A stretch of 64,000 nucleotides of DNA from Scenedesmus sp. PABB004 (GCA_014905635.1 JABVCE010000010.1:992001-1056000); one strand, 5' to 3'; shown: positions 1 to 64,000, counted from the first letter of the stretch. Numbers and translations are program-made. Notes: generated by a model not told the origin, from the letters alone.

Positions 1-1755
1 CTCGAGGCGGCGGCGTGGCGCTGAGCGGGCGCCGCGCGCACCTGAAGTGAAACACGTATCGCAGCGACCGCTGCGCGGCAAACCACACCAGCCCCTTGGC
101 GCGAAAGAGCCCCGGCGCCGTCAGCACCTGCTGCGCGACGAGGGTCTGGAAGCAGGCCATGCACAGCGGCGCGTCGCTGACAAAGCTCACAGAGCTTATG
201 TGCGCGTGCCCGGCATGGCTGCCGCCGCCGCCGCCGCTGCCGCCGCCACGCTGCGCCTCGTCGCCACCCGCTGCCACCCGGGCGGCGCGCCGGGCGGAGC
301 CGGCGCCTGCGGACGGGCAGCGCGCGCGGCAGGCGCGTGGGGCGACCGGCGGCGCGCCCCCGACGCCCGGCGCCGCCGCGGCGCCCGCCGCGCACCTGGC
401 GCGCGGGGCCTGTGCACGCCGCCCTGGATGATGGGCTCGTGAGACAAGAAGCCCAGGGCGCCGTGCACGCTGCCCGGCGGCGGCGACGCCGCGCCGCCCC
501 GCGCCGGCGGGGGCGCCTCCTCCTCCTGCTCCACCTCCAGCTCCAGCAGGAACTCAGGCGGCACCTGCGCGGCACGGCGCCGCCCCGCGGCGCCCAGGCG
601 CTGGGCCGAGTGCGCGGCACGTAGCGGCGCCGGCCCGAGCCGCCCCGCTGCGTCGGCGCCCGCGCCGCGCGGCGCGCGGCGCGCCGCACCTGGCCGAACC
701 GCGCGCGCAGCATGCGCACGCCCGGCGCGAGCCGCTGCACCGCATCCTCCACCGCCGCGACGTCGCCCAGGCTGGCGAGGTCACACTTGTTCAGCACCGC
801 CACGTCAGCAGCGCGCAGCTGGCGGGCGCGGCGCACGCGGCGGTCAGCGGCGGGGCGGCGCAGCGCGCGAGGCGCGCGGTGGGCGCGCTTGCCGCGCCGC
901 ACCTGCGCGACCGCGACGTCCTGGCACAGCGCCGCCTGCCCCGCCTCGGCGTCAACGACCGCCACCACCGCAGCGAGCCGGAAGCCCGCCCCCGCCAGCG
1001 CGGCAGCCAGCGGCTCCGCGTCGGCCACGCCCGACGTCTCCAGCAGCTGCGCGGCGTCGGCGGCGCGGCACACCGCACGCGCGTGCCGCTCAGCCGCGAC
1101 CGCCGCGCAGGGCGGGCGGCAGGCCGGCGGCGCGGCGCGGCGCCGCCGCGCGCACCAGGCAGTCAAGACCCTGGTACGCGGGGCTGCCGGCCAGCTGCGC
1201 CAGCGCGGCCGCGAGCTCGCCGCTCGTGTCGCAGCACACGCAGCCGCCGGCGAGCGGCGCGGGCTTGACGCCCGCGGCGGCGTTGGCGGCGCGCGCGCCC
1301 AGCAGCTGGCTGTCCACGTCGAGCGCCGCGACCTCGTTGACCAGCACGCCGAGCCGGAGGTGCGGGGCGCTGCGGGCACACGCAGCGCGCCGCGCGGCGG
1401 CGGCGCCGGCCAAGTTGTGCGCGGGGCGGCGCACCGGCGGCGGCGGCGGCGGCGGCGCAGCCGCGGCGGCGCTCACCCGGCGGTGAGCAGGTGCTGCACC
1501 AGCGTCGTCTTGCCCGCGCCCAGGAAGCCTGTGACGCGCGCCCGCGTGAGCGAGCAGGCACGGGCGCCAAGCTGCGCGGCGCAGAGTGCCACGGCAGGGG
1601 CCACCCAGCGTGAGCGCAGCGCGCTCACCTGTGACCAGCAACACCGGCACCGGGCCGCGCCGCCCGGCGCCCCCCGCGAGCAGCTGCTGCTCCCAGCGCG
1701 CCGAGAGCGCCACGCCGGTCACGGCACGATCGGGCTCAGCCTCGCCAGCCGCCAT
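1..1755 (-). CDS. CobW/COG0523 (P47K) family metal-chaperone GTPase, multi-exon; C-terminus runs off the window start
   Basis: Spliced translation gives PVLLVT|GFLGAGKTT (Walker A), GVLVNEVAALDVDS, LAGGCVCC (GCxCC), LETSGVADAEP, VAVVDA and VAVLNKCDL (NKxD). Near 45-230 there is a CobW_C-like ISSVSFVSDAP...LFRAKGLVWF segment. ATG at 1755. Confidence 0.9.
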
Positions 1756-2069
1756 CGCGGCGGGGTCGGCCACGCGCCGCTGCTGTCGCCGCTGCTGCTG
1801 CTGCTGCTGCTGGGCGCCCGGCGTCCGTGTGTTGCGCGTGTGTGCGTCCGACGTCAACTGACGCTGGAGATGGACCCATGGCCCGCCTGCACGGGCTCTT
1901 GATCGGCCGCCGCCCGCCACGCTTTTGACGCCGTCGTTGCGGCGTGCCTGCGCGGCCGAGCAGCGCGCCGTCGCGTCCAGTTCCGCGCAGCCCTGGCCCC
2001 CAGATCGCGCGTGGGGAAGCAGTCAGGTCGCTCGCAGTCTCGGAGCTTGGTGCTGCGCACTCCGACGCG

Positions 2070-4787
2070 ATGCCGGGCCCTCTCGCGGGCTTCTCCCTGG
2101 ATGAGGGCGCCTTCCTGGCCCTGCTGGAGAAGCTGATCGGCGAGTCCAAGTGGCTGCAGGTGCGACGCACCAGCCGGGGCGCCGGCAGCGGCAGCAGCAG
2201 CGGTGCGTGCCGCCAGCGCGCCGCCGACCGCCGCCCCGCGCAGAACAACCCGCCCGAGCTGGTGCCGGTGGAGGACCGTGGTGAGCTGGCAGCGGCGTGC
2301 CGGCGCTCACCGCCGCCGCGCCGGCGCGCGCTGGCGAGCTCACGCGGCGCCGCCCGCCGCCGCCGCGGCGCGCAGCCGCGCGGCACGTGCTCGACGTGCT
2401 TACCCCGCTGAGCGTGGAGGAGGGCGGGCCGCTGCTGGTGAAGCACGTGACCTTTGTGGAGGGGCGGGGCAACATCATCGTCGAGTACCCGGGGCAGCCC
2501 GGCGGCGGCGTCATCAGCTTTGTCGGCGCCCACATGGTGCGGCGGCGCGCACCGATGGCGGGCGCCCGCGGGGCGGCGGGCCCCGCCGGCCGGCCACGGC
2601 CGCGGGCCACGCCGGCCGCAGCCGGCCGCGGGGCCGGCCGCCGCGCCGGCTGCCGCCGCGCGACCCGCCGCGCCGCGCCGCGCCGCCGCCGCCGCGCTCG
2701 CGCTCGCAAGGACGTCGTCACCGCCAACCCCGAGTCCTGGTCGTTCGACCCGTTCACCCTCACGCGCGACGGCGACAAGCTCGCGGGCCGCGGCGTCACC
2801 GACTGCCTCGGCCACGTCGCGCTGCTCGCGGAGCTCTTCCGCCAGCTCGGCGCGGCGCGGCCGGCGCTGAAGACGACCGTCGTCGGCGTGTTCATTGCAA
2901 ACGAGGAGAATGCCACGGTGCGCGGCGGCGGGGCGGGGGCTTGCACGCGCGCGGCGCCTCCTCCCTCCGGCGGCGGCGCGGGGGGCCTGCGGCGACCGGC
3001 GCGAGCGCTGCGCGGCGCGGCGCCCACGCGCACGCGCCCACACGTGCCCGCCCACGCGCCCGTCCACGCGCCCACCCGCCCGCTTGCGGGGGCAGCTCAC
3101 TGGCATCGGCGTGGACGAGCTGGTCAAGCAGGGCTTGCTGGACAAGTGCAAGGAGGGCCCGCTCTATTGGGTCGACACTGCCGACAGCCAGCCCTGCATC
3201 GGCACGGGCGGCATCGCCGCGTGGCAGCTCACCGCGCACGGTGCGCGCGGCCCGCGCGGCGGCGGCGGCGGCGGCGGCGGCGCCAGGGGTCCCGCCCCGC
3301 GCGCGGCCTGACCGCTGCGCCCCCGCCCCGCCCCTCCTCCCCGCTCGCAGGCAAGCTCTTCCATAGCGGGCTGCCCCACAAGAGCATCAACCCCATCGAG
3401 CTCGCCATGGACGCGGTGGCCGAGATCCAGCGCCGCTTCTACAAAGACTATGGCCCCGCGCCCCAGGAGGAGCGGTGCGCGCGCGCGTATGCGCACGCAC
3501 GCACGCGCGGGCCTCGCGCCGGCGGCCGCGGCCGCGCCGCCGCGCCGCCGCGGCGCCGCGGCGCCGCACCCCGGGCGCTGCCAGCCGCGCGAGCCCCTGC
3601 GCCGCGCCGCGTGGGCCCGCAGGTACGGCTTTGCCACGCCGTCGACGCTCAAGCCGACGCAGTGGTCGCTGCCCGCGGGCAGCATCAACCAGATCCCCGG
3701 CAGCGCCACGGTCTGCGGCGACGTGCGGGTCACGCCCTTCTACGACATGGACAAGGTGCGCACCGCCGCCGCCGCGTTGTTGTTGTTACACACGCCGCGT
3801 GCTGCGTGCCGCGTGCCGCGTGCTGCGTGCTGCGTGCTGCGTGCCGCGTGCCCCACACGCGCCGCGTGCCGCGTGCCCCACACGCGCCGCGTGCCGCGTG
3901 CTGCGCGCCGCGCGCCGCAACGCCGTAACACGGCGCCGCGCGGCGTGCTACGCAGGTCATGGCGAGCGTGCGGTCGTACGTCGCCGACATCAACGCCGCG
4001 CCCGACGCGCTCGCGACGGGCGCGCGCGGCCCCGCGTCGCGCTACGCGCTGCCGGACGAGGGCCTGGCGGGGCGGGTGGAGCTGAAGTTCTTTGACAACG
4101 TCGGCAAGGGCGTCGCGTGCGACCTCGACTCCAAGGGTGCGCCGCGCGGCGCCGCGCGGCGCGGCTCCCGTGAGCTATCGCCTCCGCCGCCGCGCCGCCC
4201 CGCCCGCGCGCCCACGCACCCGCCTGGCTGCGCGCACGCGCGCGCGCGCCCGCCCGCCCGGCCGACCGGCCGCCAGGCTTCAAGGCGCTCGTCGCCGCGT
4301 TCACCGAGGTCACCGGCGACTGCAAGCCCTACTCCATCACCGGCAGCCTGCCCTGCATCCGCGACCTGCAGGAGGCGGGCTTCGACGTGCAGACGCTCGG
4401 CTTCGGTGCGCTGCCGCGGCCCCGCGCGCGCCGCACCCCCGCGCCCCGCGCGCGCCAACGCCCGCCGATGCCCCGCGCGCCCACGCCCGACACGCCCGCG
4501 CGCCGCGCACCCGTCTCCCCAGGCAAGCTGGCCGCGTACCACGCCAACAATGAGTACGCCTACCTCAGCGACTTTGTGAAGGGCTTCAGGTGGGAGGCCC
4601 GGGGCTCAGGGATCAGGGCTCAGGGGTCGCGGCCCAGGGCCCTGACGCGGCCGCCGACGGCCGCTGGCACGCGAGCGCGCGTGCCGCCTTGGTGCGCGCG
4701 TGCCGACGCCGGCGCGCGCGCCGCGCCGCGCCGCGCAGGGTGCTTGCCGCGCTGGTGGACGCGTTTGACGAGGCCAGCAAGGCCTGA
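2070..4787 (+). CDS. argE: Acetylornithine deacetylase (M20 peptidase family), multi-exon
   Basis: Exons encode LLEKLIGESKWLQ|NNPPELVPVED, SFVGAHM|DVVTANP, LAGRGVTDCLGHVA, FIANEEN, WVDTADSQPCIGTGG, GKLFHSGLPHKSINPIE, GSINQIPG, PYSITGSLPCIRDLQ and YHANNEY, matching plant/algal-type acetylornithine deacetylase. Confidence 0.92.
3797..3905. repeat. Intronic heptamer tandem repeat (CGTGCYG)n with a repeated CCCCACACGCGCCG unit
   Basis: Directly visible in the argE intron at 3757-3955. Confidence 0.85.
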
Positions 4788-5032
4788 GCAAAGGAAGGCG
4801 GCGGCGGCAGCGGCGGCAGCGGCGGCGAGGGCCTGTGGGCTGCGTGGCTGGCGGGGGCGGTATTGCGGGCTCGCTCCGAGCGCGCTAGGGCCGGGGGTGA
4901 GGGGGGGGGGGCGCTGCGCTGGCGGCGGGGGAGCGGGGCCGGGGCGCCGCCGGCTCTTGATCTGCCGGCGGTTGACATGAAACGAATGACACGACCCACC
5001 ACACCATACCACCCACCACCACCACCGCTACC

Positions 5033-5296
5033 CGGCCCTGCGCGCATGCGTGAGAGAGAGGGCCGGCCGGCGTCCTGTGTGACGCCGGCCGGCGGCGGCG
5101 GCGGCGCCGAGGGCGCCGACCGCGCAGCGCGTTCGCACGGCAGGCGGGCCTCGAGGGCTGCCCGGCCGCGCCAGCGCGCTCTACGCTGCAAAAGAAGCCC
5201 CCGCCCGCACACCCGCCTCGACCCGTCGCCTAGGCGCCCCCACGCTCCGCGCACGCCCCCACGATCCGCGCACGCCGCCAGCTGGAGCTGGCGGGC
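5033..5296 (-). repeat. Segment X copy: inverted duplicate of 36904-37152 (last codons, TAG stop and 3' UTR of the 34285-36957 gene)
   Basis: Reverse complement reads ...gcggagcgtgggggcgcctaggcgacgggtcgaggcgggtgtgcgggcgggggcttcttttgcagcgtagagcg...ctcacgcatgcgcgcagg, near-identical to the sequence from 36937 to 37147. Confidence 0.95.
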
Positions 5297-5306
5297 ACGC
5301 GTTTAC

Positions 5307-7239
5307 GTGCAGGCTTTGCAGCGCGCCAAGCGCGCGGCGCTCTCAGCGAGCGTGCCGCTCGGCCACAAACCCTGTGCAGGTGCCCAGTCAAACAGTCATA
5401 CACAGTCTCCGTCGCTGCCCAGCAGCCGTCACATGGGCGTCGCAGCCCCAAGGCGCCAAGGGCGTGTTGCAGCCCCTACCCCACAAACCGGGGCGTCACA
5501 GCCCCGAGTCCGGTCAGGTGTGGCGGGCGCGCGCGGCAGCAGCCGCGCGCGCGCCGCTCGCGCTGCCGGCCAGCGCTCAGTGCGCGTGCGACCAGGCCTC
5601 GACCCCAACCCAGCAGTCGTCGACCCGCGCGCCCATCGAGCCGACGCTGCAATTCGTCCTCATGCGTGCCCCGCGGAGGGCCATGTCCTCGTCGGAGCCG
5701 CGCACGGGCGTGCGGGGCTGGAGGGGCGAGCTGGACTCGCCGCGCCCAGGTAGCTGGGCGGCGCCACCCTGGCGGCGGCGGCGTTGCTGACCGCCGTGTT
5801 GATGGCTGGCAGCTGGGCCGCGTGGGGCAGCACCTGCTCCTGCGCCCCGACCAGCTCGGCGCATGGGGCGTCCACGCCGCCGCCGGGGGCGGCGGCGGCC
5901 GCCGCCGGCGCCTCGGACGCGCCGCACACGGTCACGTCTGGGGAGCTGGTGGCCGCCGCCCTGGCGGCGGCGGCGTTGCTGACCGGTGTCGTGATGGTGG
6001 GCAGCTGGGCTGCCGGGCGCAGCACCTCCTCCGCCCCGACCAGCGCGGCGCAGGGGGCGTCCATGCCGCCGCCGGGGGCGGCCGCCGCCGCCACCTGGGC
6101 CGTGTTCACGTCGGCGGGCGCGTTGTCCAAGCAGGTCGTGTCCGCGTCGGCGCGCAGGGGCTGGTGCTCCTCGGGAGCGGCGAGCGCCTGCAGGAGGCGT
6201 GCGGCGCGGGGCGCAGGTGTCGGCCCTCGCGCCGCTCGCGCGCACACGCGGCGGCCGGGCGAGAGGCGACGCAAGCGGCGCGACGCCACCAGGCCACACA
6301 GCCCACCTGCTCCTGCGCGTCCACCTGCGCGTCCACCTGCTCCTGCGCCGCCGGCGGGTGGTCCGGGTGTGCCGCCTTGGTCTGCTTGGCCTTGCGCTGC
6401 CGCTGCTCCAGGCGCGCCTGCGGTGACCGGCGCGCGGGCGGTGGCAGCGCGCGTGAGGGACGCGATGGACGTGCAACGCGTTGCGTGGGCGCGCAAGGGG
6501 GCCAGCCGGGGCGCCGCACGCGCGCCGGCGGACATGTGAGACGGCGCTGGCGGTGCCGCGCCGCGCGGCCGCAGTGCGCGCCCGCGCCGCGCGTGTAGCG
6601 CGCTGGCAGCTTGCTATAGCTGGGGAGCCGGCGGCCAGGGCCGCGCGGCGCGCGTGGCGGCGCGGGGGCCCTCCCGCCGACGGGTGCACCCCCCGCCGCG
6701 CTGTGCGGGCCGCGCCGCCCACCTTGAGCGACGTGGCGTCGCGGAGAGCCTTCAGGGCCTTCTTGGCGGCGGCATGCACCGCGCGGACGGCGGCCTTGGC
6801 GGCCACGAGCTTTGGCGCCATGGCGCTGCTGGACGAGTGCTTTTGGAGAGCGTGAGCTGGGTGTGGGAGTGCGTTGCGACGTGTGTGAGCTCCCCGGGAG
6901 CTCGCGGGGGCATTTTAAGGGCCAAGCGCGCGGCCGGGAGGCGGCTGAGCGGGTTTTTGCCAGCTTGCCGCTGCTGTCGGCGCTCGGTGCCGCCGCCGGC
7001 GCCGCGCTCAGCGTGGCTGCCAGGCGGCCTGCGAGCTGTGACGAGCTGTGACGGGCGCCGGCGAGCGCGGCGGGCAGCGCGGCGCGCGGGGGCGGCGCCT
7101 CACGGGCCACCGCTGGCCGCCGCCGCCGACTGGCTGCCGCGCTGCGTGCGTCCTGCCAGAGCTGCTGCCGGTGACCAGGGCAGGCGGGCACGCCGCCCGC
7201 CGGACACCACGCCCGGGCCGGCGCGGGCGGCGGCCGCGC
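5307..7239 (-). mobile_element. Copy A of the duplicated orphan-gene cassette (upstream region, 3 exons, 3' region); inverted relative to copy B
   Basis: Continuous near-identity by eye to ~37481-39440, including both introns. No transposase, TIR or poly(A) was seen, so mobility is inferred from the flanking duplications. Confidence 0.6.
5577..6821 (-). pseudogene. Orphan cassette gene, copy A; exons 6821-6723, 6417-6307 and 6187-5577; frameshifted near 5742
   Basis: Translation MAPKLVAAKAAVRAVHAAAKKALKALRDATSLK|ARLEQRQRKAKQTK...|ALAAPEEHQPLR... Exon 3 is 611 nt versus 618 nt in copy B. A 10-bp loss (CTGGGCGCGG-CGAGT versus CTGGGCGCGGCCAAGCGCGGCGAGT) puts the C-terminal RVDDCWVG motif out of frame. 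Confidence 0.75.
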
Positions 7240-7241
7240 GT

Positions 7242-7465
7242 CGCTGCCCCGCAGGAAGGCGCTGGACAAGGTGGTGGGCAACCTGGCGGCGGCCGGGCAG
7301 TGACGCGCGAGGCGGCGGGGCGGTTGCAGGGCGTCGAGCTGCGGGGGGGACAAGTCGGCGGCCGGGTAAGTGCTTGCACGGGTGCAGAGCCAACTGCCCG
7401 GTCTCACTGCCCGCACAAGCAGCACCAAGCCGACGCGCGCGCAGGGCCACAGAAGGGTGGCCGCC
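7242..7465 (+). repeat. Segment Y copy: inverted duplicate of 39533-39767 (splice acceptor, last exon and 3' UTR of BCP1)
   Basis: cgctgccccgcag|gaaggcgctggacaaggtggtgggcaacctggcggcggccgggcagtga...gcagggccacagaagggtggccgcc matches the reverse complement of 39533-39767. Confidence 0.95.
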
Positions 7466-7971
7466 CGCAGGCGCCGTCGTCGTCGTCAGGCGCAGCCCGC
7501 CCCGCGCACGTGCGCCGGCCGGCGGCGGGCCCGCGCCGCCGGAGACGCGCAGCTTCTGCAGCTGTCGGTGGCTCACGCGGCGCACGCGGGCGCCCGCCCG
7601 CTGCGGCCAGCGTCAAGCATGCGTTATGGATTGATGATGATTGATGATGGCCGAGCGCTGTACACTCCGCGCGATTCCTGGTCGTACATGCGCGGGGGGC
7701 GCCCGGCCGCCGCCCGCACCGCCGCGGGCCGCTGGCGCCCGCGGGCGGCGCCAGCAGAAATTCGCCGGCGCGGCGCGCGCGCGCCGCCTGCACCTCCCTG
7801 CAGGCTCCGGAAGGCGAGTCGGCCGCTCGCCGCTCGCCCCCACAGTGCACAAATGCGCCCCCGCCTGCTCCTACTCCCCCGCCGCCCACCGCCTCGCGCC
7901 TCCCAAACCCCTGCCACCGCTCCTGCACACAGGTGCGGCCCCGCCGCCCGCCCGCGGCCGCGCCGCGCGCC

Positions 7972-8147
7972 TCAGCGCACGGCGGCGCCGGCGCTTTCGG
8001 CGCCCTCCTCGCTCACCGCCTCCTCGCCGCCCTCCTCGCCTGACCCCGTCGCCTCCGCCGCATCGGGCACGTCCAGGTCGGGCCCGGGCGCCGCCGCCGC
8101 CTCCTTGCCGCCGCCGCCGCCGCCGCCGCCCGGCACGGCGGGCGCGA

Positions 8148-8195
<48 letters not shown>

Positions 8196-8851
8196 CCGCC
8201 GGCCCCTGGCGACGCGACGCCTGCACCGCCGCCGCCACCGCCGCCACGACCGCCGCCGCCGCGGCCGCGGGCTCCTGCAGGTCGGCGCCGCTGGCCGACG
8301 CGGCGGCCTTGGCGAGCGCCGACGCGGCGCCGTGGAGGTCGTGCGCCGCCGCCGCCATGACCGCCAGCGCCGTGTGCGCGACGGGGGTCAGGTCCTCGCC
8401 GGGCGGCGCGCCGGCGCTGCCGCGCAGCTCCTCGAGCAGCGGAGCAAAGAGCGCGAAGAAGTTCACGCAGTGCCAGCTCAGCGGCTCGCGCCACATGAGC
8501 ACGCCCGGGTAGATCGGCGGCACGGCCGGGCGCCCCCCAGCCCGCCGGTGAGCCAGAAGGTCGCGCGGGCCGCCACAAACGCGTCGGGCAGGAGCGCCAT
8601 GAGCGCGCGCGAGCGCTTCAGCGCGTAGTCCCACGCGCGCTGCGCGCCCTCGGCCGGCGGCGCGACGCAGAGCGACGCGGTCAGCGCGCGCGTGGCGGCC
8701 TGGAGGAGCAGCATCCCCGCGTGCGGGTTGTTCCACGCCAGCAGGCGCGCGAGCGCGAGCACGTCTGGCGACGCCGCGCAGGGCGAGAGAGTGAGCCCGC
8801 GCAGCAGCGGCTCAGTGATGACCGCCCGGAACCCGCCCGGCGGCAGGCTCA

Positions 8852-8896
<45 letters not shown>

Positions 8897-11384
8897 GCGG
8901 GCGGTCCGCGCCGGCGCCGGGGTCGCCGCCGCCGGGCGGCGCGCGCAGCAGATAGGGGTTGCCGCGCGGCGGCGCGCCGCCGCCGCCGCCGCCCGGCTGC
9001 GCGGCCTCGGCGACGAGCGTCGGCAGGTTGGCCGCGTGCTGCAGCAGCTCGCCGAGCAGCTCGTACAGCGGCGTCGCGTCCTCCGCGCCGCACGGCTCGT
9101 CGTCGGCGTCGAGGGAGGCGACGCACGCGGTCAGCACGTCGGCGAGGTCGGGCACCACGTTGTGCACCTGCAACGCGCGCCGCGACGCGCCCGGGCAGGC
9201 GGGCGGGCGAGCGGGTGAGCGGCGGGGCCGGCGGGAGGGGCTGGGCTCGCGCGCAGCGGCGCCACAGGCACGCGCGCGCCGCGCGCGCCGCGCCGCTGCG
9301 CCGCGCCGCCGCCGCGCCTGCATGAGGTGCGCCGCCGCCCAGGGCCCGAGCGCCGCGTAGCGTCGCAGCACGCGCGCCGCGTCCGAGGGCATGTCCGGGC
9401 CGTCGAGCGCGGCGCCGGCGCCGGCGCCGTGCCGCGGCGGCACGCACGCGCGCACGAGGTCCACCAGGCGCTCCACGAACGACATCACCGCGACCGCGAG
9501 CGGCGGCAGGCGCACGCCGTTGTGCGCCTGCACCGCCTCGCTCAGCTGGGGGAGCGTGACGTGCGCCGCGCCGGCATGGCCGACGAGGTCGGCCTGCGCC
9601 CTGATGAGCAGGGAGATGTGGGGCGAGAGCACGCGCGACACGCGCTTGGCCGCCGCCTCGAGCGCCCAGCCCAGCATGTCCACCGCCCAGCGCCGCGCGC
9701 CGGGCGGGATCGACTCCGTGCCGACCAGGAAGGTGGACAGCCAGTCGGGGTGCGCGACCTGGAGCTCCAGGAAGAGCTGCCGGCGGCGGGCGCGCGGCGC
9801 GCGGCGGGCGGGCAGCGGGCGGGCGACGGCGGCGGCGTCGCACCGTGCACGGCGCGCGGGCGGCGGCGCGGCGGCGCGGCGGCGCGGCGGCGCGGCGGTG
9901 CGGGCGCGCGCCGCACCTGCAGGCACGCGCTGCTGCTGGGCCCTGCACTCATCAGGCTCATGAGCGCCTCGGTCCACACGTTGCTCTCGCTGCGCAGGCT
10001 GTCGTGCGCATGCAGGTAGACCTGGCGGCAGCGGCGGCGGCGGCGGCAGCAGCCGCGCTTGAGCGCGCGCTGTCGCGCCGCGCGGCAGGCCGCGCCGCGG
10101 GCCGGGGCCGGGTCCAGGGCGCCGGCGTCGTGCGCAGCCTGCGTGCCCACCTGGAATTGGAACAGCACGCCCAGCCGCAGCAGCGCGAGCGCCACCGCCT
10201 CGGCCTCCTCGCCGCGCCGGCTGGCCGGGCCGGGGCTCGCCGTCGGTTCCGCCGCGGGCGGCGCGAGCGGCGGCGGCGGCCCGGCCGCGGGCCTGGGGCT
10301 GCGCACCGGGCTGGCCGTCGCGGACGCGGCCGCGAGCGCCGACTGCAGCGTCGCGGGCGCCGGCGACACAGCCATGGGCGTGGGCGTCGTGCCGCCGCCG
10401 CCAGCGTCGGGCGCGGCGCCGTCGGCGCCGACCGCGACCGCCGCGGGGCGCAGCGCGCCGCCGCCGCCGCCGCCAGCGGCGGGCGCGTCCACACTCATCG
10501 CGCTCAGCGCGCCGCGCCCGCCGGAGCTGCACGACGGCGTCGCCGCCGCCGGCGCGGGCGCGGGCAGCGCCGGCGGCGGCGCGAGCGGCGCCCCGCCGCC
10601 GGGGCCGGACGCGGCCTCACGCCGCCGCGCCTTGCGCGCGGCGAGCTGGCCCAGGTCGCCGCGCGAGTCCACGAGCTGGCGCACAAAGCGAAAGTAGTCC
10701 CTGTCCAGCACGTGCTGCTGCCAGAGCAGGCTGACGTTGGTGGTCAGCACCTGGCGGTACAGCGCCTCGGGCATGCCCCACGGCGTCTCGCGCGCCGCCT
10801 GCGCCACCTGCTGCGCCGCGCCGTCGCCGTCGGCCTGCGGCGCCGACTCCATGGCCACGTCCTGCGCCGCCGGCGCTGCCTCTGCCGGCTGCGCCGCGGC
10901 CGCGCCGCCCGCGGCCGCCGCCTGCCGCTCGCCGGCGCGGCGCTCATAAAACAGCATGTAGGCGCTGTGCGCGCGCTCGTACTCGCCGCGCGCCGGCCGG
11001 CCCCGCGCGTCGCTGTCCTGGCTCGCGCGCCCGCCGAAGCACTCCGCCTCGAGCTCGTCCACGTCCCACGGCGTGACGCTCTTGTCGTCAAAGAGGAACC
11101 ACGACCCCTCGCCGCGCGGCTCGCCGCCAGCGGCGCCGGCATCAGCATCGAGCTGCGCGCGCTCGCGGATGTACGAATAGTAGTGCCCCGTGAAGGCGGA
11201 GCCCGAGTGCACGACCACGCCCATGAGGTCGTACATCGCGCGCGGCGCGCCGGCGCCGCCGGCGCCGGCGGCGCCGCCGCCCGCGAGCACGGCCTGCACC
11301 GCGTCGCTGAGCGAGCGCCGCAGGCCGTCGTCGGGCGCCGTGGGCTGCTGCTGCGGTGGTCCGCCGCCGCCGCCGCCGCCGCTC

Positions 11385-11425
<41 letters not shown>

Positions 11426-11571
11426 GGCGGCGCGCGCCGCCTCGCGGTCCGCCGCGGCGAGGCCGTCCGCGGTGTACTGGTGCATGTCGATCTCCATGGG
11501 GAACTCAAAGCGGTCGCGCACCTGTGGCCGCGCCGGGCCGGGCCGGGCCGGGCCGCGGGCGGGCTCAGCGC

Positions 11572-11608
<37 letters not shown>

Positions 11609-14600
11609 GGCGACGCGCGCGAATCTTCAACACACACACACACGGACGCGCGCGGCGCGCGCGGCGCACCTTGTAGCGCGTCTGGTTGTGGTAGTCAAAC
11701 TCGAAGCGCTTGAGGTGCACGCAGAGCATGGCCGGCAGCGACTTGATCGCGGCGCGCTTGACCGCGGTCACCTTCTGCCCCAGCTCCTCGCAGTAGTAGG
11801 CGTTGTCGCCCTCCATCAGCTCGCCCTGCGCGCGGTGCGGCGGCGCCGGCAGCGACGGCAGGTCCGTCGGCGGGGCCGGGGTCGGGCGCCCGACAGACAC
11901 GCACGCACGCATGCACGCAGCCAGCCGCCCACACGCGCGCACGCGTCAGCGCGCCCACGCAAGCGCCCGCACGCAGCCAGCCGCCTGCCCACACGCGCGC
12001 CGCGCACCTTGACGTAGTCGTCGAGGCTGCGCTGCAGCGAGCCCATGCCCTTGACGTCGACGCTGATCTGGTAAAAGTCCTCGCAGCGCTCGCTCGTAAA
12101 GGCGTGGCCGCGGCAGATGATCTGCTGCACAAACACGCCGCCCATGACCGACCGGATCGCGGGCGCCGTCCCGCCGCTGATCATGTGCTGGTCCACAAAG
12201 TCCTGCGGTTCAGGGGTCAGGGCGGCGCGGGCCGGCGGCGGCAGCGGCGCGCGTCGGCGGCGGATCCAGGGCGCGGCACCGGCGGGAGGGCGCCCGTGCT
12301 GCGCGCTGCGAGGCGCGGCCGCGGCGCGCGGCGCGCGCCTGGAGGCGTGTGAAGAACTCGTACGCGTCCTGGTGCTCCTTGACGTCGATGGGGCTGCCGT
12401 CGTAGTCCTTGAACGACGCCCAGAAGTCGCGGGGCCACAGGAACGTGCCCCGCCCCGCCGCGAGCGTCGCAAAGACGGCCTGCAGCTGCGCGAACACGCT
12501 CTCGCGCGCCGCCGCGCCCGCGACGCCCGGCGCGGCCAGCACGGCGGCGCGGATGGCGGGCTGCATGAAGAGCTGCTGGATGACGGCGTTCATGTAGCAC
12601 GTCGCGCCGCCGTTCTTAAGCCCCATGTAGCACCCGGGCCCGCGCAGCGCCTTGGGCGCGACGCCCCAGCCGGTGAGCACGGCGCGCTCGTAGTGCAGCG
12701 ACGCGAGCGCCGCGACGCCCTCCTCGAGCGCGGCCGGCGCGTCGCCGAGGAGCTCCGCGAGCAGCGCGAGCGCGGCGCGGCGCGCGGGCGGCCCGCTCGC
12801 GCGCGGCGCGAGGCGGCGCGCCGTCGCGCCCAGGCTCAGCCGCCCCGCCGCGAGCTCCTGCTGCGCGAGCGCCTCCGGGAAGAGAAAGTCGTGCAGCAGC
12901 AGCCGCGACAGCCCGCCGCCCGCGTCGGCGCCGACGCCGCGGCGGTCGAGCGCGCGCACGAGCGACAGCACCAGCCCCAGCCGGCCCGTCAGCAGCGCGT
13001 CCGCCGCGTCGGCGCCGGCCGGCGGCGGCGGCGGCGCCGCCGCCGCGGCGCGCAGCGCGGACACCTCCTCGTCGAGCAGCGCGCCCGCGAGCGCAAACAG
13101 CCCCGGCGCCTGCAGGCCCGCGCCGCCGCGCGCGGCCGCGGCGCGCGAGACCATCGCCGCGAGCAGGTCGTACAGCTCGCCGCTCGCGGCTGGCGCGGCG
13201 GCCGCGGACGCGCGCGCGGCCGACAGCTGCGCGAGCAACCACGGCAGCAGCCGCGGGTGCGCGCCGTCGGCGGTCGCGAGGCGCTGCAGCAGCTCCGCGG
13301 CCTGGCGGCGCAGCGCCGGGTGGTGGGGGCTGACCAGGACGACGCTGATGAGCGGGCAGGCCGGCGCGTCGAGCAGCAGCGCCTGCGCGAGCCCCGGCGC
13401 GCCCTCCAGCAGCCGCCCCAGCAGCGCGAGCGCGTCGCGCACGACGCCGCCGTCGCGCTCCGCCGCCGCGTCGCGCAGCGGCGCGTCCTCGTCGTCGCTG
13501 TCGGCGGCGCCGCCGCCGCTGGCGAGCGAGCTGGCGCCGGCGCCGCCGGCGGCGGGCGGGGGCAGCCCCACGCCTGGCTCGCGTCCACCGCCACGCCCAG
13601 CAGCGTCTCGGCAATCAGCCGTAGCGTTGCGGGCCCGAACGCCGCGAGGCTGGCGCCGGAGGCGGCGCCGCCGCCGCCCTGCGGCAGCGGCGGCAGGTCA
13701 TCGCCGCGCGCGCGCTGCTGCTTGCCGCCGCTGAGCTGCTGCCGCGGGCGCGGCGGCGCCGGCGCCGCCGACTGCTGGCTGCCGCCGCCGGCGGGGGGGG
13801 AGCTCAGGGCCTCCTCCATGCAGGCGCCGGGGCTGCCCGGCGCCTGCCACGGCGCAGCGCCGCTGGCCGCCGCGGCGTGGTTGTTGTCGAGCGCCGCGCT
13901 GGTCGCCGCGTCGCCGCCGCCGCCGCGCTGGCTGGACGCCGCGGCGCCGGGCGCGCCGCCGGGCGCGACGGCGCCGCTCTCGGCGCCGCTCATGCCCTCC
14001 GCGCCGCCGCCGGCGCCGTGCCAGGCGGCCGCGGCGTCCACGAGGTTGTGCAGCAGCGTGACCAGCAGCTCGCTGAGCTGCCGCCGGAGCTGGACGTCGG
14101 CGCCCGCGGCCGCGGCCGCGCGCCGCGCCACGTCGAGCACCACCTCCAGCCCGCGGCTGTGCAGGAAGTCCTGCCGCTGCGCGTCGCGGTGCGCCGCCGC
14201 GGCCGCCGCGCCGACGGCGGCCGCGGCCGCCGCCGCGGCGGGCTCGCCGCCGCCGTTGGCGGTCGCGGCCGCGCCCGCGCCCGCGGCGGGGCTGGGGCAG
14301 GCGCTCGCCTCGGCCATCGCCTCTGCGTCGCCGCCGGGCGGCAGCAGCGCCTCGTCCAGGGTGGGGAACAGCAGCGCCGCGAGCGCCTGCAGCGAATAGA
14401 GGGCCTGGTAGGGCCGCACACTGCCGCCGCCGCCGGCGCCGGCGCCGGGCCGCCCCGCGCCGGCGCCGTCGGCGAGCGCCGCCGCGAGCGCGGCCGCCTT
14501 GTCCGGGCCGTCCAGCGCCGCGGCGAGGCGCGCCGCGAGCGCCGGGTGCGTGGGCAGCTGCGCGAGCAGCTCCGCCGCCATGCGCCCCAGCTCGGGCGCC

Positions 14601-15356
14601 GCGCTCGCCGCGACCGACGGCGGCACGTCCACCAGGCGCAGCAGCAGCGGGTAGATGCCCGCCTGAGGCGGACACAGCGGCGGCGGCGGCGCAGGGAGGG
14701 AGGCGCGTGAGGCCGGCGCCGCGCGGCGGGCGGCAGCCGCAGAGTCGCGGCGCGCGCGCGCGTGCGCGCGGGCGCACCGCCTGGCTGAGCATCCACGCAA
14801 ACGCGGCCTCCTCCCACGCGCCGCGGTGCTCCGCCGGCGCGCGGGTGAACTTGTTGGGCTCTGGGCTGACCATCGCCCCCAGCACCGTGCGCGACCGGCC
14901 GTCGCCCGGCGGCACCGTCACGGCGTCGCTGTCCAGCTCGTGGCCTGCCGGGCGGCGCGGCGCAGCGGCGCTCGGTGCGCGCGCGCGCTTGAGCGGGCGG
15001 GCGAGCCAGCCACGGCGCCGAGCGGGCGGCGCGCCAGGCCGCGGCGCGGCGGCCGCCGCCGCTCGTCCCGCCGCACTCACCGAGCGCAAACATGCGCACG
15101 TGCGCCGCGCCGCAGCCGAGCTCGCGCGCGACGCGCTCGCGCAGCAGGCCCACGTACTCGTTGGTGTGGCTGCTCAGGCGCAGCCGCTGCGGGCCGCCGT
15201 CGCGCTGCACCTCAAGCAGCAGCGGCGTGCCGCGCCACGCGTGGCGGTGCTCCGGCACGGGCGGCATCGCCAGCGCCTGCGTGGGGCGGGCCGCGGGCGG
15301 GCGGGCGGGCGGCGACGTGGGCGCGGCGCGGCGCGCGTGGACGCGTGGCGCCAGTC

Positions 15357-15387
<31 letters not shown>

Positions 15388-18300
15388 CGCTGGTCCTGCT
15401 GCGGCGATGGCGGCGGCGGCGGCGGCGGCGGCGCACCTTGCGAAACTCGATGGCCGCCAGCAGCAGCCCCAGCACCGGCTGCGCCATGCGCCACGCCCCG
15501 AGCGTGGCCAGCTGGTCCAGCGGCGCGGCCATGGCGCCCTCGAGCTGCGCCACGCGCCCCACGACGCGCCTGCGCGGCCGCCGCGCGAGCGCGGGCGCGT
15601 GGGCGGCGCGCGGGCGCGCGCCGCGCCGGGGCGGCCGGCGCGCGCACCCACGGGCGGCGAGCCCCCGCGCGGGCGGCGGCGCCGCGGCGCTTACTTGATG
15701 AGCGCGCGCTGGAAGGGCGCCGCCGCGGGGGAGTGCTGGTCGCAGTGGTACAGCGTGAGCAGCTGCTCCTTGGCCAGCCCGTGCACGCGCTCGGAGGGGT
15801 GCTGCACGAGGTGCCAGGGCAGGTCGAGGCCTGGCGGGCGGGGGCGGGGGCAGGCGGCGGGCGTCGGGCGGTCGGGTGCGGGAGCAGGCGGCGCACGCGC
15901 AGGTGGGCTGCGCGGCGCCCGGCCGCGCCGCAGATCTGGGAGAGCAAGGGAGCAAGCCCCGCACGCTCAACCCCCTCACCCTTGATGTCCTCCAGCCGCA
16001 CGGCGTGGAAGCGCGCCGGCTTGGCGGTGACGGCGACGATGGAGCCCTCCTCAAGGTTCACCTGCGGCCGCGACGGCGGCGGGGTCGGCGGCGGGGTCGG
16101 TGCGCCGGCGGCGGCGTCCCTGGGCGGCTGGCCCGGCTCCTGCCGCCGCGCGCGCCGCGCGGCCGCGGCGCTGCTCGCTCTGCCCGCTCCGCGTGCGTGG
16201 GCACCAGAGGGATCCCAAGCGAGCCGCACCTGGTTGAACAGCTCCAGGTAGAGCCGCGCGCTCGTGGTGCTCGCCGCGAGCAGCGCCGACGGCTGCGCCG
16301 CCACGGTCGCCTCGAGCAGCGCCGCCTGCACCTCTTTCTCAAACAGTGGCGGCACGTCGGCGCCGGCGCCGGCGAAGCCAGACTTGAAGAATTGCTGCGC
16401 GGCGAGCGGCGGTCGGCGGTCGGCGGGCGCCGCCGCGGCAGCGCGCGTGGCGGGCGGGCGCGACGCGCGCACGCGCGCCGCGGTCGGGCGTCCACCTGCG
16501 TCGCCATCATGGCGTCCTCCCCCGCGGGCGCGTTGACCACGAGGGCCTGCCACAGCCGCTCCGCGAGGTCACCGGGGAAGAAGTGCGTGCCGCTGTGCCC
16601 GAAGAACCTGGGTGGGAGCACAGGAGCGGCACGTGCCGTGAGCACAGGGGAGCGGCGCGAGGCGCGCTCGGGCGGGGCAGCAGTGTGCGCGGCGGCACGC
16701 CCAGGCGGGGCCGGGCGTGCGCGCGACCGTGGTGGTGCGGGCGCTCTCACCTGAGCGTCTGCATGGTCTCGCGGATGAGCTCTGCATAGGGCCACGCGCC
16801 CTCGCCCAGCGCCGCGATCGCCGCGCGCTCCGCGGCGGCGACGGCCGCGTCCGCTGCGGCGCCGCCTGGCGGCGGGCGCGGCCGCGCGGGCGCGGTGTGA
16901 GGCGGCGGCCGCCGCTGGCCGCGCGGCACGAGCGCAGCGCAGCGCGCACCTCTGTCGCCCGCGACCTCCCGCGCCGTGGCGCGAGCCTCGGCCAGCACCG
17001 CGCGCGCGCTGGCCACCAGCGTGCACACCGCGTCCACCAGCTTGGCCTGGCGCGGCAGGCGCGACGCCGCGGGGCGCCGCGGGGCGGGCGGGGCGGGGCG
17101 GGGGGCTCAGCCCGCTGCCGTGGCCGCCGACGGACGCGCGGCACACACGCGCGCCGCAGCAGCGCCAACCCAGACGGCGCGCCGCACCTGCAGCCCGTGC
17201 TGGTCCATCAGGTCATCCGCGACCGACTCCTGCGTGTGGCCCCGGCCGTCCTGCAGCGCAAGCGCAAGCGCGAGCGCAGAGAGCGGGCGGCGCGGTCAGG
17301 CGCGGCGCGGTGCGCGCGGCGGGGCGCGCGGCGGCGCGGCGTGCACGGAGCAGCGCAGCACGCACCTTGAGCTGCTCGTCGGGCAGCAGCCGCAGCAGCT
17401 CGCGCATCGCGCGCAGCAGCGGCACGCGGCCGCCGCTGCCGTCGGCGAACGCGGTGAAGCAGCGCTTGACGAGCCTCTCCACGCAGCGCTGGTAGGAGGC
17501 GGCCTGCAGGGCCGCACGCGGTGCGCGGCGGGCGCACGGCGCGGCGGGGCGGGGGCGGCACGGCGCGGCTCGGCGCGGCGCGCCGGCGGGGGCCGCCGCG
17601 CCGCCCGGGCCGGCGCGCGGTCGCGCCGCGCCGCGCCGCGGGTGCCGCCGCGCCTTCATGTTTGGCTTGTAGGCCTTCACGCAGCCCACGAGCGGCGACG
17701 GCGACGCGAGCGCGAGCGCGGGCGGCGCGGCCGCGGGCGTGGCGAGGCTCCAGACCAGGTCGAGGATGTTGTCCTGCATTATCAGCTGCGCGCCCCGCGC
17801 GGGCACGGGGGTGCGTGATTAGGGGGCGGGCGCGGCGTGCGCGGGGCGGGCGGGCCGGCCGGCCGCCCTCGCGGCCGCCGCGCGCCGCGCGCATCGCGCG
17901 CGCGCGTGCGCGCGCGTGCAGCTCCCCGCGCCCGCGCGCCTGCGCGCGCATGCCTGCGTGTCGCTCGCCGCGAGCGAGGTGAGCAGGCCGAGCAGGCGCT
18001 GCGTGTCGGGCGGGACCCGCTCGGCGGCGGCCTGCAGCTTGGCAAAGAGCATGTCGAGCTGGCTCGGCGCAAACGCGGAGGCCAGCTCGGCGAGCAGGCC
18101 GTACATGTGCGCCTTGACTGCCTCGTATGTGTCCTCCTGATGGGCGGTCAGACGGTTGGGCCACGTGGTTGTTGGCCAAGTGGTTGTGGGTCAAAGCAAG
18201 CAGCGGCAGCTGGGGCCGGGACGTGCAGCGCGGGCAGGCGGCTACGGCGGCTGCGGCGGCTGCGGCGGCGCGCACCTTCTCGGTGATGGCCCACAGCATG

Positions 18301-20856
18301 TCGATGTGCTTGGGCGTGAGGCACTCGTGCTTGGCCAGCACGACCATGATGCCGCGGACCTGGGCGCGGCGCACGATGCGCGGAACGGCGTGGGCGCGGG
18401 CACGGGGGCAGGGCGGGCGCGGGCGCGTGCGCGGCACGCCCGCCTGCCGTGGCGATGGCGAGCGCCGCCGCGGCCGCCGCTCACCTCTGCCACGTACTGG
18501 CGCTGGTGCAGGCCGGTGCGCAGGATGCGCTCGACGATGCGCTGCTCCGCGAGCCACGCGATCAGCGCCTGGCGTGCGGCGCGGCGAGCGGCACGACGCC
18601 CAGCTGAGCGCCCCACGAGCGCCCCGGCGCCCTCACCACAGCCTCCTGCCGTCGCCTGCCGCCGCCTGCCGCCTGCCGCCCGCCGCCCACAGCCGCCCGC
18701 GCGCGGCGCCCGCCACACCTCAAAGGCCTCGGCCTCGGCCTCCGCGCCGCGCTCCGCGTCGGCGGCGGTGGTGGTGAGCATGCGCTTGCACGCGCCCACG
18801 CCCGAGAGCAGCTTGTTGAAGCTGCTGCTCTCCAGCATCTTCTGCACAAACGTGCACTGCACGCGCTGCAGCTGCGGGCGCGGCGCGGACGCGGGCGGGC
18901 GCGTGCGTCGTGCGTCCGTCGGGGCCCCCGGGCCGCGCGGGCGGCGCGCGGGCGCGGAGCCGCGCGGCGGCGCGGCGCGGCGCGCGGCGGCGCCGCGGCG
19001 CGCCGCGCCGCGCCGCGCACCTGCAGCTGCGCGGGGCGCGGGTCGGCGGTGCGCGCGATGATGCGCGGGAGGTTGATCTCTACGAGGCAGTGCAGCGCGC
19101 TGTAGGTGCGGTCAGTGCCGTACTCGCACAGGCGCTCGTGGTCCGCCTCCACCAGGCCCCCCACGTGCTCGAGCACCGGCGGCACGACGAGGCTGAAGCG
19201 CGCGAGCGCCTCCTCCGTCGCCAGCTCGACCACCTGGCGCCGGCGGGTGGGCGTGGGGCGGCGGCGGCGGCGGGCCTCGGCGGCGCGCGGGGCGCGCGCC
19301 CGCTCTGCGGCGGCCCGCCGCGCTGCGCCCGCCGCGCTGCGCCGGCCGCCGTCGCCCGCCGCTGCCGCCGCGCGCCAGCTCGGGCCGCGGCGCGCACCTG
19401 CGCCAGCACCGCCATCAGCATGTTGAGGAAGCTGAAGCTCAGGCCCGCCGGCTGCATCAGCAGCTGCGCGGCGCGGGGCGGGGCGGCCGCGCCGAGCGGC
19501 GCCCGGCAGGGGGCGTGAGCAGCTGCCGGGGCGTGCAGCCGACCCCGCTGCACGCGCGCACTCGCCCCCGTCGCCCTGCTGCCGCCGCCGCCGCCGCCGC
19601 CGCCGCGCCAGCCGCTGCTGCGTGTGCCGCGCGCGGGCCGTCCATGGTGGTCCGCGGCCGCGGCCGCCGCCGCCGGCGCACCTGCACGATGCTGTCGAAG
19701 CCGCGCACGACGCCAAAGCTGTTGATGATGTGCACGAGCCAGCGCGAGCGCTCCAGCAGCGGCTCCTCCGGCTCCTCGTCCTCCCCCAGCTCCTCCAGCT
19801 CGCCGGGCTCCCCAAACTGGCGCTGCGCCCAGTTTTCGGCTGCGGCGGCGGCGGCGGCGGCGGCGGCGCGCAGCGTCCGCGCGCTGCACGCGCGCGCTGC
19901 GGGCGCCGAGCGGCGCGCTGCGCGTCGGCCGGCGCGCACGTGGGTCGTCGAAGACCGAGTGCGCCAGCACCGGCAGGTCGTCCTCGCACAGCTGCTTGTG
20001 CAGCGGCATGTTATGGTTGAACAGGTCCAGCAGCGCGTGCGCCACGCACAGCAGGTCGCTGTCCACCTCCGCGCTGATCTCGCCAAAGTCGCTCGCCAAG
20101 CGCCAGTCCAGCGCGTGGCCGCTCAGCATGATGAGCGCCTGCGCCGGCGGCCGCGGCGCGGCGTGCAGGCGCGGCCGCGGGTCGGGTCGGCGCGGCTGCG
20201 GCGGCCACGGCGACCGCGGCCGCAGCCGCGGCGCGCCCGCCCGCCGGCGGCGGCCGCACCTCCAGGACCTCCAGCAGCAGCGCGTGCTCCGCGTCGACGA
20301 CCACGAAGCGGCCGCCGCTGGTGCAGTGCAGCAGCTTGTCGACCGCGACGTACAGCTCTTCGCGGAAGAAGCGGCGCATGGTGTCGAGGTCGATCATGCG
20401 CATCCTGCGGCGCGGCCCGCGGCCGCGGGCCGGTCGGCGCGCGGCGGTTGCGGCGGCTGCGCGCCGCGCGGTGCGCTGCGGCGCGCGCCGCCGCCCGATC
20501 GCGCCGCCGGCGCCGGCGGCGGGCTGCAACGCCGCGGCCGGCGCGCCCGGCGGCCGCCGGGCGGCGCGGTGGGGGGGCCCGGCGGCGCATGGGCGGCGGC
20601 GCGCGCCGCACCGCGTGCCCTGGCGAAAAATGCTGTTCGCGGCCAGCAGGCACTGCAGGAACGGCCACAGCGCGTGCCCGCTGGACCGGAGCAGGCCCAG
20701 GGGGGTAGAGAGCGCTATGAACTCGTCGCTGGGGAAGAGGCGGCCCTCCGCCGTGCCCGCGGTGCCCTCATCCATGAGCTCCTCCAGCAGCTCCTCGCTC
20801 TCGCCGCCCCGGCTGCCGCTGCCCAGGCTCCTCGACCCGAGATCGTCGTCCTTCAT
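7972..20856 (-). CDS. Large ubiquitin-specific protease (peptidase C19, USP9/24/34-like architecture), many exons
   Basis: Cys box GLKNGGATCYMNAVIQQLFM (~12560-12625), EHQDAYEFF, GELMEGDNAYYCEE, LPAMLCVHLKRFEFDY, DRFEFPMEIDM, His box YDLMGVVVHSGSAFTGHYYSYIRER, WFLFDDKSV and SAYMLFYER. There is a long helical N-terminal region. Start (MKDDDL) and stop are less certain, and two 1-bp frame breaks occur at ~8530 and ~13568. Confidence 0.88.
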
Positions 20857-21219
20857 CCCCACGCCAAGCCTCGAGGCGGCAGGCGCGCCCGGGAGCACGG
20901 GCTCGGCGCGGGCGCCTCGCGCTCGCGCGCCAAGGGCGGATGCGGCCGCGCTGCCTCAGCCCATCGCTACGGCAGCCGACGTCGCGCGCTTCGACACCGC
21001 TCTGGCGCCGCCGGGCCCGCGCTCGCAGCAGCACCGTAGCCTCGCGCGCCCGACCGGTGAACCGCGCGCCCGCCTCGCGTGCTTCGAGCGCCCGGGCGAC
21101 GGCACGTGTGACGGGGATCGCCGGGGAGCGGCGGCCGCGGCGTGCGGGCGGCCGCCGGCGTTGCTGGCAGGCGCCGACCGACCGCCGCGCAGCGCGGTCG
21201 GCCTCGCCTAGGATTGAAT

Positions 21220-21224
21220 TTACA
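21220..21224 (-). promoter_or_regulatory. Putative TGTAA polyadenylation signal downstream of the FTR gene
   Basis: TGTAA on the minus strand in an AT-rich patch ~440 nt past the FTR stop. TGTAA is the established chlorophyte poly(A) signal. Confidence 0.35.
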
Positions 21225-21665
21225 GTTTGACGCCGGCGCAGGCGCAGACCACCCTGCGCGGCGCATCACCGTCAAGTGCCACTCGCCTCCCGCCGCACGA
21301 CGCCGCCAGCCTCTGGGCGGCGCGCGGGGGGGGGGGGGGGGGGGGCTGCGCCCAGGTGCAGCAGCAGCCCCCGCCCGGGGCCACGGCCGCCCCTCTCTCG
21401 ACGCCGCAACGGGGCCGCCATGCGCAGCAGCGCCGGGCGGGCGTGGCGCGGCAGACGCCGCGCGGCGGCCGCTTTCATTGCTCGACTCGCCGCGCCGCTC
21501 GTCGTCGCCGTCCGTCAATGGAGGGGAACTCTACTACAAGCGGCACACAAAAACACGCCGGGAGGGTGGCTGTACAGTCGGGACGAGGCGCGGCGCGCGC
21601 CGGGCAGCGCGGCGGCGCGGCGCGCGCGTGGGTGCCCGTGGGAGGCGCCCGGGCGGTGGGGCGCC

Positions 21666-22714
21666 TCACATTCCGCTGATGCCGGCTTCGACCTCGTCCA
21701 TGGTGATGGTCTGGTCCTTGCCCGCAAAGTCGTTGTCCTCGGTCAAGAACAGCATGCAGTGGCACTCCTGCGCGGCGCGGCGCGTCGGCGGGCGGCGCGT
21801 CGGCGCGCGGCGCTGCGGCCGTTGCTGCCGCTGCCGTTGCTGCGGCTGCTGCGCGCGCGGCCCGCCGCGAGGCGCCGCCGCGGCCGCCGCGGCCGCGCCT
21901 TGCGCTCGCGCATGGGCACGCAGGGGCAGTTCCAGAAGCCCTGCGCCGCCTCGGCCTCCTTGTCGTCGTAGTGCCGGCAGGGGCACAGCGGCGCGCCGAG
22001 CGTGTCCTTGTGCTCCGCGAGGCCCTGGATGACGACCGCGGTCACGCTCTTGTCCACGCAAAAGTAGGTGCCCGACCTGCGCGGGGGGGCGGCGGCGGCG
22101 GCCGCGGTCGCGCGGCGGGCCGGGCCGGGCGGCCGCGGCCGCGGCCCCGCGTACGCCGGGCGGGCGGGCGGCTGCGCATGCATGCGCCCGCCGCTCGCGC
22201 AACGGCCCAGCCCTGCTGCCCCGCCGTTGCGAGCAGCAGCAGCCCCCGGCGCCCGCGCCGCCGGCCTGCCGCGCGCGCCAGCACGGCGCCCGCGCCCGCC
22301 GCGCCAGCAGCAGCAGCTGCGCCGCGCCGCCGCCGCCGCCGCGGCAATGGCGCACCGCTTGGCGTACTGCTCCGAGAACTTGCGCATCACCTCCAGGCTG
22401 TGGCTCTCGGCGGCCGTCTCGACCTCTGCGGCGCCGGGGTTCGCGGGGCGGGGGCGGTCGATCAGATGCCGACCCGAACGCCCCCGAGAGCTGTCGGAGG
22501 CGAGCCCGGCGCCCGCTCACGCGGTGCGCGGGGGCGGGGAGGGTGTCGGGCGCCGCCAATGCGGGCGCGCCGCCCCTCGGCGCGGCCGGGACGGGCAGGC
22601 GCGGCGCCCGCGCGCACCCGCGGCGCGCACGGCCACGCTGCGCCGCGCCGGGCGCGTGCAGCGGCGGGCGCTGGCGGCGCTGAGGCCCAGGGCGCTGCGG
22701 GAGAGGGCCGCCAT
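21666..22714 (-). CDS. FTRC: Ferredoxin-thioredoxin reductase catalytic subunit, plastid-targeted, 4 exons
   Basis: Transit-peptide-like MAALSRSALGLS..., then MRKFSEQYAKR|SGTYFCVDKSVTAVVIQGLAEHKDTLGAPLCPCRHYDDKEAEAAQGFWNCPCVPMRERK|ECHCMLFLT, carrying the CPC/CPC/CHC motifs. Confidence 0.97.
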
Positions 22715-23107
22715 TCCGCAGGCGAGCGCGGCGGGTGCGGGGCGGGCAGTGCGGGGCGCGGCGCGGCGCAGTGGGCAGTGAAGGGCGCAGGGAGGAGGGT
22801 GTGGGCGGCGCAGCGGGGTCGCCCTGCACGAGCTGCGCGTCAAAAATCAGCAGCGGCAGCCCGGCGGGCGGAGCAGCAGCGCCCGCAGCACCGAACGCCC
22901 CTCCCCGCTGTCCACTGCCTCGCGCTAGCGAATTACAGGCCGCTCAGGCGCCGCCCGCCCCGCCAGGCGGCTCACAGCGCGGGTGCGGTTTCGTCGACCG
23001 GCGCGACCGGCGCCGACCGGCGCGCCCGAGGCCCGCCAGGCCCGCCGCGGGCGGCGGAGCACGCAGGGCGGCCTGTCAGACCCAGGGCGCACAAGCCGGG
23101 GGGCGCC

Positions 23108-24477
23108 ATGTCCAGCAAGTCGCCGCTGGACGCCTTCTACAAGGACGCCCTGCGCATTGGCAACCTCAAGGTGCGCCGCCAGCGGGCCTCACCACCCGCC
23201 CCGCCCGCCCCTGCGCCCCCGCTCGGACTGGGCACGGGCCGGCAACGAGCTGCGCCTCACGGCGGCCGGCGCCGGGCGCGTGCGCGGGCGCCCGCGCGCA
23301 GTGCTTCAACCACTTCAGCCTCTACCTCAAGGGCCGCGAGGAGCTCGTGGTCACCGTGTACCACGGCCCCCTCCCCGCCTCCGGCAGCCAGCCCATCGCG
23401 CGCCTGAGCCTGCCGGGGTGCGCGCGCGCGGCGGCGCGGCGGCGCGGCGGCGCGGCGCGCAGCGCGGCGCGCGCAGCGCCGACGCCCGCGCCGCGCCGCC
23501 CCGCACGCAGCGCGGGCCCGGAGCAGGCGCTGCCGCCGGCTAGCCCCGCGTCGCACGAGTCGGACGTCAACAACCCCGAGGTGCGGCGCCCGCCGCTGGG
23601 CGCAGCGGAGGGGGCGAGGCGTGTCGCCGCCGGGGCCGTCGACCCGCGCTCAGCACTTGCCGGCGACCGCCGGCCGCAGGTGACGGTGTTTCTGATCGGC
23701 GCGTACGCCAAGTACAACTGGCCGTATGTGTGGGTGCGTGCGCGCGTGCGTGCCGGGCCGGCCGCGAGCCCCGCGGCGCGCGGCCGGGCGGGGGCCACCG
23801 CGCCTCACCTGCGCCGCCGCCGGCGCCGCGCAGCTGCGCTCGCTGTCGCGCAACCACCAGGGCGTGGACATCGACGCGCCGCTCGACATCCCGTCCACCA
23901 AAAACTGGAAGGCCCAAGGTCGGGCGCGCGCGGCGCAGCAGCAGCGGGCAGCGCGCAGCACGCAGCCGCGCGGCCGGCCCGCGCAGCCGGCGGCGGCCGC
24001 CGCCGAGCCCGCCGCGACCGCGGCCGCGGCCGCGGCCGCGCGCAGGGCTGCGCGCGTGGGACATCGTGGCGGAGCTGATCGCGCTGAACATCGCGCCGCC
24101 GCCGGTCAACCCGTTTGCCGTCAACTTTGACGGGCTCGCGCAGATGCCGACGCTGGAGCGCGCGCTGCAGGCACGGGGGCGGGCGCGCGCGCATGCCGGC
24201 GGCAGCGCCGGGCGGCCGGCGCGCAGCCAGCGGTGGCCGCCGCGCGCTCACGCCGCCGACCGGCACCGCGCCGCAGGCCGGCGCGACCGCGTCGTTCCTG
24301 CGCGAGCTGCTGCTCAGCCCCGGCTGCGCCGCGCCGGCCGCGGTGGAGGCGGACCTGCAGCGCTGCCTCGACATGCACTTCAGGGATATGCCGCAGCTCA
24401 TCCCCGAGGCCCCCGGGGCGCTGCCGCCGGAGTGCCTCGAGCGCCTGCAGCCGGCCGCGCGCGGCGTCGCGTCGTGA
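23108..24477 (+). CDS. Uncharacterised protein with globular-looking sequence, about 7 exons
   Basis: Clean exons with coding-like composition: [40 protein letters not shown]...|[74 protein letters not shown]...|[12 protein letters not shown]. Confidence 0.8.
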
Positions 24478-24825
24478 CGGCGGGCGGGGGCGCGGGGGCG
24501 CGGGACTGCTCGCAGCGGGCGGGCGGGCGGGGACGCAGTGGGGGGGGGGGGAGGGTAGGCAGCGCAGCGTGCCAGCAGGAGCGGGGTGGGTGGGTGGGCG
24601 AGCGAGCGCGGTGGGCGGGCGGGCGCGGCGGACCGTGCTGGCGCGGCGGCGGCGCGAGCACACGGGCTCTGTGATTGCCTGCCGCGCGTGTGCACACGCG
24701 CATGAAACCGCCTCGGCGCCCTCGCCCGCCCGCCGGCGCGCCCTCAGGCGCCTGCTGCGACGGCCGCGTGCCGCGCGCACAGCTGCGCGCCGCGTGCCGC
24801 CGCGCCCGCCCAGCGCTGGCGGGGC

Positions 24826-26320
24826 TCAGCGGAAGGACTTGTCGTCAAACAGGCGCCGCGGCGCCCACTGCAGCCCTTCGCGCGCGCGCCGGTCGGCCGG
24901 CGGCACCCGCCACTCGCCCTGCGCAGGGCGGCGCGGCAGGGGCAGAAGCGGTCGGCAGGCCGGCTTGCTGCCCGCGAGGCGTGGCCACGCAGACCCCTCC
25001 CCCGCGCCGGCGCTGCCGCACCAGGATCGGGTCGTACACGCCCTGGCTTGCCGGCGTGCGGACCTTGCGCGTGTGGCTCGTCGCGCCCGGCGGCTGGTCA
25101 AAGCGCAGGCCGCCGGGCGCGGCCTCGCGCTCGGCCGCCGCCGCGCCGGCCGGCGGGGGCGACAGCCAGACGTGGCGCAGGCAGTCGTAGGCGCCGCCAC
25201 CGCCGCCGCCGCCGCCGCCCTTGCCGCTGCCGCGCGGCGCGGCGCGCGCGCCCGCGTCGGGCGCGGGCGCGCCGCTGCCGGCGTCGTCGCCTGCCGCCGC
25301 GGAGCCGTCCTCCAGGACCAGCACCTGAGCGCGCGCCGCGCCCGCCGCACGCGAGGGGAGCCGCCGCAGGCCGATGAAGCCGTGCGCGCGGTCGCTGGCG
25401 CGCTGCCGTGCCGCCTGCGCGTCCGCGTCGGGCGCCTCCAGCCACGCGTGCGTCAGTGGGTTGTATCGCCCTTGCGCCGAGCGCGCCGTGCCTGGTCGGC
25501 GCTGCAGCGCCGCCGCCGGGCTGCCGCGCGCCGCCCTGAGCTCGGCCGCGGGCGCGCTGCCGGGCCGTGCCGGCCGCCCGCCGCCGCCGTCCAGGCCCTC
25601 GCCGGTGATGGGGTTGCGCGCCGCGCGCGACTCCGGCCGGCCGCGCCCCCGGTCGGGGTAGATGTGCTCGCGCTGCGCAACGGCGCGCGGCGCGTCCACG
25701 TCGGCCTGGCGGGCAAACGGGCGGGCGCGCGGGCGGGCGGTCAAGCGCGTGCCGCGGCGCGGCAGGGGGCGTGCCCGACGGCGCAACGCGCGGCGGCACC
25801 TTGTGGTGGTGGTGGCAGGCCTGGCCCGCGCGCTCGCGTGCTCGCGCTGCGCGCGCGTTGATGGCCGCGAGGTCGGCCGCCGCCTGCGCGTCGGCGCTGC
25901 AGACGTTCTTCTTGCTGCAGGGAAGCCGGGGGCGCAGCGTGGGCTTCACGTACGTGCCGCGCGGCTGCGGCGGGGGCGGCGTGCGGCGCTGGTGAACGAG
26001 GCCCGCCGCGCGCGGCACGGCAGGCGCTCGCCGCCGCCCGGCCCGTGCATCGCACGCACCACGTACTCGACGAACGCGCCCGGCTGCTTGGTGAGCGGCG
26101 CCACCGGCTTCCTCCGCGGCAGTGGCACCACCACCGGGGGCGGCGGCGGGCGCGGGGCGGCGCCGCGCCGCGGCGGCGCCGCGCTGCCGCCGCCGGAGCT
26201 GCTGTCGCTGGCCCGCGCCGGCGCCGGCGCCGCCGCAGCTCCACGGTGCGTCGGGAAGTTCGGGAAGCCCAGGGCGGCGCGCTCAGCCGCGCCCAGGCGC
26301 AGGAAGTCCGTCCACTCCAT
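24826..26320 (-). CDS. Uncharacterised protein with repeated [YR][ND]P[IL]xxxW-like motifs, about 4 exons
   Basis: MEWTDFLRLG... with plausible GT-AG introns, ending GEWRVPPADRRAREGLQWAPRRLFDDKSFR*. Confidence 0.6.
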
Positions 26321-26751
26321 TTTTTTACGCCAGCGCGGACCAGCGCTTGACCGGCGCTGCCTGGCCCCGGCTGCGCTCGCGGCTCGCCCTCCCGCGCTCG
26401 AGCTGGTATAGCGTCACGGCAGCCGTTCGACGGGCGGCCGCCGGGGCTACGCGCTCAGCCGCCTCGCAGCGGAGCAGCGACCGAGGCGGAGCATCGTCGA
26501 CCCCTCCGCGCACGGGCGCTGGGGCGCGCGCCGCGCTCGTGAGCACAGCAGCGCGGTGGGACGCGGTGGGAGTGCTGCAGCAGTGGCCGAGCGGCGGCGA
26601 TGCGCGGCTCGCGGTTCAGCAGACGCGGCGGCGGGCTGGCGCGCGAAAGGCAGGCGTGCGACGGCGCCCGGCGGTTGCATATGCGCGCCGGCGCCGCCGT
26701 GGCGTGTCGCAGCCACGGCGCCGCCCGAGACGGGCGGTCAGGGCCGGCGCA

Positions 26752-27961
26752 TCACTTGGCGCCGAGCTCCTCCAGCAGCTCCTCGTCGTCGTCGTCGTCG
26801 TAGTCCAGATCCTCATCCTCATCGTCCTCCTCCGCGCCGGCGCCCTGGGGGAGCGGCGGGCGCGACGCGGGCGGGCGTGTCGCGCGAGCGCGAGCGCGAG
26901 CGCGAGCACAGCGCGCGCCCGCCGCCACGGCCGCCGCGGCCGCCGCACAACCACCGCCGCCGCGGCCGCGCACGGCCGCCGCCGCGGGCTCACCGCAAAC
27001 GCCTCCTCCTCGCCCTCAGACTCCTCGCCGTCCTCCTCCTCGCTGCTGCTCACGACCTTGCCGGCCGCCAGCTGCGCGAGGAACCACTGCTTGCCCGTCA
27101 CGCGCGCGCCGTCGGCCGCGCCGCCCTTGCCGTCGGCGCCGCGCGCGGCGGCCTGCTCCGCCTCAAACTGCGCGGCGCGCAGCCAGCGGCGGCGTCGGCG
27201 CGCGGCCGCGCTGCTGGCGCCACCGCCGCCGCCGCCAGTGGCTGCCACCGTCGCCGCCGCCGCCGCGGCCCGCCGGGCGCGCGCGGGGCCGCACGGTGCG
27301 CCGCACCTTTCGCCGCCACTCCTCAAACGCCTCGACCGTCACGGGGTGCCCGTGCGCGCGCGCCGCCGCGCGCGCCGCCTCCTCCTCCTCCCGCCGCCGC
27401 TTCTCCTCAGCCTCCGGGTCGGCGCCGCCGCCGGCGCCGCCCGGGCCCGCCGCGATGCGCGCGCCCAGCCACTCCTGGGCTGCGCGGCGGCGGGGCGGCG
27501 GCCGCGGGCAGCAGCAGCAGCGTCGGGCGTGGCGCCGAGGCGCCGCCGCAGCGCGGCGTCCCCCGCGCTGCCGCCAGCAGCGCCGGCGCCGGCGCCGCAC
27601 CCGCGGTAACCAGGGTGTAGATCATCGCCATGCCCAGGCTCTCAGCCGCGAGCGCCTCGAGCTCCGCCGTCGCCTCGGCGAGCTCCGCGTCCGACAGGCC
27701 CTGCAGGCTGCGCAGCCGCAGGCAGGGCGGCTCGTCGGGGTACGTCGGCGTGTGCGCAAACACGAGCTGCATCTGCAGCTCGTGGTCGTCCGGCTCGTCG
27801 CCGCCGCCCTCCTCGGCGGGCGGGCGGATCGTGACGGCCCAGGTCTTGCCGTGCCGGGACCAGCCGTCCGGGAGGTTGCCGTCAAACTCCTCGAGGTCGT
27901 CAGGGAAGATCGCCTCGAGCGCCTCCAGCTCCATCTCCTGCTCGCCCGCGTGGTCCGTCAT
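26752..27961 (-). CDS. RWDD1: RWD-domain protein, RWDD1/Gir2 (DFRP2) family, 4 exons
   Basis: EQEMELEALEAIFPDD, YPDEPP (RWD YPxxxP), SLGMAMIYTLV, HGHPVTVEAFEEWRRKF, RVTGKQWF and an acidic tail. Confidence 0.9.
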
Positions 27962-28679
27962 CGCCGCTGCCGCTGCTGCAGCTGCCGCTGCTGCCCCTGC
28001 TGCCGCTGCTGCTGCCGCCGCGCCGCCGCTGCCGCCGCTGCTGCGCGCTGGGCGGGGCGGGGCTCCGGGCGCCGCGCCTGGGGCCGGCCGAGCGCGCGCC
28101 GCGCCGCGCGCCTGCGCAGCAGCGGCCGGCGGCCGGCGGGCTCAGCGCAGCGCAGCGCGCGGCGGCTGCCGCGTGCTGACCCCTCGAGCGCCTGGTCACG
28201 CGCGGCCTCCCAGACGCAGGCAGGCAAGAGGCCTGGGCTGCGCACGAGCGCGGCGGCAGCTCGGCCGTGCGGCGCTGCTGCTGCGCTGCCGCCGCGGCGC
28301 CGGCGTGCGCACCTCACGCGCCCGACGCCGGCAGCGAAGCCTCACAGATCGATCGCGGCGGGTGCGGAGCTCGGGCGAGCGAGGGGGCTGCCGCGGGGAC
28401 GCGTTGATTGCTGATGGGGGGGGGGGCGACTGCAGACGGCGACAGCTGGGCGTGGGCGGTCGCTGGCCGGGCGTCGGCGAGCGTGAAAGCAGCACACGTG
28501 CACCGCCCGAGGGCTTTTGGCGTCAAAAACCTCATGTGTTACTTCGCCAGGGCGTGCGGCGGCACGCCCGCGGCCGCGCGCTGCACTGCAAGGTGCCGGC
28601 CGCCCCTCACCCGCTGCCAGAGCTGCGCACCAGCCGTAGGCCACACCCGCGACCCCGCCGGCGCGCCAGGGCGGGAGCA

Positions 28680-30496
28680 ATGCAGCTGTCGGGCGCCTGC
28701 AGTCGGCCCTGCGGCCGCACCGCGGCCCCGGGACGGCGGCTGGGCGCGCCGGCAGCACAGTGCCGGTGGCCCGGGATGGCCCGCGCCGCGGCGGCGGCGC
28801 CCGGGTGCGGGCGCGCGGCAGCGGCGCGGCAGCAGCTGCGGGAGCGGGCGGCGCGCCCACGCGAACCCCGCGCCCGGCCCCGCAGGCAGGTGGAGAGCAT
28901 CCAGGGCGTGCGGCCTGAGATCCAGGAGGCCATCGCGGCGGCGCTGGGCAACTGCGTGACGCAGACGTCGCTCCCGCTGCCGAACAAGCGCGTGGTGCGC
29001 CCGCGGCGGCGCTCGCCCGCGCCGCGCTCGCCCGCGCTCTGCTGGCCCGCACAGCACGGCGCCGCGCCGCCACTGCCTAAAACCCCGCGCCGCGCGTTCA
29101 GGGCAAGGTGCGCGACACGTATGAGCTGGACGACAAGATCGTCATCGTCACCACCGACCGCCAGTCAGCGTTTGACCGGCTGCTCGCGTCCATCCCCTTC
29201 AAGGGCCAGGCGAGCGCGCCCGCGCGCCGTGGCCTTGCGCCAACTCCCCAAGCCCGCGCGCTGCCGACGCGCGCGCCGCTGCCGCCCGCCGCCGCGCGCC
29301 TTGTCGCCAGGTGCTGAACCAGACGTCGGCGTGGTGGTTTGCCGGCACGTCGCACATCGTCGGCAACGCGGTGCTCGACGTGCCCGACCCAAACATCACG
29401 GTCATGAAAAAGTGCACAGTCTTCCCAGTCGAGTTTGTGGTCCGGGGGTACATGACCGGTGAGATGCGTGCGCGCCGCTGCAGCGCCGCCGCGGCGGCGG
29501 CCCCCGCCGCGCGACGACCCGGCCCCGGCCCGCCGCCGCGCGCCGTGTGCACCGCCGCGCCGACCCCTGACCCGGCCCGCCGCGCCGCGCCGCCGCGCAT
29601 GCCGCGCTGCGCCGCGCGCGCCAGGGTCGACCGACACGAGCCTGTGGACGCACTACAAGGCCGGCGCGCGGAGCTACTGCGGCAACGCCTTCCCCGACGG
29701 CATGGCCAAGAACGAGCGCCTCGCGGCCAACGTGATCACGCCGACGACCAAGAGCGAGACGCACGACGAGCCCATCGCGCCGGCCGACATCGTGGCGCGC
29801 GGGCTCATGACCGCGTCCGACTGGGACGCCGCAAGCGCGGCGGCGCTGTCGCTCTTTGCGCACGGCCAGGCCACCGCGGCGGCGCGGGGGCTGCTGCTCG
29901 TCGACACCAAGTACGAGCTGGGCAAGGACGCGGACGGCAACATACTGCTGCTTGACGAGGTGCGGCGCCCGCGGGCGCGGCGGGCGGCGGCGCCCGCGGC
30001 GGCGGCGGCGGTTCAGGCGGCCGTCGCCGGTTGCCGCGCGCACGCGCGCGGGGCTTGGGCGGCCCGCGCGGCTGACGGCCGCCGGCCCCGCCTCGCCCAC
30101 GTCTGCCCGCCGCGCGCGCCAGATCCACACGCCCGACTCGAGCCGCTACTGGCTGGCGGACAGCTACGAGGCGCGGCTGGCGGCGGGGGAGGAGCCGCAG
30201 AACATCGACAAGGAGTTCCTGCGCCTCTGGTTCAGGCAGCGCTGCGACCCCTACAAGGACGAGGTACGCGCGCGCGCGCACGCGGGGCCCCGCCGCCGCC
30301 GCCGCGCATTGTGACGCCCGCGCGCGCGTCTACGCGCGCGCAGGTGCTGCCCGCGGCGCCGCCGGAGCTGGTGCGTGAGCTGTCGTCGCGGTACGTCTAC
30401 CTCTACGAGCGCATCACGGGCCAGGCCTTTGCGCCGCCGCCGGCGGGCGAGCCCGTGGCGGAGCGCATGCTGCGCAACATGGCGGCCTACCTCTGA
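28680..30496 (+). CDS. purC: SAICAR synthase (phosphoribosylaminoimidazole-succinocarboxamide synthase), organelle-targeted
   Basis: [97 protein letters not shown] and [12 protein letters not shown]. Confidence 0.97.
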
Positions 30497-30776
30497 GACG
30501 CGCGGCGCAGCAGGCGTGTGTGCTGGCGGCGGGCGCGTGCTGGCCGCGGCGGCGGCCGGCCGGCGGCGTGCAGCGGCGTGTGCTGCAGCGGCGGTAACCA
30601 CTCGTCACCGCACCGCACGCGCACACGGCCGCGCTCCCGGGCGCAGCCGGGTCCGAAGCGCGCGCGCTGCGCTGCGCCGCCAGCCCCCGCCCGGCGCGCG
30701 CCGGCTGCGGCTGCGGCCGGCCGCGCGGGCGCGGGGGCCGTTGCGGCAGGGGGGCCGTGCATCGCGCCCTCCCCGC

Positions 30777-32847
30777 TCAGCTCGTGCTCATCGCCTCGCC
30801 GCCCGCGGCCGGCGCGCCGGCGGGCGCGGGCTTGGGCAGGTCGACCAGCTTGCCCTTGGCGTCGAGGGCCTTGCGGAAGGGGATGAAATCAATGCCCGGC
30901 AGGAAGGGCTGCAGCGCGGGCGGCACGCGCACGCCGGTCGGCGTCTGGTAGTTTTCGAGGACGCAGCAGAGCGTGCGCTGCGTTGCGGTGAGCGTCGAGT
31001 TGAGCATGTGCACGAAGGGCTTGGCCTCGGCCGCGCCGGGCGCGGTCTTGGGCGTGCGCACGCGGATGTCGAGGCGCCGCGACTGCGCGCGACCGCGGCA
31101 GCAGCGGCGGCACGGCGGCGACACGGCGGCGGCGGGCGGGGCGGGGGGCGCGCGGCTCTCGGCGGCGGGCTCGCGCGCGCGCGGCGCAGCCCCTCGCGCG
31201 CGGCGCAGCCGTCTCGCGCGGCAGCCCCCTCGCGCGCGCGCGCGCGCCCGCGCCTGGTAGTCTGTGCAGTTGGAGCAGGACACGAGCTCGCGGTGCGTCT
31301 TGCTCGCGGGGAACCAGGCCTCGAGGTCATACTTCTTGGCCGCCGCGTTGTTGAGCTCGCCGCTCACGATGTTGACCACGCGGTACGGCAGGCCCAGCGC
31401 CTGCGCACAGGTTTCAGGGTTCAGGGTTTAAACACGGGCGCGGCGGCGCGGCGGCACGGCGGCCGGCCGGCTCGGCCGACGCGGCGGCAGCCCCCCGCGC
31501 CCGCAGCGGCTGCGTGGCCGTGTGCGCGCGCTGCGCCCCCTCCCTCCCGCGCGCCTGGTAAAACTCCTCTGCGTTGCCAAGCATCTCCTCCATGACCTCC
31601 CAGCTCTGGTTGCCCTCGGGGCTGCAGATCACAAACTGCTCGACCTTCTCAAACTGGTGGATCCTGTGGGTGTGTGGGGTGTGTTGTGTGTGTGGGTGCG
31701 GGGTGTGTGGTGGGTGGTGGGTGTGGGCGTGGGTGTGTGTGTGTGTGGGGGGGGGGGGGGTGCGTGAGTGCAGGTGGGTGTGTGTGTGTGCGTGTGGGTG
31801 GGTGCAGGTGGGTATGTGGGGCGCGGCCCAACTCAGTCAGCCAGGGCGGCCCGCCGTGGCGGCGGCCCCTGTCGGCGGCGGCGCGGCGGCGCTGCGGCGG
31901 GCGCGCCTGAAGATGCCGAGCGTGTCGCGGCCGTGGCTGCCGGCCTCCTTGCGGAAGCAGGTCGAGTAGCCGACCATGCGCTGGGGCAGGTCGGAGCGCT
32001 CGAACCAGTCCTTGCGGTGCATCGCGCACAGCGTCTGCTCGCTCGTCGCGATGAGGTACTTGTCGTCACCCTCGCCTGGCGCGGGTCGGCGGCGCGGTGG
32101 GCGAGTGTGTGACCGGGTTGGATGGGCGGGTGCGTGGTGGGTTGGTGCGTGGCGCGCGGGCGGCGCGGGCGGGGAGCCTGCGTCGGCGCCGCCCTGCTGT
32201 GGGTCGGTCAACCGACCCACACACGCACCCACAGCCACCCCCCCCCCCCCACACACTTGGGCCCCCGCCCTCCCCCTCACCGGTGACCTTGTAGAGCTCC
32301 TCGTCAAACTGGGAGAGCTGCGCGCACTCGGCCATGATGTCCTGGCGCATGAAGAACGGCGTGTGCACCGGCTTGAAGCCGCGCCGGTACGCAAAGTGCA
32401 GCGCCGCGTTGATGAGCGCCTGCGGCGCGCGCGGCGGGCGGGCGTGGGGGTGGGCTCGGAGGCAGGCACGCGCGCCGGCTGGCGGCGGCGGCGGCGGCCA
32501 GGCGGCGGGCGGGCGCCGGGCGAGCGCCGTGCGCCTCTCTGGCGCCGCCACCGCCGCCGCGGCGCGCGCCTGGTTGAGCAGTGGCCCCTCATTGGTCAGG
32601 TAGTACCCCCGCCCGCCCGCCACGCTCGTGCCGGCCTCGAGGTCGACGATGTCCAGCAGCTGCGCCGGCGGGCGGGGAGGGAGGGGTGGGCGCGGGGGCG
32701 GCGCGGGGGGGGGGGGGGGGGTGCGCTGGGTCGCCGCGGCCGGCGCGGCCGCGCCGCGCCGCGTGGCCCCGCAGCTGCTGCTGGGCCACCTGCAGCAGCT
32801 GCTGCTGGGCCGCGTCCGCCCTTGCCCCCATGCACGCTCGAGCTCAC

Positions 32848-32878
<31 letters not shown>

Positions 32879-33883
32879 ACACATACACACGCGCGCGCCC
32901 CGCGCGCCCCTCCCCACCTGCACCAGGTCCACGTGGTTGTACAGCTTCTCCTCCTGCCGCGGCTCGCCCCACGTGCGCACGACGGCGTTGTTGTCCTGCG
33001 GGCGACCGACCGCGCGCACGCGCACGCGGGCCCCGGGCTCAGGCCGCGGCCGCCAGGCGCCGCGCGCCGCCGCCGGCGCGCCGCTGACGGGCGCTGGGCT
33101 GCCTGTCGCCGGCCGCCGCGCGCCGCTGCGCAGCCGCCCTGCGGGCGCCGCCCTTCGCGCAGCTGCGGGTGAGGTGCACCTCGTTGTCGCTGACGGGCAC
33201 GCTGTCGTGCACGAGGTTGCCGATGGGCAGCAGCGCCGCGTCGCGCGCGGCCGCGATCTCGCCCTCCTTGGCCTCCAGCTCGGCGATCGTCGCCTTCATC
33301 GCCTTGGTGCGCTCCTGCAGCTCGCCCGCGTCCTGCTTGGCCTGCGGTGCGCGGCGCGTGGCGGGTCGGTGGCGCGGGGTCGGCGGCGCGCGGCGAGCAG
33401 CGCTGCGTCGCGCCGGGCGCGCTGCCGGGCGGCCCACCTTGCGCAGCTCGCCGATCTGCTTGTTCAGCGCGTTGAACTCCTTCTTGACCTGGTCCAGCGC
33501 GAAGCGCGCTGCAGCGGCGGCGGCGCGGCGAGCTCGCGGGCGCGCGCGCGCGCACGCGAGCAGCCGCCGCAACCGCAGCGGCAGCGGCGACGGTGGGGGC
33601 CGGCCCGCCGCCGGCGCTCGCCGGCGCGCGGCGTCCAGCTCGCCGCCCCGCCGGCTGGTCGGGCCGCTCACCATTGCGCCAGTCCGCGTCCAGCTGCACG
33701 ACCTTGTCCACCAGGCCCACATCGGCGAAGCGCCGGCGCTGGCTCTCCCGCACGCGCTCCGGGTCGCCGCCCTTCTCTGCGCGGCGCGCAAGCGTGAGCA
33801 CCGACGAACGGCCAGGCTCGCCCGCGGGGCGGCACGCGCGCCAGCGCGCGCGCACCGACGCGGAACTCGTTGATGTCCAGCAT
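30777..33883 (-). CDS. serS: Seryl-tRNA synthetase, cytosolic type
   Basis: [117 protein letters not shown] and [15 protein letters not shown]. Confidence 0.98.
31665..31820. repeat. Low-complexity (GT/GGGT)n tract in a SerRS intron
   Basis: Directly visible TG-rich tract with a G run at ~31747-31760. Confidence 0.85.
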
Positions 33884-34284
33884 TCTGCCCGCTGGAGGGC
33901 GCGTCAATCGCTGTGCGCAGCGTGGTCGGCGGCGGGCGCGCCGGAGAGGCCCGTGACGCGAGGCGGGGGCTGCTTGGGCACCTGGCGCGGGCCCAGACGA
34001 CCGCAAAGACCGCGCGCCTGCTGCTCCACCTCTGCTGGCGTCGACAACACGCCCGCCAGGCTCTCACACCCGCACCCCACACCCACCCTCACCCGCGCAG
34101 CTGCCACGAGCACACCCAGCAGCCGCCACCGCCGCGGGCGGCGGCGCGCAACTGCTGCCGCTGCTGCCGCGCCTGGGCGCACGCGCCATCCCTGCTGCGC
34201 GCAGCCCACGCGCCCGCACTCCTCCCGACGCCCAGGCGCTCCACCCGCTCTCAGGTGGACGCCCCGCCCTCGCCAGAGCTGGGC

Positions 34285-36957
34285 ATGGCGCCCCAGCCCG
34301 GGGCGGAGGTGGTGGCGCAGCTCGCGCTGGGCGAGAGGCGGCGCGGCGGCGCGCGGCACGCGGGCGCGGCGGGGCCAGCGTGCGGCGCTGTCGCCGCGTT
34401 CGCCGCCGTCCGCGTCGGCGGCAGCCTCGTGCTCGCCAGCGCGCAGGACCTGGCGCCCCGCAGCGCGCTGGAGGCGCCCGCCGAGGCCGATCTCGGCGGC
34501 GTCTCCTGCTCCCCCGACGGCGCGTGGCTCGCGGCGTGGTCGTCGGACGATCTGTTCCTGTGCCGCGTGCGCTCGCCGGCGGCCGTGGGCGCGCTGGCGC
34601 ACGCGGGGCAGCTGCCGGGCCTCCGCTCGCTCGCTTGGTGCCCGCGTTCGTGCGCGCTGGCGGCCTGCTGCAAGCAGGAGCTGGCCGTGCTGCCGCTGCC
34701 GCCGTTGCGCGGCGGCGCTGGCGGCGGCGGCGCTGGCGCCGGCGGCGGCGAGCCGCCGGCGCCCCTGCAGCGCCTGCCCGGCCCGCGCGGCGCGGCCGCG
34801 GGGCCGCGCTGCGCGGCGTGGCTGCCGCGGCCCCGCGCCGACGCGCCGCCGGGCGTGCTGGCGGCCTGGGGGAGCGAGCTGCTGCTCTTCACCTGGCCAC
34901 AGGGCGCGGGCGGCGTCGACTGGCGCCGGCGCAGCGTGCAGCGCATCCTGCCGGGGTGGCACGGCCCCGTGCGCGCGCTCGCGGCCGCGTGGGACGCCAG
35001 CAGCGCCGGCTGCGTGGTTTTGGCCACGGTGGACGCTCAGCTCGACCTCGGCAGCGGCGGCGGTGACGAGAGCAACGCTGTGCTGCTCATGCCCGGCAGC
35101 GGCAGCGGCAACGCGCGCCGGGGGCTGATCTCGGAGCTGCCTGGCGCCAGCCCGCCGGCAGGCAGCGGCAGCAGCAGCAGGGAGGGCAGCCCGACGCAGG
35201 CGCGGCGCAGCGGCGCCAGCCCGCCCCACGGCGTGCGCCCGCCGCGCGCGGGCGTCCGGCTGTCGCCGGGCGGCGGCGCCGAGGCGGCGGGCGCGCTGGC
35301 GCCGCAGCCGGGCGTGCTGGGCAGTCTGCTGAGCATCGGCGGTGCGGCCGAGCCTGATGCGGAGCACCGCACGCCGCGGCTGATCGCTGACCTGTCGCCG
35401 CCACGCGGCGCGCGTGACGCCACCAGTGGCAGCGCCAGCGCCAGCGCCAACGCCAGCGCCAGCGCCAGCGCACGCATGCACCTGCTGCGCCTGGGGGACG
35501 CGCAGGCGGGCTCGCCCGCCGCCGCCGCGCTGGCGCTCCCGCGGCTGCCTCTTCCAGACCTGCTGGTGGTGCACGAGGCGAGCGGGCTCGCCGCGGTCGC
35601 CAGCAGCGCGGCGAGCCCTCCGCTCGTCGCCCTCATCAGCGTTGGCGGCGCGGCGGGGCTGGAGCTGCTGGCGACGGTCACGCTGCCGCTGCCGCGGGGG
35701 GTCGCCGACCCGGGCGCCACCCGCGCGCGGGTGGAGGGCCTCGCGCTGGTCGCGGCGGGCGCAAACCCGAACGCGCCTGCCCCGTCCGGACGCGCTGCCG
35801 AGGGGAGCGTCGCCGGCCGCGGCGGGCTCCAGGCGTTCCCGGTCGTCGGCGAGGGCGGCTTTGGCGGCGTCAGCGCGCCGGCGGCGGCGGCGGCTGCTGC
35901 AGGCGGCGGCGGCGGCGCCCCGGACGTCGTGGCGCTGCTCAGCTGCTGCCCGGCGGCGCGCGCGGGCGAGTTTGCTGGCTTTGGCAGCAGCAGGGGTGGC
36001 GCCGCAGAGGAGTTTTTGGTGCGGTGCCGGCTGGCCCTGGAGCTGGCGGGCGGCGCGCAGCCGCCGCAGCAGGATCAGGCGGCGCACGCGGCGGTGGACG
36101 ACGGCGACGACGGCGACGCCGACCGGGCCGCCAGCCAAGACCCCGGCGAGAGCATCTGGTGGCGCGGCCTGACGCAGCGGCCGCGCAGCCCCGGCGCGGC
36201 GCTGCCGGCCCGCGCGGCGGCGCTGGCGGAGCAGACGGCCGCGCTCGAGGCGCGGCAGCGGGAGCAAGAGGAGCGCATGCGACAGGCACAGGCCAAGGTG
36301 CTTTCAGAGCTGGAGGCCGAGTGCGCTCAGCTGGCGGCGCGGCGGGCCGCCACGCCGCAGCGGCGCGCGGTCGGCGCGGCGCAGGCGGCATGCGCCGGCA
36401 GCGGCGCCGGCAGCCCCAGCAGCGCAGACGTCTCGCCCATCGCGCCCGGGGTGCAGGGCCTCGCAGCGCTGGCGGCTGGCGGCAGCACGGCCGCGTCTGC
36501 GGCGGCGGCGACAGCCGCGGCGGACGCGCAGGCCGCGCGCATTGAGCGCGTCGCGGCTGCCCTCAGCGGCCTGCAGGCACGCATCGAGGCGCGGCAGGCT
36601 GCCGGCGGCGGCGCCACGACCCCTGCGCCGGCGACGCCGGCGCCAGCGTCGGCGCCGCGCAGCCCCGTGCGGCAGGCGCTGCTCGCTGGCAGCGCCGCGC
36701 AAGAGTCGGCCGCCGCCGCCGGCGCCATGCTCGCGGGCCTGCGCGCCACGCTCGACGCCCTGCTGGCGCAGCAGGCCGCGGCGGCGGGGCGATGGGCGGT
36801 TGGGGGCCAGGGCGCGGACGACGCGCTGGCGGCGGCGGTCAGCACGCTGCGGGAGTCGCTGGAGGTGCGGCTGGACGCAATGTCAGGCAGCCTGGCGGCG
36901 ATGGCCCGCCAGCTCGAGCGCCTTGCGGCGGCGGGCGCGGAGCGTGGGGGCGCCTAG
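34285..36957 (+). CDS. Uncharacterised ~890-aa protein: beta-propeller-like N-terminus and coiled-coil-like C-terminus; apparently one long exon
   Basis: Long ORF with WD-like strands (GVSCSPDGAWLAAW, RSLAWCP, LLLFTW, WHGPVRALAAAWD) and heptad-like segments (LEARQREQEERMRQAQAKVLSELEAECAQL). A possible upstream exon is suggested by an acceptor at 34254. Confidence 0.65.
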   Translation: MAPQPGAEVVAQLALGERRRGGARHAGAAGPACGAVAAFAAVRVGGSLVLASAQDLAPRSALEAPAEADLGGVSCSPDGAWLAAWSSDDLFLCRVRSPAAVGALAHAGQLPGLRSLAWCPRSCALAACCKQELAVLPLPPLRGGAGGGGAGAGGGEPPAPLQRLPGPRGAAAGPRCAAWLPRPRADAPPGVLAAWGSELLLFTWPQGAGGVDWRRRSVQRILPGWHGPVRALAAAWDASSAGCVVLATVDAQLDLGSGGGDESNAVLLMPGSGSGNARRGLISELPGASPPAGSGSSSREGSPTQARRSGASPPHGVRPPRAGVRLSPGGGAEAAGALAPQPGVLGSLLSIGGAAEPDAEHRTPRLIADLSPPRGARDATSGSASASANASASASARMHLLRLGDAQAGSPAAAALALPRLPLPDLLVVHEASGLAAVASSAASPPLVALISVGGAAGLELLATVTLPLPRGVADPGATRARVEGLALVAAGANPNAPAPSGRAAEGSVAGRGGLQAFPVVGEGGFGGVSAPAAAAAAAGGGGGAPDVVALLSCCPAARAGEFAGFGSSRGGAAEEFLVRCRLALELAGGAQPPQQDQAAHAAVDDGDDGDADRAASQDPGESIWWRGLTQRPRSPGAALPARAAALAEQTAALEARQREQEERMRQAQAKVLSELEAECAQLAARRAATPQRRAVGAAQAACAGSGAGSPSSADVSPIAPGVQGLAALAAGGSTAASAAAATAAADAQAARIERVAAALSGLQARIEARQAAGGGATTPAPATPAPASAPRSPVRQALLAGSAAQESAAAAGAMLAGLRATLDALLAQQAAAAGRWAVGGQGADDALAAAVSTLRESLEVRLDAMSGSLAAMARQLERLAAAGAERGGA

Positions 36958-37152
36958 GCGACGGGTCGAGGCGGGTGTGCGGGCGGGGGCTTCTTTTGCA
37001 GCGTAGAGCGCGCTGGCGCGGCCGGGCAGCCCTCGAGGCCCGCCTGCCGCCGCGCGAACGCGCTGCGCGGTCGGCGCCGTCGGCGCCGCCGCCGCCGCCG
37101 CCGGCCGGCGTCCTGTGTGACCTCTCTCTCTCACGCATGCGCGCAGGCCCGG
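36904..37152 (+). repeat. Segment X, native copy (3' end of the 34285-36957 gene)
   Basis: Inverted match to 5033-5296. Confidence 0.95.
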
Positions 37153-37915
37153 CTGGCCGGTGGGGCGCGGGGTCCTGTGTATGGCTGTTTGACGGGGCAG
37201 CTCGCTAGGGCGCGGAGGATTGACGGCTGAGTGGCGCCCCCGCGCTTGGCGAGCTGCAAAGCTCTGCCTGCACTTGGCCCGCCCAGCGGGACTCGGTTGG
37301 TCGCTGCAACTTGCCCCCCCCCCCCGCGCGCGTGCACCTGGCCATCGAGGTGCGCTGTAGCGGCAACGTGCCAAGCGGCCCGCCCAGCTAAGCGCGGCCC
37401 GCCGCGTGCGTCCCCGGCCGTGTGCATCGCCGCCCGTCGGCACCCGGCGGACCGCGCCGCAGCAGCAGCACCGCTGTGGTGCGCGGCCGCCGCCCGGGCC
37501 GGCCCGGGCGTGGTGTCCGGCCGGCGGCGCGACACGCCCCGCCTGCCCTGGGCCACCGGCAGCAGCTCTGGCAGCACGCACGCAGCGCGGCAGCCAGTCG
37601 GCGGCCGCGGCGGCCAGCTTTCGCCGGCGGCCCATGAGGCGGCGCCCCCGCGCGCCGCGCTGCCCGCCGCGCTCGCCGGCGCCCGTCACAGCTCGTCACA
37701 GCTCGCAGGCCGCCTGGCAGCCACGCTGAGCGCGGCGCCGGCGGCGGCACCGAGCGCCGACAGCAGCGGCCAGCTGGCAAAAACCCGCCCAGCCGCCTCC
37801 TGGCCGCGCGTTTGGCCCTTAAAATGCACCCTCAAGCTCCCGGGGAGCTCACACACGTCGCAACGCACTCCCACACCCAGCTCACGCGCTCCCACAGCAC
37901 TCGTCCAGCAGCGCC

Positions 37916-39167
37916 ATGGCGCCAAAGCTCGTGGCCGCCAAGGCCGCCGTCCGCGCGCTGCGCGCCGCCGCCAAGAAGGCTCTGAAGGCTCTGCGCGACG
38001 CCACGTCGCTCAAGGTGGGCGGCGCGGCCCGCACAGCGCGGCGGGGGGTGCACCCGTCGGCGGGAGGCCCCCCGCGCCGCCACGCGCGCCGCGCGGCCCT
38101 GGCCGCCGGCTCCCCAGCTATAGCAAGCTGCCAGCGCGCTACAAGCGCGGCGCGGGCGCGCACTGCGGCCGCGCGGCGCGGCGCCGCCAGCGCCGTCTCA
38201 CATGTCCGCCGGCGCGCGTGCGGCGCCCCGGCTGGCCCCCTTGCGCGCCCACGCGACGCGCTGCACGTCCAGCGCGTCCCTCACGCGCGCTGCCACCGCC
38301 CGCGCGCCGGTCACCGCAGGCGCGCCTGGAGCAGCGGCAGCGCAAGGCCAAGCAGACCAAGGCGGCGCACCCGGACCACCCGCCGGCGGCGCAGGAGCAG
38401 GTGGACGCGCAGGTGGACGTGCAAGAGCAGGTGGGCTGTGTGGCCTGGTGGCGTCGCGCCGCTTGCGTCGCCTCTCGCCCGGCGGCCGCGTGTGCGCGCG
38501 CGCGGCGCGAGGGCCGACACCTGCGCCCCGCGCCGCACGCCTCCTGCAGGCGCTCGCCGCTCCCAAGGGGCACCAGCCCCTGCGCGCCGACGCCGACACG
38601 ACATGCTTCGACAACGCGCCCGACGTGGACACGGCCCAGGTGGCGGCGGTGGCCGCCGCCCCTGGTGGCGGCGTGGACGCCTCCGCCGTGCTGGTCGCGG
38701 CGGAGGAGGTGCTGCGCCCGGCAGCCCAGCTGCCCACCATCACGACACCGGTCAGCAACGCCGCCGCCGCCAGGGCGGCGGCCACCAGCTCCCCAGACGT
38801 GACCGTGTGCGGCGCGTCCGAGGCGCCGGCGGCGGCCGCCGCCGCCCCCGGCGGCGACGTGGACGCCCCCTGCGCCGAGCTGGTCGGGGCGCAGGAGCAG
38901 GTGCTGCCCCACGCGGCCCAGCTGCCGGCAATCAACACTGCGGTCAGCAACGCCGCCGCCGCCAGGCTGGCGCCGCCCAGCTACCTGGGCGCGGCCAAGC
39001 GCGGCGAGTCCAGCTCGCCCCTCCAGCCCCGCACGCCCGCGCGCGGCTCCGACGAGGACCTGGCCCTCCGCGGGGCGCGCATGAGGACCGACTGCCGCTT
39101 CGGCTCGATGGGCGCGCGGGTCGACGACTGCTGGGTTGGGGTCAAGACCTGGTCGCACGCGCACTGA
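37916..39167 (+). CDS. Orphan cassette gene, copy B (intact); exons 37916-38014, 38320-38430 and 38550-39167; 275 aa
   Basis: Canonical GT-AG introns conserved in both copies. Exon lengths 99+111+618 nt keep frame. Basic Lys/Ala N-terminus, internal duplication, and C-terminal ALRGARMRTDCRFGSMGARVDDCWVGVKTWSHAH*. CTTAAAAT lies ~95 nt upstream of the ATG. Confidence 0.75.
38643..38967 (+). repeat. Internal tandem duplication in exon 3 of the cassette gene (~38643-38775 and ~38829-38967)
   Basis: AAAPGGGVDASAVLVAAEEVLRPAAQLPTITTPVSNAAAAR versus AAAPGGDVDAPCAELVGAQEQVLPHAAQLPAINTAVSNAAAAR. Also present in copy A. Confidence 0.9.
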
Positions 39168-39532
39168 GCGCTGACCGGCAGCGCGAGCGGCGCGCGCGCG
39201 GCTGCTGCGCGCACGCCCGCCGCACCTGACCGGACTCGGGGCTGTGACGCCCCCGTTTGTGGGGCTGGGGCTGCAACACGCCCTTGGCGCCTTGGGGCTG
39301 CGACGCCCCTGTGACGGCTGCTGCGCAGCGACTGAGACCGTGTATGACTGTTTGACCGGGCAGCTGCACAGGGTTCATGGCCGAGCGGCGCGCTCGCTGA
39401 GAGCGCCGCGCGCTTGGCGCGCTGCAAAGCTCTGCCTGCACCTTGGGCGGCCTCGTGGGTGCCGCGACTGGGTTGGTCGCGGAAACGTGCCCCAGCGGCC
39501 GGCCCCGCCACGCGTGGCCCGCCCTGCTCGCT

Positions 39533-39767
39533 GGCGGCCACCCTTCTGTGGCCCTGCGCGCGCGTCGGCTTGGTGCTGCTTGTGCGGGCAGTGAGACCGG
39601 GCAGTTGGCTCTGCACCCGTGCAAGCGCTCACCCGGCCGCCGACTCGTCCCCCGCGCAGCTCGACGCCCTGCAACCGCCCTGCAACCGCCCCGCCGCCTC
39701 GCGCGTCACTGCCCGGCCGCCACCAGGTTGCCCACCACCTTGTCCAGCGCCTTCCTGCGGGGCAGCG
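39533..39767 (-). repeat. Segment Y, native copy (BCP1 last exon and 3' UTR)
   Basis: Inverted match to 7242-7465. Confidence 0.95.
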
Positions 39768-40133
39768 GCGGCGGGGCGGCGGTCCGCCCACGACGCCCCG
39801 CCCCGCCGTGCCGTGCCGCCCCGCCGCGGCCACCCGGCGTCATCGCCGCACCTCGCGGCCGCGACCTTGGCTGCCGGCAGGAGCATCGCGAGGCGCAGCG
39901 GTTGCAGCTCGTCCTTGCCCACTGCGCGGCCCTCGACGGGAAACGTGAACGCCGCGGCCGCCTGGGCGTGGAAAAACTCGTCCTCCGGCCGCACGTACAC
40001 CACCACGGGGCCGCCGCCGGGCTGCTGCGCGCGGCACGGCGCGGGGGCGGCGACGGGGCGGGGCCGTGGGCGCGGCCAGGGCGCGCGGCGGGCCGGGGCG
40101 CAGAGGCGCCCGCCTGCCTCTTGCCTCACCTGC

Positions 40134-40164
<31 letters not shown>

Positions 40165-41514
40165 CGCCCTTCTGCTTCTTGGGCCCCGCCGGCGGCTTCC
40201 CCGGCGGTGGCCTGCCCGCGCCGGCGCCGCTCGCGCCCGCGCCACCGCTCGGGCCCGCGCCAGCGCCGCCGCGCTTCTGCGCCTGCCGCGCCGCCGCCGC
40301 GGCCGCCGCCTCTGGCGGCAGCGGGTCGGCGTAGACGCGCGTTATGATGACGTAATGGCTGAACTTGAACGCGTCCCGCCGCTCCTGCGCACAGCGCACG
40401 CGCGCGCGCGCGTGCCGGCCGCGCGGGTGTGTGAAAAAGCTGCGCCGCGCGCCGCCGCGCCGTGCCGCGCCGCGCCGCGCGCCGCGGGGCGCCGCGCCTG
40501 GGTCGGCTCGTCCTCCGTGGCCCACGCGACCTCGTCAAACAGGCCCTGCACGAGCGGCGGCGCGAGCTGGGGCGGGCAGTTGATGAGGCGCTCGTTGATC
40601 AGCAGACCGCAGCGCGGCCCGTCCCACGCCTGCGGCGGCGGCACGGCGGCGGTGGGTGCAGGCAGCGGCGCGGCCGGGCGCGCGCGGCGTCGGGGCGCGC
40701 CGCCGCCGCCGCCACGCAGCGCCCGCCGCCCGGCGCGGCGTGGCGCCGCCGCGCGCCGCCGCGCGCCGCCGCGCGCCTTGGCGAGCTGCTCCCGCGCGGC
40801 GCCCTGGGCCTTGCCGAGCAGGAAGGCCCGAATCTGGGCCATGAAGCCCGCGCCGCGGTGCGCCTGCGTGCTGAGCACCGTCATCACGCCGATGGGGTCC
40901 TCCTCCTCGCCCGTGCGCACCACGGTGCCGACGCTCGACTGCGCGCGGCCGGCGGCGGCGGCGGCGCGGGTCGAGCGGCCGCGGCGGCTGGCCGGCCGCG
41001 CGCTGCCGGCCGGCGGCGCCCGCGCGGCCGGCCCGGCACGCGGTCGGCGCCGCGGCGGGCGCGTGTCGTGGGCAGAGCGGCTGCGCAGCTGCCGCGACCG
41101 CTGGCGGGCGGCGGGGCGGCGCGCCTGGGCGATGATGGCCTCCACCAGCGGCGAGCAGTCATACTGCTGCCCGTCGAGGTAGGCGTGCAGCAGGGCCTTG
41201 AGGCCGTGAAAGTCCGACTCCTTGGGGTCGAAGAACTCAAAGTTGACGTCGATGGCGTCGAACGCGTCCTCGTCGGGGCTGGCACCGCCCCCATCGCCAT
41301 CCTCGCTGCTGCTCACCTCCGGCGCGCTGTCGTCGTCGCTGCTGCCGCTGCTGCTGTCGTCTCTGCCGCTGCCACTGGGCTCGCTGCTGCCGCTGGGCTC
41401 GCCGTCGTCCGCGCCTGCCGCCGCAGCCGCCGCCGCTGCGGCTGCTGCCGCCGCTGCCTCCGCCTCGGCGGCGGCCGCCGCCGCCGCATCCTCGCGCTGC
41501 TTGCGCTTGCCCAT
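39706..41514 (-). CDS. BCP1: BCP1/BCCIP family 60S ribosome-biogenesis factor
   Basis: IDVNFEFFDPKESDFHGLKALL, IIAQ|SSVGTVV, PIGVMTVL, GLLINERLINCPPQLAPPL, WATEDEP, FKFSHYVII and YVRPEDEFF. Last exon 39754-39706 encodes KALDKVVGNLVAAGQ*. Confidence 0.93.
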
Positions 41515-41666
41515 GCTGCCGGCGTGGGCGGCTGTGGATGGGGCGGTCGGCTGTGCGGTCGCGCGCCGATCGCGCGCGCCGGGCCAGCGCCGGCGGCGGC
41601 GCGCTTTTGGACTGACGTCACGGTTCACCGCGTCACACGCGCGCGCCCCCCGCGCTGCCCGCGCGC

Positions 41667-43885
41667 TCAGCCCCCGAGCGCCTGGCGCTCCATGTACTCC
41701 ACCGCCTTGGCCTTGACCGCCGCGACGTCCGCGGGCGCGCCGTGGGCCTGCTCGTATTCGAGCCAGCGCCTGAAGAGCACCTTGACCTTCTTGGGCGGCA
41801 GCGCCAGGCTCGTCGCGCGCGCGAGCAGCGCGCGCGTGCGCGCCGCGTCGCCCGCCTTGACCTCCTGCGGCGCGGGGCGCGGCGCGGCGGTCGCGGCGGC
41901 GGTCGCGCGGGGTGAGACAGCGGCGGCGGCGCGTCCGGCGGCGCAGCGCGGCGGCAGCAAAGACGCCGGCGAGCGCGCGCGCCGACCTGGTCGATGTAGA
42001 CGTTCCACAGGTCTGTCCGCCGGGGGTGGTTGGCGAGCAGGCCCTCAAACACGCTGCGCCCGCGCTCGGGGCAGCCGAAGCGGAACTCCGCCAGCGCGGC
42101 GCTGCGAGCAGACGGCGGCGCGGCGCGGGCGGCGGTCGGCGGTGGCGGCGGGGCGGGGGAACGGCGCGCTGCCGCCGGCCCCGCCGGCTGCGTGGTCGCC
42201 GGTTGCGTGGCAGGCGCCGCACCGCGTGAGCGCCTTGACGTGCTTGTGCCTCGGCAGCGACTTGAGCGCCCGCTCCAGCACACCGCGCGCCGCCGCGGCG
42301 TCCCCGCGGGGCCGCGCGGACGGCTCGTCGTCGTCGCCGCCGTCCCCGCCCTGCTGCGCGCCCGCCGCCTGCAGCGCCGACTCGAACGCCCCGAGCCACA
42401 CCTTGCAGCTCGAGTTGAACTTTTTGGTCGCGGTGCGCCAGACCTCGGCCGCGAGGCCCGCCCGCCCCGAGCGCTCCAGGATGCCGAGCAGCGCGAGGTA
42501 GAGGCGCTTGGGCTCGCAGTACTGCACGCCGCTGCGGGCGGCGCGGCGCGGCGCGGGCGGGCAGGGCGGGTCGGCGGCGCGCTGTGCGCGTGCGACGCCC
42601 GCGCGCTCGCCCAGCTTCAAACAGACACACACACAATGAGTTCAAACCAGGTACCCCGCGTTCAAGCAACCGCGCCGCGCCGCGCACCGCTTGAACACGG
42701 CCATGATCGCCTCCTCGGCGGCGTCGCCGCCGTAGGCGTTCTCCAGGTTGAGCAGCGCGACCCACACGTTGAGCTTGTCGGCCTCGCGCTCCATCGCGAT
42801 CGCCGACAGCGCGCGCTGCCCGACCGCGCGCGCCGCGTCGACCTCGCCTGCGCGGCGCGGCGGCGCGCAGGTCAGTGCACTTGCAGCGCTCGGCGGCGGC
42901 CCGAGGACGGCCGCGACGCGCGCGCGCACAGGCAGCAGCGACCGCCCCGAGCACACTGCGCAGCGAGCGAGTGGTCTCGAGCAGTCTCAAACGGTCTCAA
43001 CACACGCACCGAGCTTGAGCTGGAAGGCCATGTACTTTATCCACAGGAAGCTGCTGTTGGGCTCCGCCAGCAGCTGCTGCTCGTAGCCCGCCGCGCTCTC
43101 CGCGCCGTCGCCGCCCGACACGCGCGCGCGCTCCGCGGCGCGCACCTCCGCCTCGTGCGCCGCCTTGGCGCGCTTGCGCGCCGCGCGGCTCAGCTCGGGC
43201 CCGCCTGCGCGCGCGCGGCGGCGGGGCCGCGGGGCGCGCCGGCGTGGGCGCGGCGCCGAGAGCGGCGCGCGGCGCGGCGGCGCGCTGGAGCACGCGGCGC
43301 GCGCACCGTTGGCCGCCGCGCCGGCCGCTGCGGCGCCGCCGCCCGCGTCCGCCAGCTGCAGCTCGCCCCACTCGGCGCCCGCGGCCGCGCCGGCCCCCGG
43401 CAGCGGCTCGTCCGAGGCCTCGTCCTCCTCCTCCTCGCTGCTGCTGCCCGCGCCGCCTGCGGGCGCGGCGCGGCGGGCGTGGCGGGGTGGGGTGGTGCGC
43501 GGCCCGGCCAGGGCCGCCGCGCGCGGCGCGCCGCCCCCCGTGGCGCCCACCTTCGCTGCCGTCCTCCTCGTCCGCCTCCTCCTCCTCCTCCTCCCCCTCC
43601 TCCTCATCATCACTGAGCTCCATGTCGTCCAGCGCCACGTCGCCGCCCGCCGCGCCGTCCTCCTCCATCTCGCTGCCGCCGCCGCCCTCGTCGCTGCCGC
43701 CGCCGCCCTCGTCGCTGCTGCCGCCGCCCTCGTCGCTGCCGCTGCCGCCCTCGTCGCTGCCGCTGCCGCCCTCGTCGCTGCTGCCGCCCTCGCTGCCGCG
43801 ACCGTCGAGGGCGTCGACCATCTCGTCGTCAAAGTCGGCGGGGCCGGCGCGGCCCTTCCCGCCGGCGCCGGGCGCGGCGGCGGCG

Positions 43886-43921
<36 letters not shown>

Positions 43922-45919
43922 CTGCCCGGCTCCAGCAGCTCCGGCTTCATGCTCAGCGTGATCTTCTTGGCCTCGCGGTCAACCGACAGCACGCGCACGC
44001 GCACGACCTGGCCCGGCGTGAACGCGGACGCCATGTCCTTGGCCGCCGACAGCGGCAGCTGGCTCACGTGCGCGAGGCCGCTCAGGCGCGAGTGGGCGAG
44101 CTCCACAAAGACGCCGTACCGCTCGAGCTTGCGGACCTGCCAGGGCGGAGCAACGGGTCGTCGCACGTGCGCGGGGGGCGGCCGGGCGCAGGGCTCAGCG
44201 CGCGGCGCGGCCCAGCGCGCCGCGGCGGCGCCGCGCGGCGCGCGCCAGCAAGGGCCCGCCGCGCCAGCGAGCGCCCTCGCGCCGCGCACCTTGCCGCTGG
44301 TGAGCTCGCCCTCGCGCACGTCGTCGAGCGTGCGCAGCTGCCCCGGCGCCTCGCGCGCGCGCAGGCTCAGCTCCACGCGCAGCCCGTCGTCGCCGTCGGC
44401 GCCCGCGCCCGCACCGGCGCCCGGCGGCTTGGTGTGCTCCACGCCGACCACGCGCGCCTCGAGCTTGGAGCCGACGGGAAACGCCGCGGCCGGGTCCTCC
44501 ACGTAGCCGTCGCTCAGCGCGCGCAGCTTGATGCGCCCCGCGTGGCAGCGGTCGAGCGCCAGGAACAGCCCGCTGCTGCTCACGCTGCGCACGTAGCCGG
44601 CGACCTGCGGCGGCGCCACACGCGCGGCGCGGCGGCGGCGGCGGCGGCGGCGTGGTCGGGGGCGGGGCAGCGCGCGGCAGACGGCCCTGCGCGCGCGCGC
44701 ACAGGGGGGGGGGGCAGCGGCGCGGCGCACCTTGTCGCCGGGCTTGAGCTTCGCCGCGTCGAGCAGCGGCGCGCCGGCGCCGCCCTTGTCGCCGCGCGGC
44801 GCGGCTGCGCCGGGCGCGCCCCAGCCGCCCGCGACGCCCGCGACGGCGCCGCCGTCGCACGGCCGCAGCGACAGCGCGACGCGGCCCTTGGCGTCCAGCG
44901 CCGCCGCGCCGCCGCCGCCGCGCGCGCGCGGGCGGCGCGAGCACGCGCGCGCGCACGTACGCGCCCGCCGCGAGCCCCGCGAGCGCGTCGGCGACCCAGC
45001 CGTCGTGCAGGTCGGTGAGCGCGGCGACGCCCTGCAGGCGCGGGCCGAGCTGCACGACCACGCCCGCGCCCGACACCGACGCGACGCGCCCCGGCACGAG
45101 CGCGCCGGCCTCGGGCGGCGCGTCGGCACCCGCGGGCTCGGCGCCGGCGCCGGCGCCGGCGCCGCGCAGCCGGTCGGCGCGCATGCTCAGGTCGAGGGTG
45201 TGGTGCTTGGTGTCGAGGCCCAGCACGACCGCGGCCACCGCCTGGCCCGGGGCGAAGCGCTGCTCAAAGCCGAGCGCGAGCGCCTCGGGCGTGTCGCCCG
45301 ACTCGAGCACGTGCACGCGGCCGCGCAGCTCGGGCGCGAGGGAGAGCCACAGCGCGTCGCGCTCCATGCCCGACACCCAGCCGACGACGCGCGCCCCGGC
45401 GCCAGGTCGGCGGCGCTCAGCACGGGCGGCGCGCGCGCCCTGCCCCCCGCGGCGTCGCCCGCGGCGCCGGCCTTCTTGGCCGCGGCGAGCGCCGAGGGGC
45501 GCAGCGAGAGCTGCGCCTCCTTCCCGCGCTTGTGCCCGAGGCCCTTCACGTGCCCCAGCCACGCGCAGGTGAGCACCTGCTGCGGCCGGAACGCCGAGAG
45601 CGGGCTCGGGCCGCGCGGCGGCTCCGACAGGCGCTCCTGCACCTCGGAGACGTGCAGGTGCGCGACGTTGCCCGTCTTGCCGAGCTCCAGCTCCAGCTCC
45701 AGGTCGCCCACCGCGACGACCGTCGCGGTGACGAGGCCGCTGGGCGCCTTGGCCGCGCCGGCCTTGGCGCCCTTGGCGCCCCTGGCCGCCGGCAGCAGCG
45801 GCTGCGCGAGCTGCGCGCGCGGGCGCCCCCACGGGGCAGCGGCGGGCGGGGCGAGTCGGCGGCGGCGCAGACGCGCGGCGCAGCGCGCGCGAGCTGCCGC
45901 CAGCGGCGGCGCCACGCCG

Positions 45920-45960
<41 letters not shown>

Positions 45961-48900
45961 CACGCCGCCCCCGGCTGCGCACCTCGAGCAGCAGGCGGTG
46001 CCCGTTGGACTCGGCCGGCAGCGCCGCCACGCGCACCGTGACAACCTGCCCGCGCGCGAGCTTGCGCGCCTCGCGCGCCAGCGGGCCCTGGCTGTTCATG
46101 TCCCCGCGCGCCAGGAAGCCAATCGCCACGTGCTGCTGCTGCTGCTGCGCCGCCTCGCCGCCTGCGACCGCGGGCTCCGCCTCGCCGCCGCCGCCCGCCG
46201 CCGCGGCGGCGCCGCGCTTCTTGCCACGCTTGGCCTTGGCCGGCGCCGCGCCGGCGTCGCCGCCGGCGTCGGCGTCGCCGCCGGCGCCCGGCGGCGGCTG
46301 CGGGCGCAGCACCGACATGACCAGGTGGTGGTCCTTGATGAGCTGCACCGCCGCCTGCACCTCGCTGCCCACGCCCAGGCCGAGCGCCTGCAGCGCGGCG
46401 CCGCGCGTCGGCGTCGGCGTCGGCGCGCCCGGCGGCGCGCCCTCGGCGCCCGCCGCGCCGCCGCCCTTGGCCTTGCACTTGCCGGCCTTGGCGGCCGCGG
46501 GCGCGGCGGCCTGGCCGATGGCGACCAGCTCCGGCAGCAGCGAGAGCTCCACGATCCCGCCCGCCTTGCTCACATCCAGCACGAGCGGCGAGTGCCGCGC
46601 GGGCGCTGCGCGGCGGCGGCGGAAGCGGGCGCCGCGCGCGCGTGAGCACGCACGGCGCTCCGCCTAGCACCGTGCGCGCGCCGCGCGCCCCGCACGGGCC
46701 GCGGCCGAGTGAGCCGTGTGAGCCCCGCAGGCGCCCACCTGGGTCCACGTCGCCCCGGAAGTGCTCACGCACGACGAGGCCCACCAGGTCCGCGCTGCCC
46801 TCCAGGTCCATGACCGCGCCATAGTCCTGCGCGCGCGGCCAGAGGGACCAGGGTTTGGGCTAAAGAGGTCTCAAGTGTGAGCTCACGCGGCGGCGGCGGC
46901 GGCACTCGGAGGGGGGCCCCGCTGCTGTGTGCCGCGACACGCCCCACGCTGCGCCCCGTGCGCCCAGCCCCCGCCCGCCCCACGCCCCAGGCGCGCACGC
47001 ACCCGGATCTCCGCCAGCGTCGCGCCGACGCACGTGCCCGGCGCGCAGCCCGCCCAGTCGGTCGGCGACGGCGGCTCGTCGCCCGCGTCGGCGGCCGCCG
47101 CCTCCTCGGCCGCGCGCGTGAGCTCGTGCGCGAGCTCGAAGTCCCTGCGAGCGGCCGCCGCGGCGGCGGGCGCGGGCGGCGGGCGCGTCCGCACCACCAA
47201 CCCGCCAGGCAGGCCCCCGCGCCGCGCAAGCCGGGCCTGCCCCGCGCTGCAGTCCTGCACACTCACTGCATCAGCGCCTCCAGGAAGGCCCGCTCGTGCC
47301 CGCCCGCGACGCTGGGCTTGAGGCTCAGCGCCACCCGCGCGACGCTCGCGCCCGCGCCGCTCGCGCCCTTGGCGCCGGCGCCGCCGGTGCCGCCGGGCGC
47401 CTCGAGCGCGACGACCGCGGCCGCGACGCTCTGGCCCACGCTGAAGTGGCGCTTGGGGTCCTGCACAAACGTGTCGGCGAGCGCGGGCAGGCCGGCGCGG
47501 CCGGTGCAGCGGCCCAGGAACCGCACAAACGCTGCGCAGCGCACGGCGGGGCGGCGCGGGGCGCAGTTGCGTCAGCGCCGGCGACGTGAGGGGGTGCGGT
47601 GGGCAGGCCGTGCGGCGCGGGCGCAGGCGCAGGCCCAAGCACGGCCGCGCGCGCGCACCGGCGTCGTTGGTGATGCTGGCGACATAGCCGGGCAGCACCG
47701 CGCCAGGCGACACCTCGGCCGCGCTGGACGGCAGGCTTGCCGCGGCCGCGACCATGCTCTGCTTGCGCGTCAGCAGCAGGAAGGGCTCGCCCTTGGCGCG
47801 GCCGTCGGCATCGTCCTCGCCCGCGGCGCCGGTGCTGCCCGCCGGCCGCGCGCCCGGCGTGCCGGGCTGCCAGCGGTCGCCGCCGGGCCCGTCGGGCGGC
47901 GCGCGGCGCAGCTGCAGCACCAGCAGCGGCCCCGGCAGCGCCAGCCCCGGCTTGAGCGCGGCCAGGATGGCCTCGGCGCCGCCAGGGTGGTCCGAGAGGT
48001 GCGCCGCCGGCAGCTGCGCGGCGACGGTCTGCCCGCCGGCGCCTGCGCCGCCGAGGGCCGCGCGTGCACGGGCGGGGCGGGCGGGCGTGGGCGGGTGCGC
48101 CAGCGGCGGGCGCGGCGCGACGCGGCGCGGCGTCACCCCGCCCCGGCGCGCGCACGCGCCGGCCCACCAGTGATGGCGAGCTCGACCAGGCCGCCGCCCT
48201 CCTCGGCGCTGCGCAGCAGCACCTGGGTGACCACGCCGCCGCCCTGCAGCACCGCGCCGACGCTCAGCCCGCCCCAGGGCGTGGTCGCGGGCGGCTGCGC
48301 GGGCGCGTCCTCCGCCGCGCGCTTGACCGCCGGCGCCAGCACCAGGCCCTTGCCCTTGCGCAGGTCGATGCTGCTGACCTGTGACCGCGCAGGCGGACGT
48401 GTGACCGCGCAGGCGGACGGCGTGGCGTCGTCGTCGTGGGCAGCCGCGGCGCGCAGCGCCAGGCGCGCAGCGCGCGCAGCGCCAGCGCCACGCCGCATCC
48501 GCCGCCGCGGTCGCGGCCGCCGCGGCGCGCGCGCGCGCACCTGCACGCGCAGTAGCTGCCCCGGCGCGTACGCGTCGGCCGGCTCCTGCCCCGGCAGCAG
48601 CGACAGCGCCGCGCGCGGCAGCAGGCCGGTGACGCCGCCGTAGAAGCCGAGGTACACCCCAAACGGCGCGACGCCGGTCACGACACCGTGCAGCTTCTGG
48701 CCCGGCTCCGCCTGGCGCAGCTCCGCCACGACCGGGAGCTTGCTGCCGACGAGGCCCTTTTTGAGGGTGAGGGTCACGCGCCGCGCGCGCGCGTCGACCG
48801 ACAGCACGCGCGCGGTCAGCGCCTTGCCGGGCTTGAGCTTGCTCGGCAGCTTGCCGCCGTGCGCGGGCGGGCCCGCGTCGGCCATGTGCAGGCGCGGGAC

Positions 48901-51900
48901 GAGGCCCTTGAGCGTCGGCGTGATGCTCACGATCAGCCCCGCCGGCGTGTCGTCGAGGCTGGTGACCTGCAGCACCTGGCCCGGGTACAAGTCCTTCACG
49001 CTGTACACCTGCGCGCATGGGCAGGGTCGAAGGAGGTCAACGGCGGGTGCAGGGTCAAACCCCGGGCGCCGCGCGCGCGCAGGCGCGGCCCGCAGCACAG
49101 CGCCGCGCGCGTCGCCCCGCGCACCTGCTGCGCGAGCACGCTCTCGCGCAGGCTGCACGCCGCGACGCCGTCGATGAGCCGAAAGCCGATGACGCGCGCC
49201 GACACGGTGCCGCCGACCTTGAACCTCTTCGCCACCTCCGCCGCGGTCATGCCCTGCCCGCCGCCGCCGCCGGCGGGGCCGTCCGCGAGGTTTGACACGT
49301 GCGCGAAGCCCGCGCCCGGCTCGGGCTGCATCGGCAGGCGCAGCGCGAGGCCGAGGCCGGGCGTGACGCGCGCGACGGTGGCATCGGTGAAGATCTGGCC
49401 CATCTGGGGCACCGCCGCGGGCAGGCGCGCGTTGAGCAGGTGGGGCAGCGTGGAGAGGCCGATGCGCTTCGACGCGACGTCCACGTAGATGAGCCGCGCC
49501 TGCAGCTTGGTCCCGGCCGCGTAGCTGCGCGCGCCGCCGGCGGCGGGCGCGGCGGCGGGTGCGGCGCGGTGAGCCCACACGCGCGCGCGGCGCCCGCCAG
49601 CCCATCGCGCGTGGTGCACGCCGCAGCGACCGCGCCGCCGCACCGCTTGGCCCAGCCCTCCTCTGGGATGGGGCTCGCGAGGTGCGTCGCGTCGATGGCG
49701 CCGTGGAAGAAGCTGTTGAAGCTCACCAGCACGCCGTCGCTCACGACCTGGCGGACCTTGCAGGACAGCAGCGCGCCCGGGAGCAGGCCGGCCATGGTCA
49801 GCCCGTCCCACGGCTGCAGCAGGCCGCCCGCGACGGCGTCGAGCGCGACCGACACCTGCGCGCGGCGGCGCGCGTGTTGACGCGCGTGGCGCCGCGCCGC
49901 GCCGCGGCCGGCGCGCGGCGCGCCGGCCCCGCACGCGTGGCGGCGGCCACGCCGCGCCGCGCCGCGCCACGCCGCACCTGCGCGACCGCGCCCGCCGCGC
50001 CGTCGCCCGCGGGCGGGCGCGTGACGACGCAGTCGACCAGCGCGCCCGGCAGCAGCGGCGCGCCGACGCCGTAGTAGGTCGCATAGTCTTTGGCCGGCAG
50101 GAAGCCGGTCACGCCCTGCAGCACCCGGCGCGCGGGCGCGGGCCGGGGCGGCGGCGCCGCAGGCTCAGCGCCCGGCGCCCTGTACCACAGACGCGCCGCG
50201 CCGCGCCGCGCCGCCCGGCCCAGCGCCGTCGGGTCCCAACCCGGCGCGCGCGCCCCGACCCGCCCGACCCAGCGTGCGGTGCTGCACCTTGATGCCTAGG
50301 CTCAGCCGGTAGCCCCGGTCCTCAACGCCCTTGACCACGGCCGGCAGCACCTGGCCCGGCAGCAGCGCCTCCGGCCCGAGCGCAGCGCCGCCGCCGCGCG
50401 CGCCGCCCGAGGAGAGCAGCGGCTTGAGGCGTAGGCTGAGGGCGATGCGCTTGGGCGCCTTGCGGCCGCCGCCTGCGCACGGGCGGCGCGCGCGCGCGTG
50501 AGCGCCGCGCACGGGCGCCGCGGTGGCCCCCGGGCGTGACCGCGCGCGAGCCCCCGCGCTGCAGGGTGGCGCTGCGGTGCGGGCGCGCACCCGCGCCCGC
50601 CGAGTCGGCGCCGCCCGCGTCCGCCTGGGTGAGGCCGGCGACCGTGCAGCGCACGTACTGCCCCACAGCAAAGAGCTGCGGCAGGCTCGGCGGCGGCGTG
50701 CCGGGCGGGCCCAGCGCCGCGCGCAGCGCTGCGCCGCGCTTGCTGGTGGAGTCGAGCAGCTGCGCCATGACGTCCGAGGTCTGCGGCGGAGAGAGGCGGC
50801 CGCGGGCGTGGGTCGCCGCGCGACGCGCGGGCGTGGGCCGCCGCGTGGCCCGCGCCAGCGAGCGCCAGCCCGGCGGCGGGACGCCCGCCGCCGCACCTCC
50901 TCTGGCGACACCGTGCCGCGCAGGCCGTGCGGCAGCGAGACCACGAGGCCCTCGGGCGCCACCTCGAGGACGCAGCCCCACAGCTTCATGCCCACTGCCA
51001 GGGTCTGGTGCGGGCGGCGGCGCCGCGGCGGCGGCGGCGGCGGCGGCGCGTGAGCCGCGCGCCAGCGGGGCGACGTGCACGCGGCGAGGCGCGGAGCAGG
51101 GCCGGGAGAGGGAGGTGGAGGGGAGAGGGGAGATGGAGGCATGTGCTGCTGATCAGTAGCCCGGGGCCCTCACGGCGGGTGAGGGGCGAGCGTGCCAGAT
51201 ACGGCAGGCTGCTCTGGCAAAGTATCCCAATGCTCGCCGCCGAGGGGTGCGCGGCGGCGAGCTACGAAGCCTTGCCGTGCGCGCGGCGTCCGCCGCGTGC
51301 GCGCGCGCCGCGCTGCCGGCCGCCAGCCGCCGCCGCCGCCGACGCGTGCTGGTGCGGGGCGCGCTCCGGCCGCCCGCCGGGGCCGTGCGGCGCACCTTGT
51401 ACTTGAGCTGCTCCACGTGCTGCACCTTGCCGTGCGCCGCGGCCTTGGCGAAGAACGACCCCTCCGCGTCGTCCTGCAAGGCGGCCAGCGGCGGCGCGGC
51501 ACGGCGCGCGCGGCGGCTGCGCGTCAGGCGGGCGGCGCCCGCGCGGTGGCGCGAGGTCGCTGACGGCGGCGCTGCCATCCGGCGCAGCGTCGGGCGCGCT
51601 GGCGTGCGCGCGCCGCGCGGCCGACGGCGGCGGCGGCAGCAGCGCAGCCGGCGGCCGCCGGCCGGCGCGGCGCGCGCGCGCACGCCGCTGGCCTGCGGCG
51701 CGGGCCGCACCGCGTCGGCACCATGCTTGGCCCGCTTCTTGGCCTGCTTGCCGCCCGCGCCGGCGGCCTGCTCCGCCGCAAAGTCGGCCTCGGCCTGCTT
51801 CGCGAGTGCGCGCTTCTCCAGCGGCGTCAGGTCGCTGCGCCCGCCGCGTGGAAAGTCGGGCTCATCGCCCTCGTCGTCGCGCGCAGGCTCCGCCGGCCGC

Positions 51901-51908
51901 TTGCCCAT
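41667..51908 (-). CDS. RRP5: rRNA biogenesis protein RRP5 (S1 repeats and C-terminal HAT/TPR repeats)
   Basis: N-terminal DFPRGG...LTPLE and multiple S1 domains ([74 protein letters not shown]). C-terminus has [55 protein letters not shown] and LFRRWLEYE. Confidence 0.96.
43669..43795 (-). repeat. 21-bp coding tandem repeat (GG[SG][SG]SDE)x~6 in the RRP5 acidic linker
   Basis: Repeated ccgccctcgtcgctg... units translating [34 protein letters not shown]. Confidence 0.9.
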
Positions 51909-52123
51909 CGCGGCGTGCTGCTGGCGGCACTTCACTCCATCGACCCCCGAACGCGTGCCCGCTGGCCGGCTGGGGCGTCGCGTCGGGCGCGGCAGTGGGT
52001 GAGGATGCGTCCCGGCCGCGCTGCGCGTGCGCCGGCGCGCGGCGGTTGATCGGCGGCGGGCCGTCGCGCGCCCGCGCGGCTGCCGCCGCTCGCGTGTGCT
52101 CGTGCGTCGCGTGCTCGACTTTT

Positions 52124-52128
52124 TTACA
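52124..52128 (-). promoter_or_regulatory. Putative TGTAA polyadenylation signal of the 53614-52255 gene
   Basis: TGTAAAAAA on the minus strand ~130 nt after the stop codon. Confidence 0.45.
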
Positions 52129-52254
52129 GGTCAGGCCCCTCGGCACAGGTCGAGGGGAGAACAATCAATCACAACCGCAACCCAAGCGCTGCGCTGCTGC
52201 TGATCTACACCCTGGTCAGCGCCCGCCGCCGCCGCCGGCGGCCCAGCCGCCGCC

Positions 52255-53614
52255 TCACGCCCGCCCCGGCAGCGGCTGATACGCGGGGTTGACAAACGTC
52301 ACCCGCCGCGCGCCCGCGACGGCGGCGCCGCCGCCGCCCTCCAGCAGCGGCGCGCGCAGCTGCGCCGCCTCGCCGCCCGCGCCGTCGCCGCCCGCCGCCG
52401 CGATCGCGGCGCGGAGCTGCAGCAGGCTGCGCAGGAACGCGACGCACATCGCGGCCGTCGCGCCGACGAGCAGCGAGAGCAGCGCGAGGTCGAGGTCGCC
52501 GCCGGCCGGCGCGGGCGCGCCGCGCGCCGGCGCCGCCGCCGGCGCCACCGCCTCCCACTCGTAGTCGCCGTCGCGCGCGTCGTACGCCGCGTCCAGCTCC
52601 GCCGCCGCGGCCGCGAGCGCCTCCTCGGGCAGGTCGGAGAGCTCGGCCGCGTAGCCATACTCCGCGCCCTCCTCCGCGGCCTCCGCCGCCTCGGCGGCCG
52701 CGCGCGCCGCGTCCGCCTCGCGCGCCAGGCGCGCGGGCAGGTCGTCGAGCAGGCCCTCCGCCTCGAGCGACGCCAGCGCCGCGTCGGCCGCCCGCTCGCG
52801 CGCGTCGGCCGCGGCCTCGGCGCGCTGCTCCGCGGCCGCCGCGGCGGCGGCCGCCGCCATCGCCGCCGCGTGGCGCGGGCACGGCGCGCGGCGCGGGCGC
52901 GGCGCGGCCGCGGGGCCCGCGGGCAAGGTGTCGGTCGGGAAAGGGCCGCCGATCTCCAGCACGCCCCCGCGCGCCGCGCCGCCCGCGAGCGCCGCGCCGG
53001 CGGTGACGTAGCGCGCCATGAGCCGGCTCGCGAGGCGCTGCTGCTGCGCGTCCCACGCGTCGAGCAGGTCCTGCAGCGGCGCGAGCGGTCCGCCGCCGAG
53101 CACGCGCGCGAGGCTGAACGGCGCCGCCGCGCCGCCGGGCTCGCCGGGCTCGCCGCCGCTGGTGGCGACGGCCGTGAACTCGAGCGCGCCGGGGCCGGTC
53201 GTGCGCGTCCACGTGAGCGCGCCGCCGCCGGGGAGCGCCTCGCTGCCGTGCTCGACCACCGTCGCGCCGCCGCTGCTGCTGCTGCCAGGCTGCTGCGGCT
53301 CGGACGACCCAGGGGGCGCGTCGGCGAGGAAGTAGTCGCCGAACGCGGCGTGTGCGTGTGCCAGCTCCGCTGGGCCCGCCCCGGCCGGCGGCGCCGCGTC
53401 GGCGCCCCGATGCAGGAGAGGCACCAGGAGCAGCTCCTGTCGGCGACGGCGGGCGGGCGAGCGGATCAGACGCCGCGCCGCGCCGGGCGGGCCGCATGGG
53501 CGCGCCCGCGCCCCACCGCGCCCCACCGCGCCCGCAGCCCACCTGGCGCTGCCTCCCCGCCGCAACGGCGCTCATGGCTGCCAGCAGGAGCGCCGCCACA
53601 GCCATGCGCGCCAT
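52255..53614 (-). CDS. Putative single-pass (type I) membrane protein of unknown function, 2 exons
   Basis: Signal-peptide-like MARMAVAALLLAAMSAVAAG, intron at ~53542-53438, Ala/Glu helical region, and hydrophobic LALLSLLVGATAAMCVAFL near the C-terminus. Confidence 0.6.
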
Positions 53615-53872
53615 CTTTGGTGCTGTTCCACGTCCGCCTGGGCTCGCGGCAAGCACGAGTACTGGCGCCCGGGCTGCCGGGGAGCGTCGGGACAATTATT
53701 TCTGCGACCGGGACGCGCGCGGGCGCCAGGCGCGAGCGGCGGCCAACTGTCGTCGAGGGCGCAGCGGCGCAGCGGCGCAGCGGCGGGGCTTTTGGCGAGC
53801 TGCGTCTCGCTCGGGCGCCAGTGCCGCCCCAGCTCGCCTCGCCGCGACGCGCCGGCCTTCGCCCCGGTCGCC

Positions 53873-56655
53873 TCACTCGAGCCCGTTGTCCGGCAGCGCC
53901 TCGGCCATCTCGGGCGCCGCGCCCGCGCGCGCGGCGACGTAGGCCTGCATGCTCTCGGGCGCGTAGAACTTGGCCTGCGCGCGGCGCGGCGGCGGGGCGT
54001 GTTCGGCGGCGGCGGGGCGCGCTGCGCGGCGCTGCGCGTGCTGTGGCGCCCGCAGCACAGCGCGCGCGCGAGCGCGGGGCCGGCCGCCGCGCCGCGCCTG
54101 CAGGAACATGCGCTCCGCGTCGCCCTGGCGGCCGCGCTCCTTGAGGAAGACACCCTTGGCCAGGTAGCCGCTGCGCGGCGGGAGCGGGGCGGGGCGGGGA
54201 GGGAAGGGGGAGGGGCGGCAGAGGCAGGGCGGCGTGAGCGCCGCCGTCGTCGGCCCCCGCGGGGGCTGAGCGCCCAGGGCCCCGGCGGCCTGGCTCGTCG
54301 CCGCGCCGTCGCACCGGAAGTCCTCCGGGAAGGCCCCGACCAGCGTGTCGTACGCCGCGAGCGCGTCCTGGTCGTGCCCCCGCCACGCGGCGTACGCCTT
54401 GCCTGCAGCGGGCCGCGGCGCGCGTCACGACCGCGTGACCGCATGAGCCAGCGGCGCATTCGTGCGCGCGGCGGGGGCAGCGAGGCGCGCTCACCGAGCA
54501 GCAGCTGCACGCCCACGGGGTCGACGCTCACGCCGCCACCGCTGCTGCTCGCCTCGCTGCCGCCGCTGCTGCTCGCGGCGGCGTCGCCGCCGCCCGCGGC
54601 AGCGTCTGCTGCCGCTGGCGCCGCGGGCGCCGCCGCCGCGGCCGCGAGGATGCGGTCGCGCAGCCCCGTGAGGTACTTGACTGCCGTCGCCTGCTGGCTG
54701 TTGGCGACGTACGAGTCCACCAGGCCCTGCGGCGCGCGCGGCGGGCGGGGTTGGGGCCGCGCGGCCGGGCCGTCCGCGCGGGGGAGGCAGACGGCGCGCG
54801 CCGCGCTGCGGCGGCAGCTGCAGCGGCGCCGCGCTGCGGCGGCGGCGCACCGTGATGATCTGCTGGTCGTCCGGGCGCAGCGCGATCGCGCGCTCGTACG
54901 CGGCGACCGCCTTGGCCGCGTCGGCCGACAGCAGCCGCGTCTCGCCGAGCAGGCGCCACGCCTCGACGTCGTCCGGCCGCGCGTCGGTCTGCGGCGAGCG
55001 CGGTCGCGCGCGGGCGTGGGCACGCTGGCGTCGGCCCCTGCTGGGCGCGCCCCTGCTGGGCCACGCGCCTGACCCCGCGGCCCGGCCCGGCCCGGCCCTC
55101 CCCTCCGCACCAGCTGGCCGAGCAGCTCGCCCGCGCGGTCAAAGTCCTGCATGCGCGCGTACGTCACCGCCGCGCCCTCGAGCGCCTGCGGCGGCGGCAG
55201 GCGGCGCGGGCGGGCGGGCGTCGCATCGCGCGTGCGCGCGCGGCGGCGCAGCGCGCCCGGCGCGGCGCGCCCGCCGCAGGCGCCCCGGGGGGCGCAGGGC
55301 GCGGAGACGCGGCGCGGCGCGCGCCTCGAGGTTGCTGGGGTCGGCGGCGACCGCCGACTCAAAGCCCTCCGCCTGGCGCGCGAGGCGCGACATCTCGATC
55401 GGGTCGGGCGGCGGCCGCGACGTGCGGACGCCCTTGTACCTGCGCGCGCGTGCGGCGCGGGCTCAGGTGTCAGCTGCGGCACCCGCGGTGTGCGCGGCGG
55501 CGGGCCGGCAGCAGGGGCGGCGCGGCCAGGCCCGCGCCGCGCGCCTGTTTGTTGTCGCAAAGTCGCCGCCCGAGACGAGCACAAAGACGAGGCCAAACAG
55601 CACCGCGCCGCCCGCGAGGCCGAGCTGGCCGGGCCCGATCTTGGCTTGCCTGCGCGGCGGGCGGCGCGGGCGCGTCCGCGCGGGCGCGGCGCGGCGCGGC
55701 GTGCGCCGTGCGGCGGCTCGCACCGCAGCGCGGGGTCGTTGATGTCTGACTGCAGCTGGTCCTGCAGCGTGTTGAGCAGGCTGGGGGGATTGGCGTAGAT
55801 GTCCTCAGCGGGGGCGGCCGGCGGGTCAAACACCGCGCCCTGCGGCGCCGCGGCGGCCGCGGCGGGCGCCGCCGACGGCACCAGCTGCGCGCGCGCGCGG
55901 CGGCGGCGGCGTCGGCGGCGGGCGAGCGTCGGCGGCGGGCGAGCACGCGGCGCGCATTCGCGAGCGGGCCGGCCGCCGGGCGCGGCTGGGTGGTGCTGCG
56001 CAGCTGCGTGCGGCGCGGGCCCCCACCCCGGCTGCCTTCTTCTGCGCGGCCTCGGCCTTGATCAACGACAGGCGCGCCGCAAACTCCGCCTCCTCCTCGG
56101 CGCGCCTGTCGTCAGGCGCGCGGGCGGGCGCGGGTCGGCCGCCCGCCAGCTGCGGCCTGCGCTGCGCGCGCCGCCCGCGCGCGGCCTGCGCTGCACCGCC
56201 CGCGCACGGGGAGCAGGCTCGGCCCACCGCGGCGCGTGCCGCACGCGCAGCGCTCACTTCTTGGCCGCCTCCAGCTCGTCATACTGCGCGAGCGCGACGT
56301 CGGCGAGCCCCGCGGGCGCGCCGGGCTGGCCCGGCCGCTGCGGCGGCTGCGGCTGCGCCGCGCCGCCGCCGCGCCGGCCGCCGCCGCGCGCCGGCTTGTC
56401 CTGCTGCTTGCGTGCGCACGGGGAGCGGCGGCGGCGGCGGCAGCGTGGGCGGCGGCGCCGCCCGGCGGCGGCGGCAGCGGCAGCAGCGCGGACCTTTGGC
56501 GGCTGCTGGCGCGCGCTGCCGAAGCCCTTGCCCTTGGCCGCCGCGACCAGCGGCACCGTCCGGCGCGACAGCAGGCCAATGCGGCCCCCCAGCGGGCCGC
56601 GGGGCGCGGCCCAGGCCGCACGGCGCCCGGGCAGCAGACCCGCTGGCGACGACAT
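53873..56655 (-). CDS. Plastid-targeted membrane-anchored TPR protein, multi-exon
   Basis: Transit peptide with AAKGKGFG, TM segment LGLAGGAVLFGLVFVLV, and TPR units (ALEGAAVTYARMQDF, DVEAWRLLGETRLL, DPVGVQLLL|GKAYAAW). C-terminus DFRGYLAKGVFLKERGRQGDAERMFLQ|AKFYAP resembles, from recall, a conserved green-lineage TPR family. Confidence 0.85.
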
Positions 56656-56977
56656 GGCGCGGTCGTGGGCGCGTGAGGCCGGCTCTGGGCGATGCGGATT
56701 GCCCGATGGCCGCGCGGCGCGGCAATTCGACGCAATTTGACTGAGGTGTCATGCGCGGCTCGGGCTCCGAGGGCCTGCGAGCCCGGCCGTGAGCGCAGCG
56801 CCCAGATTTAGGACACCACCCGCACCGCGCGGCGGCGCGCCGCTGCTGCTACAGCCAGCACGCCGCGGCCGCCCGCCCGCGCCGCCGCGCCCGGCCGCCC
56901 CCACAACGCGGACCGGCGCCCCGCTCGCCGACGCTTTGGGAGAGACCAGTGCTTCCGCCGGCCCAGCGCCCGCCGCG

Positions 56978-59396
56978 ATGCGGCGCGCGCCGCTCGCGCT
57001 GCTCGCGCTGCTCGCGGCGCGCTGCGCGTGCGCCGCGGCCGCGTCGCTGGGCGCGGCAGTGTTCGAGGCGCCGCCGCCGGAGAGCGCGGCGGCCGGGCGC
57101 AGTGCGTCGCGCGCGCTGCTGCTCCGGCGCGCGCCGCCGCCCCTCGCGGCACGCGCCAGCCGCGCGTGGCCGCCGCCCTGACCGCGCCACGCCCGCGCGC
57201 CCGCAGCCGCGCTGGACCGCTGGGAGGCCGCCGCGGCACAGGAGGGCGGGCTGTGGGGCGCCTTCCTGGGGCGCGCCTGCTTCACGACCGCCGTCGCGGA
57301 GCTGCGCGGCGAGTGCCGCGCGCTCGACGGCCCCGCGCGCTGCTGGCTGGCGATCCAGTTCACCATCTGCTTCCAGCGCGTGTCGGGGTTTGCGCCCCTC
57401 GACTGCCCGCGCGCGTGCCCGCGCGCGCGGCGCCTCGAGGCGTGCGTGCAGGACTGCACGGCGCGCATGGACGCCGGCGCGGTCGCCGCATACACACAGT
57501 TCTTCTCAGACGTCTTCAAGTGAGCGAGCCCTCCCTGCAGCTGCGGCGCGGCGCACGCCTCGGCGCCGCAGCGCCGCGCAGCCCGCGGCCGCGCACGCGC
57601 TGGGCCCGCCGCCCTGCCGACCGCCCGCCGACCGCCCGCCGACCACTCCTGCCCGCCCGCTCGCCGCCCCGCGCCGCTGGCTCCTGGCTGGCCCGGTGCA
57701 GCATGTGCCTGTACCTGCAGACCCAGAACTTCCAGGACATCACCGCCGCGCTCATCACCAGCATGCACGGCGCGGCGCTGAGCGCCAACGCCAGCCTCGG
57801 CGCGATGCGCGGCGAGCTCGCGGCGCAGGGCGCCGCGCTCGCGGGCGCGCGCGCGGGCGTGGAGGGGCTCGCTGCCGCGACGGCGGGCCTCGCCGACGCC
57901 GCGGCGGCGGGGCTCGCCGAGGTGCGCGCGGTCGGCGCGCTGTCGCGGGGCCTCGCGGGCAGCATGAACGCATCGCTGGAGCTGCAGGGCGCGCTCGGCG
58001 CGCGCCAGGCGGCGCTGCTGGAGGGCTTCGGCGCGATGCAGTCGCAGCAGGCCGCGCACGCGGCGGCCGCGGACCGCGCGTGGGCGGCGCTCCAGGCGCG
58101 CGCGGGCGCGCTCGCGGAGCAGGCCGCGCGCTCCGAGGCGGTGCAGGCGGCGCTGCTCAACGCGTCGGAGGGACTGCTCGGCCACGCGGCGGGCGTGTCG
58201 GGGTCGCTCGAGCTGCTCCTCTCGGCCCAGGCCACCGCGCTGGGCTACAGCCGCGCCATCTTTTCGGCCTCCGCGACGCTGCAGGACGTCGCCTTTTACG
58301 CCGCGTCCGCGGCCGTGCCGCTCCTCTTCCTCACGCACCCGCCCGACGCGCGGCTGCTGCTCCTGATCGGCGTGCTGCTGAGCTGGATTGCCGAGCGCGC
58401 GGCGCTCTCGCGCGCGCTGCCGCTGCTGGCCGCGCACGGCGGCGGCGGCGCCGCCGTGGGCCCGGCCGCGGCGGCCGCGACCAAGCTCGCGGTGCGGCTC
58501 GCGGTGCTCGGCGGCACGGCGGGCGCGCTGCTGGCCATGCTGCTGCGCCGCCACGCGGCGCGCCAGCGCAAGGACGCGGCGTTCGAGGAGCTCCGGCGCG
58601 CGGTGAGAGGGGAGCCCTTCATGGAGGAGGGGGGGGGACGCTCCGCCGCTGCACGCCGCGCGCCCGCGCGCTAAGCGCACCGCCCCCCTTCCCCTGCTGC
58701 CACTGCCGGCAGTATGCCGAGGCGATGGCGTTTCAGCAGCAGGCGGCGGCTGCGGCGGCGGCGGCGGCAGCGGCGGCTGGCGTGCAGGAGCTCCCCGGCG
58801 CGCACGCGCTCACGCTGGCGGGCGCGCGTGCAGGCGCCGGCGCCGGCGGCGGCCGGCACCAGGTGGCGGCTGACAGCGCCGCGCGCGCAGCCGAGCCGGC
58901 AGAGCTGGCGGCGTGGAGGCGCGGGAGCGCGTTTGGGCTGCTGGCAGGCCCGCCGGCACCCAGCCCCCCGCTGCAGCCATCGCCGGCGCCACGCGGCCAG
59001 GCGCTGCCGCCAACCCCGCTGCTGCGGGGCGGCGCTCCGGCACACAGCGCCGCGGCAGCAGCACAGCACCAGGCGCAGCCGCGGGCGGCGGGCGCCGCGG
59101 CGGCTGCGGCGGCTGAGCCTGCGCCAACGCCCCAGGCAGCACCCGCTGGCGTGGCCAGCCGCCCCAGCGACGACAGCACGCGGCAGCACAGCTCATGCGC
59201 GGGCGCGGCGGCTGCGCCCGGCCCCAGCCACCGCGGCCTGGCCGGCGCAGGCAGGGGCGGCAGCGGCGCGCGAGCGGCCGGCGCAAAGCGGGGGCGGGCT
59301 GCGGCAGCCGACGCCGGCGGCGACGGCGAGGGTGCGGACGCCGCGGAGGGCGCTGAGCCCGTGTCGGGCCGCCGCAGCCAGCGGCGGCGGCGCTGA
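56978..59396 (+). CDS. GEX1: GEX1/KAR5/Brambleberry family nuclear-fusion protein, 4 exons
   Basis: Signal peptide and Cys-rich domain ACFTTAVAELRGECRALDGPARCWLAIQFTICFQRVSG...DC...CTARM...AYTQFFSDVFN|MCLYLQTQNFQ. A long coiled-coil region follows, then about 3 hydrophobic segments (58290-58545) and a disordered tail. Confidence 0.85.
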
Positions 59397-59491
59397 GCGG
59401 CGGCATGGCGCGGCGGCTGCGGTCGGCGGGGCGGCTGGGGCGGCTGGGGCGGGCGGGCGTCAGGCGGCGTTGCCGGCGCGCGCTGTTGTTG

Positions 59492-61845
59492 TCACTGCGT
59501 GTCCGGCCCCGAGGCGGCGTCAATGCGCGCCGCGCCCAGCGCCGCCCAAGCCTCGTCGACCAGCGGCTGCAGCTGCGCGGCGTCGACGACGCTGCCAGCG
59601 GGCGGATAGGGGGCGCCACGCACGGTCAGCGCGCACCCCGTCGCAGCCTCGAGCCGCCCCGCCGCCACGGCGACCTGTTGCGTGGCTGCGAGGAAGGCCC
59701 AGCACGCCTCGACCACGCGCTGCCCGTCCCAGGCCGCCAGCGCGCCGGGCTGCTGCCGCGCCGCCGCCAGCGCGCCGCGGAGCTCCAGCAGCTGCGCGAG
59801 CAGGCCCTCGCGCTGCAGCACCGCCGCCGCCGCGCCCTCCCACGCGGCGAGCGCGGCGTCGAAGCGGCCCACGGCCGCGCGGCTGGTGTAGCTGCGGCGG
59901 CGCGGCGCGCGGGCGGCGGCGGGTGGGGCGGCGTGTGCACACGCTGCCCGTGCGTGTGGGCCGCCGCCGCGCGGGGCGCACCTGAGCACCATTGCCATCT
60001 GCTGCACCGGCGCCGTGCCCAGCGCGCCCCACACCCGCTCCAGCCGCGCCATGAGCACCCGCGCCGGCTCGGCGCTCAGGTCCAGCAGCGCCGGCAGGGA
60101 CGGCATCGGCACCGACGCGAGCTCGGCCGCGCTGGGCGCCGCTAGCCGCGGCGCCGGCACGCGCATGCCCGGCGGCGGGCGCCCCGGCCCGGCGGGCGCG
60201 GCGTCCGGCCGCGGCGGCGCGCACGCCGCGCCGCCGCCCGCAGCCGCGGGGCCGGCGCTCTCTGCGGCGGCTGCGGCGGCGGTGCCGGGTGCCAGCGGCT
60301 GCGGCGGCGGCGGCATGGCCGCGCGGCTCTCTGCGGCGGCGGCGGCACCGCTGCCGTCGGCGCCACCGACACCGCGCTCGCCGCGCGGCTGCGCTGCGTC
60401 AAACTCGTGGGCCGCCGCCGCCAGGTGCTCCATGGCTGCCTCGAGCAGCTGCGACGCGGTGCGCGCCGCCGCGAGCTTGGCGCCCGCGGCCGCGGTGCGG
60501 CTGACCGCCTGCGGCGCGGCGCCCCCGCCGCTGCGGGAGCAGCGCGCGGATGCGCGCGTGAGCCCAGGGCTGCCCGGCCTCGCGCGCGCTGCGCCCGCGT
60601 GCCCATCCCGCGCGCACCTCTGCGCCGCCGCGGCCGCCCGCTCCTGCGACTGCGCGTCGGCGGCGTCGGGCGGCTCCGGCTCTGCGTCCCGCTTGGCGAG
60701 CAGCGCCACAAGCGCCTGCATCGTCAGCAGCGCCGCGTCTACGCCGCCGCGCGCGCCGGCGGCGGCCGCCGAGCCGCCGGGCGGGGCGCAGGCGGGCTGC
60801 TCAGCGCTGCCGGGCGGCGCGTCGAGCTCCCGATCGAGCAGCCCCTGCCGCGCCGCGCCGCAGCGCTGCCGGTACGCCCGCAGGCGGCGGTCCACGGCGC
60901 ACGCCACCGCCTGCTGCAGCGCCTCGCGCTCGGCCGGCGACGGCTGCCGCTGCGCCAGTGCCGGCGCGCCCGCGTCGCCGCCGGCGCCAGCCGTCCTGCT
61001 GCGCGGCCGCTGCCGCGCGCGCGGCCGGCCGCGCGGCGGGCCAGCTCCGGGGCTGCCGGGGCTGCCGGGGCTGCAGCCCAGGCTGCCGCCGCCGCCGGCG
61101 GGGCTGGTGGGGCCGCCCCCAGCGCTGGGGCTGCCGTCGGCGCCACCAGACCACAGCCACGCGAGCTCGGGCGCGCGGCGCGCGCCGCCGTGCGGGCTGG
61201 CGGCCTCGCACGGGCTGTCGGCGCGCGACGGCTCTGCGTCCGGGCCGGGCCGCGCTCCGGCGGCGCTGGCCGCCGTGCCGGCGCGCGTCGCGCCCGTGGC
61301 GCCGCGTCCGCGCCACGACCTGCGCGTCCGCGCCGAGCAGCCCGACGCGCTCGGCGACGGCGCGCGCCGCGGCGGCGCCGGCCGCGCCAGCGGCAGCGAC
61401 GCGATCACGGCCGCGCAGGTCGCCTCGAGCCGGGCCGCGAGCGTCGAAGACGCGCCGGGCGGCACGGCGGCGGCCGCCTGCGCGCTGCTTGGGGCGGCGC
61501 CGCCGCGGCCGCGCGCGCCGCGCGCGTGTGCGCCAGCATCGCCGCGAGCGCGCGCCGGCTGGCCGTCGCCGCCGGGTCGGCTCGCCGCGCGCCGCCGGGC
61601 GCGTCGGCCGCGCCCGCCGCCAGCTGCGCGGCCCACGTCGCGGCGTCGACGCCGGGCGGGCACGGGGCGTCGGGCGCGCGGCGCGCGGGCACCGCGCCGC
61701 GCGCCGGGCGCAGCAGCGGCGCGTCGTCGTCTCCGTCGCCGCCGCTCGGCGGCCCGCTGCGCGCGTGGCGGAGGTGGCTGCGCACGTCGGCGAGCGCGAG
61801 CAGCGGCGCGAGCGCCGCCAGCGGACGCGCGTCGACCGCGCTCAT
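59492..61845 (-). CDS. Uncharacterised protein with a CCDC87-like C-terminal domain
   Basis: C-terminal RLERVWGALG...QMAMVLR|YTS...AAWEGAAAAVLQREGLLAQL resembles, from recall, the conserved CCDC87 block. One intron at ~59981-59892 and a frame break near 61492. Confidence 0.55.
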
Positions 61846-62078
61846 CCTGGGTCAACGCGGCCCGGGGTACGGCCGTGAGGCTGCCGTGGGAGTGGCGGTG
61901 GTGGCGCTGCTCGCCCCGCAGTCGGCGGCGCGGCGCGGCGCGGCGGCGCAGCGCCGCCGGGCCCTGCGCCGCGCCCGGCTGCCGGCGCCGGTGCTTATTC
62001 CGCCTGCACGTCCTTCACGAGACGTCCTCCCGTCGGTCTGAAGCAACGCGCGGCAGCCCAGCGCCGCACCGCGCGACT

Positions 62079-63864
62079 ATGGCGCGCTCGCGCAGCGCGA
62101 GCAGCTCGCGGAGCAGCGGCTCCTCCTCGCCCAGCCGCAGCCGCAGCAGGTGGGCGGCGGGCGCGGCCCGGCTGTTGTGGAGGCCGCGCGGCGCAGCAGT
62201 CGGCGCCGCTGCGCGCGCACGGGCCCCCGGGCGCCGCTGGGGGCGGGGCCCACGCCGCGCCGGGGTGGTCCCCGCCTCCCCTCAAGCGCGGCGCGCGCGC
62301 CGGCGCGGCGCTGGACCGGGAGCGGCGCGATCATCACCGTCGTGCTGCTGCCGCCCCCCGGCGCGCGCGCAGGTCGGCGAAGCCCGCGCGCAGCGGGAGC
62401 CCCGATGACGCGAAGCCCCGCAGCGAGCTGCGCCGGGGCTCGGCGCAGGCGGCAGCGGAGAACGGCGCCGCCAAGGTGCGGGCAGCAGCGGCGGGCAGCA
62501 GCGGCCGGCGCGGCGCCGCCGCCCCCGCGCGGCCCGCCGTCGCCCGCGCCGCGAGCCTCACGGTGCACCGACGACGCCCGCCCGGCCGCGCCGCGCGCGC
62601 AGGACAAGCCCGCCGGCGGCGAGTCCGAGGAGCTGCCGCGCAAGCTGCACGTCTCGCGCCTCACCCGCAACGTGACCGAGGCGCACGTGCGCGAGATCTT
62701 CGGCGCCTACGGCGAGCTGCTGTCCTGCAAGTGCGCGCGGCCCGCCGCTGTTTCTTTTTCCCGCGCTGACACGTGCCGCCGCACGCGCCGCCGCGCCGCC
62801 GCGCCGTGCGCCGACAGCCCCGCCGCCCGCCTCTCTGCCCGCCTCTCTGTCCCCGCAGCCTCGCGATGGACGAGCGCGTGCAGCTGCCCAAGGGCTACGC
62901 GGTCGTGGAGTACGCGGCCCGCGCCGACGCGGAGCGCGCGCGCGACTACATGGACGGCGGCCAGCTCGACGGCGCCGTGCTGCAGTGAGCGCCGGCGCTG
63001 GGGGGACAGGGCGCCCGCGGCGCGCGTGCGCTCGCAGGGGCGCGCGACACGTCGGCGGCGGCGTCAGCGCGCCCGCCTCACCCCTGCCCCCGCCCCCGCC
63101 GCCGCCGCGGCAGGGTCGCGTTTGTGCTGCAGGCCAAGAAGCGCCCCGAGGCGCAGCTGCCGGGCGGCCGCGCGCCGCTCTCGGCGGCGGAGCGGGACCG
63201 CGTGCGCGAGCGCGAGCGCGGCGGCGCGCGCTCGCCGCCGCGCGGGCGCTCACCGCCGCGCGGCCGCTCCCCGCCGCGCGGGCGCTCGCCGCCGCGCGGC
63301 GGGCGTGAGGCGTATGGCCGGGACGGGCCCGGCCCCCGGCGCGGGCCCTCGCCCGGCGGCTTCCGGCGCTTCCCCTCGCCCCCAGGCCGCCAGGGCAGCG
63401 GGCGGATGGCGCCCGGCCGCGGCTACGGCCCCGGCGGGCGCAGCCCGCCGCGCCGCCGCTCGCGCACGCCGCCGGGCAGGGGCCGCAGCCCGGGGCTGCG
63501 CCGCAGGAGCCCCGCCGCGGCACCGCGGGTGCGTGGCAGGCTGCGCGGCACCGCCGCGCGTCGGCGCCCCCGCCTGCCGCTCACGCGCCCTGCTGTCGCC
63601 CGCCGTTCCCGCCCGCAGGGCCGCAGCCGCAGCCCCGTGCGGCGCAACTCCTCGCCCGGGCGCCCCTCGCGCGGCAGGCCGAGCAAGAGCCGGAGCCGGA
63701 GCCGCGGCCGCCGCTCCAGCAGCAGCAGCAGCAGCCGGAGCCGCGGGCGCAGCAGCAGCAGCCGCAGCCGCAGCCGCGGGCGCGGGCGCGGCCGGAGCAG
63801 CAGCCGCAGCAGCAGCCGCCGCAGCAGCAGCCGCAGCACCACGCCGCCGCGCCGCAGGCGCTGA
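62079..63864 (+). CDS. SR45: SR45/RNPS1 family splicing factor (RRM flanked by RS-rich regions)
   Basis: Ser-rich N-terminus, RRM KLHVSRLTRNVTEAHVREIFGAYGELLSC...LPKGYAVVEYAARADAERARDYMDGGQLDG, and RSPP/RS-repeat C-terminus. Confidence 0.93.
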
Positions 63865-64000
63865 GGGGCCGCCGGGCTCGTGCGCGGGCCGGCGCCGGCG
63901 CCTGGCTGGCGCCACCGCGCCGCGGCTGCCTTTGGGCTGGAAGGGAGAACAGGCTGCCCGTGTGTGTCTCGCTTTGCATCCGCGGCCGTGGTGTTCCCTG

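Follow-up and report, generated by a model that had tools for sequence, protein, structure and literature searches.

The rearranged region described here, a scar of duplicated segments, lies on a very GC-rich chromosome of the green alga Scenedesmus sp. PABB004. The window, that is, the whole stretch of DNA analysed, is 64 kb long, and positions are counted from its first letter. Within it, two loci at the ends of a block of about 30 kb carry copies of the same three segments, called X, cassette and Y, with the detached copies of X and Y marked by a prime. From left to right, the features are the following.

2285 to 4787, plus strand: 3' part of a peptidase M20 (ArgE/DapE-type) gene (Pfam PF01546, E 8.5e-11)
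5001 to 5296, minus strand: X', detached inverted copy of X, covering the 17 terminal codons and the stop of the 34285-36957 gene plus 231 nt beyond it
5297 to 5306, no strand: filler of 10 nt between X' and the cassette tail, matching neither partner in the alignments
5307 to 7239, minus strand: left cassette copy, exons 6821-6723, 6417-6307 and 6187-5660 (BLASTN and alignment)
7242 to 7468, plus strand: Y', detached inverted copy of Y, with 13 nt of intron, the 49-nt last BCCIP exon and 165 nt downstream
7469 to 36903, mixed strands: block between the two loci, 29.4 kb (Pfam on six-frame ORFs and mapping of the deposited model P0001), with the genes in the next seven lines
stop 7972-7974, UCH 9545-13697, ARM 17822-18190, minus strand: USP9X/UBP24-like ubiquitin hydrolase, here USP (Pfam)
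21746 to 22943, minus strand: ferredoxin-thioredoxin reductase beta (Pfam)
22684 to 24671, plus strand: DUF7886 (Pfam)
27410 to 28141, minus strand: RWD protein (Pfam)
29176 to 30493, plus strand: SAICAR synthetase (Pfam)
30780 to 34088, minus strand: seryl-tRNA synthetase (Pfam)
34285 to 36957, plus strand: large gene assigned to no Pfam family
36904 to 37188, plus strand: X, attached to the large gene, from 17 codons before its TAG (36955-36957) to 231 nt beyond it
37177 to 37367, plus strand: T1, an old direct copy of the cassette 3' tail (about 67-73% identity), directly after X
37481 to 39440, plus strand: right cassette copy, exons 37916-38014, 38320-38430 and 38550-39167, TGA at 39165-39167
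39340 to 39493, plus strand: T2, the cassette's own 3' tail, whose last 53 nt (39441-39493) occur in the right copy only
39530 to 39767, minus strand: Y, attached to the BCCIP gene, made up of 13 nt of its last intron, the TGA-bearing final exon (39754-39706) and 176 nt downstream

Comparison of the left with the right locus by BLASTN revealed three pairs of blocks, each inverted between the loci: the cassette (5309-7239 = 39435-37481, 94.1% over 1962 columns, E = 0), Y (7223-7468 = 39787-39530, 91.1% over 258, E 2e-95) and X (5022-5260 = 37163-36927, 89.0% over 246, E 7e-81). The same arms were recovered by a separate repeat search, and refinement placed the ends at 36904-37188 = 5296-5001 for X, 37481-39440 = 7239-5307 for the cassette (1.93 kb) and 39530-39767 = 7468-7242 for Y. 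With C for the cassette, the plus strand runs X'-C'-Y' at the left locus and X-C-Y at the right, the order being kept and not mirrored; this bears out the arrangement given by the first-pass annotation, which in gene orientation was Y-cassette-X on the left and X-cassette-Y on the right. Its ends for Y (39533-39767 / 7465-7242) agree with the refined ones, and for X the end at 36904/5296 stands, while the outer limits of 37152/5033 move to 37188/5001. Self-BLAST of the whole window gave seven hits, all of them X, cassette or Y pairs or the cassette's 192-bp tandem repeat; these three pairs are the only long repeats in the 64 kb, and X and Y are thus not dispersed repeats, a possibility raised earlier and judged here at the scale of the window. 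Each end of the 30-kb block carries a copy of unique host sequence, and the two copies are inverted relative to each other. The cassette/Y' junction is almost blunt, with two unmatched bases (7240-7241), and this junction and the 10-nt filler between X' and the cassette look like products of end joining.

The full-length host genes of both X and Y are found at the right locus. As had been proposed, X is the 3' end of the 34285-36957 reading frame, its stop lying within the block, and Y is the native 3' end of BCP1, since it includes the last BCCIP exon and stop on the minus strand. The BCCIP/BCP1 identity is given by PF13862 (E 8e-33) in an upstream exon; the last intron spans about 39755-39851, and the copy of the last exon inside Y' is at 7255-7303. 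The large gene matched no Pfam family even at E <= 1, and the label 'WD-like' once attached to it is unsupported. A deposited gene model splices this gene to the cassette exons; if the splice is real, X would be intronic and not a gene end. X' contains a (CCA)n run and a tandem duplication of 19 nt, and it has gained a palindrome arm. The motif GTATGG occurs four times in the window on both strands, twice at the collinear ends of X.

The right cassette copy consists of 435 nt of upstream region, three exons with the borders of P0001, and a 3' tail; exon 3 includes a 64-residue (192-nt) tandem repeat. The left copy retains its ATG and GT/AG sites, and a 10-nt deletion, in a stretch where third-position GC of the right copy is still 1.0, shifts the frame over the last 56 codons. 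No transposase, reverse transcriptase or integrase domain was detected by Pfam in six-frame ORFs of at least 70 aa at either locus, the whole P0001 protein matched no Pfam family at E <= 1, and no terminal inverted repeats of the cassette were found beyond GC-rich low-complexity matches. A search of 1.84 billion representatives with exon 3 returned only itself and one weak, repeat-driven hit. The window holds two cassette copies, and one deposited protein of this genome contains exon 3, a count that unannotated copies, such as the left one, escape. The two copies share no end on either side: the left one is truncated at 5307, the right one has 89 nt more of 3' tail (39441-39529), and the 292 nt preceding the right copy (37189-37480) are absent at the left. 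To judge from these features, the cassette is a complete, ordinary three-exon orphan gene and not a mobile element, and its left copy has evidently begun decaying.

These results bear on the history put forward in the first-pass annotation, in which the cassette was an element inserted twice in opposite orientations. Its entry into the large gene's 3' end would have duplicated X, and its entry into that of the BCCIP gene Y; recombination between the copies would then have inverted 30 kb and swapped the flanks. The ancestral neighbours predicted under this history are argE (the M20 gene) with the large gene and USP with BCP1. By hand check, the swapped flanks are the exact product of recombination inside inverted copies, and such an exchange converts the present state into X-cassette-X and Y-cassette-Y, as had been stated. 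The same logic of exchanged target-site duplications is the argument used for the Galileo inversions of Drosophila buzzatii (Delprat et al., 2009; PMC2775673), where, in the account given there, swapped duplications are an accepted signature, and the scar likewise shows homologous copies in opposite orientation at both breakpoints, with swapped flanks. X (285 nt) and Y (238 nt) are alike in length, each spanning a stop codon and downstream region; nothing about Y contradicts a flanking duplication made from the target alone; and an older direct repeat, T1/T2, in turn flanks the cassette body at the right locus. Galileo, however, is described in that source as a transposon of the P superfamily whose terminal inverted repeats are long and whose target duplications are 7 nt (PMC2775673), whereas here the repeated unit is an ordinary gene devoid of transposon domains and terminal repeats, the 'duplications' measure 238-296 nt, the copies terminate at different points on both sides, and one flank overlaps older neighbouring sequence.

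This overlap concerns X and T1. T1 opens with the motif TGTATGGCTGTTTGAC at 37178-37193, which has three exact matches in the window against 0.08 expected. It aligns with the cassette tail at 73% over 156 (E 7e-18), with an alignment score of 123 against 24.0 +/- 3.5 in 200 shuffles. T1 is missing from the left locus, and at the right locus T1 and T2 form direct repeats 2 kb apart, consistent with the large gene and the cassette having long been neighbours. The left X copy reaches about 10 nt into T1, so the X-T1 adjacency is older than the duplication of X, and the copied unit spans the supposed border between target and insert. This argues against X as a target-site duplication, since a simple one does not predict a template in which T1 already followed X. 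Two insertions would moreover need a third source copy, against the single deposited protein with exon 3, the near absence of relatives of that exon, and a repeat content of this genome listed as 1.31% (PMC12571836, Table 1).

The cassette copies differ by 78/1924 substitutions (4.1%) plus 10 indels, the Y copies by 10/241 (4.1%; 95% interval 2.0-7.5%) and the X copies at 6 of 211 aligned positions (95% interval 1.0-6.1%). The three divergences are equal (chi-square p = 0.68), although a common age is only weakly constrained by them because the X and Y counts are small. Equal divergence fits one compound event better than two insertions and a later inversion, all of which would have to share one age, and it also tells against X and Y as target-site duplications of the cassette. 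A transposable element with target-site duplication is not supported (no coding domain, no shared termini, an X copy that crosses the target/insert border). The two-insertion history is improbable as a whole; its inversion of about 30 kb is kept in the reading preferred below, and the evidence goes against the insertion of elements between which recombination would have taken place. It is very doubtful, too, that the cassette might be a non-autonomous mobile gene unit entering the 3' ends of convergent genes via widely staggered cuts, with about 150-300 nt of the host gene end duplicated at each entry and with T1/T2, X and Y as three instances. Were such a unit real, its target duplications would far exceed those of any known transposon and leave the host genes intact. 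The scar looks instead like the outcome of a single, complicated rearrangement and not like the work of a novel type of mobile element.

Rearrangement histories were enumerated at the block level from eight single-copy ancestors with standard steps. None of two or fewer steps led to the present state from any of the eight. Eleven three-step paths did; none includes more than one inversion, their other steps being small copies or deletions, and those with staggered breaks need an extra copy and a deletion. The reading we favor, with a probability of about 0.4, is that a single inversion of the staggered-break type left second copies of the cassette and of the last BCCIP exon, and that a small templated patch was added. 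We infer an ancestral order in which the M20 gene was followed by two minus-strand genes, the cassette gene and the large gene, then by the other genes, and lastly by USP facing BCCIP. One pair of staggered breaks would have enclosed the cassette with its full tail (about 2.05 kb) and a second pair the terminal 238 nt of the BCCIP gene. With fill-in and end joining, the block of about 30 kb would then have been inverted, and each of its ends would have received a cassette and a Y, oppositely oriented between the ends; the inversion junctions would be cassette/Y' (7239-7242) and 39529/39530. The left cassette copy would have exchanged 89 nt of tail at its outer edge, the presumed start of fill-in synthesis, for the 296-nt X copy and 10 nt of filler, a patch possibly templated on the sequence then adjoining the cassette. 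The event would be dated by the divergence of about 3-4%, and equal divergence is predicted because the cassette, Y and X arise together. Later exchange between the 1.9-kb inverted copies may have re-flipped the block, and X-C-X / Y-C-Y may represent an intermediate.

In the Drosophila inversions reported by Ranz et al. (2007; PMC1885836), inverted duplications at 17 of 29 were explained by staggered breaks, with duplicates on the kilobase scale. The range described there, from hundreds of bases to kilobases, also fits the scar. As in those inversions, it is host genes or parts of genes, and not repeats, that occur in opposite orientations at the two block ends, where the copies go on to decay by substitution and small deletions; these authors also note breakpoint regions that are complex and underwent secondary events later, a further likeness (PMC1885836). 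At the scar the inverted duplicates of unique sequence stand at both block ends and appear to be of one age, within the small X and Y counts. In contrast to the inversions in that report, the scar has three duplicated blocks in the same order at both ends, of which one event covers two, and its inversion is a proposed one. A pure staggered-break product has the mirror order x y' ... x' y, which is fitted by the cassette with Y, or by X with the cassette, but not by all three together, so that only two of the three blocks conform. In the favored reading, the X' patch and the 89-nt loss require an extra, ad hoc step. Two other histories in the enumeration, one of opposite polarity (the cassette first beside BCCIP) and one with no inversion, tie with it on step count.

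The history with no inversion is the main rival, on balance an unlikely one. It takes the present gene order as ancestral, with M20 facing USP and with the large gene, the cassette and BCCIP in that order, and supposes a break between the 3' ends of M20 and USP, for whose repair the right locus, 30 kb distant, served as template, with switches; first Y (39530-39767), then the cassette (37481-39440) and then X (36904-37188), all inverted, would have been copied into a 2.47-kb patch at 5001-7468. Equal divergence of the three follows directly from such a single event, and its ancestor is one of three that reach the present state by three copy steps. A native, contiguous right locus would explain T1, the uncopied 292 nt and 89 nt, and the extension of X into T1; the decaying cassette copy is the left one, and the 2-nt and 10-nt fillers are as at template switches. 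However, the pieces tile the 2.86-kb donor almost fully (gaps of 292 and 89 nt) in reversed order, each ending just before the start of the previous one, and, by an estimate that is not a formal one, free template switching does not predict this near-tiling. Three separate backward switches within one repair would also be needed.

Serial template switching of the MMBIR/FoSTeS type joins several nearby donor segments in a new order at one site, with a few unmatched or inserted bases at the junctions and an intact donor. The scar resembles such products in its reordered donor segments, its few-base junction filler and its intact donor. To our knowledge, these models do not state that a donor should be tiled almost completely with its blocks reversed in order, and we know of no description of the mechanism in green algae.

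Opposite polarity is decidedly improbable. Here the cassette would originally have lain between USP and BCCIP, with X, T1 and the spacer as one staggered region and the cassette as the other; the 292-nt copy of T1 and spacer would later have been lost at the left, and a copy, Y', inserted between the cassette and USP. This course is among the three-step paths, and under it the X'/cassette boundary with its 10-nt filler becomes a true inversion junction. Against this, the ancestor would have had T1 and T2 in opposite orientations at a distance of 30 kb, an odd placement for an old local repeat where repeats are scarce genome-wide; two clean secondary events would also have been needed, at junctions left unbroken by the inversion.

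It is also very improbable that the orientation of the 30-kb block, or the joins between flanks and cassette, result from an assembly mis-join inside the 1.9-kb repeat. The cassette copies, at 4.1% substitutions and 10 indels, are too different to have been collapsed or duplicated by the assembler; the assembly is given as 77 contigs with an N50 of 1.3 Mb (PMC12571836), and the contig carrying P0001 measures 1.27 Mb. A flipped block would in any case read X-C-X / Y-C-Y, which itself would still need explanation.

The relatives found for the BCCIP gene are 38-46% identical to it, and USP, RRP5, M20, the large gene and seryl-tRNA synthetase are not beside them. At the left border of the scar, three-frame reading of 4480-5110 places the final exon of the M20 gene after a donor TTCAG|GT at 4590, with the protein ending in ...DEASKA* and the TGA at 4785-4787; the AT-richer patch at about 4975-5000 is likely to belong to the 3'-end region of this gene.

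Comparison of the left locus with the right by BLASTN yielded three inverted pairs: the cassette, a repeated unit of about 1.93 kb (5309-7239 = 39435-37481, 94.1% identity over 1962 columns), and two flanking blocks, X (5022-5260 = 37163-36927, 89.0% over 246 columns) and Y (7223-7468 = 39787-39530, 91.1% over 258 columns). Along the plus strand the order is X'-C'-Y' at the left locus and X-C-Y at the right locus, where C is the cassette and primes mark the inverted left-locus copies; the blocks are inverted individually and their order is unchanged, which bears out the inverted cassette with exchanged flanks described in the first-pass annotation. A self-comparison of the 64-kb window gave seven matches, all seven corresponding to the X, Y and cassette pairs or to a 192-nt tandem repeat internal to the cassette.

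Duplicated blocks and junctions, with refined ends
36904-37188 = 5296-5001, inverted: X
5297-5306, left locus: filler of 10 nt
37481-39440 = 7239-5307, inverted: cassette
7240-7241, left locus: two unmatched bases
39530-39767 = 7468-7242, inverted: Y

Block X covers the final 17 codons of a large gene (34285-36957), its TAG and the 231 nt that follow; block Y takes in 13 nt from the last intron of BCCIP, its 49-nt final exon (39754-39706, with the terminus ...VVGNLVAAGQ*) and the next 176 nt. The right locus is the site of the intact large gene and BCCIP; X' and Y' at the left are detached stubs. The left X copy also carries a 19-nt tandem duplication near 5255-5296 and, at 5062-5093, a perfect inverted repeat with arms of 13 nt and a loop of 6 nt (GCCGGCCGGCGTC ... 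GACGCCGGCCGGC), of which the right X has the first arm and 3 nt only; the additional arm looks like a small insertion of the fold-back type, made after the duplication.

The window is eukaryotic, with short introns and a GC content of 76-85% in 2-kb steps; the PABB004 assembly is listed at 39.8 Mb in 77 contigs, with an N50 of 1.3 Mb, 78.5% GC and 1.31% repeats (PMC12571836, Table 1). In coding stretches third-codon-position GC reaches 0.9-1.0, and stop-free frames of hundreds of codons occur on both strands, so that ORF lists alone are uninformative here and gene calls rest on codon-position GC together with Pfam.

Gene order, from Pfam scans of six-frame ORFs
Minus strand: CobW-type GTPase
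Plus strand, stop 4785-4787 (stop from our own reading): peptidase M20
Left patch
Minus strand, frame end 7972-7974: USP9X/UBP24-like hydrolase
Minus strand: ferredoxin-thioredoxin reductase beta
Plus strand: DUF7886
Minus strand: RWD
Plus strand: SAICAR synthetase
Minus strand: seryl-tRNA synthetase
34285-36957, plus strand: large gene, without Pfam family
Right cassette
Minus strand: BCCIP/BCP1
Minus strand: RRP5

The large gene had been labelled WD-like, a description that finds no backing in Pfam, which assigns it no family. Its putative 3' end, and the putative poly(A) sites in the window, were placed from the sequence only.

The cassette is a complete gene. Its right copy comprises 435 nt upstream, an ATG at 37916, three exons with GT/AG borders (37916-38014, 38320-38430 and 38550-39167) and about 270 nt of tail after the stop. 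Its exon borders are those of the deposited 1141-aa protein model P0001 (34285-39164), in which the large gene (34285-36864) is joined to the three cassette exons over a 1,033-nt "intron" while its last 30 in-frame codons and TAG are omitted; P0001 is probably a prediction artefact in which two genes were fused. In the left copy the ATG and every splice site are intact, and a 10-nt deletion exchanges its last 56 residues for 25 others; at the corresponding point the frame of the right copy still has a third-position GC of 1.0. The left copy is thus already decaying. In each copy, exon 3 includes a tandem pair of 192-nt (64-residue) units (5749-6101 and 38642-39011), about 77-86% identical within a copy.

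A search with the cassette protein found no match among proteins of 113-363 aa and, among those of 364-2000 aa, only the window's own P0001. The exhaustive search added one 3142-aa bacterial cadherin-like repeat protein (P0002; weak, repeat-summed, E 1.9e-9), a match that we take to be driven by composition or repeats. No usable match came from the Atlas search, and the cassette and large-gene proteins showed no similarity to each other; by these searches the cassette protein is an orphan. Pfam found no transposon domain in the cassette, and terminal inverted repeats were looked for and not found, so the first-pass view of the unit as an inserting element is not sustained.

At the right locus, X is directly followed by T1 (37177-37367), an older direct copy of the cassette's own 3' tail, T2 (39340-39493). 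The two are 73% identical over 156 columns (E 7e-18), with a local score of 123 against 24.0 ± 3.5 in 200 shuffles. The window gave no match in Rfam or tRNA scans, and the repeated tail is therefore not a known RNA. The 16-nt motif TGTATGNCTGTTTGAC occurs exactly three times in the window (0.08 expected), at 5387-5402 in the left cassette tail, 37178-37193 in T1 and 39341-39356 in the right cassette tail. These sites follow the cassette and large-gene stop codons at a distance of 174-221 nt and may, judging from their position, mark 3'-end processing sites of both genes; a weaker copy with two mismatches is present on the minus strand at 42616-42631.

The left cassette tail ends at 5307, and the right tail goes on for another 53 nt that stay in register with T1. 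At its end the left X copy reads GTATGG.TGT, which is collinear with the start of T1, and two of the four occurrences of GTATGG on both strands of the window are those at the left X end and the T1 start. The template of the X copy therefore already had T1 after X, which is hard to reconcile with X as the target-site duplication of an insertion starting with T1. Outside the blocks no homology was found between the sequence left of X' and T1 plus spacer (score 26; shuffles 28.5 ± 4.2) or between that right of Y' and 39300-39529 (score 27; shuffles 23.2 ± 3.6).

Histories were enumerated with the loci coded as blocks (a, X, t for T1 plus spacer, C, u for the extra tail, Y, M and d). The starting points were all eight single-copy ancestors in which X-t stays attached to the large gene, u to the cassette and Y to BCCIP. 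Three kinds of step were permitted: inversion, with ends staggered or not; insertion of a copied contiguous segment, forward or reversed; and removal of redundant blocks. In the three-step enumeration staggered or copied segments were limited to four blocks and deletions to single redundant blocks. No history of one or two steps exists from these ancestors, and eleven of three steps arise from three of them. The first-pass route, two insertions with long target-site duplications X and Y followed by recombination, also takes three steps and additionally requires an outside source copy, so that step count alone is not decisive.

The history ranked first, with a probability of about 0.4 on the sequence evidence, would start with the cassette beside the large gene and M20. 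An inversion staggered at cassette plus u and at Y would in itself duplicate the cassette and Y, u' would be lost at the left, and X' would be inserted; the X'-plus-filler patch would take the place of 89 nt precisely at the outer boundary of the left cassette, where fill-in would start, having been copied from sequence 292 nt beyond the cassette. The proposed duplication of cassette and Y is in keeping with the staggered-break pattern that 17 of 29 Drosophila inversions are reported to show (PMC1885836), and with the near-blunt cassette/Y' junction.

The local T1/T2 direct repeat and the extension of X into T1 favour an old arrangement of large gene-X-T1-cassette. This agrees both with the first-ranked history and with a patchwork in which the present order is ancestral and three inverted copy-insertions arose through template switches; such a patchwork would, however, require three backward switches, each halting just short of the preceding start, a near-tiling without apparent reason, and ranks second, as rather unlikely. 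The same evidence speaks against the first-pass route, whose repeated unit moreover fails the transposon tests. That route shares its swapped-flank logic with the Galileo inversions, for which an exchange of 7-nt target duplications is reported (PMC2775673), but the PABB004 unit differs from Galileo in failing those tests, and the route seems improbable. An inversion of opposite polarity, with the cassette originally beside BCCIP, staggered at t'X' and the cassette, followed by loss of t' and insertion of Y', likewise conflicts with T1/T2 and with the reach of X, and is a little less probable again. Assembly error appears the least likely of these explanations; the rest falls to histories not thought of.

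Summed over the histories, a real inversion of the block of about 30 kb is somewhat favoured. The proposed X-C-X / Y-C-Y state may have existed as an intermediate, not as two transposon insertions, because exchange between two 1.9-kb inverted copies could re-flip the block. A circular intermediate and tandem duplication were rejected by hand because they give the cyclic order Y-C-X, the opposite of X-C-Y. An RNA-mediated origin of X and Y is rejected: the cassette copy retains its two introns and the 435 nt preceding the ATG, Y contains 13 nt of intron, and X' is not followed by an A-tract.

Substitutions number 6/211 in X, 10/241 in Y and 78/1924 aligned positions in the cassette (95% intervals 1.0-6.1%, 2.0-7.5% and 3.2-5.0%; three-way chi-square p = 0.68). 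Four of the ten Y mismatches fall in the last 16 nt, past the preferred Y end, leaving 6/~225. Within the weak limits set by small counts, the duplications of X, Y and the cassette share one age, which favours one compound event rather than three separated in time.

Inversion scars with inverted duplicates of unique sequence are the closest known kind, the PABB004 case being more complex. The scar offers a clean, datable breakpoint that is reproduced by neither of the simple textbook models, inverted-repeat recombination and a single staggered-break inversion. Its host is a green alga with a reported GC content of 78.5% and 1.3% repeats, a setting in which the origins of rearrangements are little known. 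The event duplicated a whole orphan gene, one copy of which is already decaying, and the case is a warning that long flanking duplications should not too readily be taken for target-site duplications. The four candidate histories differ in predicted gene order, and strains or relatives would decide between them directly. Searching a metagenome collection for the BCCIP exon turned up four loci at 38-46% identity; of seven window proteins compared with them by tblastn, BCCIP alone matched, and these loci are therefore uninformative on synteny. A BCCIP relative (38% identity), with none of the window's neighbouring genes beside it, is encoded on three metagenome contigs of about 75% GC, a hint that environmental data include a further eukaryote of very high GC content.
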